From an uncultured Bacillota bacterium (GTDB lineage Bacteria; Sysuimicrobiota; Sysuimicrobiia; Sysuimicrobiales; Segetimicrobiaceae), in contig CAWDRG010000009.1 of NCBI GenBank assembly GCA_963804645.1, positions 1,340,628-1,404,627 of the forward strand: a DNA stretch of 64,000 nt. The letters run 5' to 3'. The notes under the pieces were generated by a model. That model was not told the DNA's origin. It saw only the letters and a program-made list of their open reading frames with translations, and made no database searches. How positions within the stretch are numbered: the first letter of the stretch is position 1; every line of letters starts with the position of its first letter. The position numbers and the translations under genes are program-made. Positions 1 through 64,000 of this stretch are shown in pieces.

Positions 1-1438
1 GCCCGACCGAGTCTACGAGATGGAACGCTGGGGCGGCCTGTTCGACCGGACGCCCGACGGGCGCATCATGCAGCGGCCGTTCGGCGCGCACACGTACCGG
101 CGGCTGTGCCACGTCGGCGACCGCACGGGCCTCGAGCTGATCCGGACGATGCAGGACAAGGTCGTGCACTCCGGCGTCGAGGTCTACATGGAAGTGACCC
201 TGACGCGCCTTCTGAAGGACGGCGACCGGATCGCCGGCGCGTTCGGCTACCGGCGCGAGGACGGACGCTTCGTGCTGCTGCGGGCGAAGGCCGTGGTGCT
301 GGCGACCGGCGGCTGGGGCAAGCTGTTCAAGGTCACCAGCAACTCCTGGGAGTGCACCGGGGACGGCTGCGCGATGGCGTACGAGGCCGGCGCCGAGTTG
401 ATGGACATGGAGATGGTGCAGTTCCATCCGACCGGGATGGTCTGGCCGTCGGGCGTGCGCGGAATCCTCGTCACCGAGGCGGTGCGCGGCGAGGGCGGCA
501 TCCTCCTGAACTCCAAGGGCGAGCGTTTCATGCAGGTCTACGACCCGAAGAAGATGGAACTGAGCAGCCGCGACGTCGTCGCGCGCTCCATCTACAAGGA
601 GGTCCAGGCGGGGCGGGGGAGCCCGCACGGCGGGGCGTTCCTCGATATCTCCCAGCGCGGCGCCGAGTACATCAAGAAGAAGCTCCCGAGCATGTACGAC
701 CAGTTTCTCACGCTCGCCGACATTGACATCACGACGACCCCGATGGAGGTCGCCCCGACGATCCACTACGTGATGGGCGGAGTGCGCGTCGGGCCGGGCA
801 CGGGGCAGACCAGCATCCCCGGGCTGTTCGCGGCTGGCGAGGTGGCGGCGGGGCTCCACGGGTCGAACCGGCTCGGCGGCAACTCGCTGAGCGATCTCTT
901 GGTGTTCGGTCGGCGCGCGGGCGAGCACGCCGCGGCGTACGCCAAGGGCGTGGCGCAGGAGCTGCGGGTGGACGACGCGCAGGCGGATGCGGAGCGCCGC
1001 CTCCTGCTGCGGCCGTTCGAGGGCGGCGGCACGGAGAACCCGTACCAGCTCCATGAGGAGCTGCAGGACGTGATGGGCACGCACGCCGGGATCGCCCGCA
1101 CCGGCGACCAGCTCAAGGAAGGCCTCCAGAAGATCCTCGCGCTCCAGGCGCGCGCGGGGCACATGCACGTCAGCGGCTCGATGCTGTTCAACCCCGGATG
1201 GCACACGTGCCGGGACGTGCGGTTCATGCTCGAGCTGTGCGAGGCGATCCTGCGGGCCGCGATCGAGCGGACCGAGAGCCGGGGCGCGCACTGGCGCCTC
1301 GACTTTCCCGATCAGGATCCCGAGTGGGGACGCAAGAATCTCGTGGTCACGCGCGAGGGGGACGCCATGACGGTGGCGGCCGCTCCGGTGCCGCAGATGC
1401 CCCCCGAACTGGCTCGGCTGCTCGCGCCAAAGGTCTAG
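1..1438 (+). CDS. sdhA: Succinate dehydrogenase/fumarate reductase flavoprotein subunit, 5'-truncated by window edge
   Basis: Motifs QFHPTG, TEAVRGEGG, HYVMGG, GLHGSNRLGGNSL, ESRGAH; followed by the Fe-S subunit. Confidence 0.93.
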   Translation, partial: PDRVYEMERWGGLFDRTPDGRIMQRPFGAHTYRRLCHVGDRTGLELIRTMQDKVVHSGVEVYMEVTLTRLLKDGDRIAGAFGYRREDGRFVLLRAKAVVLATGGWGKLFKVTSNSWECTGDGCAMAYEAGAELMDMEMVQFHPTGMVWPSGVRGILVTEAVRGEGGILLNSKGERFMQVYDPKKMELSSRDVVARSIYKEVQAGRGSPHGGAFLDISQRGAEYIKKKLPSMYDQFLTLADIDITTTPMEVAPTIHYVMGGVRVGPGTGQTSIPGLFAAGEVAAGLHGSNRLGGNSLSDLLVFGRRAGEHAAAYAKGVAQELRVDDAQADAERRLLLRPFEGGGTENPYQLHEELQDVMGTHAGIARTGDQLKEGLQKILALQARAGHMHVSGSMLFNPGWHTCRDVRFMLELCEAILRAAIERTESRGAHWRLDFPDQDPEWGRKNLVVTREGDAMTVAAAPVPQMPPELARLLAPKV

Positions 1439-1447
1439 GAGGCGGCG

Positions 1448-2200
1448 ATGGCGGACGCAACGTTCCACGTCTTCCGCGGCGATAAGGCCGGCGGGGACCT
1501 GCGCACCTACCAGGTGCCGGTGATCGAGGGCATGGTGGTGCTCGATGCGATTCACTACATCCAGGCCCATGCGGATTCGACGCTCGCCTGCCGCTGGAAC
1601 TGCAAGGCCGCGAAATGCGGCTCGTGCAGCGCCGAGATCAACGGCAAGCCGCGGCTGATGTGCAAGACGCGCCTCGATGCGTTCGCCGGGGAGCCGATCA
1701 CGGTCCGGCCGATCAAGGTGTTCCCGTTGATCAAGGATCTCGTGACGGACGTCTCGTGGAACTACCGTGTGAACAAGGAGATCCCGCCGTTCACGCACGC
1801 GCCGGACGATCCGGGCCCGTGGAAGATGTACCCGGAAGACGTCGACCGACTGTTCGAGTTCCGGAAGTGCATCGAGTGCTTCCTGTGCCAGGACGTCTGC
1901 CACGTCCTGCGCGAGCACGACGGCACCGACAAGTACTACGGGCCGCGGTTCATGGTCCGCATCGCCAGCCTCGAGATGCACCCCAAGGACGTTGAGTCCC
2001 GCACCGCGCTGCTGCACGGGCGCGGCGGCCTCGGGTTCTGCAACATCACGAAGTGCTGCGAAGAGGTCTGCCCCGAGCACATCCACATCACCGATAACGC
2101 GATCATCCCCCTCAAGGAACGCGTGGCCGACGACTTCTTCGATCCGTGGCGCGCCCTGCTGCGCATGTTCGGCGGGCGGAAGGAGCCGCGCGGGACCTGA
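1448..2200 (+). CDS. sdhB: Succinate dehydrogenase/fumarate reductase iron-sulfur subunit
   Basis: Cys clusters CRWNCKAAKCGSC, CIECFLCQDVC, CNITKCCEEVCP; RBS AGGAGG. Confidence 0.93.
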   Translation: MADATFHVFRGDKAGGDLRTYQVPVIEGMVVLDAIHYIQAHADSTLACRWNCKAAKCGSCSAEINGKPRLMCKTRLDAFAGEPITVRPIKVFPLIKDLVTDVSWNYRVNKEIPPFTHAPDDPGPWKMYPEDVDRLFEFRKCIECFLCQDVCHVLREHDGTDKYYGPRFMVRIASLEMHPKDVESRTALLHGRGGLGFCNITKCCEEVCPEHIHITDNAIIPLKERVADDFFDPWRALLRMFGGRKEPRGT

Positions 2201-2254
2201 TCGACGCGGGGTGGGCGTCGCGCCGCCCGGCGATGCTGGAAAGGAGCAGGTTCG

Positions 2255-3499
2255 ATGCTGACGCTTGACACGCTCACCCCTCCGAAAGAGGGCCAACGGA
2301 TCGAGATCCGGGACGGCAGGATGCACGTGCCGGATATCCCCATCATCCCGTACATCGAGGGCGACGGTACCGGCCCCGACATCTGGCGCGCGACGGTGCG
2401 CGTTCTCGACGCCGCGGTCGCGCGGGCGTACGGAAAGAAGCGCCGGATCGTGTGGTTCGAGGTGTTTGCCGGCGAGAAATCGCACGGCCGATTCAAGACC
2501 TGGCTGCCCGAGGACACGCTGCGCGCGTTCTCTCACTACGTCGTGGGCATCAAGGGGCCGCTGACAACGCCGATCGGCGGCGGGATGCGGAGCCTCAACG
2601 TCGCGCTGCGGCAGCTCCTCGACCTGTACGCGTGCGTGAGGCCGGTCCGCTATTTCGAGAACGTCCCGAGCCCGGTGAAGCGGCCCGAAGACGTCGACAT
2701 GGTGATCTTCCGCGAGAACATGGAGGACATCTACGTCGGGTACGAGTTCGCGAGCGGCACCCCCGAGGCGAAAAAGCTGATCGAGTTCGTGAACCGTGAA
2801 TTCAAATGGAAGGTGCGCGAGGACTCGGGCGTCGGCCTCAAGCCGATGAGTCCGTTCGGCAGCAAGCGGCTGATCCGGAAGGCAATCCAGTACGCGATCG
2901 CCCACCAGCGCCCGAGCGTCACGCTCGTGCACAAGGGCAACATCATGAAGTACACGGAAGGCGCGTTCAAGGACTGGGGGTACGAGCTCGCCCGTGAGGA
3001 GTTCGGCGGCCAGACGATCTCGTGGGACGACGTCGAGAAGCACCACGGCGGCAAGACGCCGGCGGGCAAGGTGCTGATCCAGGACTACATCGCCGATGTT
3101 ACGTTCCAGCACGTGCTGACGCGCCCCAAGTCGTTCAGCGTGATCGCGACCCCCAACCTGAACGGCGACTACCTCTCGGACGCGGTCGCGGCGCAGGTGG
3201 GCGGGATCGGGATGGCCCCGGGCGGCAACCTGAGCGATCACCACGCGGTGTTCGAGGCGACGCACGGGACCGCCCCCAAGTACGCCAACCTCGACAAGGT
3301 CAACCCCGGCTCGCTGATCCTCTCGGGCGTCATGATGCTGGAGCATCTCGGGTGGAACGAGGCCGCGGACGCCATCATCCGTGCGCTCGAGGCGACCTTC
3401 CGCAAGAAGATCGTGACCTACGACCTCGCGCGCCTGATGGACGGCGCGCGTGAGGTCAAGACGAGCGAGTTCGCGACCGCCGTGATCGGCGAGCTGTAG
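2255..3499 (+). CDS. icd: Isocitrate dehydrogenase (homodimeric NADP type)
   Basis: [50 protein letters not shown]. Confidence 0.96.
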
Positions 3500-3522
3500 T
3501 CGCAGGGGAAGGAGAGCAGCCC

Positions 3523-4461
3523 GTGCCAGCCACACACGCAAAGGTCAGCATCGTCGGCGCCGGCAACGTGGGACACACGGCGGCGCAGTGGATCGTGTCG
3601 CACCGGCTCGCCGACGTCGTGCTGGTGGACGTCGTCGAGGGGATGCCGCAGGGCAAGGCCCTGGACATGAGTCAGGCGGGGCCGATCGAGGGGTTCGATG
3701 TCACCATCACCGGCAGCAACAGCTACGACGACACGGCGGGCTCCGACGTCGTCGTCATCGTCGCCGGCGTCGCCCGGAAGCCGGGGATGACGCGTGAGGA
3801 CCTGCTCAACGTCAACGCCGGCATCGTGACGAGCGTCACCAAAGAGGTGGCCCGCCGATCGCCGCGCGCCGTGCTGCTCGTGGTGACAAACCCGCTCGAC
3901 GTCATGGTCTACCTGGCGTATCAGGCGAGCGGGTTTCCGCCCGAGCGGGTGATGGGCCAGAGCGGGGCGCTCGACAGCACGCGGTTTCGCACGTTCATCG
4001 CGCGGGAGCTCGGGGTGTCGGTGCAGGACGTCTCGGCGATGGTGATCGGCGCGCACAGCGACACCCACATGGTGCCGCTCGCGAGCTTCGCCTCCGTCGG
4101 CAGCATCCCGCTGCGCCATCTGCTCCCCGCGGACCGGATTCAGGCGCTCGTCGAGCGCACGCGGAAAGGCGGCGCCGAGATCGTCGCCCTCCTCAAGACC
4201 GGGAGCGCGTTCTTCGCCCCCGGGGCGGCGATCGCGCAGATGGTCGAGGCGATCCTGCTCGACCGCAAGCGCCTCATCGGGCTCTCGGCGTACCTTACCG
4301 GGCAGTACGGCGTCCGGGACCTGTTCGTCGGCGTGCCCGCGCTGCTCGGCGCGGGCGGCGTGGAGCGGATCTACGAGGTTCCGCTCGATCCCGCGGAGCG
4401 CGCGGCATTCGACGAGGCGGTCAAAAACATCCGCGAAAACGTCGGCCTGGTCACGAGGTAG
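3523..4461 (+). CDS. mdh: Malate dehydrogenase (LDH-like)
   Basis: GAGNVG Rossmann motif, ARKPGMTREDLL, VTNPLD; TCA context. Confidence 0.95.
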   Translation: MPATHAKVSIVGAGNVGHTAAQWIVSHRLADVVLVDVVEGMPQGKALDMSQAGPIEGFDVTITGSNSYDDTAGSDVVVIVAGVARKPGMTREDLLNVNAGIVTSVTKEVARRSPRAVLLVVTNPLDVMVYLAYQASGFPPERVMGQSGALDSTRFRTFIARELGVSVQDVSAMVIGAHSDTHMVPLASFASVGSIPLRHLLPADRIQALVERTRKGGAEIVALLKTGSAFFAPGAAIAQMVEAILLDRKRLIGLSAYLTGQYGVRDLFVGVPALLGAGGVERIYEVPLDPAERAAFDEAVKNIRENVGLVTR

Positions 4462-4465
4462 CGCG

Positions 4466-5593
4466 ATGAAACTGCACGAGTACCAGGCCAAGGAGATCTT
4501 CGCGCGCTACGGGCTGCCGATTCAGAACGGCACGGTCATCGAGCGGCCCGAGCAGATCGCCGGGCTCTCGCTGCGATATCCCGTCGTCGTCAAAGCCCAG
4601 GTGCTCGTCGGCGGCCGCGGGAAGGCGGGGGGCATCAAGCTCGCCGCCACGCCGGCCGAGGCGGAGGAGCGGGCGCGGGGGATCCTCGGGATGGACATCA
4701 AGGGCGAGCGCGTCACGCGGGTGCTGGTCGCCGAAGCCGTGGACATCGAGACCGAGTACTACCTCGCGTTCGTGACCGATCGGCGGACCGGACACGTCGT
4801 CGCGATCGCGTCCGCCGAGGGCGGGGTCGAGATCGAGACGATCGCGCAGACCGACCCGGAGAAGATCGCCCGCGCGGAGATCGAGCCGTTTCTCGGGTTT
4901 CGGGTGTTCCAGGCGCGCGCGCTCGGACGGCGGCTGTTCCTGTCCGGCGCGCTGCTCGACGAGTTCGTGAAGATCGCGACGACGCTGTACCGCCTGTACT
5001 GGACCGAGGACGCGGATCTCGCGGAGATCAACCCACTCGCCCGTGTCGGCGGTCACCTGCTGTGCGTGGACGCGAAGCTCGTCCTCGACGACAACGCGAC
5101 GTACCGGCACCCGAACCTGCCGGTCAACGAGGAGATGACCGAGCTGGAAGCCGCGGCCAAGAAGCACGGACTCTCGTACGTGGAGCTCGACGGCGACATC
5201 GCCGTGATCGGCAACGGCGCCGGGCTCGTGATGAGCACCCTCGACCTGCTCGCGCACTTCGGCGGCCGCGCCGCGAACTTCCTCGATATCGGCGGCGGAG
5301 CCAGCGCCGAGTCGATGCAGACGGCGCTTGGGATCGTCCAGCGGAAGCCCGGCGTGCGGGCGGTGTTCATCAACATCTTCGGCGGGATCACCCGGTGCGA
5401 CGACGTCGCGCGCGGGATCGTCGACAATCCACCGAAGGTGCCGGCCAGCATCCGCCTGACGGGGACGAACGAGGTGGAGGGGCAGCGCATCTTAAAAGAC
5501 GCCGGCATCGCCGCCGGGATGGATCCCGACGAGGGCGCGCGCGTCGCGGTGCAGCTCGCGAAGGCCGCGTCCGGACAGCGGGGCGGACGCTGA
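4466..5593 (+). CDS. sucC: Succinyl-CoA synthetase beta subunit
   Basis: [42 protein letters not shown]. Confidence 0.96.
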
Positions 5594-6462
5594 TGGCGAT
5601 CATCGTCGGCGGCAAGACGCGTCTGCTCGTCCAGGGGATCACCGGGTACCAGGGCGCGTTCCACACGAAGTTGATGCTCGAGGCGGGCACCAAGGTCGTG
5701 GCGGGCGTGACCCCCGGCAAGGGCGGGGAGCGCGTGCACGGCGTCCCGGTGTTCGACACCGTGGACGAGGCGGTGCGGCAGACCGGTGCCAACGCGTGCT
5801 GCATCTTCGTCCCGGCGCGGTTCGCCGGCGAAGCGGCGCTCGAGGCGATCGCGAGCCACCTGAACCCGGTGGTGATCATCACCGAGGGCATGCCGGTTCA
5901 CGATGCGATCGAGGTGCTGGCGTACGCGCGGCAGCATCATGTGCGCCTCCTCGGCCCCAACGGGCCCGGCGTGACCACTCCCGGACTATGCCGCGTCGGC
6001 ATCATGCCCACGCAGCTGTTCAGGCCGGGGCCGGTCGGGCTGGTGTCGCGCAGCGGGACGCTGACGTACGAGGTGGTATGGGGGCTGACGCGGGCCGGTC
6101 TCGGCCAGTCGACGGCTGTGGGCCTCGGCGGCGATCCGGTCGTCGGGACCTCGTTCGTGGAGGCGCTCGAGCTGTTCAACCGCGACCCCGACACGCACGC
6201 GATCGTGCTGCTCGGGGAGATCGGCGGGAGCGCGGAGGAAGAGGCCGCGCGGTACATCGCCCGCGAGGTCAAGAAGCCGGTGGTCGCGTACATCGCCGGC
6301 CGCACGGCGCCCGTGGGCAAGCGGATGGGGCACGCGGGGGCCGTCATCTCGGGCACCGAGGGCACGGCGGACCACAAGATCAAGGCGCTCGAGGCGGCCG
6401 GCGCGCGCGTCGCCGAGCTCCCGAGCGGCGTCGCCGAGCTCGTCAAGACGCGCCTGTCGTAG
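5593..6462 (+). CDS. sucD: Succinyl-CoA synthetase alpha subunit
   Basis: [29 protein letters not shown] phospho-His motif; TGATG coupling to sucC. Confidence 0.96.
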
Positions 6463-6507
6463 CGCGGGGCGCCCGGCGCGCGGGCGCGGCGCGGTCGGGG
6501 ACCGACC

Positions 6508-6516
6508 TGCTATAAT
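6508..6516 (+). promoter_or_regulatory. Extended -10 promoter (TGCTATAAT), probably driving a leaderless transcript
   Basis: Perfect TGnTATAAT ending 6 nt before ATG 6523; no Shine-Dalgarno in between. Confidence 0.65.
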
Positions 6517-6522
6517 AAGTCG

Positions 6523-6864
6523 ATGTTCGGGCTGCTCATTCGCTGGGCGATCAATGCGGTGGCGCTCTATCTGACGACGCTGCTCGTCCCCGGAATCCGC
6601 GTCGACGGGATCCAGGGACTTATCATCGCCGCGCTGGTGCTCGGGATCGTCAACGCGCTGCTGCGGCCGGTGGTGCTGCTGCTCACGCTGCCGCTGACGA
6701 TCGTGACGCTCGGGCTGTTCGCGCTCGTCGTCAACGCCGTCATGCTCTACATCGTCTCCGCGGTGACCCACCATCTCGTCATTGCGAACTTCTTGTCCGC
6801 GTTCATCGGCGCGCTCGTGCTGAGCGTGATCAGCTTCATCCTCTCCCAAGCGGTGGTCGACTAG
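6523..6864 (+). CDS. YvlD-like 4-TM membrane protein (phage holin family 4_2)
   Basis: Hydrophobic; RPVVLLLTLPLTIVTLGLF signature. Confidence 0.85.
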   Translation: MFGLLIRWAINAVALYLTTLLVPGIRVDGIQGLIIAALVLGIVNALLRPVVLLLTLPLTIVTLGLFALVVNAVMLYIVSAVTHHLVIANFLSAFIGALVLSVISFILSQAVVD

Positions 6865-7769
6865 TGAGCCGCTCGCAGCCCATGGCGGGCCCGAGCGCCG
6901 GCGCCCTTGCCGACCGCGTCGAGTTCCTCATCGTGACCGGGTTGAGCGGCGCCGGCAAGTCGCAGGCGACGCACGCGCTGGAAGACCTCGGGTTCTTCTG
7001 CGTCGACAACCTGCCGCCGGCGCTGATTCCGAAGTTCGCCGAGATCATCCAGGAATCGCAGGGCCGCATCCGCCGGGTCGCGCTCGTGATCGACGTGCGC
7101 GGCGGAGAGTTCTTCAACACCCTCGACGCCGCCCTGGCCGCCCTCAGCGCGCTCGGGATCAACTACCAGATCCTGTTCCTCGACGCCTCCGACGAGGTGC
7201 TCGTCCGGCGATTCGAGGAGACGCGCCGGAAGCACCCGCTCGGCGGCAGCGTGCTCGACGGCATCCGCAGCGAGCGCAAGCGCCTGCAGCCGCTGAAGGA
7301 GCGCGCGCACAAGATCATCGACACCACCGGGCTCAGCGCGCGGGAGCTGCGGGAGGAACTCGCGGACACGTTTCTGCGCACCCCCGGCGCCAACGCGCTC
7401 ACCGTCAGCGTCTCGACGTTCGGCTACAAGTACGGGATTCCGATCGACGCCGACCTGGTCTTCGACGTCCGGTTCCTGCCGAATCCGTACTACGTCGAGG
7501 GGCTGCGCGCGCTCCCGGGCCAGAGCCCCGAAGTGCGGGACTGGGTGCTGCAGTGGGAGCAGACGCGGGAGTTCCAGCGGCGCTTCCACGACCTCCTCGC
7601 CTACCTGCTGCCGCAGTACACGGCGGAGGGGAAGACGCATCTGACGATCGCGATCGGCTGCACGGGGGGAAAGCACCGGTCGGTCGTGATCGGCGACGAT
7701 CTGACCAAGTTTCTGCGCGCCGCGGGGTACCCGGTCCGCATCAAGCACCGGGACGTGAGGAAAGAATGA
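6864..7769 (+). CDS. rapZ: RNase adapter RapZ (YvcJ) P-loop protein
   Basis: IVTGLSGAGKS, FCVDNLP, FDVRFLPNPYY, IGCTGGKHRSV. Confidence 0.95.
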   Translation: MSRSQPMAGPSAGALADRVEFLIVTGLSGAGKSQATHALEDLGFFCVDNLPPALIPKFAEIIQESQGRIRRVALVIDVRGGEFFNTLDAALAALSALGINYQILFLDASDEVLVRRFEETRRKHPLGGSVLDGIRSERKRLQPLKERAHKIIDTTGLSARELREELADTFLRTPGANALTVSVSTFGYKYGIPIDADLVFDVRFLPNPYYVEGLRALPGQSPEVRDWVLQWEQTREFQRRFHDLLAYLLPQYTAEGKTHLTIAIGCTGGKHRSVVIGDDLTKFLRAAGYPVRIKHRDVRKE

Positions 7770-9127
7770 GCCTGAACGGGTCGGGGAACGGGGCGCCGCT
7801 CGGCCGGCTGCGGGTGTGGCTGCGCTGGCTCGAGCCCGGGCTCGGCGTGAAGCGGTGGGTCGCGGTGATGGCCGTCGGCATCCTGCTGGTCAGCTCCGGC
7901 GCGGCGCTGATCGTGAACGTCAAGCTGCTCGACGTGCTGGAGGTCGCGCTGATCCAGGCGATCGACGTCGCGTACCGGGTCACCGGGCACGTCTTCTCGC
8001 CCGTGCTCGGCGGCCTGCTGCTCCTGGTGCTCGGCGTCGCGGTGTTCGTGTACGGGCTGCGGGAGACGATCCGGTCGTTCGTCGACGTGTTCCTCCCGCG
8101 CGGCGATCCCCGGCTCGTCGAGATGCTGGTGCAGCAGCGGCAGCTGCAGCGCGGCCCCAAGATCGTGGTCCTCGGCGGGGGCACGGGGCTCAGCACGCTG
8201 CTGCGGGGGCTCAAGCGGGAGAGCACGAATCTGACCGCGGTCGTCACCGTGTTCGACGACGGCGGCTCGTCGGGACGCCTGCGGCGCGAGCAGGGGATCC
8301 TGCCGCCGGGCGACATCCGCAACTGCCTCGTCGCGCTCTCCGAGGCGGAGCCGCTCCTGACGCGCCTGTTCGAGCACCGCTTCACGGGCGGCGCCCTCGA
8401 CGGACACAGCTTCGGCAACCTGTTCATCGCGAGCATGCTGCAGGTCGAGGGCGACCTTGAGACGGCGCTCCGGGAGTGCAGCAAGGTGCTCGCGATCCGC
8501 GGGCGGGTGCTCCCGACGACCCTCCACGACGTCACGCTGTGCGCCGAGTTCGCGGACGGGTCGATCATCGAGGGGGAGTCCGCGATCACCCGGGCCGGCG
8601 GCACGATCCGGCGCGTGTTTCTGCAGCCGTCGCGCGTGCCCGCGCTGCCGGGGGTGCTCGAGGCGATCGAAGAGGCCGATCTCATTGTGCTCGGGCCGGG
8701 CAGCCTCTATACAAGCGTCCTGCCGAACCTGCTGGTGGGCGGCGTTACGGACGCGCTGCGCCGCGCGCGCGGCCTCAAAGTCTACATCTGCAACGTCATG
8801 ACGCAGCCGGGAGAGACGCTTGGGTTTACCGCGTCCGACCACGTGCGCGTGCTCCTGGAGCAGGCGGGTGCGGGGCTGTTCGAATACGTGCTCGTCAACA
8901 ACCGCCGGCCGCGGAACCAGGCGCTGCTCGCGCGCTACGGGCACGAGGGCGCGACGCCGGTGGAGCCGGACGTGGACGCGATTCGCGCGCTCGGCCTGCG
9001 GGTGATTCCCGACGATCTGATCAGCGAAGAGGCCCTCGTGCGCCACGACCCCTGGAAGATCTCCGCGGTGCTGATCCAGCTCCTGGCGACGGTGTCGCCC
9101 GAAGCGCGGGCCGTCGCGCGCGTGTAG
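7766..9127 (+). CDS. yvcK: YvcK/CofD-like (UPF0052) protein with N-terminal TM segments
   Basis: GGGTGLS, DDGGSSGRLR, PPGDIRNC, GPGSLYTS; adjacent to rapZ. Confidence 0.9.
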   Translation: MSLNGSGNGAPLGRLRVWLRWLEPGLGVKRWVAVMAVGILLVSSGAALIVNVKLLDVLEVALIQAIDVAYRVTGHVFSPVLGGLLLLVLGVAVFVYGLRETIRSFVDVFLPRGDPRLVEMLVQQRQLQRGPKIVVLGGGTGLSTLLRGLKRESTNLTAVVTVFDDGGSSGRLRREQGILPPGDIRNCLVALSEAEPLLTRLFEHRFTGGALDGHSFGNLFIASMLQVEGDLETALRECSKVLAIRGRVLPTTLHDVTLCAEFADGSIIEGESAITRAGGTIRRVFLQPSRVPALPGVLEAIEEADLIVLGPGSLYTSVLPNLLVGGVTDALRRARGLKVYICNVMTQPGETLGFTASDHVRVLLEQAGAGLFEYVLVNNRRPRNQALLARYGHEGATPVEPDVDAIRALGLRVIPDDLISEEALVRHDPWKISAVLIQLLATVSPEARAVARV

Positions 9128-9320
9128 GAGGTTTGCCACCGCTGCGCGAACCATGCGGATATTGACGGCCGCGGCGCGCCTCACGTCCCGGGGGCGGCGC
9201 CGGCGTGCGCCGGCCGCCCCTGACTGGTGATCCAGGCGTCCCGGCCGGCCCCGGCCGGGGTCAGCAACGACGCCGCCGTCCCGGTGTGTCCGCCGGGCGG
9301 CGCGCGGCTGAGGAGACGAG

Positions 9321-9677
9321 ATGCTGCTCGACTGGGGATACGTCGCGATCTTCGCGCTCGTCGGGGCCGGCATGGTGTCGATGCCGCTCGCGATCATCGC
9401 ACTCATCAGCCCGCGGAGCTCCTATCCTCACAAGCGGGATACGTATGAGTCCGGGATGGCGCCGATCGGCGAGGCGTGGTCGCAGTTTAACGTCCGCTAC
9501 TATCTGTTCTCGCTGATCTTCGTCGTGTTCGACGTTGAGATCATCTACCTGTACCCGTGGGCGGTGGTGGCGCGCAGCCTCGGCGCGCCGGCGTTCTACT
9601 CGATCGTGGTCTTTCTCGCGGTCCTGGTCCTCGGTCTCGCGTACGCGTGGCGGAAGGGCGCGCTGGAATGGACGTGA
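9321..9677 (+). CDS. nuoA: NADH-quinone oxidoreductase subunit A
   Basis: YESG, FVVFDVEIIYLYPWA, AWRKGALEW. Confidence 0.94.
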   Translation: MLLDWGYVAIFALVGAGMVSMPLAIIALISPRSSYPHKRDTYESGMAPIGEAWSQFNVRYYLFSLIFVVFDVEIIYLYPWAVVARSLGAPAFYSIVVFLAVLVLGLAYAWRKGALEWT

Positions 9678-10654
9678 TGCCCTGGTACGTCGAGGTGCTG
9701 CGGGCGATCGTCGGGACGATCATCATCTTCAGCGCCGTCGCGATCGTGACCGCGATGCTCGGGGTGCTGCTGGAGCGCCGGATCAGTGCCTGGATCCAGA
9801 GCCGGATCGGCCCGGTGCACGTCGGCCCCCGCGGCCTGCTGCAGACCGTCGCCGACACGTTCAAGCTGCTCCAGAAGGAATACATCCTCCCCCGCAACGC
9901 CGACGCGGTGATTTTCTCGAGCGCCGTCATCGTGGTCCCGCTGGCCGCGCTGCTGGACTACGTCGTGCTGCCGTTCGGCACCACGCGCGCGGGGCCGCTG
10001 ATCTACCGGGACCTCAACATCGGTGTGCTGTACTTCGCGGCGACGTCGTCGCTGATCGTCGTCGGCATCCTGATGGCCGGCTGGGGCTCGAACAACAAGT
10101 ACGCGCTGCTCGGCGGCCTGCGCTCGGCCGCGCAGATGGTGAGCTATGAGATTCCGATCGGCCTCGTGCTGATCACGATCGCGATGCTCGCCGGATCGCT
10201 CTCGACCGTGACGATCGTGAACGCGCAGACGCACCTCTGGTTCATCGTCTCGCAGCCGGTCTCGTTCGTGATCTTCTTCGTGGCGGCGATCGCGGAGGTG
10301 AACCGCGCGCCGTTCGACCTCGTCGAGGCCGAGAGCGAGCTCGTCGCCGGGTACTTTTCCGAATACACCGGGATGCGCTTCGCGCTGTTCCAGCTCGGCG
10401 AATACGGGGAGATGTTCGCGATGGCGGCGCTGGCCGTGACGCTGTTCTTCGGCGGGTGGCAGGGCCCCGTGCTGCCGTCGGTGGTCTGGTTTCTGATCAA
10501 GCTGTACGTGCTGGTGTTCGTCTTCATGTGGGTGCGCTGGACCTATCCGCGGTTTCGGATCGACCAGCTGCTGAACTTCTCGTGGAAGATCCTGATCCCG
10601 GTGGCGCTGGCGAACCTCGTCGTGACGGCGTTCTTCGTCATCGTGGTGCACTGA
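9677..10654 (+). CDS. nuoH: NADH-quinone oxidoreductase subunit H
   Basis: ERRISAWIQSRIGP, RSAAQMVSYE, NRAPFDLVEAESELVAG, YPRFRIDQL. Confidence 0.95.
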   Translation: MPWYVEVLRAIVGTIIIFSAVAIVTAMLGVLLERRISAWIQSRIGPVHVGPRGLLQTVADTFKLLQKEYILPRNADAVIFSSAVIVVPLAALLDYVVLPFGTTRAGPLIYRDLNIGVLYFAATSSLIVVGILMAGWGSNNKYALLGGLRSAAQMVSYEIPIGLVLITIAMLAGSLSTVTIVNAQTHLWFIVSQPVSFVIFFVAAIAEVNRAPFDLVEAESELVAGYFSEYTGMRFALFQLGEYGEMFAMAALAVTLFFGGWQGPVLPSVVWFLIKLYVLVFVFMWVRWTYPRFRIDQLLNFSWKILIPVALANLVVTAFFVIVVH

Positions 10655-11148
10655 TGGTCGGAGAGGCGCTCGCGTTCTACCTGCTGGCGGCGATCACCCT
10701 CGCGTCCGGCATCGTCGTGGTGACGAGCCCGAACCTCGTCCACAGCGCGGTCGCGCTCGTCCCCGCGCTGCTGGGCGTGACCGGGCTGTACATCCTGCTG
10801 AACGCGGAGTTCCTGGCGGGGGTCCAGGTGCTGATCTACGCCGGCGGCATCACGGTGCTGATCCTGTTCGTGATCATGCTGACCGAGGGCGCCACCGGGC
10901 TGCGGGTCCCGCAGCGGAATGAGCAGGGGCCGATCGGGGCGGCGGTCGCGGGGGCGGCCGCGGCGGTCCTCATCGCCGTCGCGACCCGGACGCCGTGGGC
11001 GCACGGCGCCGGCGTGCTGCCGTCCTACACGCCCGGCGCGATCGGGGAGAGCTTTCTCGGCCCGAACCTGCTGCTGTTCGAGGGCACCTCCGTCGTCCTG
11101 CTCGTGACGCTGGTCGGCGCGATCCTGATCGCTCGGAAAGAGGACTGA
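10654..11148 (+). CDS. nuoJ: NADH-quinone oxidoreductase subunit J
   Basis: AEFLAGVQVLIYAGGITVLILFVIML. Confidence 0.93.
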   Translation: MVGEALAFYLLAAITLASGIVVVTSPNLVHSAVALVPALLGVTGLYILLNAEFLAGVQVLIYAGGITVLILFVIMLTEGATGLRVPQRNEQGPIGAAVAGAAAAVLIAVATRTPWAHGAGVLPSYTPGAIGESFLGPNLLLFEGTSVVLLVTLVGAILIARKED

Positions 11149-11150
11149 CG

Positions 11151-11459
11151 ATGATCACGCTCACCCACTATCTCGTGCTGAGCGCGCTCCTGTTTGGGCT
11201 CGGGCTGTACGCGGTGCTCACGCGCCGGAACTCCGTGGCGATGCTGATGGGCATCGAACTGATGCTGAACGCCGCCAACATCAACCTCGTCGCGTTCAAC
11301 AAGTACGCGGCACCGGGGGCGATGCAGGGGCAGATCTTCGCGCTGATCGTGATCACGATCGCGGCGTGCGAGGCGGCGGTCGGCCTGGCGCTGATCCTCG
11401 CCGCGTACCGCCGGTTCGAGACGACATACGTCGACGAACTCGACACGATGAAGGGATAG
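11151..11459 (+). CDS. nuoK: NADH-quinone oxidoreductase subunit K
   Basis: GIELMLNAANINLVAF, AACEAAVGLAL. Confidence 0.95.
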   Translation: MITLTHYLVLSALLFGLGLYAVLTRRNSVAMLMGIELMLNAANINLVAFNKYAAPGAMQGQIFALIVITIAACEAAVGLALILAAYRRFETTYVDELDTMKG

Positions 11460-11466
11460 GCGGCCG

Positions 11467-13326
11467 GTGACCTCGCTCGTCTGGGTGATCCCGCTCCTGC
11501 CCCTCGCCGCGTTTGTCGCGGTGACGTTCTGGGGCGAGCGCCTGCCCGGGCGCGGGGCGTACGTCTCGATCGCCGGGATCGTGCTCGCCGGGGCGGCCGG
11601 CCTGGTGGTCCTCGCCGACGTGATCGGCGGGGCCCGGGCCGACGTGACGTACACGTGGCTGACCCTCGGCACGCGCCCGCTGGTCGTGGGCTTCGTGGTG
11701 GATCCGCTCAGCGCCGTGATGCTCGCGATGGTCGGGGTCGTCGCCTCGCTGATCACGATCTACTCCGTCGGCTACATGGCGGGCGACCCGCGCTACCCGC
11801 GGTTTTTCGCGTACCTGTCGCTGTTCCAGTTTTCGATGCTGTTCCTGGTGCTCGCCGACAACCTGCTGTTCATCTACGCCGGGTGGGAGCTCGTCGGCCT
11901 GTGTTCGTACCTCCTGATCGGGTTCTGGTTCGAGCGGCCGGCCGCCTCGCGCGCGGCGCTGAAGGCGTTCGTCGTCACCCGGGTCGGCGATTTTTCGATG
12001 ATGATCGGCATCCTGCTGCTGTTCCTGCACACGGGGTCGCTGCGCTTCGACGAGATCTTCCGGGCGCTCGGGGCCGGAACGTTCGGCGGGCCGACGCTGA
12101 CGCTCGCGGCGCTGCTCGTGTTCGGCGGCGCCGTCGGCAAATCGGCGCAGGTGCCGCTGCACGTCTGGCTGCCGGACGCGATGGAGGGCCCGACCCCCGT
12201 CAGCGCCCTGATCCACGCGGCGACCATGGTCGCCGCCGGCGTGTACCTGGTCGCCCGGGCGTATCCCGTGTTCTTCTTGACGCCGGGCCATCAGGCACTG
12301 ACGATCGTGGCCTATGTCGGCGGGATCACGGCGCTCGCGGGCGCGACGATGGGCCTCGTCGAGAACGACATCAAGCGCGTCCTCGCCTACTCGACGATGA
12401 GCCAGCTCGGCTACATGTTCCTCGGCCTCGGCACGCTCGGCTACACGGCCGGGATGTTCCACCTGCTCACCCACGCGGTCTTCAAGGCGCTGCTGTTCCT
12501 CGCGGCCGGCAGCATCATTCACGCGGTCGGCACGAACGACATGAAGCGGATGGGCGGCCTGACGCGCGCCCTGCCGGTCACGTTCTGGACGTTTCTGATC
12601 GGGACGCTCGCGCTCACGGCGATCCCGCCGTTTGCGGGCTTCTTCAGCAAGGACGCGATCCTGGTCGCGGCCTACCTGCACGACAAGACGCTGTGGGGGC
12701 TCGGCCTCGCCGGCGCGTTCCTCACGTCGCTCTACATGGGGCGGCTCTGCTGGTTCACGTTCGCCGGCACGTACCGCGGGGGCGACCCCGAGGCCGCGCA
12801 CGGCGCGCCGCACGAGAGCCCGCGGGTCATGACCGTGCCGCTGATCATCCTGGCGGCGCTCGCCGTGGTGCTCGGCTGGGTGGGCGCGGACGTGTTCGGC
12901 AATCCGTTCGCACGGTTCATCTCCTTCCCCGAACTCACGGCCGCGCCGGGGACGCTCGGGCTGGTCGGCGCGTCGCTCGCCGCCGCGGTGCTCGGCTGGG
13001 CGGCGGCGGGGGCGCTCTATCCCTGGCGCCTGGTCTCGCCGGCCGCACTCCGCCAGGGGCTCCCGTGGCTGTACACGCTGCTCGTGCGCAAGTACTACGT
13101 GGACGTGGTCTACGACTGGGTGTTCGTGCGTGGGGGCGCGGTCATCGTGTGGATCGCGGACGCGTTCGACCGCTACGCGATCGACGGGCTCGTCAACCTG
13201 CTCGGATGGCTCGCGCGCCAGGTTGGGTTCGGCGTGCGGGTCCTGCAGACGGGGCGTGAAGAGACGTATCTGCTGCTGGCCGCGCTCGGCGCCCTCGTGA
13301 TCGTGGTCGTGAGGTTGGTCTGGTGA
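11467..13326 (+). CDS. nuoL: NADH-quinone oxidoreductase subunit L
   Basis: WELVGLCSYLLIGFW, GKSAQVPLHVWLPDAMEGPTPVSALIHAATMV, THAVFKALLFL. Confidence 0.95.
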   Translation: MTSLVWVIPLLPLAAFVAVTFWGERLPGRGAYVSIAGIVLAGAAGLVVLADVIGGARADVTYTWLTLGTRPLVVGFVVDPLSAVMLAMVGVVASLITIYSVGYMAGDPRYPRFFAYLSLFQFSMLFLVLADNLLFIYAGWELVGLCSYLLIGFWFERPAASRAALKAFVVTRVGDFSMMIGILLLFLHTGSLRFDEIFRALGAGTFGGPTLTLAALLVFGGAVGKSAQVPLHVWLPDAMEGPTPVSALIHAATMVAAGVYLVARAYPVFFLTPGHQALTIVAYVGGITALAGATMGLVENDIKRVLAYSTMSQLGYMFLGLGTLGYTAGMFHLLTHAVFKALLFLAAGSIIHAVGTNDMKRMGGLTRALPVTFWTFLIGTLALTAIPPFAGFFSKDAILVAAYLHDKTLWGLGLAGAFLTSLYMGRLCWFTFAGTYRGGDPEAAHGAPHESPRVMTVPLIILAALAVVLGWVGADVFGNPFARFISFPELTAAPGTLGLVGASLAAAVLGWAAAGALYPWRLVSPAALRQGLPWLYTLLVRKYYVDVVYDWVFVRGGAVIVWIADAFDRYAIDGLVNLLGWLARQVGFGVRVLQTGREETYLLLAALGALVIVVVRLVW

Positions 13327-14822
13327 CGGGCCTGCTGAGCGTCATCTTGTGGCTGCCGGTCGCGGGCGCGCTGGCGCTGCTGGTCGTGCCCCGGGACCGG
13401 CTGGCGGCCCTGCGGGGCGTCGCGCTCGGGACCGCGCTCGCCGACCTCGCGGCGGCATGCTGGGCCGTGGGCGCGCTCGACCGGGCGCACGCCGGCACGC
13501 TGCAGCTGGTGGAGCAGGTGTCCTGGATTCCGTCGATCGGGATCAGCTATCACCTCGGCGTCGACGGGCTCAGCCTGCCGCTCGTCGTGCTCACCGCGCT
13601 GCTCGTCGTCCTGTGCGTCATCTACTCGTGGCGGGTCGACGTGCGGGTCAAGGAGTACATGATCGTGCTCCTGCTGCTCGAGAGCGGCATGATCGGCGTG
13701 TTCCTGGCCCTCGACCTGTTCCTGTTCTACGTGTTCTGGGAAGTCAGCCTGATTCCGATGTACTTCCTGATCGCGATCTGGGGCGGCCCCCGGCGCGCGT
13801 ACGCGTCGACGAAGTTCTTCCTCTACACGCTGGCCGCGTCGCTCGCGATGCTCCTGTCCATCCTGGTGGTCTACCTGCACGCGACCCCGAGGACGTTCGA
13901 CCTGCCGGCGCTCGTCGCGCAGCATCCGCTCGCCGGCGACCTGCCGCTCGCGGCGCTCGCGTTCTGGGGATTCTTCCTCGGGTTCGGCGTCAAAGTCCCG
14001 CTCGTCCCGTTCCACACTTGGCTGCCGGATGCGTACGCGGAGGCGCCGACCTCCGGCAGCGTGCTGCTCGCCGGCGTGATGTCGAAGCTCGGCGCGTACG
14101 GGTTCATCCGGATCGCGCTGCCGCTCCTGCCCGAGGCGTTCCGCCCGATGGCCGAGCTGGTGGCCGTGCTGGCGGTGATCGGCGCGGTGTACGGGGCGCT
14201 GGTGGCGACCGCCCAGACGGACCTCAAGCGCCTGATCGCGTACAGCAGCGTGGGCCACCTCGGCTACGTGATGCTGGGCGTCGCGGCCGCCGCGGCCGCC
14301 GGGAGCAACGTCCAGGCGGCGACGATCGCCCTCACGGGCGCGACCCTGCTGATGGTCGCGCACGGCATCATCACCGGCGCCCTGTTCTTCCTCGCCGGGG
14401 TGCTCGGCGACGGCGAGGCCCGGACCCGCAACCTTACCGAGTTCGGCGGCCTCGGCGCGCGCCTGCCGGTGTTTACCGGCATGACGATGCTGGTGATGCT
14501 GGCGTCGCTCGGGCTGCCCGGGCTCGTGGGGTTCGTCGCGGAGTTCTTGATCTTCCTCGGCGCGTTCCAGATCTACCCGGTGCTGACGGTGCTGGCGCTC
14601 GCCGGCGTGGTCTTGACCGTCGCGTACCTGCTGTGGGCAATCTCCCGGCTGTTCTTCGGCCCCCTGAACACGCGCTGGGCGGCGCTGCCCGACATGGACG
14701 GGCGGGAGCTTTGGGCGGTGGTGCCCCTCGGCGCGCTCATGGTGCTGTTCGGCGTGTTCCCGCGGCCGCTCGTGGACGTGATCAATCACGCGATGGTCGG
14801 CATCCTGAGCCTCGTCCGGTGA
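13323..14822 (+). CDS. nuoM: NADH-quinone oxidoreductase subunit M
   Basis: LFYVFWE, VKVPLVPFHTWLPDA, DLKRLIAYSSVGH. Confidence 0.95.
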   Translation: MTGLLSVILWLPVAGALALLVVPRDRLAALRGVALGTALADLAAACWAVGALDRAHAGTLQLVEQVSWIPSIGISYHLGVDGLSLPLVVLTALLVVLCVIYSWRVDVRVKEYMIVLLLLESGMIGVFLALDLFLFYVFWEVSLIPMYFLIAIWGGPRRAYASTKFFLYTLAASLAMLLSILVVYLHATPRTFDLPALVAQHPLAGDLPLAALAFWGFFLGFGVKVPLVPFHTWLPDAYAEAPTSGSVLLAGVMSKLGAYGFIRIALPLLPEAFRPMAELVAVLAVIGAVYGALVATAQTDLKRLIAYSSVGHLGYVMLGVAAAAAAGSNVQAATIALTGATLLMVAHGIITGALFFLAGVLGDGEARTRNLTEFGGLGARLPVFTGMTMLVMLASLGLPGLVGFVAEFLIFLGAFQIYPVLTVLALAGVVLTVAYLLWAISRLFFGPLNTRWAALPDMDGRELWAVVPLGALMVLFGVFPRPLVDVINHAMVGILSLVR

Positions 14823-14835
14823 CGGGAGGACGCGC

Positions 14836-16275
14836 GTGAATGTGCAACTGATTCTGCCGGAGCTGCTGCTCGGAGGCCTGGGGCTCGGTCTCTTGGTGCT
14901 CGAGCTGTGCACGGCGCCCGAGGAGAAGTGGATCGTCGGCTGGGTCGCCGTGGTCGGCCTGCTGGTCGTGCTGGTGCCGTCCGCAGCGCTCTTGGCCGGC
15001 GCGCCGCGGACGGCGTTCGCCGGCACCTACGCGGTCGACCCGTTCGCGGCGCTGTTCAAGCTCATCGCGGTGGTGAGCGGGGTCCTCGTGATCCTGTCGG
15101 CGATGGAGTTCTTCCGCGGCCGTCCGTCGGCGCACGAGGGCGAGACGTACGCGCTGATCGTGTTTCTGGTCCTCGGGCTCGCCGCGATGGCCGCGGCCAC
15201 GGACCTGATCGTGCTGTTTCTGGCGATCGAGTTCGTCTCGCTAATCTCATACGTGCTCGCCGGCTCGCTGAAATCGGAACGCAAGAGCAGCGAGGCGGGG
15301 GTCAAGTACTTTTTCTACGGCGCGGCCGCGTCCGCGGCCATGGTGTACGGGTTCTCGCTGCTGTACGGCGCTGGCGGTACGACGAATCTCGTGCAGCTCG
15401 GACGCGCGCTGGCCGCCCTGCCGACGCCGTTTCTGGTCGTCGGCTCCGTGCTGGTGTTGGCCGGGCTGGGGTTCAAGACCTCGCTCGTGCCGTTCCACCA
15501 GTGGACGCCCGACGTCTACGAGGGCGCGCCGACGCCGGTCACCGCGCTGCTCTCGGTCGGCAGCAAAGCCGCGGCGTTCGCCGCGCTGTTGCGCGTGTTC
15601 GAGGTGGCCCTTCCGCCGGGTGCGTGGGTGCCGATCCTCGCCGCGCTCGCCGCGGTGACCATGAGCCTCGGAAACCTGGCCGCCCTCGCGCAGCAGAATA
15701 TCAAGCGAATGCTGGCGTACAGCTCGATCGCGCAGGCGGGGTACATGCTGATCGGCGTCGTCGCGCTGGCGGCCTCGCCGACGCCGATCGGCGCCGGGAC
15801 CGGGGCGCTGCTCTACTACCTCATGGCCTACGTGTTCACGAACGTCGGTGCGTTCTGCGTCGTGATCGTCGTGGAGCGGGCGCTCGGGTCCGACGCCATC
15901 CGCGACTACGCCGGGCTCGCGCAGCGCGCGCCGTGGACGGCGCTCGCGATGGCCGTGTTCATGCTCTCGCTCACCGGCGTCCCGCCGACCGCGCTGTTCT
16001 GGGGCAAGTTCAACCTGTTCGCCGCCGCGCTGCAGAGCGGGTTCGGCTGGCTGGCGATCGTGGGGATCCTGAACAGCGCCGCCTCGTTCTACTACTACGC
16101 GGGGGTGGTCCGGGTGATGTACGCGCAGAGCCCGGCCGATCCGTCGCCGCTGCCGGAGGACGGGCTGGTGCGCACCGTGCTCGGGCTGACGGTCGCCGGC
16201 ACGCTCGTGCTGGGCGTCTTTCCCGAGCCGTTCGTCCGGCTCGCCCAGACCGCTTCGATCCTGCTCCGCCCGTAG
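14836..16275 (+). CDS. nuoN: NADH-quinone oxidoreductase subunit N
   Basis: SSEAGVKYF, PFHQWTPDVYEGAPTPV, NIKRMLAYSSIAQAGY. Confidence 0.95.
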   Translation: MNVQLILPELLLGGLGLGLLVLELCTAPEEKWIVGWVAVVGLLVVLVPSAALLAGAPRTAFAGTYAVDPFAALFKLIAVVSGVLVILSAMEFFRGRPSAHEGETYALIVFLVLGLAAMAAATDLIVLFLAIEFVSLISYVLAGSLKSERKSSEAGVKYFFYGAAASAAMVYGFSLLYGAGGTTNLVQLGRALAALPTPFLVVGSVLVLAGLGFKTSLVPFHQWTPDVYEGAPTPVTALLSVGSKAAAFAALLRVFEVALPPGAWVPILAALAAVTMSLGNLAALAQQNIKRMLAYSSIAQAGYMLIGVVALAASPTPIGAGTGALLYYLMAYVFTNVGAFCVVIVVERALGSDAIRDYAGLAQRAPWTALAMAVFMLSLTGVPPTALFWGKFNLFAAALQSGFGWLAIVGILNSAASFYYYAGVVRVMYAQSPADPSPLPEDGLVRTVLGLTVAGTLVLGVFPEPFVRLAQTASILLRP

Positions 16276-16309
16276 GACCTTTCTTTACGCGCCTTTCGTG
16301 CGTTCTGTC

Positions 16310-16338
16310 TTGACACCCCTTCACGTGTTTGTTACGAT
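16310..16338 (+). promoter_or_regulatory. Sigma70-type promoter of the V/A-ATPase operon
   Basis: TTGACA (16310-16315), 17-nt spacer, TG-extended TACGAT (16333-16338). Confidence 0.7.
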
Positions 16339-16430
16339 CTGAGCGCGCGAACGGCCTGGGTCTGTCCGGGCCGCGTGTCCGAGATGACGCTCGGTTCACG
16401 GTCGCTATTTTTTTGTCTATGGGAGTGTTC

Positions 16431-16781
16431 ATGGCGCAGCCCGACACCTCCAACCTGTCCTCCGACGACCGCATTCTCCACGAAATAGCCGCAACGGAAC
16501 GTACGCTCCAGGAAGAACTTGTCCGCGCCCGCGCCGAGGCGGCGCAGATGGTGGACCAGGCGCAGCGCGAGGCGGACGGGATCCGCGCGGCCGCGCGCGA
16601 ACAGATCGCCCGCGAGGAGGCGGCTGCCGCGTCCACGGTCGCGGCGGAGACGAAGGCGACCACCGCGGAGGTGCTGCAGCGCGCGCAGGCCGAGGCCGAG
16701 ACGATTCGCGCGCACGCGGCGCAGCACGTGCCGCAGGCGGTCGAGCTCGTGGTGCACGAGGTTCTCGGGGGTCGTGCGTGA
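16431..16781 (+). CDS. V/A-type ATPase subunit G/H (peripheral stalk)
   Basis: Ala/Glu-rich coiled coil; first gene of the operon. Confidence 0.75.
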   Translation: MAQPDTSNLSSDDRILHEIAATERTLQEELVRARAEAAQMVDQAQREADGIRAAAREQIAREEAAAASTVAAETKATTAEVLQRAQAEAETIRAHAAQHVPQAVELVVHEVLGGRA

Positions 16782-18736
16782 TCGTTGCGATGAGCCGGGT
16801 CACCGTCGTCGGGCCCCGGCGCCTGCAGCGGCGGGTCGTCGAGTCGGTGCAGGATCTGGGCGCGCTCCACGTGGACCACGTCCGCCCCGCGGACGAGGCG
16901 TTCGCCCCGCGCGCACTCTCTGACACCGACCAGGGTGCCCGCGCCGCGTGGGACAGCACGCGGGCGCTCGCCGAGGGCGTCCTCGCGCTCCTTCCCGTCA
17001 TCGAGATTCCACCGGTGGAGACGGCATCGTACGCCGCGCAGACCCCGGACGTCCTCCGGGATCGGGTGGCTCCGGTCGACGCGCAGGCGAAGGAGCTGAC
17101 CCGCCAGCTGCTTGACGCCGAGGAAGAGCTCGAGCTGCTCCGCGCGTACGGGTCGACGATCCGCGTGGTCGGACCGCTGCTCGCGCTGCTGGAGGGCAGC
17201 ACGCGGGTGGAGTCCGCGGGGTTCATGCTCGAGGCGAAGCCGGGGGCCGCGGAGGCCGTGCGGAGCGAGCTCGCCCGTGCTACGCAGAACCGGGCGGTCT
17301 CGGTGATGCGCCCGGTCGACGACCGGCGGATCGGCGTGGTCGTGGCGTTCGCGCCCGAGGACGCCGACGCGGTGCGGGCCACATTGACCCGCGCCGGCGC
17401 GAGCGAACTCCGGCTGCCCGCGAGCGTCCAGGGGATGCCGCTGCGCGAGGCGGTGCCGTTCCTCGAGGAGCGCGGCCGCCGCCTGCCGGGCGAGCTCGAG
17501 GAGATCCGAGGACGCCTGATGCGCCTCTCGCAGCAGTCCCGGGCGGAGGTCGTGGCGATCGCGACCGTCGCGCGCGACGCGGTGCACCGCTTCGAGCTGA
17601 TGCTGCAGACGCCGCAGTCGGAGCACGCGTTTCTCCTGTACGGGTGGGTGCCGACGCGCGAGGTCCCGACGGTCCGGACTGAGATGGCGAAGCGGTTCTC
17701 GAAGGACGTCGTGGTCTACGACGAGCCGGCGCCGGTCCATCACGCGGAGCAGGTGCCGGTGCTGCTCGACAACCCCGCGTGGCTCCGTCCGTTCCAGCTG
17801 TTCTTGGGGATCTTCGATCCGCCGCGGTACGGCGAGTTCGATCCGACCATCCATTTCGCGATCGCCCTGCCGCTGTGGGTTGGCCTGATCGTCGGCGACG
17901 TCGGGTACGGCCTGATCTGGGTGGCGATGACCCTGTTCTTCGCTGGGAAGGCGAAAGCGGGCCGGCCGTGGCGGGCCGTCATCGCCGGGCTGGACCTGGG
18001 CTTTACGCTGTCCCCGACGGTGCTCCGGCAGGTGACGACCCTGCTCACCTATATGACGGTGTGGATCATGATCTTCGGGGTGATCTTCGGGGAGTTCTTC
18101 GGGCAGCTGCCGCAGCAGGTGATTCCGGGGTTTCACCCCATCTTCGACCGGGTCACGGGCCTGACGACGTACCTGTATCTGTCGGTGGGGTTCGGGCTGG
18201 CGCAGGTGTACCTGGGCCAGATCATGCACATGATGAAGGCCGTCCGGCACCACGACCGGCGGGGACTGTTGGAGGCGATCGCGCTGCTCAGCGGCGGGAC
18301 GGCGATGTTCCTGTGGGTCGCGACCCAGGCGCAGGTGCTGCCCACGGCGTTCTTCAGCCCGGTGATCCTGGGCGTGGTCGTCTTGTTTGTCCTGGTGCTG
18401 GTCTTGTCGTGGTCGCTCAGCAGCCTGATGTGGGTGATGGAGGCGATCTCCACCTTCGGCGCGTTCATTTCGTATGCGCGAATCTTCGGGGTCGGCATGG
18501 CGGCGGTGGCGCTCGCGATCGTCGCCGATACCGTGGGGGGCGGGTTCAGCATCTTGATCTTGGGCCTCCTGGTCGGGCTGCTCGTGCACCTCATCTTCTT
18601 CGGGATCACGATCATCGGGCACGTCCTCCAACCGGCCCGTCTCTACTGGGTCGAGTTCTTCTCGGCATTCAGGTACTACGACGACACCGGACATCGCTAT
18701 CGTCCATTCCAACGTACCGGAGGTGGGGTCTCGTGA
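16778..18736 (+). CDS. ntpI: V/A-type ATPase subunit I
   Basis: Soluble N-terminal half plus TM half; GDVGYG, ISYARI, QPARLYWVEFF. Confidence 0.93.
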   Translation: MIVAMSRVTVVGPRRLQRRVVESVQDLGALHVDHVRPADEAFAPRALSDTDQGARAAWDSTRALAEGVLALLPVIEIPPVETASYAAQTPDVLRDRVAPVDAQAKELTRQLLDAEEELELLRAYGSTIRVVGPLLALLEGSTRVESAGFMLEAKPGAAEAVRSELARATQNRAVSVMRPVDDRRIGVVVAFAPEDADAVRATLTRAGASELRLPASVQGMPLREAVPFLEERGRRLPGELEEIRGRLMRLSQQSRAEVVAIATVARDAVHRFELMLQTPQSEHAFLLYGWVPTREVPTVRTEMAKRFSKDVVVYDEPAPVHHAEQVPVLLDNPAWLRPFQLFLGIFDPPRYGEFDPTIHFAIALPLWVGLIVGDVGYGLIWVAMTLFFAGKAKAGRPWRAVIAGLDLGFTLSPTVLRQVTTLLTYMTVWIMIFGVIFGEFFGQLPQQVIPGFHPIFDRVTGLTTYLYLSVGFGLAQVYLGQIMHMMKAVRHHDRRGLLEAIALLSGGTAMFLWVATQAQVLPTAFFSPVILGVVVLFVLVLVLSWSLSSLMWVMEAISTFGAFISYARIFGVGMAAVALAIVADTVGGGFSILILGLLVGLLVHLIFFGITIIGHVLQPARLYWVEFFSAFRYYDDTGHRYRPFQRTGGGVS

Positions 18737-19056
18737 AGCACCGGAAGCTCCTGCTAGGATTGAGCGTCGCGGCTCTCTGCGTGATCGGGTTTGCGCTGGC
18801 CGCGTCCGCGCAGCAGCCGGGCGCGAAGCCCGAGGTCAGCCCGGGCGCCGGCGCGATGGGGATCGGCGTCGGCCTGGCGATCGGCCTCGGCGCCGTCGGC
18901 ACCGGGATCGCGCAGTCCCGCCTCCTCGGTGCCGCCGCGGGCGTCATCGCGGAGCGGCCGGAAATGTTCGGACTGATGCTGGTGCTGTTCGCGCTCCCCG
19001 AGACGCTCGTCATCCTCGGGCTGGCGCTGGCGTTCTTCCTCTACGGCAAGATCTAG
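18733..19056 (+). CDS. ntpK: V/A-type ATPase proteolipid subunit K/c, single hairpin with signal-like N-terminus
   Basis: GLGAVGTGIAQS and FALPETLVILG with the ion-binding Glu. Confidence 0.9.
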   Translation: MKHRKLLLGLSVAALCVIGFALAASAQQPGAKPEVSPGAGAMGIGVGLAIGLGAVGTGIAQSRLLGAAAGVIAERPEMFGLMLVLFALPETLVILGLALAFFLYGKI

Positions 19057-19080
19057 CGCGTCCGGGAGGATCATGCTGCT

Positions 19081-19662
19081 ATGGCAACCGAGTTGAGCCG
19101 TCTGCTGGAACAGGAGGCGAAGGCCGAGAAGGACAAGGCCCTCGCCGACGCCCGCGTGCGCGCGGACGAGATCCTCGCGGCGGCCCGCCGGGATGCCGAG
19201 GGGTTCCTCGAGGTGGCGCGGTACCGCCTGGCCACCGAACGCGTGCAGGAGATCGCGCGGGCGACCAGCACGGCCAGCCTGCGCGCGGCCGCGCTGGTCC
19301 TCGCCGCGAAGGATGAGGCGATCCAGGCCGTCTTCGCGCGGGCGGAGGCTGACCTGCGCACGGCCGCGGCGGATCCCGCGCGGCGGCGCGCGATGATCAC
19401 GACGTACCTGGGCGAGGCCGCCCGCGACCTGACCCCGGGCCACGTGGTCGAGGTCTCGACCGGGGACGCCGAGGCGGCGCGCGACGCCGCGAACGCGCTT
19501 GGGCTGAGCGTCGAGGTGCGCGAGAACGCGAACCTGACCAACGGCGTGCGGCTCGTCAGCGCTGACGGCCGCTCGGTGGTCGAGAACGCGCTGGGAGGCC
19601 GGCTCGCCCGCGCGCGGCGGGAGTTCGTGTCGCGCGTCGCCGAGGTGCTGTGGGGCGCGTGA
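19081..19662 (+). CDS. ntpE: V/A-type ATPase subunit E
   Basis: N-terminal coiled coil, C-terminal GVRL...VENAL..RL; operon position. Confidence 0.85.
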   Translation: MATELSRLLEQEAKAEKDKALADARVRADEILAAARRDAEGFLEVARYRLATERVQEIARATSTASLRAAALVLAAKDEAIQAVFARAEADLRTAAADPARRRAMITTYLGEAARDLTPGHVVEVSTGDAEAARDAANALGLSVEVRENANLTNGVRLVSADGRSVVENALGGRLARARREFVSRVAEVLWGA

Positions 19663-19689
19663 GCCTCCGCAGCGGCGAGCGTCCCACCC

Positions 19690-20709
19690 ATGGGTGATTT
19701 CGCGTACATCAACGCCCGCGTCAAGGTGATGAACTCGCGCCTGCTGCCGGCGGCCCGCCTCGACGAGCTGTTTCGCGCCTCCGATCTCGACGCGGTGATC
19801 CAAGGCCTCGCGGATACCCCGTACAACGTGGAGCTGGCGGAGGCCCTCAGCCGCTTCACGGGCGTGCGCGCCGTCGACGAGGGGCTGTCGCAGAACTTCT
19901 CGCACACGACGCAGCGGATTCTCAGCTTCGCCGACGGCGAGGCGCGCGACCTGATCGAGGTCGTGCTGCTGCGCTACGACCTGCAGAGCCTGCGCGCGAT
20001 CATTCGCGGCAAGCTCACCGGCCGCAGCCAGGACGAGATCGTCGGCACGCTGTTTCCCGGCGGATTGCTCACCGAGGTGAAGCTGCGGGAGCTCCTGCAG
20101 CAGCCGGACGTCCGCGCGATCGCGGACACGCTGACGACCTGGATGCACCCGCTCGCCGGCGCGGTGCGCGAGGGGGCGGACGCCCTGCAGCGCGGCGGCA
20201 GCCTGCTCGACGTCGAGTCGGCGCTCGACCGCGCCTACGTGCGGTACGGGAGGCGGATCGCGGACACCGAAGGGGACGGAGATCTCCGCCGGTACCTGCA
20301 GGCGGAGGTCACCATGACCAACGCGATGACGGCGCTGAAGCTCCGGCGCATCAAGGAGCTGCCCCGCGAGGAGCGCGAGCGGTTCTTTGTACCCGGCGGG
20401 ACGTTGCCGCTCGACCGCTTCCTCACGCTCGCGGATCCGCAGTCGAGCCTCTCCGAGATCGCGTCGATGCGGCTGTTCGGGGCGGAACTTGCCGGCACCG
20501 AGACGCTGTCCGAGATCGAACGCGCGATTGAGCAGGCGTTCCAGCGGATGGCCGCGCGGATGTACATGGCCGATCCGCTCGGCGTGGGCGTCGTGATCGG
20601 GTACCTCGCCCGCAAGGCCGCGGAGATCAGCAACCTGCGCGTCATCGCGCACGCGCGCCAGCTCGGCATTCCGGAGGACGTGGCGCGTCGGGAGATCGTC
20701 GGTGTCTAA
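19690..20709 (+). CDS. ntpC: V/A-type ATPase subunit C
   Basis: FAYINARVKVM..RLL N-terminus; EISNLRVIA. Confidence 0.9.
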   Translation: MGDFAYINARVKVMNSRLLPAARLDELFRASDLDAVIQGLADTPYNVELAEALSRFTGVRAVDEGLSQNFSHTTQRILSFADGEARDLIEVVLLRYDLQSLRAIIRGKLTGRSQDEIVGTLFPGGLLTEVKLRELLQQPDVRAIADTLTTWMHPLAGAVREGADALQRGGSLLDVESALDRAYVRYGRRIADTEGDGDLRRYLQAEVTMTNAMTALKLRRIKELPREERERFFVPGGTLPLDRFLTLADPQSSLSEIASMRLFGAELAGTETLSEIERAIEQAFQRMAARMYMADPLGVGVVIGYLARKAAEISNLRVIAHARQLGIPEDVARREIVGV

Positions 20710-21019
20710 GCTCGCGGTGATCACGGATGGTGAGACGGCGACCGGGTTTCGCCTCGCGGGCGTCGAGGTGCGCGAGGCGGACACCCCGGTCCAGGCGCTC
20801 GAGCAGCTGCAGGCGTGCATCGCCGCCGGCTACGGGGTCGTCGCCGTCAACGAGGATCTGCTCAAGGGGACCGAGGACGCGCGCGCGCGCCTGATGCGCG
20901 GCCGCGACCTGCCGATCATCGTCCCGCTGCCGCCGGCGCGGGCAACGCAGGAGAGCGGCGAGGCCTACATCGCGCGCCTCGTGAAAGAGTGCATCGGATT
21001 CGCCGTGAAGATGAAGTAG
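20702..21019 (+). CDS. ntpF: V/A-type ATPase subunit F
   Basis: [19 protein letters not shown] signature. Confidence 0.92.
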
Positions 21020-21054
21020 GAACCACACCGGAGCGCGTGAGGAGGACGGAAGCC

Positions 21055-22854
21055 ATGGCGGTCGTAGGGGAGATTACTCGCATCTCGGGCCCGGCGGTGA
21101 TCGCGAAAGGCCTCGCCGGCGCCCGGATGTACGACATCGTCCGGGTCGGCAAAGAAAAGCTGATCGGCGAGATCATCCGCCTTGACGGGAACACCGCGTT
21201 CGTGCAGGTCTACGAGGACACCTCCGGGCTGTACGTCGGGGAGCCCGTGGAGTCGACCGACGCGCCGCTGCAGCTCGAGCTCGGACCGGGGATGCTGAGC
21301 GGCATCTACGACGGCATCCAGCGCCCGCTCGACAAGATCCGCGATCTCCAGGGGGACTTCATCTCGCGCGGCGTCATCGTGAACTCGCTCGACCGCGACC
21401 GGAAATGGACGTTCGTGCCGAAGGTCAACGCGGGAGACCGCGTCGGCCCGGGCGACATCCTCGGAGAGGTCCAGGAGTACTCGTACGCCCACCGCATCAT
21501 GGTGCCGCCGGACGCCGAGGCAGACGAGGTCCAGGAGATCCGCGGCGGGGAGTTTACGGTCACCGAGGTGATCGGCAAGCTCAAGAACGGGCGGGAGCTC
21601 CGCATGATGACGACGTGGCCGGTGCGCGTCCCGCGTCCGGCCGCGCGCAAGCTGGAGCCGACCGAGTTGTTCATCACGGGCCAGCGCGTGCTCGACGTCC
21701 TGTTTCCGGTGGCGATGGGCGGGACGGCCGCCGTCCCGGGTCCGTTCGGCAGCGGGAAGACCGTCGTGCAGCAGACGCTGTCCAAGTGGTCCAACGCCGA
21801 CATCATCGTGTACGTCGGCTGCGGCGAGCGCGGCAACGAGATGACCGACGTGCTGACCGAGTTTCCCGAGCTGGAGGACCCGCGCAACGGCCGGCCGCTG
21901 ATGGAGCGGACGATCCTGGTCGCGAACACCTCCAACATGCCGGTCGCGGCGCGCGAGGCGAGCATCTACACCGGGGTGACGATGGCCGAGTACTTCCGCG
22001 ACATGGGCTACCGGGTCGCGCTGATGGCCGACTCGACCAGCCGGTGGGCCGAGGCGCTGCGCGAAATCTCGTCCCGGCTCGAGGAGATGCCCGCGGAGGA
22101 AGGCTACCCGCCGTACCTCGCGAGCCGCCTGTCGGCGTTTTACGAGCGGGCCGGCCGGGCGGTCGTGCTCGGCAAGGACGAGCGCGTGGGCGCCGTGACC
22201 GTCGTCGGCGCGGTCTCGCCGCCCGGCGGCGACCTGTCCGAGCCGGTCACCCAGAGCACCCTGCGGATCGTGGGCGCGTTCTGGTCGCTCGACGCGCAGC
22301 TCGCCTACCGCCGGCACTTCCCGTCGATCAACTGGAACCGCTCCTACAGCCTGTACGAGACGCTGCTGAACGCCTGGTACGGCGAGCACGTCGCCAAGGA
22401 CTTCACCGACCAGCGCGCCTGGCTCAGCGCGATGCTCGCGCGCGAAGCCGGACTCCAGGAGGTCGTGCAGCTGGTCGGTCCGGACGCGCTGCAGGACGAC
22501 GAGCGCCTCGTGATCGAGCTCGGGCGCATGATCCGCGAGTTCTTCCTCCAGCAGAGCGCGTTCAGCGAGGTCGACGCGTCCTGCTCGCTCGACAAGGCGT
22601 ACTGGATGATCCGGGGCATGCGGGCGTTCTACGAGCAGGCGGGCGCCGCGCTCAAGCGCGGCGACGTGACGATCGACGAGGTCATCAACCTGCCCCAGAA
22701 CGAGGTGATCGCGCGGTTCAAGGAAGTGCCGAACGACAAGTTCCGCGCGCACATCGATGAGTTCTTGAAGACGCTGCCCGACGCGTTCAAGGGCAGCGGA
22801 AAGACGGCGGTGCCGGTCGCCGGCAACGGACAAGCCAAGGAGGCGGCCCGATGA
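21055..22854 (+). CDS. ntpA: V/A-type ATPase catalytic subunit A
   Basis: Walker [38 protein letters not shown]. Confidence 0.97.
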
Positions 22855-24902
22855 ACCTTGCGACGAAGCGCTATACCAGCATCAGCTACATCTCCGGCCC
22901 GCTCCTGTTCGTCGAGGGCGCGCGCGACCTGTCGTTCGGCGCGATCGTCGAGATCCACGTGCAGGACGGCAGCGTGCGCGGCGGCCAGGTGATCGAAGTG
23001 TCGGACAAGAACGCGGTGATCCAGGTGTTCGAGGAGACCCGCGGGATGGACCTCGCCAAGACCTCGATCAGCCTGCGCGAGGACGTGGCTCGGATCGCGG
23101 TCAGCCGTGAGATGATCGGGCGCCGCTTCAACGGCCTCGGCGACCCGATCGACGGGCTGCCGCCGATCATCCCCGAGAAGCGCCTGCCGCTGCTGGGCGC
23201 GCCGATCAACCCGGTCGCGCGGGACAAGCCCGCGGAGTTCATTCAGACCGGCATCTCGACGATCGACGTGATGAACACCCTGGTGCGGGGGCAGAAGCTG
23301 CCGATCTTCTCGGGCGCCGGCCTGCCGGCGAACGAGATCGCGGCGCAGATCACCCGCCAGGCGAAGGTGCTGGGCGAGGCCGAGCAGTTTTCGGTCGTGT
23401 TCGGCGCGATGGGGATCACGCAGCGCGAGGCGTCGTTCTTCATCCACGAGTTCGAGAGCACCGGCGCGCTCGCGCGCAGCGTGGTGTTCATGAATCTCGC
23501 GGACGATCCCACGATCGAGCGCTTGATGACGCCGCGCGCCGCGCTGACCGTGGCCGAGTATCTGGCGTACGAGCTTGATATGCAGGTGCTGGTGATCTTG
23601 ACGGACATGACCAACTATTGCCTCGCACCCGAGACCGAGGTGCTGCTGGCGGACGGGACGGTCGCGGCGATCGGTGGGCTGGTTGACCGGGTGGTCGCGC
23701 GGGAGTGCGATCTTGGGTCGCTGCCCCCCGTGTTGTCATGGAACGGCCGCGCGGCCGTACCGGCCGCTATCACAGACGTCCAGAAGCTTCGGTACCGAGG
23801 TCGCATGCTCCGCATCCACACCGCCTCGGGGTCGGAGTTCTCGGCGACGCCCGACCACAAGATTTTGATCGATACTCCCGATGGACCGGTGATGACGCCG
23901 GCTGGCGATCTGTCCGTGGGCAATGGTATCTATGCCTCCAAACGGGGTCGGACGTCGGCCGCGACCCAACTGGGTATGGAGATGGGGAGGCAGGGATCGT
24001 CAGCGGCGGTTGCGATCCTGGAGCGAGTGTCTTCGGCGGAGTTCGCGCTGGATGCGATTACCAGCATCGAGCCGTTCGACTACAACGGATTCGTTTACGA
24101 TTTCACCGTGGGAGGAACGCACAACTTTCTCATCGAGAACGGACTCGTGGTCTCCAACTGCGAGGCGCTCCGCGAGATCGGCGCCGCGCGAGAAGAGATC
24201 CCGGGGCGGCGTGGTTACCCGGGCTACATGTACACCGACTTGGCCAGCCTGTACGAGCGCGCGGGCCGCCTGAAGAACAAGAAGGGTACGATCACACAGG
24301 TGCCGATTCTCACGATGCCCGACGACGATATCACGCACCCGATCGCCGATCTGACCGGGTACATCACCGAAGGGCAGCTCGTGCTCAGCCGTCCGCTGCA
24401 CCGGCAGGGGATCTACCCGCCGATCAACCCGCTGCCGAGCCTGTCGCGCCTGATGAACAACGGCATCGGCAAGGGGCGCACGCGCGCCGATCACCGGCAG
24501 GTCGCCGACCAGATGTACTCGGCGTACGCGCAGGGCCTGGATCTCCGGCGCCTCGTCGCGATCATCGGCGAAGAGGCCCTGACGGAGAACGACCGCATGT
24601 ACCTCCGGTTTGCGGACGCGTTCGAGCAGGAGTTTATCAACCAGGGCGGGGCGGACCGGTCGATCGAGGATTCGCTGGCGCTCGGATGGAAGCTGCTGTC
24701 GATGTTCCCGCGGACCGCGCTGACGCGGATCAGCAAGGACCACGTGGACAAGTACTACTTCGGCGAGGAGATGCAGAAACTGCACCCCCAGAAGGTCGAT
24801 GTCCTGGAGAGCTTAGGATCGGCCGCCGCACGGCGGCCCCGGGCAGGGATGGGCGAGACATACGACGGGTGGAGCGGACAGCGGCGATGGCTGACACGGT
24901 AA
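22851..24902 (+). CDS. ntpB: V/A-type ATPase subunit B, intein-containing
   Basis: [25 protein letters not shown] split by intein; [14 protein letters not shown]. Confidence 0.96.
23619..24158 (+). mobile_element. Mini-intein (180 aa, no homing endonuclease) in ATPase subunit B
   Basis: Block [14 protein letters not shown], block B TPDH, block F VYDFTV..THNF, terminus VVSN followed by Cys+1; removal restores TNYCEALREI. Confidence 0.92.
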
Positions 24903-25534
24903 GCCCGACTCGGATGAACCTCCTGCAGCGCCAGAACCAGGTGAAGCTGGCGCAGCAGGGGGTCGATCTGCTCAAGAAGAAGCGCGACGCGCTGGTCGCG
25001 GACTTCTTCAACATCGTGCGCCGGGCCCTCGCCGCGCGCGAGCGGCTCATGCTGAACGCGGGCGAGGGCTACACCTTGCTCAGCCTCGCCAAGGCCGTCG
25101 AGGGCCGCGAGGTGCTCGAATCGGCGGCGCTCGCGGACTCGAGGCGCCTCGAGGTTGGGATCGAGACGAGAAACGTGTGGGGGACGCGGATCCCCACGAT
25201 CACCACGAGCGAGGTCCGGCGCAGCGTGCTGGCCCGCGGCCAGGACCCGGTCGCGGTGACGGCGCGGACCGTGGAGAGCGCCGACCGCTTCGAAGAGATC
25301 GTGGCCGCGCTGCTCGACGTGGCGAGCACCGAGGTGACGCTGCGCAAGATCGGCGAGGAAATCCGGAAGACGACCCGCCGCGTGAACGCCCTCGAACAGG
25401 TCGTGATCCCCCGCATCCGGGGCGAGATCCGGTACATCCGCGACGTGCTCGAGCAGCGCGCCCGCGAGGATGTGTTCCGGCTGAAGCGGATCAAGGCCAA
25501 GCTGGAGGCCAAGGCGAAGACAGCCGACGCATAG
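24887..25534 (+). CDS. ntpD: V/A-type ATPase subunit D
   Basis: [31 protein letters not shown]. Confidence 0.95.
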
Positions 25535-25593
25535 CCGGCGGCGCGGGCTCCGGGGATCGGGCGTCCGGCCGCGGGCGCCCGGGTGGTGGCGAG

Positions 25594-26508
25594 ATGGCGG
25601 AGTGGCGTGAGACGGTCGCGGCGGTGTTGGGCGTCCCCGGCATCGTCATGTTTCTCGGGGCCGTCGACGTCGGCAAGACCACGGCCGCGACGGCGCTGGC
25701 GATCGCCGCCGTTCGCGCGGGCCGCCCGCCCGGGGTCGTCGACACCGACATCGGCCAGTCGGACATCGGCCCGCCGACGACAGTGGGGCTTGGCATGGTG
25801 GACCGCCCGGTACGGCAGATGCTTCAGATTCCACTCACAGCGGCGTACTTTACCGGAGACACGACCCCGATGACCGTCTTTCCGTGGCTGCTTGAGGGGA
25901 CGGCGCGTCTCGTCGCCCGGGCGCAGGAGCTCGGGGCCGCGATCGTCATTCTGGACACGACGGGCTGGATCGACGGTCCGGCGGCGGTCGCCGCGAAGCT
26001 TCGCAAGATTCGCCAGATCGGACCGCGGCATCTCATTGCGATCCAGCGGGCCGACGAAGTCGAGCCGATTCTGAGTCAGGTGCCGGCGTCCACCATGATC
26101 CACCGTCTCCATCCATCCCCAGAGGTCCGGAGGCGGTCGCCCCGCGAGCGCCGGGCGTTTCGTGAGCAGCAGTTCGCGCGCTACTTCCGCAATGCCCGTC
26201 CCGCGACCGTGACGCTGGAGGCCGTGCGTACGGAGCGTGCCGTCGTCCACGCCGGCCGCCGTGTCGCTCCCGGACGCGTCGTGGCGGAGCTGCCGCCGCG
26301 CGCGCTGCGCCATCGTCTGGTGGGGCTCGCGGACGACGCCGGGGATTTTCTCGGGCTCGGGACGATCGTGGCCGTGCGTGCGGCGGTCGGTGAAATCGAT
26401 GTGGTCGCGCCCCTCGGGGCCGTCGGGCGGACCACGGTGCTTCAATGGGGCGCGATGCAGGTGGCTCCGGACGGCCGGGAGGAGCGCCGCGCCGCCGGGG
26501 CGGCGTGA
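25594..26508 (+). CDS. Clp1/Grc3/Nol9-like polynucleotide 5'-kinase
   Basis: P-loop GAVDVGKTT, DTDIGQSDIGPPTT, ILDTTGW, RRAFRE..F.RYF. Confidence 0.8.
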   Translation: MAEWRETVAAVLGVPGIVMFLGAVDVGKTTAATALAIAAVRAGRPPGVVDTDIGQSDIGPPTTVGLGMVDRPVRQMLQIPLTAAYFTGDTTPMTVFPWLLEGTARLVARAQELGAAIVILDTTGWIDGPAAVAAKLRKIRQIGPRHLIAIQRADEVEPILSQVPASTMIHRLHPSPEVRRRSPRERRAFREQQFARYFRNARPATVTLEAVRTERAVVHAGRRVAPGRVVAELPPRALRHRLVGLADDAGDFLGLGTIVAVRAAVGEIDVVAPLGAVGRTTVLQWGAMQVAPDGREERRAAGAA

Positions 26509-26524
26509 CGTGCGGGGAGGACCC

Positions 26525-27253
26525 ATGCGCGTGCATCCCTGGCAGGTCCTGCTCTGCGCGGTCGCGGTGGCCGTGGGGTTCGGGCTGGTCGTGCAGGTGC
26601 GCACCGAGCGCTCGATCGAGACCAGCCTGCAGGTCCCGTCCGGCCGGCTCGGCGAGGTCGCGTACCGGTACCGGCAGGCGGAGCGCGAGGACGCGGTGCT
26701 GCGGGATCAGCTCGCCTCGCTGCGTCAGGAGATCGCGGACGAGGAGCTGCGGGCTGCGGCGGGACGTCAGGCGACCGCGGCGCTGGGTCCGGAGCTCGCC
26801 CGGATGCGCGCCCTCGCGGGGCTCACCCCGGTGTCCGGGCCGGGGGTGCGGGTGACGATCACCGACAGCAACCGTCCGCTCCGGCCCGGCGAGGATCCCA
26901 ACTTGGTGCTGATCCACTACTCGGACGTGCACGCGGTCGTCGCCACGCTGTTCGCCGCGGGCGCCGAGGCGGTGGCGGTCAACCAGGATCGCATCGCCGG
27001 CACCACGGGGATCTCGTGTGTCGGCACGACGATTCTCTGCAACGCCCGGCGCCTCGCCCCACCGTATCAGATCGACGCGATCGGCGACCCGGCAGTGCTG
27101 CGGGCGGCCGTGAATGCGCGTGGCGGGATTCTCAATGAGTTGCGGGCGTTCGACTTTCCGGTCACAGTGGAGCTGGAGCGCGAGATCCGGCTTCCGGCGT
27201 ACACGGGGACGTTCGTGCACCAGTTTGCACGGCCGGTAGACAAAGGAGGGTAA
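26525..27253 (+). CDS. DUF881 family membrane-anchored coiled-coil protein
   Basis: AGLTPVSGPGVRVTITDS, LFAAGAEAVAVN, PPYQIDAIGDP. Confidence 0.88.
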   Translation: MRVHPWQVLLCAVAVAVGFGLVVQVRTERSIETSLQVPSGRLGEVAYRYRQAEREDAVLRDQLASLRQEIADEELRAAAGRQATAALGPELARMRALAGLTPVSGPGVRVTITDSNRPLRPGEDPNLVLIHYSDVHAVVATLFAAGAEAVAVNQDRIAGTTGISCVGTTILCNARRLAPPYQIDAIGDPAVLRAAVNARGGILNELRAFDFPVTVELEREIRLPAYTGTFVHQFARPVDKGG

Positions 27254-27258
27254 GCGCG

Positions 27259-27624
27259 ATGTGGTTGCCGATTCTGGGGCTCGCGGCCGGCTTGGCCCTC
27301 GGCCTGCTCGTCAGCGTCCAGGTGCCCCTCACGTACGTGAAATACAGCGCGATCGCGATTCTGGCAGCGGTCGACACGCTGCTCGGCGGGATGCGCGCCC
27401 AGGTCGCGGGGCGGTTCGACCTCCGCGTGTTTCTGTCCGGGTTCATCGTGAACACCCTCTTCGCGGCGCTGCTGACGGCGCTGGGCGACCTGCTCGGCCT
27501 CGACATTTACCTGGGGGCCGTGGTGGCGTTCAGCATCCGGATCTTCAACAACATCGGGTTCATCCGGCGCGACCTGATCGGGTTGATCTGGCGCGCGCGG
27601 CCGATCGAGGCGGGTGAGACCTAG
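27259..27624 (+). CDS. sbp: Small basic protein Sbp (DUF1290)
   Basis: [21 protein letters not shown]...IRR; usual neighbour of DUF881. Confidence 0.85.
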
Positions 27625-27692
27625 GCGGACGGCGCGGGACGGACGGCGCAGCGTTCGGCGGGGCGGGCGTGGGAAGACCAAGGAGGCGGGAG

Positions 27693-28698
27693 ATGGCGCG
27701 GATCGGGATCAACGGATTCGGTCGGATCGGCAGGCAGACCCTTCGAGCGTGTCTCGAGCGGGCGCCGGGACTGGAAATCGTGGCGGTCAACGACTTGGCG
27801 GACGTCCGTACCAACGCCCATCTGTTTAAGCACGACAGCACCTACGGGGCGTTCCCCGGCACCGTAGAGGCGCGCGAGCGCGCGATTGTCATCAACGGAC
27901 GCACCGTCGCCGTGCTCTCCGAGCGGGATCCGGCGAAGCTCCCGTGGGGCGATCTTGGCGTGGATCTCGTGATCGAGTCCACCGGCCACTTCACGGACGC
28001 CGCGAAGGCGGCCGGACACCTTGCGGGGGGCGCCAAGCGCGTCGTGATCAGCGCGCCGGCCACGGGCGAGGACCTGACCGTCAACATGGGCGTCAACCAT
28101 ACGGTGTACGACCCGGCAAAGCACCGGATCATCAGCAACGGCTCGTGCACGACGAACTGCCTGTCGGTGACCGCGAAGGTCCTGTCCCAGACGTTCGGGA
28201 TCCGCACCGGCTTCATGAACACCGTGCACTCGTACACCAACGACCAGGTCGTGCTCGACGTCGTGCACAAGGACCTCCGGCGCGCGCGCGCGGCGGCCCT
28301 GAACATCATCCCGACGACGACGGGGGCGGCGAAAGCGATCTCCCTCGTGCTGCCGGAGCTCAAGGGGCGGATGAACGGCTTGGCGCTGCGGGTGCCGACG
28401 CCCGACGGTGTCCATTGTGGATCTGACGGTGACGCTCGAGAAGTCAGCGAGCGCGGAGGAGATCAACCAGGCGTTCAAGCGCGCGGCGGAGGGAGCGCTC
28501 AAGGGCTACCTCGGGTACTCCGACGAGCCGCTCGTGTCCATGGACTTCAAGGGCGACCCGCGCAGCGGGATCATCGACGCGCTGTCGACGCTCGCCTCAG
28601 GCGACATGGCAAAGGTGCTGTCGTGGTACGACAACGAGTGGGGCTACTCGTGCCGCGTCGCCGATCTCGCGAGCTACCTGATCGAGCGAGGTGTGTGA
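27693..28698 (+). CDS. gap: Glyceraldehyde-3-phosphate dehydrogenase with apparent +1 frameshift at about 28401-28403
   Basis: [26 protein letters not shown]; deleting one C restores [12 protein letters not shown]. Confidence 0.93.
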
Positions 28699-29877
28699 TG
28701 CGGAAGAAGACCGTCCGCGACATTCGACGTCCGCGGACGTCGGGTGTTCGTCCGCGTGGATTTCAACGTGCCGCTGGATCACGGCCACATCACGGACGAC
28801 CACCGGATCGTCGCCTCGCTTCCGACGATCACGTATCTCCTGGACCATGGTGCGGCCGTGATCCTCGCGTCGCACCTCGGGCGGCCGAAAGGGGTCGACG
28901 ACGCGCTGCGGATGTCCCCGATCGCCGCGCGGCTCAGCGAGCTGCTGGGCAGGCCCGTGCGGACGCTCGATGACTGCGTGGGGCCGGCGGTGCAGCAGGC
29001 GGTCGCCGCGATGAAGCCGGGCGACGTGGTGCTGCTCGAAAATCTTCGGTTTCACCGGGAGGAAGAGGCGAACGATCCGGCGTTTGCGCGCCAGCTCGCG
29101 TCGCTGGCCGACGTGTATGTGAACGACGCCTTCGGCACGGCGCACCGTGCGCACGCCAGTACCGCCGGAATCGCGGCGTACCTGCCCGCGGTCGCCGGTC
29201 TCCTGATGGAGCGCGAGCTCCAGTTTCTCGGGGGCGTCCTCGAGCGGCCCCGGCCTCCGCTCGTCGTGATCTTGGGCGGGGCGAAGGTCAGCGACAAGAT
29301 CGGCGTCATTCAAAATCTGCTCCGGCTGGCGCAGACGATGCTGATCGGCGGCGGGATGTGCTACACGTTTTTGCGGGCGGCCGGGGCCGAGATCGGTGCC
29401 TCGCTGTGCGAGGAGGACCGGGTGGACCTTGCCCGGAGTCTGATGGTGGAGGCGAAGCAGCGCGGGGTGGATCTGATGCTTCCGGTGGACGTGGTGGCGG
29501 CCCAGCGCGTCGAGGCGGGCGCGGCCACCCGCACGGTCGACGCGCGGGAGATTCCGGACGGCTGGGCCGGGGTGGACATCGGGCCCCGCACCGTCGCGGC
29601 GTTCAGCGCTCCTATCTCGGGCGCCGGGACGGTGCTGTGGAACGGACCGATGGGGGTGTTCGAGATCCCGGCCTTCGCGGAGGGGACGCGCGCGATCGCG
29701 AAGGTCGTGGCCGAGTCGCCCGGCGAGTCGATCGTCGGGGGCGGCGACACCGGGGCCGCGGTCGAGGAGTTCGGATACGCCGACAAGATGACCCACATCA
29801 GCACCGGGGGCGGCGCGTCGCTGGAATTCATGGAGGGCAAGACGCTGCCGGGTGTCGCGGTCCTCCAGGACGCCTAG
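28698..29877 (+). CDS. pgk: Phosphoglycerate kinase with apparent +1 frameshift at about 28723
   Basis: ATG overlaps the gap stop; deleting one T gives [25 protein letters not shown]; also [24 protein letters not shown]. Confidence 0.93.
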
Positions 29878-29880
29878 CCC

Positions 29881-30639
29881 ATGCGCACGCCGCTGATCGC
29901 CGGAAATTGGAAGATGCACCTCGTGCGCGGGCCGGCCGCCAGCCTGGCCCGGGAGGTGGTGTCCCTGGTTCGGGACGTGGCCGGCGTCGACGTCGCGCTG
30001 TGCCCGCCCGCGACCGCGCTGGACGCGGTGGGCCGGGTGCTGGCGGGGACCCGGGTGCTGCTCGGCGCGCAGACCATGCATTGGGAGGCGAAGGGCGCGT
30101 ACACCGGCGAGATCAGCGCGCCGATGCTCGTCGATCTGGGCTGCCGGGTGGTGATTCTTGGGCACTCGGAGCGGCGGGTCCTCTTTGGCGAGACCGATGA
30201 GCAGGTCGCGCGCAAGACCGCGGCCGCGCTCATCCATGGTCTTACCCCGATCGTCTGCGTCGGCGAGATGCTCGACGAGCGCGACCGGGGGGAGGCCGCC
30301 GCGGTGATCGCCAGGCAGTTGGGGGTCGTGCTCGACGCCGTCCCCCGGGATGCGGTGGCGCGGTTGGTCATCGCGTACGAGCCGGTGTGGGCGATCGGAA
30401 CCGGACGCACGCCCACCGGGCCGGAGGCCAATCAGGTGGCCGGGCTGATTCGGGAGCGCCTTGCGGCCGCCGGCGGCAGCGATGCGGCGGGCGCGGTGCG
30501 GGTGCTCTACGGCGGCAGCGTCAAGCCGGACAACATCAGCGAATTCCTCGACCGGCCGGAGATCGACGGGGCGCTCGTCGGCGGAGCCAGCTTGGACGCC
30601 GCCGCGTTCGCGGCGATCGTCCGGGCCGCGGCGCCCTAG
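29881..30639 (+). CDS. tpiA: Triosephosphate isomerase
   Basis: AGNWKM, GHSERR, AYEPVWAIGTG, YGGSVK. Confidence 0.97.
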   Translation: MRTPLIAGNWKMHLVRGPAASLAREVVSLVRDVAGVDVALCPPATALDAVGRVLAGTRVLLGAQTMHWEAKGAYTGEISAPMLVDLGCRVVILGHSERRVLFGETDEQVARKTAAALIHGLTPIVCVGEMLDERDRGEAAAVIARQLGVVLDAVPRDAVARLVIAYEPVWAIGTGRTPTGPEANQVAGLIRERLAAAGGSDAAGAVRVLYGGSVKPDNISEFLDRPEIDGALVGGASLDAAAFAAIVRAAAP

Positions 30640-30729
30640 CGTCCGGAGCCGCGCGGGCCCGTCCGGGGCCTTGGAACGCTCCCGCTCCTGTGATACCCTA
30701 GTGGGGCTGTCCCAGTTGGGGGTGAACGT

Positions 30730-30960
30730 GTGACCAATGTGGTGCTGATCATTCAGCTGATCGTCTGCGCCGCGGTCGTCGGGATCATCGTGCTGCAGGG
30801 CCCGAAGGGCGAGGGCCTGGGCGCGATCGGCGGCTCCGGCGCGCGACTGTTCCACGGGCCGAAGCCGCGCGAGACCCTGCTGCTTCGCGTCACATCGACG
30901 CTGGCGATTCTGTTCGGCGTGACCACCATCTACCTCGTCATCGCCAAATTCGGTCACTGA
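30730..30960 (+). CDS. secG: Preprotein translocase subunit SecG
   Basis: Two TM helices with LQGPKGEGLG.IGG loop; follows tpiA. Confidence 0.88.
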   Translation: MTNVVLIIQLIVCAAVVGIIVLQGPKGEGLGAIGGSGARLFHGPKPRETLLLRVTSTLAILFGVTTIYLVIAKFGH

Positions 30961-30973
30961 GCTGACGGTCCCG

Positions 30974-32014
30974 GTGCCGCGACACCCGACGCCGTTCTCT
31001 TCGCTGGACGACGTCGACCGCTACGTGGTCGATTCCCGGGCCCGCCTCCACAGCGCGTCTCACGAGGAGATCTTCGCCGGCGCGACGACCGACGTCTATT
31101 TCGTCCGCACGCTCGAGATTCTGCGATCCCTTGGGCTTGCCGATACCCCGGTGGTGGCCGAGATCTTCACGAGCGGCGACGGCGTGCTTGCCGGCGCCGA
31201 TGAGGTCCGCTATCTGCTGCGGGACGCCGGTGTCCGCATTGAGGCGCTGCCCGAGGGCAGCGCGTTCTCAAACCGCGAGGTCGTCATGCGGATCGAAGGA
31301 CCGTACGCGCGGTTCGGCATGTACGAGACCGTGCTGCTTGGGATGCTGGCCCATGCCAGCGGGTGGGCGACCGCGGCGCGGCACGTGGTGACCGTGGCCA
31401 AGGACACGCCGGTGTACTCGTTCGGGGCGCGTCACGTGCATCCGGCGGTCGCACCCGTGATGGAGCGGGCGGCCGTCCTCGGCGGCATGCGCGGCGCTGC
31501 CTGCATTCTGGGCGCGAGGCTCGCCGGCCAGGAACCCGTCGGCACGATGCCCCACGCGTTCATCCTGCTCGTGGGGGACACGCTGCGGGCCGCGGCGGCG
31601 TACCATGAGCGGATGCCGTCTGGGGTTCCGCGGCTCGTGCTGGTCGACACGTTCACCGATGAGGCGATTGAGGCGGTTCGCGTCGCCGACGGGATGCACG
31701 GTGCCTTGACCGCGATTCGCCTCGACACGCCCCGCGAGCGCGGGAGCGTCACCCCGGATCTCGTCCGGGAGGTCCGGGCCCGACTCGCCCTCGCAGGGCA
31801 TCCCGCGGTGCAGATCTTTGTGTCGGGCGGCGTGACGCCCGAGCGCATTCCGTCGCTGGTCGAGGCCGGCGCCAACGCGTTTGGCGTCGGCAGCTACGTG
31901 AGCGGCGCGCCTCCGCTCGACATGACCATGGATCTGCGCGAGATCAACGGCGCCCCGATCGCCAAGCGCGGCCGCATTCCCGGGCGCACGCCTACCCCCC
32001 GTCTTCAGGCCTGA
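30974..32014 (+). CDS. pncB: Nicotinate phosphoribosyltransferase (short type)
   Basis: TDVYF, SFGARH, GTMPHA, LVDTF, IRLDTP, AKRG. Confidence 0.88.
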   Translation: MPRHPTPFSSLDDVDRYVVDSRARLHSASHEEIFAGATTDVYFVRTLEILRSLGLADTPVVAEIFTSGDGVLAGADEVRYLLRDAGVRIEALPEGSAFSNREVVMRIEGPYARFGMYETVLLGMLAHASGWATAARHVVTVAKDTPVYSFGARHVHPAVAPVMERAAVLGGMRGAACILGARLAGQEPVGTMPHAFILLVGDTLRAAAAYHERMPSGVPRLVLVDTFTDEAIEAVRVADGMHGALTAIRLDTPRERGSVTPDLVREVRARLALAGHPAVQIFVSGGVTPERIPSLVEAGANAFGVGSYVSGAPPLDMTMDLREINGAPIAKRGRIPGRTPTPRLQA

Positions 32015-32024
32015 GCACCGGCGG

Positions 32025-33377
32025 CTACCGGCCCGCCTGGGCCGCCGCGCGGAGGATCGCCGCGAGACTGCGGTCGATGTCTCGTTCGGTCGTGGCCCAC
32101 GACGACACGCTGAGACGCATCGCCGCCTCGTTTCGCCACAGCGTCCCCCCCGCCCAGCACGTGCCGTCCGCCTGCACGGCCTCGATCACGCGGCGGGTGG
32201 CCTCCGAGTCTCCGAAGGAGACGAGCACTTGGTTTAGGACGACGTCGTTCAGCACACGATAGCCGGCACGGCGCAGCCCCTCGGCGAAGCGGCCCGCGTA
32301 GCAGCAGGTCCGCTCGACGAGATCGGCGAGACCGGACCGGCCGAGATGTCGCAGTGCGGCCCACACCTCGACGGCGCGGGCCCGGCGCGACATCTCCGGC
32401 GTGTGAAGGTGCGGCTCTCGGCCCGTCTGTTGGACCAAGTAGGCCGCGCTCGCCGCCATCGACGCCTTCAGCGCGGCTCCGTCGCGCACGAACGCGATGC
32501 CGCTGTCATACGGCACGTTGAGCCACTTGTGGGCGTCCAGCGCCCATGAATCTGCGAGGTCGACGTCCTCCGTGAGATGCGCCCGCGAGGGGGCGGCGGC
32601 GGCCCAGAGCCCGAATGCTCCGTCGACATGGATCCAGGCGCCGGCTCGGCGCGCAATGGGACAGATCTCTCGAGCGGGGTCGAACGCGCCACTATTCACA
32701 TTGCCCGCCTGAAGGCAGAGGATCGCCGGGGCCGCGAACGCCGGCAGCGCGTCCGCCCGCATGCGCCCCTCACCATCGACGGGCACTCGTACCACGCGGT
32801 CGCGACCCAGCCCGAGCAGCGTCAGCGCCTTCAGCAGGCTCACATGAACGTGGTCCCCAACTACGACGGTGATCGGTGGTGCGCCGAACAATCCCTGCGC
32901 TTCGACGTCCCACCCGGCGCGTGCCAGCACCGCGTGGCGAGCGGCTGCGAGCGCGGTGAGATTCGCCATCGTGGCGCCGGTGACGAACGCGCCCGCGGTT
33001 CCTTGCGGCAGGGCTAGTACGTCGACCAACCAGCCGAGCGCGATTTCTTCGAGCGCCGACGCGATCGGGGAGCTGACCGTGAGACCGGCGTTTTGGTCCC
33101 ACGCACCGGCGAGCCAGTTCGCCGCCACCGTGACGGGCAGCGCTCCTCCAACCACGAAGCCGAAGTACCGGCCACCGGCCGAGGCGACGGTGGCCGGCGA
33201 GCCGAGGTCGTCGAGCAGCGCGAGGACCGCTTCCGGGTCGGTCGGCCCGTTCGGCAGCGGACCTCCTAAGTCCCTAAGGCGTGAGATGGCGGCCGCAGTC
33301 GGCGACACGCGGCGGTCGCCGAGTCCCCGCAGGTACCGTACTCCACGTTCGGCCGCGTTCGCGAGTAGATCTCCCAT
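32025..33377 (-). CDS. Group II PLP-dependent decarboxylase
   Basis: RYFGFVVGG, WIHVDGAFG, DSWALDAHKWLNVPYDSG; RBS GGAGG before ATG 33377. Confidence 0.9.
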   Translation of the reverse strand: MGDLLANAAERGVRYLRGLGDRRVSPTAAAISRLRDLGGPLPNGPTDPEAVLALLDDLGSPATVASAGGRYFGFVVGGALPVTVAANWLAGAWDQNAGLTVSSPIASALEEIALGWLVDVLALPQGTAGAFVTGATMANLTALAAARHAVLARAGWDVEAQGLFGAPPITVVVGDHVHVSLLKALTLLGLGRDRVVRVPVDGEGRMRADALPAFAAPAILCLQAGNVNSGAFDPAREICPIARRAGAWIHVDGAFGLWAAAAPSRAHLTEDVDLADSWALDAHKWLNVPYDSGIAFVRDGAALKASMAASAAYLVQQTGREPHLHTPEMSRRARAVEVWAALRHLGRSGLADLVERTCCYAGRFAEGLRRAGYRVLNDVVLNQVLVSFGDSEATRRVIEAVQADGTCWAGGTLWRNEAAMRLSVSSWATTERDIDRSLAAILRAAAQAGR

Positions 33378-33455
33378 ACGGCGCACACCTCCGGAGCCGC
33401 AGATTCTGCGGAGCGGTGGCTTCCTGACCGCTTGCGCGGAACCCTTCCCGATTGA

Positions 33456-33485
33456 TTGACACTGGCGAATAGCGGTCCGTATAAT
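33456..33485 (+). promoter_or_regulatory. Consensus sigma70 promoter of tRNA-Leu
   Basis: TTGACA 33456-33461, 18-nt spacer, TATAAT 33480-33485. Confidence 0.85.
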
Positions 33486-33522
33486 GAGGAGGCCCTGCTG
33501 GGAAGGCAGGGCCTTTCTCCGC

Positions 33523-33608
33523 GCCGGGATGGCGGAATCTGGCAGACGCGCACGTTTGAGGGGCGTGTGGGGAAACCCGTGGGGGTTCAAATCCCCCTCC
33601 CGGCACCA
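33523..33608 (+). tRNA. tRNA-Leu(GAG)
   Basis: Acceptor GCCGGGA/TCCCGGC plus ACCA; anticodon arm CACGT-TTGAGGG-GCGTG; long variable arm; T-loop GTTCAAATC. Confidence 0.97.
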
Positions 33609-33885
33609 GTTCTACTCACCACATCCGCATTCAGATTGAGTAAGCGTGCCGTGCATCTCACCCGGCGGGCCCGCACCGCGAGACGGACGACCGGAAGGTG
33701 TTGGTGAAGCGGCGGCGAACGTTCCTGCCTACCACGGCTTCAGGCAGGGGCAGAATCTTAGTTTGCGGCCGATTTCGTCGCGGGCTGGTGCAGTTGTGAG
33801 TGGCCTGCGACAGAATCCGCGAGACGACAATCGCGGGGTACAAAGCGGGCCATCAGAGATCGTGAATTTGAAGGGGGACCATGTC

Positions 33886-34431
33886 GTGCAACGTATTCAG
33901 CCGGTCGATGAACAGAGCGTTTCGCCGATCGTCCAACAGGCGTTTGCGGATGCGGCGCGGCGTGGCGCCCCCAACCCCACGTTGTTGCGAATTCTCGCAC
34001 GCCACCCCGTGGCGCTGAATGCATTTTACGCTGGATGGCAGTCCACGTTCTACGATGGGATCGTTGAACATACGCTGAAAGAACTGATGCGCGTGCGGAT
34101 GGCGCGGCTCAGGAACTGTGGTTATTGAAGCGGAGTCCGCTCTGCCGTGGCAGAGCACATGGGACTCACCGACGCTAAGATTGAAGCGACCTGGGATCCT
34201 GGCGATCCGATTTTTACACCCCGCGAGCGGGCCGCGCTCGAAATGGCATCGTTATTCACTGAAGACTATCGTGCGATCACAGATCAACACGTGCAACGCT
34301 GGAAGGAGTGGTTCAGCGACGAGGAACTGATCGAGCTTGGAGCATTCATGGCCTTGGCCGATGGATTCGGCAAGCTCGTGGAAATGTTGGGGTTGGGTCA
34401 ATACGATCAGCACTGCGAATACGAGATATAG
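33886..34431 (+). CDS. AhpD/carboxymuconolactone decarboxylase-like protein, probable selenoprotein (C-G-Y-U, TGA at 34126-34128)
   Basis: Two ORF halves in one frame; LKELMRVRMARLRNCGY-TGA matches the AhpD CxxC; second half has FTPRERAAL and FSDEELIELG; hairpin 11 nt after the TGA. Confidence 0.78.
34139..34156 (+). promoter_or_regulatory. Candidate bacterial SECIS hairpin
   Basis: GCTCTGC-CGTG-GCAGAGC perfect stem starting at the 11th nt after the in-frame TGA. Confidence 0.55.
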
Positions 34432-34529
34432 GGACGTCGGCCATTCGCCGATGGTCGAGTCACCGGCGAAAATCGTGGAGTTGATCAGGAGGTCCTGGGC
34501 CCGGCGCTCTGCCGCGCATAGTTGCTCAA

Positions 34530-34946
34530 TTAGGCTACAAAATCGGCGCTTGGCAAATTGTCCAAATGCGAAATCCCCCTCCCGGCACCATCGATCACGA
34601 ACATTCCCGCGAGATTGCCGGTAATCCGAGCCACGAGATGCTTCTCCTCCCGGCGTAGGACAGTCGTGTCCACAGCCAGGGACAGCATCTGCCGAGCGTC
34701 GTCCACGTTCGTTGACAGTGTAGCCCGCAGATCCCATAAATACCGCTCCATGACTGTTTGAACCGAGATAACCGGTGCCCGGCTGGCTTTGTGTCGCGCA
34801 CAGCTTGCTCCGTAGCTGCCATGCGTCGTTCGGCGTCCTCCAGCACCTGTTTGGTGGCGTGATGATACCAGATCGAATTGGATTGTCGCGCCATCGATCA
34901 GAATCTGCGACTCGTGCCGCGGTTGCGCGACAACGCAGTGCAGCAC
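34530..34946 (-). pseudogene. Large serine recombinase C-terminal remnant (frameshifted)
   Basis: Coiled coil TKQVLEDAERRMAA then ERYLWDLRATL...ARQML...GNLAG..GAGRGIS; homologous to other remnants; frame crosses att copy 1. Confidence 0.7.
34571..34590 (+). repeat. tRNA-Leu 3'-end copy 1 (att-like)
   Basis: AAATCCCCCTCCCGGCACCA, 20/20 identical to 33589-33608. Confidence 0.95.
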
Positions 34947-35283
34947 GCGGAGGGCGCGGTGACAGAGGGCGATTGGAAAGTCTCGTGCTTCTAGTGTCCT
35001 GAGTCGAAAGTTGCTTCCATAATTCTGAGTCCTGAGGCGCTGATAATACTGACGAATCTCACCGGACCATGTTAGCGGATCTCTAACTCAGGACACTAGG
35101 TGGTCTTGCTGCCGTTGCTCATGGGACTACCTAATCGTAGTGGCCGGGCCGACAGGCAACTCCGGCAGTGCGCCGGAAGGAGCGCCTGCCCGGTTTCTCG
35201 AAGGTCCGATCCATCTCGATTTCCGCTGGGGTGCTGTCATACGAATGCAGTTCCGACCGTCGTTCAATACGGGACGGAATTTC

Positions 35284-36129
35284 ATGGCTCGCTGTCGCGA
35301 TGTCGGCAGGGGCAGCGTTCGCCGAACCGTATCGCGTGTCGCGGTTGCGATCGCTTGCTGTTGCCTATCCGCACTGCAGCCGTCTTCTGCTGCTCAGTTC
35401 CAGCCTCCGTCGGTGACCGGTGCCATAAAGCCATTCTTCTACGGTCGAGCGTCCATCGCAGGCCTGCCGGCGGACAATGGAGTCTTCGTCGATGCGGTTA
35501 TCGTGCAGGGCGTGAACGACTACACGGTCTGCGGCCAAACGACGGTCGGCGCGAACATGACGTTGTTCAATAGCAGCAGCACCGGCCCGGGCGCGTACAC
35601 GTTGGTAATCGACACGACGAAACCAGAGTGCCTTAATAAGAAGGCCCAGTATACTTTCTTTATCAATTCGGTCCGCGCCCGCGCGGTGACCAATCCGGGC
35701 TTTACCGTGAACGGCGGAACATTCCACGTCGACTTAGATGCGGCCGAAGTCGCGTTGGTGACAAACGGGGCGGCCGGCGCGCCCGGCGCCATAAACAAGA
35801 ATGCACCGGTAGTCTATTTTTACGGAATCGTTCAAAATCCCCGCGGCGTTGTCCGCACGGGCACCCAGGTCACTGTGAAAACTAAGGACGGTACGTGTAG
35901 CGACGTCGGACGGACCCGAACTCTGATCTGGGAGCCGAAAGCCAAGGGCTATGGGCGAATCATGGAACAGGGGTTCTACTTCGTCACTATTGAGGGCAGT
36001 GCCTGCGAAAATCGCATGGGAACATACGTGTTCGACGTCGCCGGCCAGTTGAGCAGGACGATTCAGTATACTACGCCGCCGTACGCGAATGGCTTTCGCG
36101 TCGATCTGAATGCGCCCGGTGCCCCTTAG
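35284..36129 (+). CDS. Secreted hypothetical protein with two similar beta-rich domains
   Basis: Signal-peptide-like N-terminus; internal duplication FFYG...C...GAY / YFYG...C...GFY; start codon uncertain. Confidence 0.65.
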   Translation: MARCRDVGRGSVRRTVSRVAVAIACCCLSALQPSSAAQFQPPSVTGAIKPFFYGRASIAGLPADNGVFVDAVIVQGVNDYTVCGQTTVGANMTLFNSSSTGPGAYTLVIDTTKPECLNKKAQYTFFINSVRARAVTNPGFTVNGGTFHVDLDAAEVALVTNGAAGAPGAINKNAPVVYFYGIVQNPRGVVRTGTQVTVKTKDGTCSDVGRTRTLIWEPKAKGYGRIMEQGFYFVTIEGSACENRMGTYVFDVAGQLSRTIQYTTPPYANGFRVDLNAPGAP

Positions 36130-36275
36130 CGCTTCACATAACCTCGTGCCCGGGAAGAATTTCTAGCGGGACCTGCAGCGCCACCATTCCGCGCAACCGG
36201 ATACGCTCAAGGAGGAGTCACGCGAAGCAACGGCGGCCGGACGACCCTACGTGCATCACGTGACGCGCGGGCCTG

Positions 36276-36590
36276 CTACCAGATCGTGCCGGCGGTCATC
36301 GGCCAGTACACCAATGACGAAATCCCCCTCCCGGCACCAGCTCTATCGGTCAAGAGTCCGCGGTCGTCGATCTGTAGCACGCCAGCCAGATTGCCGTAGA
36401 AGTACGCCACGTGGGATGTTCCCTCCCGTTGCTGCACGATGCGATCGACCGCGCGCGCCAGCAGTCGGCGCGCCTTCTCGGTGTTCGTCTCCAGCGTCTC
36501 ACGGAGATCTCGGAGAAACCGCTCCGCCGAGACGGTAAATGGCTCGATGTCCGTTGGCTTTCGAGCTGCGGCGAGCGCCGCCTCCAGGCA
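36276..36590 (-). pseudogene. Large serine recombinase C-terminal remnant
   Basis: ERFLRDLRETL...ARRLLARAVDRIV...GNLAGVL...GAGRGIS; frame crosses att copy 2. Confidence 0.7.
36320..36339 (+). repeat. tRNA-Leu 3'-end copy 2 (att-like)
   Basis: 20/20 match to the tRNA 3' end. Confidence 0.95.
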
Positions 36591-36639
36591 TGAAAAAATC
36601 TGATATGTGACACAAGGGAACGTCCACGGGGGATGCGGG

Positions 36640-37524
36640 ATGCGGCGATCTATGGCTTGGGTGAGTATCATGATCGTGAGTTGCGCCCTGGGTATCACGC
36701 TCCAAGCCCAGGCAGTTTCATTGAAGTTTGCCACGCTCGATGCCCCGGGCGCTCACACGACCTTTGCCCAAGGAATCACCCCCGCCGGGCAGATCGTGGG
36801 CCGGTTCTGGGACGCGCGCGACAGAGCACACGGGTTTTTCCGCACGTCATCGGGCACGTTCACTACGATCGATGTCCCGGGTCCGACAGACACCGAAGCC
36901 TACGGGGTCAACGCCGCTGGGCAGATTGTGGGCCGGTTCTGGGACGCATCCAGCGCCGTCAGCCCGTATCACGGCTTTCTGCGCATCTCTGGGCGCGTAA
37001 TTGTCACGATCGATAACCCGGGCGCGACAAAGACCGAAGCCTACGGGATCAACGACGCCGGGCAGATCGTGGGCGACTTTCAGGACGCACGCAGCGAGTG
37101 GCATGGCTTTTTGCGCACCTCAGTGGGCATGGTCACCACGATCGATGTCCCTGGTGCGACGGACACGTATGCCTCTGGAATCAACGACGCCGGGCAGATC
37201 GTGGGCGACTTCCAGGACGCACGCGGCATTCACGGTTTTTTGCGCACCTCGTCTGGCACCTTCACGAAGATCGATGTCCCGGGCGCGACGTTGACCAATG
37301 CCGATGGAATCAACGCCACCGGTCGAATCGTGGGTCTCTTCAAGGGAGCAGGCCCCGGGCAACATGCCTTCATCCGCACCTCCGGCGGCACCTTCACCAC
37401 GATCGATGTCCCGGGCGCGAGGGAGACCCATGCCAATGGAATCAACGCCGACGGGCAGATCGTCGGCGACTTCTGGGACGCGCGCGGCAAGATCCGTGGC
37501 TATGTCGCTACTTCAACCCCATGA
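36640..37524 (+). CDS. Secreted HAF-repeat-like (probable beta-propeller) protein
   Basis: Signal peptide plus six repeats of about 44 aa, TIDVPGA..T.A.GIN.AGQIVG.F.DA...HGF.R. Confidence 0.82.
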   Translation: MRRSMAWVSIMIVSCALGITLQAQAVSLKFATLDAPGAHTTFAQGITPAGQIVGRFWDARDRAHGFFRTSSGTFTTIDVPGPTDTEAYGVNAAGQIVGRFWDASSAVSPYHGFLRISGRVIVTIDNPGATKTEAYGINDAGQIVGDFQDARSEWHGFLRTSVGMVTTIDVPGATDTYASGINDAGQIVGDFQDARGIHGFLRTSSGTFTKIDVPGATLTNADGINATGRIVGLFKGAGPGQHAFIRTSGGTFTTIDVPGARETHANGINADGQIVGDFWDARGKIRGYVATSTP

Positions 37525-37726
37525 ATTCGTGGATTGCTGCTCCATGAGTGATGCGGGCGCTTCCTGGTGGTTCCACCGTTTCGTGGTTGCCGTGCGGCCT
37601 TGCCCGTCTCCCTGCTGTCGACCGGCCTCTTTCTGCCATGGCGGAATCATCCGGCAGTGTGGTCGGAAGCCGGACGATGTGCTTATGCCACGAATCCAGT
37701 CGCGACGGGTTCTTCGGAAACCGGAG

Positions 37727-37743
37727 AATCCCCCTCCCACCAG
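37727..37743 (+). repeat. Degenerate tRNA-Leu 3'-end copy 3
   Basis: AATCCCCCTCCC-ACCAG equals the core with GGC deleted; abuts a recombinase remnant. Confidence 0.7.
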
Positions 37744-37880
37744 TCAGCCGTTCCCGCAGACGGTTGGCCCTCGGTTCTTGTGGAACGAGCAGATGTACCG
37801 GCCGCTACCTCGGGCCGTATAGTGGGCACCGCACTCAGCGCATCGCAGGAGACCCGAGAACAAGTAGGCATGGCGGGTGG
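37744..37880 (-). pseudogene. Large serine recombinase zinc-ribbon remnant
   Basis: YLFSGLLRCAECGAHY...RYICSFHKNRGPTVCGN, the typical LSR zinc beta-ribbon pattern. Confidence 0.82.
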
Positions 37881-38155
37881 CCCCGCCGCCTGACCAGGCT
37901 TCTGACGTTCCGAGCACGAGTCTCACGTGTACCTCCCAGGCCCGGGATCGGAGCATCTCGGTGAAGGAAGCAGGCAGGAGAACGGAGAGTTGCATGAGAA
38001 CTCGCCGCGCAAGTAGGCGGTCCTGATTTGATCGGCTCGGAAGGACCGGTTGCGCCGAGGCTACTTGTGATGGAAAGCGGGGACCCTTCCACGGAAACTA
38101 GTCACGGTGATTTGCCTGGTGCACAATGGAAGTTCCTGAAGACGGAGGTTGAAGC

Positions 38156-38761
38156 ATGCAGGCGATGCGGAGTTCGATAACACGGTGGGGGAGTGCGAGT
38201 GGAGCGGCTGTGGTGCTGATGCTTTCGCTCGCAGCGACGGCGCTGGCAGTTTCGATCCTTCTGCCACCGGGCGGGAGTGTCGCTGTTCCCGCGACGACCG
38301 CCGCAACGGAGCCCAGCTTGGCGGGAGGCACGCTCCACGACGCACTGCTACCGTTCACGATCATGAGTGCATCAGGAGCGGTGGTGTGTGCGGGGCAGCT
38401 GCAAGATCGGGTTGTGCGATCGAACACCACGGGTCAGATCGATTTCTATTACCGGATCCGTGCGACCACAGGCCCCGGCGCCATTGGTCGAACATCTACG
38501 GCGAGCTTTGGCGGCCTACCACTCCGTATCGGCTACAGGACCGATGGACTGGGCACGGTGGCACCAAAGGTGGCCGCGCGCAGCGCCGCACCCGGGGCGC
38601 TAATAACGTTTAGTTTTGATCCCGCACTATCATGTGCGCGACATCAAGAGTCGCGGTTCATCCTGATCAGGACGCCCGCGAAGAACTTTGTCGCCGGAGG
38701 CAGCACAAGGGTGATCGCGACGACAGGCGCGCTCGTGTCGCTGCCAACTGTCCAGCCGTAA
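38156..38761 (+). CDS. Secreted hypothetical protein
   Basis: Signal-peptide-like hydrophobic N-terminus; beta-rich body (TGQIDFYYRI, YRTDGLG). Confidence 0.65.
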   Translation: MQAMRSSITRWGSASGAAVVLMLSLAATALAVSILLPPGGSVAVPATTAATEPSLAGGTLHDALLPFTIMSASGAVVCAGQLQDRVVRSNTTGQIDFYYRIRATTGPGAIGRTSTASFGGLPLRIGYRTDGLGTVAPKVAARSAAPGALITFSFDPALSCARHQESRFILIRTPAKNFVAGGSTRVIATTGALVSLPTVQP

Positions 38762-39214
38762 AGTCAGCGCAAGCAGCGTCGCACCAGATCACTGTCGTGG
38801 AAAGGCGACCAACAGCAGGTTCCAGCATTTGTCCGAGCGGTTTGAGGGGCGTTGGAGAAGCCGAAGACGACCCTGGTAACGTTCCAGACGGGACGGCCCA
38901 ATCTCTCCTCGTCCGACTGCGTCTGCCTGTCTCCTTCCCGTTTTCGGAATGTCGATAGTATCTTCCCGTCGCTCAGCGTGAGAATGAGACTACTTTATTT
39001 GCGTCTCTCATCCGGGCGAGAATGCCTCGGCATTGCCCTGCCGCAAACGTAAAAGGGGGGGCTGACTCGAGGAACCATGCTGGCTACTGCCTCTGCCTTT
39101 TCTATCCACGCCCCCCAACTATTTCTCAACAAACCGGAACGATCTAATTGGACGTTCCAAATAAACGCCACCCAACACCATTCGCTTTCGATCTCGTCCG
39201 GACAGAACGCCCCA

Positions 39215-39360
39215 TTAGGCTAGTCGTACCTGTGCGTGTCTCTCAAATAAAATTCCTCTCCCGGCACCAGCACCATCGGTCAGCGTCCCACTGCTTGTGT
39301 TGTTACTTATCCTGATCCTGAGCGCGCCCGCAAGACTCCCATGCATGTAGCTGGCCGAGA
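39215..39360 (-). pseudogene. Short recombinase C-terminal remnant
   Basis: HGSLAGALRI...DGAGAGRGILFERHAQVRLA, equivalent to the GNLAG...GAGRGI motif. Confidence 0.55.
39250..39269 (+). repeat. tRNA-Leu 3'-end copy 4 (att-like)
   Basis: AAATTCCTCTCCCGGCACCA, 18/20. Confidence 0.9.
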
Positions 39361-39654
39361 GGGCGGAATCTTTCACAAGACTAAAGGCTGAATTGTCCAA
39401 TGACGTTCTGAGCAGGACCCTGAGAGGAGCCAACGGAAGATGGCTTTCAGAAGATCGTGTCCGCAAAGCATCAATAGCCTGAACTTGGCGAGAAGCACGC
39501 AACGTTAAAATTGCTAACGGGCTCGCACGCGAGACATCGACAGTTAGCGTTTCCTGCGGGCACCGGCGGAGGACTCGCGTTGACGAATGCTCGACTTGTA
39601 TGATGGCTTAGCTGCGGGGCTTCCTTCCTCACAGCGCATTTTAGGTGGTGTAAC

Positions 39655-40725
39655 ATGGCGTCGGAAAACGCTTCGTTGCGCACCTCCAAGAAGTGGTTGA
39701 GATCACCCTTACAATTTGCGGCAGCGGGCCTTATTTGGTCGGCCCTTAACGATGGTGTTGCGGTGGCATTTTCGTATTTGAACGGTATGCATGGGAAGTT
39801 GTTTGCTTTGAATGGAGTCTACAATCAGTATCTAGTGCTGGTTCATGTTGTCGTAGCTTACATTGTGTTCCCCTCGGTTTGGGCCTTCTTTGCCTGGACG
39901 GACCAAGCTCCTCAACGGATGCTGTGCGATCTGAGGAGGGATGGGGTATTTGCAGAAGAGCCTGGATGTACAGAAGAGGACAGGGAAGTATACTCGGGCT
40001 TCAATCAAAGCTCCTGATCTTTCTTGTACGCCGTGGGTATCCTTTTCATTCTAGCGGGAGCATACTTCCTCTGGGCTAGCCCGCCGACGCACGAACCCGG
40101 CATTGTATATAATATTCGGAGCCATCTCCCGAGTACTCTTCTGCTGTGGTTCATGCTGTGGCTGATTCTTTGCAGACTCGTGGAAGCCATCTTGGCGCTC
40201 GACAAGATCCTTCGGACCCGGAAGGTGTGCCTACGCCCCTTTCATCCTGACAATGTGGGCGGATTTGGAGCGCTGGAGCGATATGCTCGAGGATTGTTGC
40301 TCTTCTTTGGATTCGTATTCTTCGGGCTCTTGATAGATTCCCTGCAGACAGTATCAATCAGGCGGGAATCGCATGACGTGATTCTTCTAGTTTACATCGG
40401 GGCGTTTGTCGTTCTGACTCCTGCCCTCTTTTGGGGAACCTTGTGGCCCAGCCACACCGCGATGATTCGGGAACGAGACCGACTCCTTCGCTCGCTCATT
40501 CCTAATGACTGGCAACGAACTTCGTTCGGGCACGTCAACGACAGCGCGTCGACGAAACGGCAGCTTGAGCAGGCCGACGCGGCACGAAAACTGCATGATA
40601 CTGTTATGGATTTCCCCGTGTGGCCGTACCATTTTGGGCCGGACGTGCTGGTTCCGTTGACCGAGAGTTTCGCCGCGGCGGCGATCGCGCACCTCGTGGT
40701 GAACATCTTCTTCCACGCCAAGTAA
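39655..40725 (+). pseudogene. Low-GC multi-TM membrane protein interrupted by in-frame TGA at 40015-40017
   Basis: ORFs 39655-40017 and 40024-40725 share one frame; PFHPDNVGGFG and FPVWP motifs. Confidence 0.6.
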
Positions 40726-40752
40726 TGGATGGATTGGGCCCGTGGATAATAA

Positions 40753-42102
40753 GGTTCATCCGGCATTTTCGGGAATTCCAGGAAACGCGGCCATGATCTT
40801 CAGGAAGAAGTAGCCATCGTCTCGGTAGCCGTACCCCATGCGCTTGAGGACCTTGATCTTGTTGTTGATGCCCTCGAGGAGGCTGGTGTGTAACGGATAG
40901 CGACAGTGCGCGATGATCCCGGGGAGCCGCATCTTGAGATGGCGGGCAAACGTCTTGAGGGGTTCAATGCGACTGCGGATGGCACGGTGGTACCAGTCGG
41001 TGAAGAAGCGGGTGGCGGCGCCAGGATAGGTATAGTCCCACATCTGCTTGAGATCATCCTTCAGCACGTAGACGGCCGCAAGCCGCCGGTTGGCTGCCAA
41101 GAGGTCCTGGAGTCGTACGCGATCCTCCGGTTTGACGTTCTCACGATTGCGCAAGAGGAGCCACCGCGCGCCTTTGATCACCTTGCGGGCTGCTTTGTCG
41201 CGCCGCACGCGATTGGCTTCGTCCACGCGCACCCGGTCAATGACTTCGCGCCCGTACTTGGCGACCACGTGGAAGAGGTCATAGACAAGGACCGCGTGCG
41301 GACAATGGGCGCGCACTTCTTCTTCGTAGGCCGTGTTCATATCCATCACCACCGCCTGCAGACGCTTGCAGCCCTCGCCACCTAACAGCGCGAAGAAAGG
41401 ACGGACGTCGTCGCGACTCCGGCCTTCGCCGACCCAGAGCACGCGTTTGCGCCGGGGTTCGACCACCACCGTGGCGTAGCGGTGGCCCTTTCGCAGGGCG
41501 AATTCATCCATCGCAATCGTTGTCACGTTGGACAGGTCCACCGGGAGCAACTGCTCTGCCAACGCGGCCACGTCCAGGTTTTTCACGGTGTCCCAGTCGA
41601 GGCCGTAGAACTCTGCCACGTGCTTCACCGGCAGGATGCGGCAGAGCCGGACCACGCTCTCCGCCAGGCGCGTGGTCACCCGGTCCCAGGCCGACAGCCA
41701 GGACAGGGCCTCCATTTTGGGGCCGCACGTGGGACAGGCAACGCGGTAGCGCGGCACCCATACGTGAGTCTCGGCGTCGAGCAGCGGCAGATCCCGGATG
41801 CAGCGGACCACCATCTCATGCGCCTTCGCCGTCTCTTGGCCGCACCCGGAGCACCGGAAGGTCCGCTTCTCGCGGGCCAGCGTGATCTCCACCCGCGGTT
41901 TGCCGGCGCCCGTCGTTGGTTCGATGCGCTCCACCAGCTTCACCCGATAGCATTCCCACCCGACCAGCACATTGGTAGACTGATCATGAGGCAAGGTGCT
42001 CCCCCTTCCCTGAAGCGCCGTGTTCGCAGCACGTGCTCAAGGATAGGGGTGTGGTACCTTGCCTTCAACTTATACGGCTATCCCGGTTTTGCCTGAAGAA
42101 CC
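40753..42102 (-). mobile_element. ISL3-family insertion sequence, apparently intact
   Basis: Imperfect IRs GGTTCATCCGGCA.../...TGCCTGAAGAACC; 8-bp target duplication GATAATAA at 40745-40752 and 42103-42110. Confidence 0.93.
40756..41994 (-). CDS. ISL3-family transposase
   Basis: Zn finger CSGCG...CPTCG, IAMDEFALRKGHRY, VVMDM, YDLFHVV, EGINNKIKVLKRMGYGYR. Confidence 0.95.
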   Translation of the reverse strand: MPHDQSTNVLVGWECYRVKLVERIEPTTGAGKPRVEITLAREKRTFRCSGCGQETAKAHEMVVRCIRDLPLLDAETHVWVPRYRVACPTCGPKMEALSWLSAWDRVTTRLAESVVRLCRILPVKHVAEFYGLDWDTVKNLDVAALAEQLLPVDLSNVTTIAMDEFALRKGHRYATVVVEPRRKRVLWVGEGRSRDDVRPFFALLGGEGCKRLQAVVMDMNTAYEEEVRAHCPHAVLVYDLFHVVAKYGREVIDRVRVDEANRVRRDKAARKVIKGARWLLLRNRENVKPEDRVRLQDLLAANRRLAAVYVLKDDLKQMWDYTYPGAATRFFTDWYHRAIRSRIEPLKTFARHLKMRLPGIIAHCRYPLHTSLLEGINNKIKVLKRMGYGYRDDGYFFLKIMAAFPGIPENAG

Positions 42103-42487
42103 GATAATAAACCTTCACGATCCATCCAGGACCGCGCGGACCGTGTCTGAGATAGGTAAGCAATCTCCTGGATCCGGGCTCCGGCCCCCGGCGCTACGGG
42201 AATGGACGGTAGTGTTGCCTCTCACAACTCCGATCCCGTTCTTCTATACCCATCCATCCGAGATGCACGATGTCACTCGCAGATGCATTCGCCTGCAACG
42301 GGGTGTCTGACTACCGGGCCGACCGCAAAATGCCGCCTTGGGTGATCTCGGCCCCGTAGCTATGTTCGAGGGCGAGTCGAGCAGAGTTGTGGGCCTGCGA
42401 CAAGGCCCCTGTGCTTATTCAAGCAGATCGGGATTTCGGCCCACCCTCCCGATCCCAGGCTACGCGCACACGTGCGTGTCTCTCAAA

Positions 42488-42803
42488 TCAAATCTCCCTC
42501 CCGGCACCAACACCAGCAAGCACCTCGTCGTCCAACCGTAGGATTCCGGCCAAGTTTCCGCGCACCTCCGCCCACAGACGCCCGTCCTCGTCCTGTCGCA
42601 GAACAATCCGATCACGACCCGAAGACAGGAGCCGGCGCGCCCGGGCGGAACGAAGCTAAGTGCCGATGTTCGCCGATTGTAGGTCTCACTCTGAAGACCT
42701 GCAACTTCACACCCACCAGCATGGCATGGGTTTCGTCCGCCGCAAGCCGCAGGCGCTTGACGGTCTCCGACTGTAGCGCTTTCGATATCGCGTCGGCCAC
42801 CAC
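42488..42803 (-). pseudogene. Large serine recombinase C-terminal remnant
   Basis: Hand translation: ARRLLSSGRDRIVLRQDEDGRLWAEVRGNLAGILRLDDEVLAGVGAGREI-stop. Confidence 0.72.
42490..42509 (+). repeat. tRNA-Leu 3'-end copy 5 (att-like)
   Basis: AAATCTCCCTCCCGGCACCA, 19/20; left flank GTGCGTGTCTCTCAAAT shared with copy 4. Confidence 0.92.
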
Positions 42804-43111
42804 GATGCCTCCTCCCCAGGGCTTAGTTTAGATTGGTTTGCCGTGAAAAACGTGGGCGCAAACCCTTATATAAGCAAACGCATCGCTTCCTCCGCGCCAC
42901 GTGGCCGGCCCTCCGCACGAGGAGCGCGGACACGGGTCTCGCGCGTCGCGAAGCCCGCCGCCCAGGAGATTGAAAGAGACGGTGTTCGACCGCTGCTCGC
43001 ACGCGCCGATCGACGAGAAGGTGGAGGAGTCTCATTAACAGACCAGAACCTCATCCGGAATAGACGTGAGCGCCGTGGCGCCAGACACCGGAACAAGAAA
43101 GGGAGACCGCG

Positions 43112-44713
43112 ATGCTGCGTGCAACGCGCAAGACTGATCAAGAGCCCTGTCCGGCATCCGCTCCGTACCGGACGCGGCTGACGCGTCGCGATCTGCTCCG
43201 CTCGACGGCCGCGGTGGGGACGGCGGCGGCGCTCGGCCGGTACGCCGGGCCTGCGCAGGCGGCGGGTGCGCCGCAGAAGGGCGGGACGCTCCGCATCGGG
43301 TGGATCAGCGATGGGACGACCCTCGATCCCCATTACTCCGTCCGATTTCCTGAGCGGCCGGTGATGTACTCCGTGTACAACACCCTCGTGTCGTCGTCGC
43401 CGACGTTCGACATCAAGCCGGAGCTCGCGCGCTCGTGGGCGATCTCCAACGACGGGGTATCCATCACGTTGCAGTTGCAGCCGAACGTGAAGTTCCACGA
43501 CGGGACCAACTGCGATGCGGCGGCCGTCAAGTGGAACGTCGACTTCATGCTGGATCCCGCCAACAACTCGCCCCAAATGAAGCAGCTCGCGCCGTACCTC
43601 GCCGGCTGCGAGGCGCAGGGGCCGACCACCGTCGTGTTTCGCTTGAAGAAGCCGTACGCGGGCTTCCTGGCCGTCATGGTGGACCGGCCCGGGTTTATCG
43701 TGTCCCCCGCGGCGTGGAAGAAATATGGGAAGGATTACGCCCGGAATCCGGTGGGCACCGGCATGTACCAGTTCGGGGAGTGGATGTCGGACGACCACAT
43801 CACGCTCAAGCGCTTCGACGGGTATTGGGATCGGAACCTACCGTATCTCGACGGGCTCACCTACCAGGTGGCGGAGAATCCGACGGTGCGGGACACGATG
43901 ATACGCACAGGCCAGCTGGATATTACGTCTGAGCCGGTGCCGACGGACGTGCCGGCGATCGCGAAGTCGCCGGGGGTGAAGATCATCAGCGAGAACCCGT
44001 CCGGGCACTGGTACGGGGTAGAGTGGGGTCTCGATCGGCCGCCGTTCAACAATAGAGCGGTGCGGCAGGCACTCTGCTACGGTGTCGACCGGGACGAGTT
44101 CGTGAGCGTCATCCTCGGCGGGCGCGGGACGGTGGCGAAGGGCCCGACCCCTCCGCAAGTGTGGTGGTACAATCCGGGCACGAGAGGGTACGACTACAAT
44201 CCCGCCAAAGCCAAGCAGCTCCTCGCCCAGGCCGGATATCCGAACGGCTTCTCGGCCGAGTTCTCGACGGAAGCTACGCCGTTCGGCGTGCAGTACGCGC
44301 AGCTGTTGCAGGCACAGCTGAAGCGCATCAACGTGAACATTACGATCAACCCCATTGACGACGCAGATATCGCCCAGGCGCAGTTGTCGGGACAGTTTGT
44401 GGAGGCCGACTGGACGCTTCGCGCGGATCCCGACGGCCTGCTGCGGATCCTCTTCTACACCGGCAACTACGCGAACGGGGGCAAGTACTCCAACCCGGCG
44501 GTCGACAAGATGCTCGACGACGCGAACTCGACCTACGATCGGAACGCGCGGAAGCAGATCTACGCGAAGATCGAGCAGCAGGTGATCGACGACGCGGTAT
44601 TTCTGTGGATCTACTACCCGTCGGAAGACGCCCCGATGCGGACCCAGGTCCAAAACTATGCCTGGTTCCCGGATTCCGTGCCGCGGTACCGGGACCTGTG
44701 GTTGGCCAAGTGA
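43112..44713 (+). CDS. ABC peptide/nickel substrate-binding protein (family 5), Tat-like signal
   Basis: LTRRDLL, VKFHDG, PVGTG, PPFNNRAVRQAL. Confidence 0.92.
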   Translation: MLRATRKTDQEPCPASAPYRTRLTRRDLLRSTAAVGTAAALGRYAGPAQAAGAPQKGGTLRIGWISDGTTLDPHYSVRFPERPVMYSVYNTLVSSSPTFDIKPELARSWAISNDGVSITLQLQPNVKFHDGTNCDAAAVKWNVDFMLDPANNSPQMKQLAPYLAGCEAQGPTTVVFRLKKPYAGFLAVMVDRPGFIVSPAAWKKYGKDYARNPVGTGMYQFGEWMSDDHITLKRFDGYWDRNLPYLDGLTYQVAENPTVRDTMIRTGQLDITSEPVPTDVPAIAKSPGVKIISENPSGHWYGVEWGLDRPPFNNRAVRQALCYGVDRDEFVSVILGGRGTVAKGPTPPQVWWYNPGTRGYDYNPAKAKQLLAQAGYPNGFSAEFSTEATPFGVQYAQLLQAQLKRINVNITINPIDDADIAQAQLSGQFVEADWTLRADPDGLLRILFYTGNYANGGKYSNPAVDKMLDDANSTYDRNARKQIYAKIEQQVIDDAVFLWIYYPSEDAPMRTQVQNYAWFPDSVPRYRDLWLAK

Positions 44714-44719
44714 CCCGGG

Positions 44720-45664
44720 GTGTGGCGCTACATCGCCGCCCGGCTGCTGGCCGTCGTCCCGATGGCCTTGGTGCTGACGATCGCGGTGTTCTGGCTCATC
44801 CACGGGATACTCGGGGACCCGGCCGCTGTGATGCTCGGCAAGGACGCCGACCCCGTCACTGTGGCGCGGCTGCGCCACCAGCTCGGGTTTGACCGACCGA
44901 TCTACGTACAGTACGGGGATTGGCTCGGGCACGCCGTGCGAGGCGACCTAGGCCGGTCCATCCGGAACAGCCAGCCGGTCGCCGAGGCGATCCGGGAGCG
45001 CCTCCTGCCCACCGGTGAGCTGACGCTGCTTGCGATGGGATTCGCGCTCGCGATGGCGCTCGTGCTCGGCACCGCAGCTGCGGTCCGCATCGGAACGCCT
45101 ACGGACCTCGCGGTCTCCAGCGTGTCGGTCGTCGGCGTCACCATGCCGAACTTCATGGTCGGTATCACGCTGATTCTGATCTTCGGCCTCGCGCTCCAGT
45201 GGCTGCCGAGCGGCGGATTTGTATCGCCGCTGACCGATCTGCAGCACAACCTGCGCGACATGGTGCTCCCGACACTGACCCTGAGCTTTGGCTATATCGG
45301 CACCCTGAGCCTTGTCCTCAAATCCAGCCTGCACCAAACGCTGCAGACGCTCTACGTGCAGACCGCGCGCGCCAAGGGGATCTTCGAGCGCCGGGTGCTG
45401 GTCCGGCACGCGCTCCGCAACGCGCTGCTTCCGCTCGTCAGCGTCTTCGGTGTCGAGGTGGGGCGGTTGTTCGGCGGGGCAGTCGTCACCGAAACAATCT
45501 TTTCGCTGCCGGGCGTCGGGCGGCTGCTCATCGAATCCATTACTGGCAGGGACTTTCCGGTGATCCAGGCGATCGTGATCTTCATGGCGATCGGCGTACT
45601 CGTGGTCAACCTGCTCGCCGACCTCTCGTATGCGTGGCTCGATCCCCGCGTGTCGTATGATTGA
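44720..45664 (+). CDS. ABC peptide permease (DppB-like)
   Basis: GDLGRS, TARAKG, HALRNAL, VTETIF.LPGVG. Confidence 0.92.
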   Translation: MWRYIAARLLAVVPMALVLTIAVFWLIHGILGDPAAVMLGKDADPVTVARLRHQLGFDRPIYVQYGDWLGHAVRGDLGRSIRNSQPVAEAIRERLLPTGELTLLAMGFALAMALVLGTAAAVRIGTPTDLAVSSVSVVGVTMPNFMVGITLILIFGLALQWLPSGGFVSPLTDLQHNLRDMVLPTLTLSFGYIGTLSLVLKSSLHQTLQTLYVQTARAKGIFERRVLVRHALRNALLPLVSVFGVEVGRLFGGAVVTETIFSLPGVGRLLIESITGRDFPVIQAIVIFMAIGVLVVNLLADLSYAWLDPRVSYD

Positions 45665-46547
45665 GTCACCGGCCGCACGCGGGACCGTCGCGGAGCCCGC
45701 GGCGCGGGCCCGGCGTGCAACGCGGTGGCGTCGGTTCGCAAGGAACCGGCCGCTCGCGCTCGGGACCTGCCTGATCGCCGCGGTGGTTTTCATGGCCATC
45801 TCGGCGCCGTACATCGCGCCGTACGATCCGCTGGCGCTGCATGCCAATCCCAATCACACGAACGAACGTCCCTCGCGCACGTTCCTGCTCGGGACGGACG
45901 ATCTCGGCCGCGACAACCTGAGCCGGGACATCTACGGGGCGCGCTTATCCCTGGGCGTCGGGTTGGGAGCCGTGCTGGTCGGATTCGCGGTCGGCCTCCC
46001 CTGGGGCCTGGCGAGCGGCATCGCGGGCGGCCGCGTCGACTACGTGCTGATGCGGCTCGCCGACGTCGTCCTCGTCTTTCCGGGGCTCGTCCTGGCGCTC
46101 GTGATCCGGGCGTTCCTAGGCGCGAGCGTCTGGAGCGTCGTCGTCGCCCTCGGCGTCACGATCACGCCCGCACTGGCCCGCATCGTACGCGGCGAGGTGC
46201 TGAGCCTCCGCGAGCGCGACTTCATCACTGCCGCGGTCGCAGTCGGCGCCCGCCGGGCCCGCATCATCGTGCGGCACGTCGTGCCGAACATCCTGGATCT
46301 GCTCGCGGTGCTCGGCGCGATCTACATGGGGGGCGCGATTCTCACCGAGGCGAGCCTGTCGTTCCTCGGATTTGGAACCCCGCCTCCCGCGCCGAGCTGG
46401 GGGCAGATCCTTCAGGAGGGATATTCGTTCCTCCCGCTTACGCCGTGGCCCTCGCTTTCGGCCGGCGTCGCCATCTTTCTGACGGTGCTCGGGTTCTATC
46501 TCGCGGGCGCGGGGGCGAGGCGAGCCTTGCACCGCGAGCGCGTCTGA
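45657..46547 (+). CDS. ABC peptide permease (DppC-like)
   Basis: LGTDDLGRD, RHVVPN, EASLSFLG.G.PPP.PSWG. Confidence 0.92.
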   Translation: MIESPAARGTVAEPAARARRATRWRRFARNRPLALGTCLIAAVVFMAISAPYIAPYDPLALHANPNHTNERPSRTFLLGTDDLGRDNLSRDIYGARLSLGVGLGAVLVGFAVGLPWGLASGIAGGRVDYVLMRLADVVLVFPGLVLALVIRAFLGASVWSVVVALGVTITPALARIVRGEVLSLRERDFITAAVAVGARRARIIVRHVVPNILDLLAVLGAIYMGGAILTEASLSFLGFGTPPPAPSWGQILQEGYSFLPLTPWPSLSAGVAIFLTVLGFYLAGAGARRALHRERV

Positions 46548-46549
46548 CC

Positions 46550-46845
46550 CCGCTCAAGGCCAACTGCCATTCGCCCTTGACGGTCTGGTAGCAGAATCAC
46601 ATGGCGCAAACGACGAGAGAGTAGGAAACCGGCGACGTCAATGGTACGCCCAAAACACTTCGAAGGTTCCTCAATATACCGCTCGACCAATCCCGGGAGA
46701 ACGCGGACAGCCGCTCCCACCTGCTGTTTGACGCTGCCCGGCGGCGTTGAATCTTGGCCTCGGCAGCTTCGATTATCTCCAGTAGCGTCGTCGTGGCCTT
46801 GCCGTCTCGCGCTGTCGGCGGCCGGGGAGTTCGAGAGTGGACCAA
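46550..46845 (-). pseudogene. Frameshifted large serine recombinase C-terminal remnant without adjacent att core
   Basis: TTLLEIIEAAEAKI coiled coil, then VLPGLVERY / LRNLRSVLG / LLSRRLRHVILLP, colinear with the 34530-34946 remnant. Confidence 0.55.
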
Positions 46846-46899
46846 GCCCTGACTGACGGCAGCATCCTGTTCTAAGAGCGGCGAAAGGGCCTCGGAAAC

Positions 46900-46938
46900 A
46901 GTGGAACGGAGCTACCGATCCGGCGGCTCCGTTCCACT
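46900..46938 (-). terminator. Hairpin downstream of the PEP-CTERM gene, possible terminator
   Basis: AGTGGAACGGAGC / GCTCCGTTCCACT 13-bp stem; U-tract weak. Confidence 0.5.
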
Positions 46939-46964
46939 ATTTCCGCGTCGCACGCGTTACGGCG

Positions 46965-47693
46965 TCACACTACGGCGACGCTCTTCCGTCGGCGTAGCAA
47001 CCACATCAGGCTCAACATGCTGGGGCTGAACAGTGCAAGGGTTGCTGGCTCAGGCGTAGGTACAATATTGTAGCTACCGGCCCAGTCGGCCCCGGAACCG
47101 TCGCCGTTCGTTTGGTAGAAGGCGACCGTAAACACGTTGGCACCCGTGAGCCCGGCCGGGAGCGTGACGACGCCCGTGTTCTGGCTCGTACAGCCGATGG
47201 GCATGGCAGCGCATGTGGACCCCGGGGTGAGATCCGGAGCGAACAGCTCCGTGCCGTTGATGTATACGGCAGCCGTATCATCCGCGAGGACGTCCACGGT
47301 ACCTCCGGTGCCGACGTCTCCGGTCGGCACAGTAAACGCTTCGTTGATGGTCACGATGGCCCCATTCGGGAGTGAAATGCCACCGTTCCCAGTTTGAGCG
47401 CACGAGATCCAGGTCGATGCGGGAAATGCCGTCGCCCACGCCGATTCGGGCGAGTCTAACACCGTCAAGCCGGAGGCGGCACAATCCGCCGATGTCCCTG
47501 TGCTAGTGAACGGTATTCCAGTCGCGCTGTCCAATCCAATCGATGTTGCCGATGCAGGGGTTGCCCCGGCGAGCAACGCGCCGCCGATCACTATGCTCAG
47601 GCCAACCACGAACAACAGTTCCCGCCTGTACGGTTGTGTCGCCATCGTAGCCTCCATGCAGCCGCGGACTCTGCCAAGCATATCGATCCGCAC
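46965..47693 (-). CDS. PEP-CTERM-type surface protein
   Basis: Signal peptide; LADD..AVYING domain; C-terminal VPTPEPATLAL, TM, RRRK; start uncertain. Confidence 0.82.
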   Translation of the reverse strand: MRIDMLGRVRGCMEATMATQPYRRELLFVVGLSIVIGGALLAGATPASATSIGLDSATGIPFTSTGTSADCAASGLTVLDSPESAWATAFPASTWISCAQTGNGGISLPNGAIVTINEAFTVPTGDVGTGGTVDVLADDTAAVYINGTELFAPDLTPGSTCAAMPIGCTSQNTGVVTLPAGLTGANVFTVAFYQTNGDGSGADWAGSYNIVPTPEPATLALFSPSMLSLMWLLRRRKSVAVV

Positions 47694-48349
47694 GATTCAC
47701 CAGCCTCACTAGTATGCCCGAGATGAGGAAACCCGTCGTCCGTCTCAGGAAGGATTCGCACGTCTTTATTGATGAATCGCTTGAGTGGTACCAAAGTACT
47801 ATTAGAATTGTTCTCGCGGTCTCGGGGATCATTGCGGACTTGCAAAGCGCGGACGGACTCTCGATGAGTATTCAGTAAGGATTCCTTTTGGCAGCGCCAG
47901 CACTTACTCGGTTACCTAACGATCATCCGCAAAGCAAAGAAGCGACGACGTAGACCCGGGGCCAGTCACCGGCCGGGGCGTGAACGCTCTTGGCTGATTG
48001 TGTTTGATGTCGTGTTGTAAGCGGAGGTCTCCGGCGTTGACCGTGAGGAGAGGAAGATCAATCGCTGCTCCCGGCCGACGCGTACGTGCTCCGTCGTGCG
48101 ATCAGTTGCAGCGCACCATCCGTGAGTCGAGCGTGGACTAGGGAGCACTACCCACGCATCTGGGCGTGCGAGCTCACGCAGAGGTACTCGTCGGCGAGGG
48201 TATCCGACTACCGACCGTCCGTAGGGTGTAGCCTTTAGTGTGACCTCGAACCCGCTTCGGGTGCTCGAGGGCGGGTCGGGCTGAGTACGGCCCGGCGACG
48301 ATGACCCGGGAGCTTGCCTACCCCGATCGCCGCCTCAGCGAATTCCTCT

Positions 48350-48368
48350 GATCCCAGGCTACGCGCAC
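48350..48368 (+). repeat. Orphan copy of the sequence flanking att copy 5
   Basis: GATCCCAGGCTACGCGCAC identical to 42451-42469. Confidence 0.7.
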
Positions 48369-48422
48369 TGAGATTGCCTCGGACCTCGGCCATCAACCGG
48401 CCCCCATGACGCCTCAGCGCGC

Positions 48423-48869
48423 CTACGGGACCTGCAGGCGCAGGGTCACGGCGTTCAACTGTTGCATCAGGCCCAGCACGTCCCAGTTGACGTTACTCTC
48501 CGAAAGCTTACCGCTGGTAATCGTGTAGATGTTGATGCCCGTAAGGATTATGCGCGTTCCCGTGGCAGGAATCCCCATCCACGCACCTCGGTGGGTTCCC
48601 TGGGCCTCCCACCGCGTCACGACCTTGTCACGCGCGCTGACTTGCTCAATAATGTTGTGCTGTAGATCCGGGAAGGCTGCGTACAGCAGTCGATAGAAGC
48701 GCTTTGTGGTTTCCAGGTTCATGGGCGTCGGAATTCCCGGGAAATGCAGGACGTAAGAAGGATCAAACATTTCATCAAAGACGGCGAAGTTCTGTTTGTC
48801 TAGCTCGACAAACCGCCGACGGACCAATGTCTCGTTCGCCTCTACTCCGTTTCCCGGCGTAGCGATCAT
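48423..48869 (-). CDS. SnoaL-like ester cyclase family protein
   Basis: AAFPDL, DKVVTRW...GTHRG.WMGIPATG; RBS GGAGGAG. Confidence 0.9.
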   Translation of the reverse strand: MIATPGNGVEANETLVRRRFVELDKQNFAVFDEMFDPSYVLHFPGIPTPMNLETTKRFYRLLYAAFPDLQHNIIEQVSARDKVVTRWEAQGTHRGAWMGIPATGTRIILTGINIYTITSGKLSESNVNWDVLGLMQQLNAVTLRLQVP

Positions 48870-49245
48870 GATTCTCCTCCTCCTCCCAAGCTGAAAACAT
48901 CTCTTCTTTGAGAAAGGGCTCTACCGTTGAAGGAGAGCGGCTGCCATTTCAGGGGTGAACGGGTCGGCCTCTGGGTCAGGTGGATTCCGTCTGAAGCTGC
49001 ATACATCCTTCACACGGATGAGGTGGTAGCGTCAACACGCCCGCGAAAATCGCAACAACGAAGAAGGCTGCTGAGGTGCGGAGCTCAGCGGGCCCTCCAA
49101 CAGACAGCTGATTGCGATACTTTCGTGAGGACCGCCCTCCGGTTCGATTCCCGAGGGCAAGGAGCTTCCTTCGCCGAACAATCCCGTCATTTCGTCGTAA
49201 GTGACACTGGCAGTTCCATATCTCTGCGCGGTAGGAGGACGTGCC

Positions 49246-49701
49246 ATGTCGGACGATACCATCGGCCCACTGAAATTGCGAGTCGGCCAGACGGCGCGAC
49301 TGACCAAGACCGTCGGCGATGCGGACCTGCGGCTTTTCGCCGAAATTACCGGAGACTTCAATCCGCTGCACTTTTCAGACGAATTCGCCGCACGCACGCG
49401 CTTCGGACGGCGTGTTGCCCAAGGAGGCATCGCCGCGGGCCTTTTGAACGCGCTTGTGGCAATGGAGATGCCCGGGCCCGGTACCGTTTTCATGAGTCAA
49501 TCGCTCAATTATCGCCGTCCGGTTTACGTTGGCGATACGCTGACGGCTTCCGTCGAAGTCCTCGCACTTAAGTCCGACAAGCCTGTCTGCCACTTAGCCT
49601 TTGTTGTCACTAATCAGGGGGGCGACACAGTCCTAGATGCCGAGGCCTGGACCTACACGCTCCGGCCGGATCTGGAGCGGCCGAGCGCGGGCGTGTTGTA
49701 G
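49246..49701 (+). CDS. MaoC-like (R)-specific dehydratase
   Basis: FAEITGDFNPLH, RFGRRVAQG, PGPGT, PVYVGD. Confidence 0.9.
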   Translation: MSDDTIGPLKLRVGQTARLTKTVGDADLRLFAEITGDFNPLHFSDEFAARTRFGRRVAQGGIAAGLLNALVAMEMPGPGTVFMSQSLNYRRPVYVGDTLTASVEVLALKSDKPVCHLAFVVTNQGGDTVLDAEAWTYTLRPDLERPSAGVL

Positions 49702-49866
49702 TCTCGCTCAGATCGGGCCGCGTCGAGGACCGGTTGCACGGATAACTGCGAACTGGATCAGTAAGAAACAACGCTGCAGGTCATCCATTCTGCAGCTAGG
49801 GCGGCTTCGAATCGACGCGCGGGGCGCCGTGTCGAGGACGTGCCCGGCGCACGTGTGAGGATGGTC

Positions 49867-50778
49867 CTAGATCTGCTCCAACCCGCGCAGGCGCGGATCG
49901 AGGACGTCCCGGAGTCGGTCGCCGAGCAGGTTGAACGCCAGGACCACGATCGTAATGACCACCCCAGGGATCGCCGGCATCCACCACGCCTGCCACACCA
50001 GGTCCTGCGCCGACGCGATCATCTGTCCCAGACTCGGCGTCGGCGGCTGGATCCCGAGGCCGAGGAAGCTGAGGGCGGCCTCAAACACGATGACGATTGG
50101 CAGGTGTAGCGTGGCCAGCACCAGTACCGTCGGCAGCACGTTCGGCAGGACGTGTTTGGCGAGAATTCGCCCGTCGGACGCGCCCACGGCACGCGCCGCC
50201 GCTGCGAACTCGCGCTGCCGCAGCGCCAACACTTCCGCTCGTATGACCCGCGCGTAGCCGGGCCAGCCGGCGATCACGAGGACGGCCACGATCTGCGTCA
50301 GTCCGGTGCCGAGCACCGCGACCACCGTGACGGCAAGCAGGAGCGACGGGATGGACAGTTGGGCGTCGACCACGCGCATCAAGATCATGTCGATCCAGCC
50401 GCCACGGTACCCCGTCACGAGGCCGACGGTGAGGCCGAGGAGTATCGAGAGGGGCACGACCGTGAGCGCCACCATCAGTGAAATGCGCAGCCCCACCAAC
50501 AGCCGGCTGAGCACGTCCCGCCCCAACTGGTCGGTCCCCAGCAGGTGCACCTCGCCGTCGACCGGGACGAGCGACGGCGCGTGCACGGGGACGCTAAGGT
50601 TCTGCGCCGCCGGATCATAGGGCGTGACAAACGACATCCCGAACGCCGCGACGAAGAGGACGGCCAGCAGTGCGGCGCCGCCCGCTCCGGACGGACTGCG
50701 CAGCAGGCGCCGGAGCGTTGTGGCTCGCCGGCCGCTACGCGCCCGCGATGCCGCGAAGACGAGGGTCGACCCAGCCAT
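49867..50778 (-). CDS. ABC peptide permease (DppC-like)
   Basis: LLGTDQLGRD, KHVLPN, EAALSFLGLG, GDRLRDVLDPR. Confidence 0.92.
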   Translation of the reverse strand: MAGSTLVFAASRARSGRRATTLRRLLRSPSGAGGAALLAVLFVAAFGMSFVTPYDPAAQNLSVPVHAPSLVPVDGEVHLLGTDQLGRDVLSRLLVGLRISLMVALTVVPLSILLGLTVGLVTGYRGGWIDMILMRVVDAQLSIPSLLLAVTVVAVLGTGLTQIVAVLVIAGWPGYARVIRAEVLALRQREFAAAARAVGASDGRILAKHVLPNVLPTVLVLATLHLPIVIVFEAALSFLGLGIQPPTPSLGQMIASAQDLVWQAWWMPAIPGVVITIVVLAFNLLGDRLRDVLDPRLRGLEQI

Positions 50779-51661
50779 AGACGAGATCCACGGTGAGATT
50801 GACTGCGAGGAACACGGCGGCAGCCACGATCGTCGCGCCCTCCACCACGGGGAAATCGCGGCCCAGCACCGCTTGGACGGCCAGGCGTCCCATGCCCGGC
50901 CACGCGAAGATCGACTCCACGACGAGAGCGCCGCCGAGCATCTGCCCGAAACTCAATCCCAGGACGGTAAGCACCGGAAGCGCCGCGTTGCGCAGGGCGT
51001 GTTTCAGCAGCACCACGGGGCCGGCCAGCCCCTTCGCGCGGCCTGTTCGAATGTAGTCTTGCTCGAGGACCTCGAGCAGGCTCGCGCGTGTGAGCCGGGT
51101 GACCTGTGCCGCGTAGAAGCCGCCAAGCACGAACGCGGGCATGATGAGATGACCGAGTCCGCCGTACCCCGACACCGGAAACCAACCAAGCTTGACACCG
51201 AAGACGATGATGAGCAGCAGGCCGAGCCAAAAGCTTGGCATGCTGCTCCCGAACAGCGCCAGGGTCATGGCGGCCGAGTCGAGACCCGAACCGCGCCGTA
51301 CCGCCGCCACGATCCCCAGCGTCACGCCCAGCACGACGGTCACCGCCAGTGAGGAGAGCGCTAACTCGAATGTGGCCCCGATGTGCTCCCCGATGACCGT
51401 CGTCACCGGCAGGCCTTGATAGTAGGAATAGCCGAGGTCGCCGTGGGCAAGGCGCGCGACGAACCGGCCGTACTGGACCCAGAGCGGTTGATCGAGACCG
51501 TAGGCGTGCCGGATCGCGTCCATGTCCTGCTGGGTCGCATCTTGCGAGACGAGCAGTGCCGCTGGATCCCCCGTGACGTGGAGCAGCACGAAGACGATGG
51601 TGACCACACCAAGCATGGCGGTCAGCGAGAGCGCCAGACGGCGAATCAGGTAAGCGGTCAC
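50735..51661 (-). CDS. ABC peptide permease (DppB-like)
   Basis: GDLGYS, DYIRTGRAKGL, HALRNA, VESIFAWPGMG. Confidence 0.92.
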   Translation of the reverse strand: MTAYLIRRLALSLTAMLGVVTIVFVLLHVTGDPAALLVSQDATQQDMDAIRHAYGLDQPLWVQYGRFVARLAHGDLGYSYYQGLPVTTVIGEHIGATFELALSSLAVTVVLGVTLGIVAAVRRGSGLDSAAMTLALFGSSMPSFWLGLLLIIVFGVKLGWFPVSGYGGLGHLIMPAFVLGGFYAAQVTRLTRASLLEVLEQDYIRTGRAKGLAGPVVLLKHALRNAALPVLTVLGLSFGQMLGGALVVESIFAWPGMGRLAVQAVLGRDFPVVEGATIVAAAVFLAVNLTVDLVYGWVDPRLRGIAGA

Positions 51662-51697
51662 GGCGGACGGAGGCGCGCGATCACGGCATCGCTCGGC

Positions 51698-53251
51698 TCA
51701 GCGGCTCCAGGACGCGTCGAATGCCGGAATTTCCAGGTCCGGCCGCGGGGTGAAGTTCAGGTTGTTGCTCATCCCGGTCGCGTTGGGGGCGCTGAACAGC
51801 GTGAGGGCCGGGGCCTGGTCCTTGTACATCACCTGCAGGCGCTTGGAGACGTCCCGCATTTGCGCTTCGTTCGGAGCCGACTGCGCCTCCTCGATGAGCT
51901 GGTTGAAGGGGTCGTAGCCCGGCCGCCACTGGGACCATTCGCCGGGTGAGTAGAACGCGCGCAACGGGATGATGTAGCTGATCCCAAAGAAATCGGTGAA
52001 CCGCGTGAACCAGCCGTCCTCGGGCAGCTTCCGAGCTAGCACCGACTGCAGCTGCACGCCGATTTCCGAAATGTCCACGCGCGTGCGGACGCCGACCTGG
52101 TTCAGCTGGCTGGCGACCGCCTGCACGATGTCGCGGTCCCCGGGATAGGTGCCGACCGTCCCGCTGATGCTGAAGTCGAATCCGTTGGAGTAGCCCGCCT
52201 CGCGGAGCAGCGCGCGCGCCTTGTTCGGGTCGTAGGTGAACGGCTGGACCGACGGATCGCAGGCCTCCATCACCGGGGTACAAAACGTCGCGATCGGCGC
52301 GCCAACGTTGTGCAAAACGCTCGACACGATCGCTTGGCGGTCGATAGCGTAGTTCAACGCTTCTCGGACGCGGGGATCGGCGAGCGGCTTGTCCTTGGTG
52401 ATATTGACGAGGTTGTAAATGACGAAGAAGACGCTCAGGCTCTTGCCGACCACGAGCTTTGTCCTCGGCGACGTGGTGAGCGCGCTGAACAGCTCAGGCG
52501 GTAGCAGATTGGCCAATTGTACGGAGCCCGCCAGCAATTCCGCGACCCTCGGGGCGTCGGTCGGGATGACTCGAAAGACGACGTGGCTGATCTTCGGCCG
52601 GCCGCCCCAGTAGTCGGGGTTCGCCTCGAGCTCCATGCGGTCGTCCTTCACCCAACTGACAAAGCGGTAGGGGCCGGTCCCCACAGGGTGGCGCGCCAGC
52701 GCGTCGGGGCCGTTCTGCTTCAGATAGCCTGGGGGCACGATCATCCCGTAGTACCCGAGGAACCGCGGCAACTCAGGCCAGGGCTGCGAGGTGGCGATCC
52801 GCAGTGTGTTTTCGTCCACCACCGTCACCGACTTGATCAGGCGCAAATCCCCGGCGCCGGGCCAGTGCGTCGCCGGATCGAGCATCCGGTCGAACGTGAA
52901 CTTGACGGCGTCGGCGTTGAAGGGCTCGCCGTCCTGGAACTTCACACCCTGCCGCAGTTTGAACTCCCATGTAGTGGGATCAACAGTCCGCCAGGAGAGC
53001 GCCAGCCCGGGGTGCAGGTTCAGGTCGGCATCTCGGCGCACTAGCGTGTCGTAGACATTGACAAGGACGTTTACCGTTGCGGTCCCGGTGCTCTTTCCGG
53101 GGTCGGCCGTGTCCGGGTCGGCGCTCTGCGCCACCACCAGTGTCGGCGGCGTCTGCGCCTGGACCCGGAACGCGAGGCTTGAGCCGAGCGCGAGCACGAG
53201 CGCCAGAGCGAGTGCGCAGGCGGCGACCTGCCGACCTCTGCCGTGTATCAT
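51698..53251 (-). CDS. ABC peptide substrate-binding protein (family 5)
   Basis: Signal peptide; LRQGVKFQDG, PVGTGPY, DPRVREALNYAID; RBS GGGAGG before ATG 53251. Confidence 0.92.
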   Translation of the reverse strand: MIHGRGRQVAACALALALVLALGSSLAFRVQAQTPPTLVVAQSADPDTADPGKSTGTATVNVLVNVYDTLVRRDADLNLHPGLALSWRTVDPTTWEFKLRQGVKFQDGEPFNADAVKFTFDRMLDPATHWPGAGDLRLIKSVTVVDENTLRIATSQPWPELPRFLGYYGMIVPPGYLKQNGPDALARHPVGTGPYRFVSWVKDDRMELEANPDYWGGRPKISHVVFRVIPTDAPRVAELLAGSVQLANLLPPELFSALTTSPRTKLVVGKSLSVFFVIYNLVNITKDKPLADPRVREALNYAIDRQAIVSSVLHNVGAPIATFCTPVMEACDPSVQPFTYDPNKARALLREAGYSNGFDFSISGTVGTYPGDRDIVQAVASQLNQVGVRTRVDISEIGVQLQSVLARKLPEDGWFTRFTDFFGISYIIPLRAFYSPGEWSQWRPGYDPFNQLIEEAQSAPNEAQMRDVSKRLQVMYKDQAPALTLFSAPNATGMSNNLNFTPRPDLEIPAFDASWSR

Positions 53252-53586
53252 TGTCCGCACCTCCCGTTCATTCTCCTGGCCACCTTCGCGAGCGCAACTC
53301 CAGGCGGTGCCCACCGGCCGCCCAACAATGACCAATCACGCGGCGGGCACAGGAACGTTTCTTTGTGACCTCGTCATTTGCTCTGACCTCCCCCCAAGGA
53401 CGTCAGAGTGCGGGTAGGGAGCCGTTCGCGGTCAACCGGGTGCCTCCTTTTCGCCAACCAGCACGCTGAGCGCCGCGGTGGACTATGCCCTCATTTCGAG
53501 TACCCGTGCGATCCGGGGCCTGCGGCGGAGGTTGGCCGGCGGGAGCCAGCCCACTTGTGCCCGGTGAGACGGTACGATACGAGACG

Positions 53587-53600
53587 CCCTCCCGGCACCA
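53587..53600 (+). repeat. tRNA-Leu 3'-end copy 6 (partial)
   Basis: CCCTCCCGGCACCA, 14/14. Confidence 0.75.
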
Positions 53601-53630
53601 GGAATCACAGGAATCGGGCGTTCCTTTCTG

Positions 53631-54069
53631 TTAGTCGTTGCCTTCGTCTGTGAGACTCCGCGCCCACTCTACAATGCGTTGAGCTTGTTTGGCGCTCACC
53701 TGCGCGTCCTCGGGGCGGCACCGCCGCGCTTCGTATTCGACCGTATTTTTCTATCAATCAGTGCTTCAAGTTGCGTCGCAGCGCGCCGGGCGCCTTCATC
53801 ATCCGGCAGCAACTGACGAACGAGCCGAGGCTGGTCGGCATGAGTTTGGCTGGCCGAGCGAACCCCGGCGGATGCGACACATACGGCATCCGCAGCGGCG
53901 ATGGCAGTTGAATCGCCAGCGGGGCGGCAGTGTCCCAGCGTTCCGCCGAGAGAGCCTCGAGTGCTTCAGCTAGGTGTTGCTCTGCTTTTCTCAGATAGTT
54001 GGCACCTTGGGCCCGGGTTACTGTGCGGACGGGAACGGTCAGAGATTTTGATGGGCGTTTTTTATCCAC
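53631..54069 (-). pseudogene. HEPN-domain protein with 1-bp deletion near 53907
   Basis: YLRKAEQHLAEA...W.TAA.LAI, then shifted AIAAADAVC...H...LIDRKNTVEYE...IVEWAR. Confidence 0.7.
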
Positions 54070-54270
54070 GGCCGAGCACCTCGGCGAGGCTGGAACTGGC
54101 GAGGACTCGGCCCTGTGCGATGATTTCGCGGATCAGAGTATCTCGTCTGCGGAGGCGGCGCCGTACCTCATCTCGGCGAAGTACCAGGAGCGAGACAGGC
54201 CTTCCAAACCGTTCACTCATTTTGCCGCGGGTCTCATCGATTGTGTCCTGAAACCCCGGTGTACGATCTA
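54062..54270 (-). pseudogene. C-terminal fragment of an MNT-like nucleotidyltransferase
   Basis: ERFGRPVSLLVL...LIREIIAQGRVL; stop overlaps HEPN start; catalytic N-terminal half not seen. Confidence 0.55.
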
Positions 54271-54358
54271 AGCTGTTTGAACTTGCAACTACCAGCAGAT
54301 CTACGTCGTACCGACGCGAAAGCTGACCGACAGTCGACGACGAGCCCTGTGAAATTAA

Positions 54359-54745
54359 TTATGGTCGCACAATGGCTGCAAGAAGAATCCGCATGAATGT
54401 GAAATAAGCGAAGATCCACCAAAGAACTGCGGTCAATTGGAGCACGCTCCCCCTGAGGATTGGAAAGCGCCCCAACACCTGTTGGCGATATCGGGTCGCG
54501 ACGACGTAACTAATGATCACAGGCGGAATGATGAGCGGCAACACGAGTACGAGAAGGTCCCTGATCACTACCGGACCTAGCCCCGAAAGGCCGTGCTGTA
54601 CAGCGTCGTTCAGTTGTGCTTGCTGGCTCGAATGCATGCGACCGTCCCAATTTGGTTCGTCAATATCCGATCCCCGTACACCGACTATCATGCCCACCGC
54701 CCCAAAGAGAGCGACCAAGTTGACGGCTTGTTTCCAGTTCGGCAA
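54359..54745 (-). CDS. Hypothetical membrane protein
   Basis: Three hydrophobic segments; lower GC; no recognised motif. Confidence 0.4.
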   Translation of the reverse strand: MPNWKQAVNLVALFGAVGMIVGVRGSDIDEPNWDGRMHSSQQAQLNDAVQHGLSGLGPVVIRDLLVLVLPLIIPPVIISYVVATRYRQQVLGRFPILRGSVLQLTAVLWWIFAYFTFMRILLAAIVRP

Positions 54746-54991
54746 CCTTGGGGCTTTCTATTCGACACAATGACATACAAGGAAGGAATGCAAGTGAGAA
54801 ACTGGAAAGCCCGGCTTAGGAATAAAGGAAGTGACGGGTCGACGGCGAATCTCATATTATCCCAGCGTTTACGAATCGGCGGAGCTCGGGGTGGGGAGTT
54901 CGACACCGCCCGACGATTATCGTCGTGTGGGGGCACGTACGCGCGTGGAAGACAACGATTGAACCATTCGAAATGCAGAGGAGAGTGGACC

Positions 54992-55465
54992 ATGAGTCAG
55001 CAGGAGACCATGCGACAGCAACTGGAGAACAGCCACGGGGCCATGTTAGCCGCATCGGAGGGCATGTCGGCGGACGAGATGGCCCGCATTCTGGCCCCGG
55101 GTTTGGCGCCGGTGATCTGGCAGTTCGGCCACCTCGCGACCGCAGAAGCAGGGATCGGCGGGTTTGCCGGCGGAAAATTCGCGCCGCCCAAGGAGTTCTC
55201 CGAGTTGTTCGGACAGGGCACCGGGACGGGGCCCGCGCGCTACCCCGCGTTCGGCCAGGTCAAGGAGGCGTTTGACGGCGCCAACCAGGCGCTCGTCAAG
55301 ATCGCCCTCGAGGCCGATTACGAGACTCCGCTGGACACGCCGCTGAGCAAGTATTTCGGGACCGTCGGGGGGATGTTGACGTTTCTCCTCTACCATCGGG
55401 GCTGGCACATGGGGAAAGTGACCACGCTGCGCACGATGCTCGGAAAAGCCAGGCTGTTTGGGTAG
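54992..55465 (+). CDS. DinB family protein
   Basis: WQFGHLA..E and HRGWHMG His triad; RBS GAGGAG. Confidence 0.82.
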   Translation: MSQQETMRQQLENSHGAMLAASEGMSADEMARILAPGLAPVIWQFGHLATAEAGIGGFAGGKFAPPKEFSELFGQGTGTGPARYPAFGQVKEAFDGANQALVKIALEADYETPLDTPLSKYFGTVGGMLTFLLYHRGWHMGKVTTLRTMLGKARLFG

Positions 55466-55660
55466 ACGGTTGTCCGGGGGCCCGGAGGGCCTCGCGGCGC
55501 CCCGGGCCGCCATTGTCGTCACACCCTAGCCACGCTGGCCAGCGCGTCGGGCGTCGTGACAATATGCCCATCGGTGCCAATCCGGAAACGCTGGCGCTGA
55601 TGCGGGGATGGCCGAGCGCGCGCTGACGGGGTAGGGGGCGAAACTACCGAGATCGGCCGC

Positions 55661-56476
55661 ATGGTGGCGCTCCCGACACGCCGTGCGCTCGGTCCCGCAG
55701 CGTTATCCCCGACGATCTCTGAGCCCAACTCGAGCCGCTCCTCCCTCCCGAAAAGCCACCCGGGACTCCCGGGCGTACGGTGGTACCCTTCCGCCAGGTC
55801 GTGGACGGCATCCTGAATGTGCTCCGCACGGGCTGTCAATGGAAGGCGTTGCCCAGGGAATATGGGTCCGGCTCCACATGCCACCGGCGCTTTCAGGCAT
55901 GGGTCGACGCCGGCGTCTTCGAGCGGCTGTGGGGGTACGCTGCTGGCCCGGTACGACGAACTCCGAGGGATCCAGTGGCGCTGGCAATCGCTGGACAGCA
56001 CCATGGTCAAGGCACCGTTGGGGGGCTCACACAGGCCCGAATCCGACGGCAAGGTCGGGACGAAGCGCCACACGCTGACCGATCAACGCGGCGCCCCGCT
56101 CGCCATCGTGGTCACCGGGGCCAACTGCCATGACATGAAAGCGGCGACGGCCACCCTGGATAGCCTCCCTATCCAGCGGCCCCGGCCGACGCCGGAGCAT
56201 CCGCAGCATCTGTGCCTCGACAAAGGGTACGACCACCCGGAGATCGAGGTGGCCGTGCGGAAGCGGCACTACGTCCCCCATATGCGTCATCGCGGTGAAT
56301 GCCTCCCGAGCCGACGGCGGCATCCGGCGCGGCGCAGGGTCGTTGAACGCACGGGCGCCTGGCACAACCGGTTCCGGAAACTCCTCGTCCGCTACGAAAA
56401 GCGGATGGAAGATTACCGAGGGTTGGTGCATTTCGCATGTGCTCTCATCGTCTACCGGCTAACGGCCTTGGGGTAG
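55661..56476 (+). pseudogene. IS5-family transposase pseudogene
   Basis: GILNVLRTGCQWKALP, STCHRRFQAW, LCLDKGYD, VVERT..W.NRFRKL..RYEK; premature TGA at 55720 and frameshift in G-run near 55931. Confidence 0.88.
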
Positions 56477-56483
56477 GTGCTTA

Positions 56484-56867
56484 TCACCGGTCGACGATCT
56501 TCCAGTAGGAGTCCTTCCTGACGATCTTGCCGTTACGGAATTCGAAGTGATCGCAACCGCGGACCTCTACGCGCTGGCCGTCCGGCGTCGTGCCCGTAAG
56601 TAGCCACTCGGAGACGCCTTTCGTTCCGCATACCCAGTGGCTGTCCTGCCCATAGTGGACGTCCGGAAGGCCCGCAAACCGGCTGGCGAGTCCCTCGCGG
56701 ACCTGGTCCTTTCCGACAAGCCGCCGTCCCCACGCCTGAGGACCACGCGGCATCTCCAGGACGCAGTCGTCCGCAAAGAACGCCATGATCGCACCCAGGT
56801 CGTGGCGATTGAACGCTTCGAGAATTCGCTCCAGGGTGTCGACAGTTACCTCGTCGCCGTGCGTCAT
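56484..56867 (-). CDS. SnoaL/NTF2-like protein
   Basis: AFNRHD..AIM.FF..DC, RF.GLPDVHY, VRGCD, KDSYWK. Confidence 0.88.
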   Translation of the reverse strand: MTHGDEVTVDTLERILEAFNRHDLGAIMAFFADDCVLEMPRGPQAWGRRLVGKDQVREGLASRFAGLPDVHYGQDSHWVCGTKGVSEWLLTGTTPDGQRVEVRGCDHFEFRNGKIVRKDSYWKIVDR

Positions 56868-57197
56868 GTGTCGCTGATTCCATGGTTGTCGCTGGATTAC
56901 CTATGCGGGATGAGAAGGCAACCGTGGGCGACCCATGGGGGTCGGTGAAGCAAACACAGTAAAGGCGGTGCACCGGCGGCCCCTGGAGGAGCTAGCGAAG
57001 CTCGGTCTCCCAATGAACGAAGGGAAGAGCCGATTGGTGGATCTGGTCGGTCGTTGACCCCCTGTGAGGTTACGCACAGTTTCCCGATTCGTACCGTGCT
57101 ACGCTTTGCCTAAGAGATTGTCCTCACAAGTTTCATGGCGAGGAAGAATCACGCTCAATAGAGTCGAGCGTATCCGAGATGAGAGGCGGAAACGCCA

Positions 57198-57347
57198 GTG
57201 TTATGGACGGTGTTCGCGGTCCTGGTCGTATTGTGGCTGTTCGGGTTCGGTATGCATGTCGGGGGCAACCTGATTCACGTGCTGCTGGTGTTCGCGTTGA
57301 TTGTGCTGGTCTTCAACCTGTTTAGTGGTCGTCGGGCGCTGACGTAG
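57198..57347 (+). CDS. lmo0937/DUF5670-like small membrane protein (49 aa, absent from the ORF track)
   Basis: MLWTVFAVLVVLWLFGFGMHVGGNLIHVLLVFALIVLVFNLFSGRR family pattern. Confidence 0.85.
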   Translation: MLWTVFAVLVVLWLFGFGMHVGGNLIHVLLVFALIVLVFNLFSGRRALT

Positions 57348-57576
57348 GCAACTTGATGAAGGGAATGGAATGATCTCGGTCGGACCATGCGCTCCGGTAG
57401 GTGCTGGGCAACAACAAGAGGCGTTTGACATCATGAACAAAGATCAAGTTGGCGGGAAGCCGGACGGTCTAAGACGTGGTCGTGCCGCCGCTCGCCACCA
57501 TGGCCGGTGTATTGTCGGCCATGCGTGAGAGCGTCAACTGGATGCGACTGAAACGCGACACAAGGGAGGATGGAAC

Positions 57577-57909
57577 ATGAGCGAACGAGGGAGTTTTGCG
57601 GTGGGGCTGATATTGGGTGGAGCGGTTGGCGTCGCGCTCGGTATGCTGGTCGCGCCGGTGCCCGGGCGTGAGACGCGCGAAAAGCTGCGGCGCAAAGGTG
57701 GGCAGCTACGGGACCGCGCGCGCGAGCACGCTGCCTCCGTGGCGGACGATGTAGCCGACCGGCTTCGGGTCAACGCCGACGATGTGATGACGCGCGTGCG
57801 CTCGATGGCGGGCGACGTGATCGACCGCGGACGGTCGGTCGTCGAGGAGCGAGCTGGGCATCTGCCCGACGCGTTCGAGTCCGGAAAGGACACGGTGCTC
57901 GGCAGGTAG
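57577..57909 (+). CDS. YtxH-like general stress protein
   Basis: F..GLILGGAVG..LG.L.AP..G.ETREKL; RBS GGGAGG. Confidence 0.85.
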   Translation: MSERGSFAVGLILGGAVGVALGMLVAPVPGRETREKLRRKGGQLRDRAREHAASVADDVADRLRVNADDVMTRVRSMAGDVIDRGRSVVEERAGHLPDAFESGKDTVLGR

Positions 57910-58118
57910 GGCGATCCGCGACGCACTGACAATTCCGGATGTTGAGATGCCGGGGCTGACCGCGTCGTGGCCGCAAAGGCAAGTAAATGGTCATCCCGCA
58001 ACCGGGCGAATACGACCAATGCCACAAGATAAACGATGCTACCGGATCCTGTCTGTCGTGTATCGACTAGTGTCGGGGACGCCCACGGTGGGCGCGGGTA
58101 CATCTTACTGAACACGGG

Positions 58119-58138
58119 AACTCCCCCTCCCGGCACCA
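58119..58138 (+). repeat. tRNA-Leu 3'-end copy 7 (att-like)
   Basis: AACTCCCCCTCCCGGCACCA, 19/20. Confidence 0.9.
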
Positions 58139-58458
58139 CCGCTTCCGAAGCTCTCATACAAGTTCAGCAGCCCCGTGACGACTGACGTGCAGGCACGCAC
58201 CGGCGGGTCTGGGCTGCAGGAAAACGGTGCGGAGCTCTCCAATACAAGACATGGAAACTCCGGCTCTAACGGTGCGAACCGACGCATTCTGGATGGAGCC
58301 TGGGGGTCCAGAAATATTGCCCGCCCTCGAGATCAAGCAACCTCGGTTCTTATCTAGCACGCGCTGGCAGACCTGATTCTCGGGCCTGCCAGTGTGCTAG
58401 CTGGAATATTTGATGGCGAACGGGTAGCCGAGGCTCCGACTACGAGGGAGGTGTAGAC

Positions 58459-60234
58459 ATGCGTGCGGTCCGTCGAACGTCTGCTCTGCTGCTCGGTTTG
58501 TGTGCCCTCGTTGTGCTTAGCCTCACGGCCACGATATTTGCCCAACCAGTCATCAAGAACCCCGACACGCTGGTGATCGTGCGGATCAATTCGCCGGAGA
58601 GTCTGGACCCGGCGTGGGCCAACGACATCTACAGTCGCGAGCCGATCGCCTATATGGTCTACGAACCCCTGATCTTCTTTGATGGGGGGTCCACGAGCCG
58701 CTACATTCCGATGCTCGCGACGAATGTGCCATCCGTACAAGACGGCACGATTTCCAAGGATCTCAGGACCTACACGTTTCACATTCGGAAGGGTGTGAAG
58801 TTCCACGACGGCTCGGTCATGACGCCGGACGACGTTAAGTACTCGATTATGCGCTTTGCGTTGGTTGATCGGGACAGTGGCGGGTCGTGGATCGTGCTGA
58901 CACCGTTGATCGGGCGGGACGGCACGCGCGATGCCAATGACAAACTGATCCCCACAGTGTTCGCCGAGATGGACCGGGCGATTCAGGTGAAGGGCAACGA
59001 CGTCGTGTTCACACTCAAGGAGCCGTACAGCGGCTTTCTCTCGATCATGGCGTCGTTCTCGCTGGTACACTCTAAGGCCGCGGTGGTGCGGGCCGGGGGA
59101 TGGAATGGCACGGGCGACACCGTCGCGAAATACAACAATCCCGCGAGCCCCGACAAGATGGAGCTGTTCCAACAGGATGCCGGCACCGGTCCTTTCCGGT
59201 TGACCAGTTGGAACCGGTCGGTGAACCAAATCGTGCTGGAGCGGTGGGACGGCTACTGGCGCGCCCCGGCTAAGTTGCGCCAGTTGGTGTTCAAGGTCGT
59301 GGCGGACTTCCCCGCCCGCCGGTTGATGCTGACGACCGGCGACGCCGATATCATCGAGGCGGGGTATCCGGACCTGACGTCGGTGCGGGGCGCGGCCGGC
59401 GTCCGCATCATCGAGAACGTCCCGCAGCTGTTTACGCAGTCTTTCTTCATGAACCTCAAGATCAATCCCGAGGGCAACCCGGACGTCGGCAGCGGCAAGC
59501 TAGATGGAAACGGCATCCCGCCGGACTTCTTCTCCGATATCCACGTCCGACGCGGTATCGCGTACACGTTCGACTACGCCACGTACTGGGGCACCGCTTG
59601 GAATGGAAAGATGATAGCCGGTAACGGCCCAGTGCCGGCGGGGCTGCTCGGGTACGACGTCCGCAACCCGTGGTACCAGACAGATCGGGATAAGGCGGTC
59701 GCGGAGTTCAAGCAGGCCTGGGGCGGTCAGGTGTGGGACAAGGGCTTCAGCTTCACAGAGACATTTAACGCGGGCAGCCCCCACCGCATAATCGGGACGC
59801 GCATTCTTAAGGAGAACCTCGAGTCACTGAACCCCAAGTTCCGACTCGACATCCGGTCGCTCCCCGGGCCGAGCTACTTCCCGAACATCTCGGCGCACAA
59901 GGGGACCCTGTACTGGCTCGGGTTCGGCGTCGATTTTGCGGATCCGGACGACTTCGTCGCGGCGTACATGCACAGCGGGACGAACTATGCGCCGCAGTAC
60001 GGGTACTCGAACCCCGCGCTCGACAAGCTGATCGAACAGGCGCGGACGGAGACGGTCACCGCGAAGAGGGCCGATCTCTACCGCCAAATTCAGAAGATCG
60101 GGTACGACGACGTGCCCGTCGTGTATCTTGGATATGGCACGGTACCGATCGTGTACAGGGACTGGGTGCACGGCTGGTACACGAACGCGATGTTTGCGCT
60201 GGCGTGGTACTACTATCCGATCAGCAAGCAGTAG
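58459..60234 (+). CDS. ABC peptide substrate-binding protein (family 5)
   Basis: Signal peptide; ESLDPA, IRKGVKFHDG, GTGPF; RBS GGAGGTG. Confidence 0.92.
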   Translation: MRAVRRTSALLLGLCALVVLSLTATIFAQPVIKNPDTLVIVRINSPESLDPAWANDIYSREPIAYMVYEPLIFFDGGSTSRYIPMLATNVPSVQDGTISKDLRTYTFHIRKGVKFHDGSVMTPDDVKYSIMRFALVDRDSGGSWIVLTPLIGRDGTRDANDKLIPTVFAEMDRAIQVKGNDVVFTLKEPYSGFLSIMASFSLVHSKAAVVRAGGWNGTGDTVAKYNNPASPDKMELFQQDAGTGPFRLTSWNRSVNQIVLERWDGYWRAPAKLRQLVFKVVADFPARRLMLTTGDADIIEAGYPDLTSVRGAAGVRIIENVPQLFTQSFFMNLKINPEGNPDVGSGKLDGNGIPPDFFSDIHVRRGIAYTFDYATYWGTAWNGKMIAGNGPVPAGLLGYDVRNPWYQTDRDKAVAEFKQAWGGQVWDKGFSFTETFNAGSPHRIIGTRILKENLESLNPKFRLDIRSLPGPSYFPNISAHKGTLYWLGFGVDFADPDDFVAAYMHSGTNYAPQYGYSNPALDKLIEQARTETVTAKRADLYRQIQKIGYDDVPVVYLGYGTVPIVYRDWVHGWYTNAMFALAWYYYPISKQ

Positions 60235-60311
60235 CGAGCATCGAGCCACAACGCGGATGCGTCGGCGTGGCACCGCGTCAGCGGAGCCGGTCTCGCGAAG
60301 GAGTACCGGTG

Positions 60312-61301
60312 ATGTCTAAAGGCGCAGGACGCGTCGTGCTGGATCGATTTGACAGCTACGCGCTTCGGGGCAACCCGCACGGAGACCCGCACGTGCGGAC
60401 GATTCCCGTGTACCTGCCGCCGAGCTATGAGACGTCGCGCGAACGGTACCCCGTCATTTTTTGGTGCCACGGGTTCGCGCAGACGGCGCTTTGGGGGGTC
60501 AATGGGAGCCCGGGGATTCCGTCGTTGGGCATGTGCATGGATCGCGCGATCGCCGCGGGTGCGCCCGAGACCATACTAGTCATGATCGACGCGTTTACAC
60601 GCTTCGGTGGGTCGCTGTACCTCAACTCGCCGGCCAATGGTCAGTATGAGGACTACATTATCAACGAGTTGATCCGGTACATCGACCGAACCTACCGGAC
60701 ACTCCCCAACCGGGACCACCGGGCGGTGGACGGCAAGTCGAGCGGCGGGTTCGGGGCGCTCGCGCTTGCAATGCGCCATCCGGAGCACTTCAGCGCCGTC
60801 GGCTCGCACAGCGGCGACATCTACTTCGAGGCCGCCTACCGTCCGTTGTTCTGGGAGTTCCTGAATCAGGTGCATCGCTCCGGCAGCGTAGAGAAGTTCC
60901 TTGACGACTATCTCGCGCGGCCGAAGCGATACGACGCAGCGTACATCCCAGCGCTGTCGATGTGTTTCTCGCCGAACCCCGCTCGGCCTCCGTACTACTT
61001 TGATCTGCCGATGGATCTCGTGACCGGCGAGTTGGTGCCAGAAGTGTGGGCGCGGTGGATCGCGCTCGATCCGGTGTCGCTGGCGGAGTCCTGCACCGAC
61101 GCGCTCCGCGCGATGCGGGTCATCTACCTGGACTGCGGCAATCGCGATCAGTACTACCTGCATTTCGGTGCGCGGCTGCTCTCGCGCAAACTGACGAGCC
61201 TCGGCATCGCGCACGACTATTTTGAGTACGACGACGACCATCTGTACGTAAACTACCGGTACCCGGAGTCGCTTCGCCGCCTCGCCGCCGCCATCGCCTG
61301 A
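60312..61301 (+). CDS. Alpha/beta-hydrolase esterase (Fes-like family)
   Basis: VYLPPSY, nucleophile elbow GKSSGG, YLDCG..D, C-terminal His. Confidence 0.88.
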   Translation: MSKGAGRVVLDRFDSYALRGNPHGDPHVRTIPVYLPPSYETSRERYPVIFWCHGFAQTALWGVNGSPGIPSLGMCMDRAIAAGAPETILVMIDAFTRFGGSLYLNSPANGQYEDYIINELIRYIDRTYRTLPNRDHRAVDGKSSGGFGALALAMRHPEHFSAVGSHSGDIYFEAAYRPLFWEFLNQVHRSGSVEKFLDDYLARPKRYDAAYIPALSMCFSPNPARPPYYFDLPMDLVTGELVPEVWARWIALDPVSLAESCTDALRAMRVIYLDCGNRDQYYLHFGARLLSRKLTSLGIAHDYFEYDDDHLYVNYRYPESLRRLAAAIA

Positions 61302-61399
61302 ACGCGGCGGTGGGACGTGAGTGCGTCAGGAGACACTGTTGGCAGTCCGCTACCGCAACCACGGGCAACGCGACCGACCGATGGTGGCGTGTCAGTGTC

Positions 61400-61700
61400 C
61401 GCTCGCGATGTCCGCCCGGGTGTCAATCATCTACGCGGACGTCAATCCCGCCGATTACGCGCCGGTAGACGCCGACGCAATCGTGTGGAGGGTGCTCGAC
61501 TCGCCGCAGTTCGGCCCGGGATCCATTGTCGATCTCCACGGCGGCTCGGGACCGAAGATAACGCGGCGCGCCTGGCGGGGCCCGTGCCGATGATCGAAGC
61601 ACTCCTGCGGATTATTGATCGGTTGCGGGTCCGCGGGCTCGAGCCGGTGGGCCTCGACGAGTTCGCGTTTGACCGTCCGTGTTTGTGGCCATCCGAGAGA
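61400..61700 (+). pseudogene. Polysaccharide deacetylase (NodB) C-terminal fragment, frameshifted
   Basis: DVNPADY...IV.RVL...PGSIVDLH, then shifted IEAL.RIIDRLR.RGLEPV.L.E. Confidence 0.6.
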
Positions 61701-61723
61701 CGTGCGCGAGGCGGGGTGTGTTC

Positions 61724-62749
61724 GTGACGGCGTATATCCTGCGGCGCCTGTGTCTGCTGCCTCTTGTAGCGTTTGGGGTGACGCTGCTGATCTTCGGCCT
61801 GCTTCAAGCGCTGCCGCCGGCGTCTCGGGCGATGCTGTTCATCCAGAATCCGGAACAGTCCAACGCGATCGCCGCGGTCATCCGAAAGTACGGCCTCGAT
61901 AAACCGATGTACGTGCAGTACGGCCATTGGGTGTGGAATCTGCTGCACGGCGACCTCGGGTACTCGCAGTCCGCGCGCATGCCCGTCGCGCAGGCGATCA
62001 CCACGTTTTTTCCCGCAACCGTTGAGGTAAGCGTGTACGCGTTCGTGTTGATCGTTGTTGTGGGCGTGACTCTCGGGACGGCCGCGGCGGTACACCGCGA
62101 CCGGGTCGTCGATCACCTTTCGCGGATCCTGTCGATCTGCGGGTACTCGCTGCCGGTCTTCGTGTGGGGTTTGCTGCTGTTGTTGGTATTCTACGGGCGG
62201 CTACAATGGTTTCCGCCAGAGCGGTTGTCGCTCGAGGCGGGACTGTATACACAATCGACGGCGTTCCATCCGTACACCGGCTTGATGACCGTGGATGCGG
62301 TGCTGAACGGCGCGTGGTGGATCTTCTGGGACGCACTCCGGCATCTCGTGCTCCCCGTACTCACGCTGACATACTTCCTCGCGGCCACCTTGGTGCGGAT
62401 CACCCGCTCGGCGCTGCTCGACGCGCTGCAGCAGGACTACGTGCGTACGGCGCGCGGCAAGGGGCTGCCGGAGTCTGCGGTGATTGGTCGGCACGCCCGG
62501 AAAAACGCGCTGATTTCCGTGATCACCCTCAGCAGTTCGATTGCAATCGGGTTGCTTGGCGGAGTGGTTATCACCGAGACGATTTTCAACTTTCCTGGGA
62601 TCGGGCGGTGGGGGGCTACGGCTGCGCTGGAGCTCGACCTACCGGCAGTGGCCGGATTCGCCCTGCTCGTAGCGGGTCTTACCGTCTGCGTGAACCTTGC
62701 CGCCGACGTGCTGTATAGCTGCGTGGACCCGAGAATCCGGCTGCGATGA
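61724..62749 (+). CDS. ABC peptide permease (DppB-like)
   Basis: YILRRL, GDLGYS, DYVRTARGKGL, ITETIF.FPGIG. Confidence 0.92.
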   Translation: MTAYILRRLCLLPLVAFGVTLLIFGLLQALPPASRAMLFIQNPEQSNAIAAVIRKYGLDKPMYVQYGHWVWNLLHGDLGYSQSARMPVAQAITTFFPATVEVSVYAFVLIVVVGVTLGTAAAVHRDRVVDHLSRILSICGYSLPVFVWGLLLLLVFYGRLQWFPPERLSLEAGLYTQSTAFHPYTGLMTVDAVLNGAWWIFWDALRHLVLPVLTLTYFLAATLVRITRSALLDALQQDYVRTARGKGLPESAVIGRHARKNALISVITLSSSIAIGLLGGVVITETIFNFPGIGRWGATAALELDLPAVAGFALLVAGLTVCVNLAADVLYSCVDPRIRLR

Positions 62750-62762
62750 GCCGGGGAGAGCG

Positions 62763-63749
62763 GTGACGACGATTCTTGGGACGCTCGCCCATCGTGTGAT
62801 CGGGGAGCCGATCGCGGCGGCGGCGACCGCGGCGCTCTTCGTGTGCGTCATCACGCTGTTTCGGCGGCCATGGCCGATGCTGCAGGGCTTGCGTGCCCGT
62901 CCCCTGGCGTGCGCCGCCGTGTGGGTCGTCACGGGATTCGCGATGCTTGCGACTGCGGCGCCGCTCCTTGCGTCGCCAGCCTCGCTCCGCAACCCCTACC
63001 TCATCCCGACGACCGGGTTCGCGATCGAGCCCCGCCCACCTGACGCGGCCCACCCGTTCGGCACCACCGAGAATCAGTTCGACCTGTACTACGGTATCGT
63101 GTGGGGCACGCGCACGGCGTTCGAGGTGACGCTCAGCATCGTTGGGGTCTCGCTATTGCTCGGGTTCACGCTGGGGGGCGCGGCGGGGTACGCTGGTGGC
63201 CTGGTGGACGAGGTCGTGATGCGGACCACAGACGTGTTCCTCGCCTTTCCAGGGCTTGTGCTCGCCGTCGTCATCGTCGCGGTCCTGGGGAAAGGGCTCG
63301 ACAAGATCATCCTCGCCATCGGGGTGGTCAACTGGCCGATCTACGCCCGTCTCGTCCGCGGCGAGGTACTCTCGCTCACCGAGCGGGAGTTCGTGACAGC
63401 GTCGCGGGCGCTCGGCGGGAGCCACCTGCGCGTACTGCTGCGGCACGTCATGCCGAATGCCGTGTATCCGTTCCTTGTGTACGGCTCCCTCGACATGGGC
63501 AATATCGTAATCGTCTCCGCCGCCCTCAGCTTTCTCGGGCTCGGCACTGAGATCGGGTATGCCGACTGGGGTCAGCTGATCGCGCTGTCGCGGCAGTGGA
63601 TCCTCGGCGCCCCAGGCCACGCGTTCCTATTCTGGTACACCGTGGCATTCCCGGCGGCGGCGATCACACTGTTCGTGCTCGGGTGGAACATTCTCGGGGA
63701 CGCGATCCGCGACTTCGCGGATCCGAGGCTGCGGCGACAGATCCGCTGA
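62763..63749 (+). CDS. ABC peptide permease (DppC-like)
   Basis: HPFGT, RHVMPN, AALSFLGLG, GDAIRD..DPR. Confidence 0.92.
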   Translation: MTTILGTLAHRVIGEPIAAAATAALFVCVITLFRRPWPMLQGLRARPLACAAVWVVTGFAMLATAAPLLASPASLRNPYLIPTTGFAIEPRPPDAAHPFGTTENQFDLYYGIVWGTRTAFEVTLSIVGVSLLLGFTLGGAAGYAGGLVDEVVMRTTDVFLAFPGLVLAVVIVAVLGKGLDKIILAIGVVNWPIYARLVRGEVLSLTEREFVTASRALGGSHLRVLLRHVMPNAVYPFLVYGSLDMGNIVIVSAALSFLGLGTEIGYADWGQLIALSRQWILGAPGHAFLFWYTVAFPAAAITLFVLGWNILGDAIRDFADPRLRRQIR

Positions 63750-64000
63750 GGTACGCGCAGGCACCACTCCTATGGGTGCGCGCCTACGCCGGGCGGGTCC
63801 GCCGGGGGCACACGGCGCCGGGGGTCCACGACCTCCGCCGAGAGGATCTCGGGAATGTTGCCGATCTCCCAATACCGGACGCGCGGCTCGCCCACTTCTG
63901 GCACCAATCTGAGCGTTCCGTGATGCCGACACGGTTTCAGCGACCCGTACAGCGCGGGACGGCGCCATGCACCAGGGCACTCTCGGATCCACTGGCTAGA

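Follow-up and report, generated by a model that had tools for sequence, protein, structure and literature searches.

Tandem stacks of integrative elements made by large serine recombinases (LSRs) are already known at other genes. The ssrA islands of Dehalococcoides lie in tandem downstream of a small-RNA gene that is single-copy, each delimited by a direct repeat, 20 bp long, of the 3' end of ssrA and with a serine recombinase of ~ 540 aa encoded on the reverse strand beside attL (McMurdie et al. 2011, PMC3146451). Many of the islands described there have no integration module, and the authors read these as cis-mobilisable remnants. In SCC composite islands, LSRs (CcrAB or CcrC) insert at a conserved gene's 3' end; successive insertions leave a tandem row with internal att sites between its members, some elements have att boundaries but no recombinase gene, and the outermost element is regarded as the oldest (PMC13739063). 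ICESt1-type accretion of CIMEs proceeds in three steps: an element integrates site-specifically, decays until its att sites flank a remnant that has lost the integration genes, and is joined by a newly integrated neighbour (PMC5704250). The serine-recombinase IMEs described in the same source disrupt dispensable protein genes and do not rebuild a tRNA.

Here we analysed a window (the whole stretch of DNA, 64,000 nucleotides) from an uncultured high-GC Bacillota lineage. The locus is a stack of at least nine shrunken mobile-element remnants behind tRNA-Leu(GAG). As far as their published descriptions go, the ssrA islands and the SCC composite islands are its closest precedents (PMC3146451, PMC13739063). 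The initial annotation, which took such stacks to arise usually through tyrosine integrases, overlooked both. With the ssrA islands the stack has in common the tandem row, the single-copy RNA gene and the 20-bp 3'-end repeats, but the target described there is tmRNA, the host lineage differs, and the module is DsiB/DsiA/RecF/ParB/Mom, whereas in relatives of our organism it is an LSR plus a DnaB-like helicase; our units are also mostly 1-2 kb and carry recombinase stumps (PMC3146451). SCC resembles it in having LSR-made tandem elements, internal att sites and recombinase-less members, but as described SCC targets the protein gene rlmH, uses two recombinases (CcrA and CcrB) or CcrC, measures tens of kb, and does not have its recombinase gene at the element end reading into the site, as the relatives here do (PMC13739063). 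All three steps of CIME/ICE/IME accretion have counterparts in our stack, but the accretion cases described use tyrosine integrases, not LSRs (PMC5704250).

The target is thus neither ssrA nor rlmH but tRNA-Leu(GAG), and the initial annotation had called the array integron-like. Integrons are recognized by an IntI tyrosine recombinase adjacent to attI and by cassettes that end in attC. Like integrons, the locus is a row of small, often one-gene units at one anchored site, and the ORFs of its first five units share one orientation. Unlike integrons, it lacks an IntI tyrosine recombinase, evident attC hairpins and a shared promoter, and its units carry recombinase-gene debris and irregular ends. 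The term is therefore not supported: there is no integron integrase among the open frames of at least 75 aa between 33.6 and 64 kb, and the boundaries are irregular deletion ends and tRNA-end repeats with LSR arms.

Repeats of the tRNA-Leu(GAG) 3' end

tRNA-Leu(GAG) is encoded by a single gene in the whole genome. Searching the window for its 3'-terminal 20-mer with up to three mismatches gave six matches, three exact (33589, 34571 and 36320) and three imperfect (39250, two mismatches; 42490 and 58119, one each). Only 0.01 matches are expected by chance, and none of 100 shuffles gave six. The right 14 bases are exact at 53587, and the copy at 37727-37742 lacks GGC. Counting the tRNA's own end, the window holds eight core copies; at a further junction (48354-48417), absent from the initial annotation, a left arm is joined to LSR codons and the core is gone. 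The repeats reported in that annotation are thus borne out, far above chance, as are its interval sizes (~ 1.88 kb for 39270-42509 once the ISL3 element is subtracted).

Genome-wide, the same search returned eight matches, six of them at this locus; the others are C20:6133 (one mismatch) and C17:797630 (three mismatches, opposite strand). The exact 14-mer occurs seven times, six at the locus and once on C20. The check for dispersal of the 20-mer therefore found it confined to the tRNA-Leu(GAG) locus and the C20 copy, the C17 match having three mismatches. The right edge of the window, as the initial annotation had not noted, is the end of the contig. Its last 160 bases equal C20:5772-5931, and 200 bases farther on C20 lies the core copy C20:6133; the stack likely continues past the contig end.

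The att sites of LSR elements share a short core, usually of 2-12 bp; the shared block observed at the boundaries here, 20 bp, is above this length. In the imperfect full-length copies (39250, 42490, 58119, C20:6133 and 53587), mismatches are confined to core positions 1-8; all five match perfectly over the right 12 bases, although 53587 was selected by its exact right part. The 37727 copy is the exception, as GGC is missing from its right part. Since two internal cores are 20/20 and the right 12 bases are perfect in the imperfect copies, core sites may remain usable.

Features of the tRNA-Leu(GAG) stack (window positions)
Feature	Position	Strand	Remarks
tRNA-Leu(GAG)	33523-33608	+	ARAGORN; sole tRNA in window
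Attachment core	33589-33608	+	3'-terminal 20 bases of the tRNA
Unit 1	33609-34590		982 bp; right end, exact 20/20 core 34571-34590
LSR relic	33609-33652	-	weak; ~ 15 codons
Candidate ORF	33640-34125	+	
Candidate ORF	33856-34251	-	
Unit 2	34591-36339		1749 bp; right end, exact core 36320-36339
LSR stump	34591-34957	-	~ 136 codons, residues 428-563; frameshift near 34780
MITE	34991-35095		105 bp
Cargo gene	ends 36126	+	called product 238 aa
Unit 3	36340-37742		~ 1.4 kb; right end, core without GGC 37727-37742
LSR stump	36340-36602	-	~ 95 codons
HAF-repeat protein gene	36604-37521	+	TIGR02913, E 6.7e-28
Unit 4	37743-39269		~ 1.5 kb; right end, core 39250-39269
Internal LSR fragment	37743-37899	-	zinc ribbon, residues 327-387; directly fused to damaged core
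ORF	38153-38758	+	no family match
Unit 5	39270-42509		3240 bp; right end, core 42490-42509
LSR stump	39270-39421	-	weak
ORFs	39604-40014, 40018-40722	+	
ISL3-family insertion	40745-42102		transposase on -
Unit 6	42510-48372		~ 5.9 kb; right end, left-arm relic 48354-48372, core deleted
LSR stump	42510-42643	-	~ 50 codons
Peptide/nickel-type ABC transporter binding protein, two permeases	43070-46544	+	
PEP-CTERM-like ORF	46968-47696	-	
Unit 7	48373-53600		~ 5.2 kb; right end, 14-base core remnant 53587-53600
LSR relic	within 48316-48417	-	motif RLMAEVRGNL; profile E 1.5e-3
SnoaL-like gene	48426-48920	-	
MaoC dehydratase gene	49201-49698	+	
ABC permeases, binding protein	49870-53335	-	
Unit 8	53601-58138		~ 4.5 kb; no LSR stump found in unit; right end, core 58119-58138
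DinB_2 gene	54581-55462	+	
IS4/IS5-family transposase	55723-56473	+	split over two frames
SnoaL_2 gene	56487-56900	-	
YtxH gene	57529-57906	+	
Unit 9	58139-64000		open; runs to contig end
LSR relic	58139-58200	-	weak
Binding-protein, esterase, two permease genes	58414-63746	+	

An assembly artefact, in which strain variants were joined into a chimera at short repeats, could produce such a row, and the genome does consist of 22 contigs with 4.2% estimated contamination; many relatives' contigs also break at tRNA-Leu(GAG). Contigs of four public runs nevertheless span three junctions (34571, 36320 and 39250) and show no difference there (one run may be the source sample, which makes the runs less than fully independent). 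A run of another study contained short identical pieces of units 1, 2, 4, 6 and 7, and a 20-base repeat is below the usual assembly word size. We therefore regard a chimera as very improbable. The public-run contigs also show an ISL3-free form and a MITE-free form of the locus.

Recombinase stumps and cognate elements in relatives

To characterize the minus-strand stumps, we built a profile from the LSR C-termini of nine relatives only and ran it on all 1647 six-frame pieces of the window. Three pieces scored strongly: 34533-35087 (E 1.1e-25), 36279-36752 (E 7e-24) and 42491-42655 (E 9.3e-17). Scores were weak for the stump at the 39250 copy (E 0.24), that at 58119 (E 0.66) and the relic beside the tRNA (E 0.01), and these count in six codons encoded by the repeat itself. 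The zinc-ribbon fragment at 37747-38097 was recognized by Pfam (E 4.4e-7) and by tblastn against residues 327-387 of a full LSR (7e-11). These matches bear out the earlier view that the stumps are LSR C-termini. They lie at the tRNA-proximal end of units 2-7, and every unit is without a recombinase. Their lengths are irregular (~ 15 to ~ 136 codons), with one fragment internal and one junction core-less, and the recombinases of the stacked elements are about 37-54% identical across the stump region.

Among all open frames of at least 75 aa between 33.6 and 64 kb, the zinc-ribbon fragment was the only recombinase domain, and no single ORF in the window combined Resolvase, Recombinase and zinc ribbon; only that fragment and the C-terminal stumps were present, in agreement with the initial annotation. 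Nor did we find a cognate LSR in the assembly: PF07508 matched only on C4, C11 and C15, and the relatives' LSRs gave no better tblastn match than a broken copy at tRNA-Ala (37% identity) and genes at 27% identity. A cognate LSR could have escaped assembly, given a completeness of 96.8% and an array cut by the contig end.

A search of relatives for full-length LSRs ending in GAGRGI, as the initial annotation had suggested, found them at the same tRNA. Across 22 further genomes of the family, in which the tRNA-Leu(GAG) site is nearly always occupied, the profile gave 39 matches, nine of them in open frames of 494-639 codons. Of seven such frames scanned with Pfam, five carry Resolvase, Recombinase and Zn_ribbon_recom; the other two are truncated, at the N-terminus or by a contig end. 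The full-length LSRs adjoining tRNA-Leu(GAG) occupy open frames of 555-606 codons, and at 9 of 11 loci inspected an LSR-derived frame ending in GAGRGI directly follows the tRNA. [quoted passage not shown] The att site thus sits within the 3' end of the LSR gene and shares 20 bases with the tRNA, so that integration rebuilds the tRNA while the LSR frame ends at the T-loop TGA.

Intact elements in relatives measure 18-27 kb (18 kb in G012, 27 kb in G013). At their left end, the LSR gene and, adjoining it in both G012 and G013, a DnaB-like helicase gene are oriented towards the tRNA. A small serine recombinase partner (DsiA or CcrA) beside the large one is a feature of ssrA-GI/SCC-type islands. 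Among ORFs chosen by codon-position GC, the G013 element has a 233-aa Resolvase-domain ORF distant from the LSR, and the ten scanned in G012 included no small Resolvase-domain ORF. Shared with such islands are the target 3'-end repeats at the boundaries (one junction being core-less) and the proximal stumps, with an intact LSR at that position in relatives.

Tyrosine integrases could have made the boundaries, the likeness of the stumps to serine recombinases being incidental, as tRNA 3' ends with 20-76-bp common cores are described as their usual targets (PMC8092301). This origin is already contradicted by three observations. The LSR frame passes through the core and stops at the T-loop TGA in every intact relative, the stumps show strong homology to LSRs, and no tyrosine recombinase domain occurs in the open frames of at least 75 aa between 33.6 and 64 kb. 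We give it hardly any credence. The evidence supports the initial proposal that the repeats are att copies of a tRNA-targeting LSR family and the units shrunken elements.

Origin and present state of the stack

The stack is probably a tandem series of decayed integrative elements at the tRNA-Leu(GAG) 3' end, formed by serial LSR integration followed by internal deletion. Elements of one family would have integrated one after another into the already occupied tRNA site, each adding one further boundary copy of the core. One or more deletions per element would then have eliminated the N-terminal part of the recombinase along with the helicase and most of the cargo, sparing the 3' stump of the recombinase gene, a few distal genes and the core-bearing right arm; at 48.36 kb the core, and at 37.74 kb the recombinase C-terminus, may also have been lost in this way. 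The units would end as recombinase-less, CIME-type remnants, with the ISL3 element and the MITE arriving later. A CIME keeps attL and attR, is devoid of integration and transfer genes and moves once a cognate element provides the recombinase; units 1-5 have a core at each end and no recombinase. Decay is irregular in relatives as well; C-terminal stumps, N-terminal remnants and an internal deletion occur in this genome and the relatives together.

We infer that integration proceeded serially into an occupied site. Recombination between attP and hybrid sites is not a known reaction of canonical LSRs, so occupied-site integration stays a proposal for this family. A stronger form of it, which we consider rather unlikely, is that these LSRs recombine attP with the occupied tRNA site (tRNA half plus resident right arm), giving integron-like capture in trans. 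The locus would then be a platform for active gene capture: the site next to the tRNA would play the part of attI, the internal junctions (left arm, core, right arm) would be attP-like sites comparable to attC, and LSRs of incoming elements would insert, excise and reshuffle units in trans. In such a reaction the product site types would equal the substrate site types, and recombinase-less one-gene units could be inserted, excised and transferred.

Several observations fit such a platform. All internal junctions are composed like attP, the two proximal cores are exact, and the stack could only be built by recombining with a site already occupied. In units 1-5 the candidate cargo ORFs are all on the plus strand (unit 1 also has a minus-strand candidate). 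In one relative, two elements are apparently intact: that on G001:C19 adjoins the tRNA and that on G001:C83 follows a left arm. Short units prevail in the family: among 15 same-contig spacings in relatives, nine do not exceed 3.2 kb, a count biased by the short MAG contigs. Unit pieces recur at 85-95% identity in different array contexts (G015, G016 and G033), and G016 and G034 are 92-94% identical around the tRNA but differ in the tRNA-proximal unit, which indicates that turnover continues in the family.

Against an active platform in this genome stand the failure to find a cognate LSR in the assembly, the irregular stump lengths and break points, and the loss of one core. No unit is present twice in the genome, and none of units 1-5 is shared with the six other genomes of the genus, stump homology aside. 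No att-to-att joint between core copies was among those listed for the contigs of the four public runs, a weak argument as contigs drop rare forms. With no cognate LSR found either, the initial annotation's suggestion that units may still be mobilisable in trans is left unsupported. The units of the decayed stack look inert, their present immobility being inferred like the order of events, and in this genome the locus most likely preserves earlier insertions as an inert record.

Implications

The tRNA-Leu(GAG) stack is a new example of stacking already known at other genes, not an integron. Serine integrases are usually described with short cores inside protein genes. The elements described here add a tRNA-targeting family, in which a 20-base core rebuilds the tRNA and the recombinase gene ends within its own attachment site. 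If LSRs of this family do accept occupied sites, the attP × attB rule would be relaxed, which would be relevant to LSR directionality and to the use of LSRs as integration tools; if recombinase-less units were also captured and passed on in trans, the family would constitute a serine-recombinase gene-capture system. In an uncultured family of high-GC Bacillota, a hot spot is here shaped by tandem accretion that leaves recombinase-less remnants, as known from SCC and the Dehalococcoides ssrA islands.

Repeats of the tRNA-Leu(GAG) 3' end

The window (C9:1340628-1404627) holds a single tRNA gene, tRNA-Leu(GAG), called by ARAGORN and single-copy among the 51 tRNAs of the assembly; Rfam at gathering thresholds over 32-64 kb gave no matches, the ARAGORN-called tRNA included. 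The initial annotation had reported direct repeats of its last 20 bases (the core) to the right of the gene. We confirmed these repeats, all full-length copies lying on the tRNA's strand (see the table); 0.01 matches are expected by chance, and six or more occurred in none of 100 shuffled sequences. With up to three mismatches, the 20-mer has eight matches in the genome, namely six at the locus, one at C20:6133 and one, with three mismatches, on contig C17. The exact 14-mer occurs seven times, six at the locus and once on C20. Since almost all matches lie at the locus, the repeat is real and local rather than dispersed. GC content is ≈ 0.70 left of the tRNA and 0.53-0.66 over 34-60 kb.

Mismatches of the imperfect full-length copies in this genome all fall within core positions 1-8. 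The copy at 53587 had been chosen for its exact right part; when it was omitted, five of five mismatches fell in positions 1-8 (chance ≈ 0.01). This asymmetry is absent in relatives, so that nothing is concluded about where crossover occurs. An estimate from the dyad centre had put it at core positions 9-10 but was abandoned, since in relatives both position 9 and the right half contain mismatches. A variant core, GACG(G/C)CCTCCCGGCACCA, lies at 53587-53600 and has counterparts in two relatives, G015 (L051:10341, where the left arm is canonical) and G012 (L041:7932). It may represent a distinct site variant and not decay.

At one boundary the core is absent. Here a 19-base stretch (48354-48372) is joined directly to LSR (large serine recombinase) codons encoding RLMAEVRGNL. 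Elsewhere in the genome, its 15-base motif recurs without mismatch only in the left arm of the 42490 copy; the left arm of the C20 copy has it with one mismatch. This core-less junction divides the 11-kb interval into two units and indicates that deletions do remove cores. Weak likeness to an LSR tail was also seen right of 58138. The unit count is at least nine. The right end of the window is the end of contig C9, and its last 160 bases are identical to C20:5772-5931. About 200 bases past this shared sequence, C20 carries a further core whose left arm is of the same type, and after it comes a HAF-repeat gene resembling that of unit 3. The stack therefore probably extends beyond the window.

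Features of the tRNA-Leu(GAG) locus (window positions; units are segments bounded by core copies or, between units 6 and 7, by the core-less junction; E values are for the profile built from relatives, residues are from tblastn with full-length relatives)
Feature	Position	Observation
PLP-dependent decarboxylase gene	32025-33460	minus strand
tRNA-Leu(GAG)	33523-33608	core at 33589-33608
Relic right of tRNA		E 0.01
Core copy before unit 2	34571	exact
Stump match	34533-35087	E 1.1e-25
Frameshifted upstream part of first stump		E 5.5e-5
LSR remainder, unit 2		residues ~428-563
105-bp element	34991-35095	perfect 14-bp terminal inverted repeats
Core copy before unit 3	36320	exact
Stump match	36279-36752	E 7e-24
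LSR remainder, unit 3		residues ~456-566
HAF-repeat gene	36604-37521	three internal 221-base repeats
Damaged core before unit 4	37727-37742	GGC missing
LSR remainder, unit 4		internal piece, residues 327-387 (zinc ribbon), joined to damaged core
Core copy before unit 5	39250	2 mismatches; stump E 0.24
ISL3-family insertion	40745-42102	8-base target duplication
Core copy before unit 6	42490	1 mismatch
Stump match	42491-42655	E 9.3e-17
LSR remainder, unit 6		residues ~515-563
Additional match	48238-48492	E 1.5e-3
Partial core before unit 8	53587	right 14 bases exact
DinB_2 segment	54352-55631	1.28 kb
Core copy before unit 9	58119	1 mismatch; stump E 0.66

The stumps and their full-length relatives

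A minus-strand frame crosses the complement of each core and encodes GAGRGI there. To the right of most copies lie stumps, minus-strand gene remnants which the initial annotation had assigned to LSRs. Using a profile aligned from four of these stumps, we searched 23 genomes of the family and obtained matches in 16. Nine of the 39 matches outside the genome under study lay within open frames of 494-639 codons. The Resolvase, Recombinase and Zn_ribbon_recom domains (Pfam) were all present in five of the seven frames of this length that were scanned; in the other two the N-terminal domain was missing owing to truncation or to a contig end. Full-length LSRs with the predicted GAGRGI ending were found immediately at tRNA-Leu(GAG) in three relatives (G012, G003 and G001). 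An LSR-derived frame directly follows the tRNA in nine of the 11 tRNA-Leu(GAG) loci read in relatives, the exceptions being G016, with a weak relic only, and G011, with no such frame.

A second profile, from nine relatives only, was scored against the entire window as 1647 six-frame pieces. Three stumps were recovered with high significance, which bears out their assignment, and those at 39250 and 58119 matched weakly. The three poorest scores (0.01, 0.24 and 0.66) include six repeat-encoded codons, so that these relics are merely suggestive. Against 1.84 billion representative proteins, the stump profile gave 153 matches at E ≤ 1e-3, mostly to short proteins; because each 50% cluster is represented in the library by a single protein, the ratio of short to long proteins does not measure stump frequency. 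Two longer proteins (539 and 463 aa) were matched near their C-terminal ends. When a full-length alignment was the query, LSR relatives of at least 50% identity came exclusively from MAG records with the title Bacillota bacterium or bacterium, and those at 25-39% from entries for Nioella, Acidobacteria, Bryobacterales and others.

Intact elements are present in two relatives. The tRNA-adjacent element of G012 measures ≈ 18 kb up to the next core, and in G013 27 kb lie between two exact cores. Both carry a DnaB-like helicase gene after the LSR gene and in the same direction; their other genes are accessory (oxidoreductases, a STAND-type regulator, SpoIIE/STAS, glycosyltransferases). Of the 35 ORFs scanned, which were selected by codon-position GC from 196 open frames of at least 90 aa, none showed a phage structural or conjugation domain.

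Other tRNA genes are also adjoined by LSR genes. A 553-codon frame for a sister LSR adjoins tRNA-Leu(CAA) in G017 (L046, on its contig C5), and a broken LSR gene adjoins tRNA-Ala(CGC) in the genome under study (C15:441563-442453). Targeting of tRNA ends in this lineage is thus not confined to Leu(GAG). The genome also holds near-identical LSR-like frames of 714-716 codons at C11:13000-15147 and C15:239314-241455, of a family other than that of the stumps, and frames of 556 and 601 codons at C4:170673 and C15:460092 that are near-identical except at their C-terminal ends. These four frames look like mobile elements repeated outside the locus.

Alignment of 30-odd core copies with their flanks revealed two conserved arms. 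The left arm is of the type GGCC.n.TA....TAAyGnCn; the right arm starts nnnYTA and coincides with the end of the LSR gene. At internal junctions, left arm, core and right arm combine as in an attP, whereas the tRNA junction consists of tRNA half, core and right arm. At the tRNA, the LSR frame stops immediately after GAGRGI, at a TGA supplied by the T-loop. In contrast, it extended 10-16 codons past GAGRGI at 11 of the 12 junctions read (in the window and at loci L041-L054 of relatives), the exception being the 42490 copy, where it stops immediately. In seven of the 12 the last two residues of the extended frame are a hydrophobic one and Ala (e.g. LVA, AVA, FVA). Integration beside the tRNA would therefore alter the C-terminus of the recombinase. 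This change may affect the stability of the enzyme, or it may simply follow from conservation of the arm at the DNA level.

State of the locus in this genome and its relatives

A cognate LSR, that is, one of the family targeting tRNA-Leu(GAG), was not found in the assembly by tblastn with five cognate LSRs; the best match had 37% identity over a broken copy. Matches to PF07508 and PF13408 were confined to LSRs of other families, on C4, C11 and C15, and to the fragment in the window.

We compared contigs from four public metagenome runs (depth ≈ 3-5) over 33000-52900. They span the junctions at 34571, 36320 and 39250 without change, and short stretches of units 1, 2, 4, 6 and 7 occur in identical form in a run of another study. 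Among the joints listed for the contigs of the four runs there was no core-to-core joint; contigs lose rare forms, so nothing firm follows. In one contig, 40744 is followed directly by 42103, 8 bases being shared at the joint; this is the form free of the ISL3-family insertion. Copies of the insertion are found at C15:179267 and C5:304678 (98-99% identical) and at the start of C20 (80%). The 105-bp element is skipped exactly by contigs in two runs and is therefore a recently inserted MITE; ≈ 90%-identical copies lie at C9:514062, at C2:216301 and in G002.

No defence systems were found among the candidate cargo ORFs using Pfam, NCBIfam and PADLOC, and most ORFs of the small units belong to no family. 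The only named products are a HAF repeat protein, SnoaL, MaoC, DinB_2, YtxH and ABC transporter parts. The HAF-repeat gene of unit 3 and that at C20:6323-7210 share the three-repeat structure and lie beside cores on opposite strands. The DinB_2 segment is duplicated at C20:3235-4515 (99% identity). The upstream core gene and the tRNA are separated by the decarboxylase gene; relatives have the tRNA within ≈ 70-250 bases after that core gene and the decarboxylase on other contigs. Synteny did not locate the native right flank, as the relatives' tRNA and transporter-operon flanks map to scattered contigs of this genome; for units 6-9, foreign and old vertical DNA are therefore not distinguishable. 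Counterparts of their operons in the genus have 72-79% identity, the range of the upstream core gene.

No counterpart of any of units 1-5 occurs in the six other genomes of the genus, stump homology and paralogous genes excepted. The core 19-mer was found in 19 of 23 family genomes (61 matches versus one for the reversed control), and nine of 15 same-contig core spacings in relatives were ≤ 3.2 kb. Decay states vary between genomes. The unpublished genome G030 entered one tally only, and none of the claims depends on it. G016 and G034 are 92-94% identical around the tRNA, and their tRNA-proximal units are unrelated; pieces of units recur in other contexts in G015 and G033 (85-95% identity). 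Judged by these genome comparisons, the locus is dynamic across the family.

Building of the stack

Close precedents exist. The account of Dehalococcoides islands (McMurdie et al. 2011, PMC3146451) describes a serine recombinase of ≈ 540 aa on the reverse strand beside attL, and many islands without an integration module, read as cis-mobilisable remnants. This is the architecture of the stack studied here, but at the tmRNA gene. Composite SCC islands are likewise close, and SCC elements show that use of a hybrid site by an LSR is possible, according to the part of PMC13739063 concerned with them; so is the CIME/accretion model as outlined in PMC5704250. The prophage sections of a Mycobacterium abscessus study (PMC8092301) give serine integrases 5-8-bp cores in disrupted protein genes and leave tRNA sites to tyrosine integrases. 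The passages of PMC5704250 on serine-recombinase IMEs have the known ones disrupting dispensable genes. By these accounts a tRNA-rebuilding LSR is unusual in print, and our full-text literature search found no account of an LSR that integrates at the 3' end of a tRNA gene.

The best reading is that related LSR elements integrated serially into an already occupied tRNA site. Internal deletions would then have left att-bounded remnants that lack a recombinase. The earlier proposal of an integron-like array is supported in part, as far as the units appear to be shrunken LSR elements. Decay is more likely than a designed cassette format, given that stump lengths are irregular, one fragment is internal, a core has been lost and no cognate recombinase was found in the assembly. 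It is rather improbable that the units remain mobilisable when an incoming element brings the enzyme. The building step is notable in itself: by any route, such a stack presupposes that an LSR acted on a hybrid site, and serine integrases of the canonical kind do not act on such sites.
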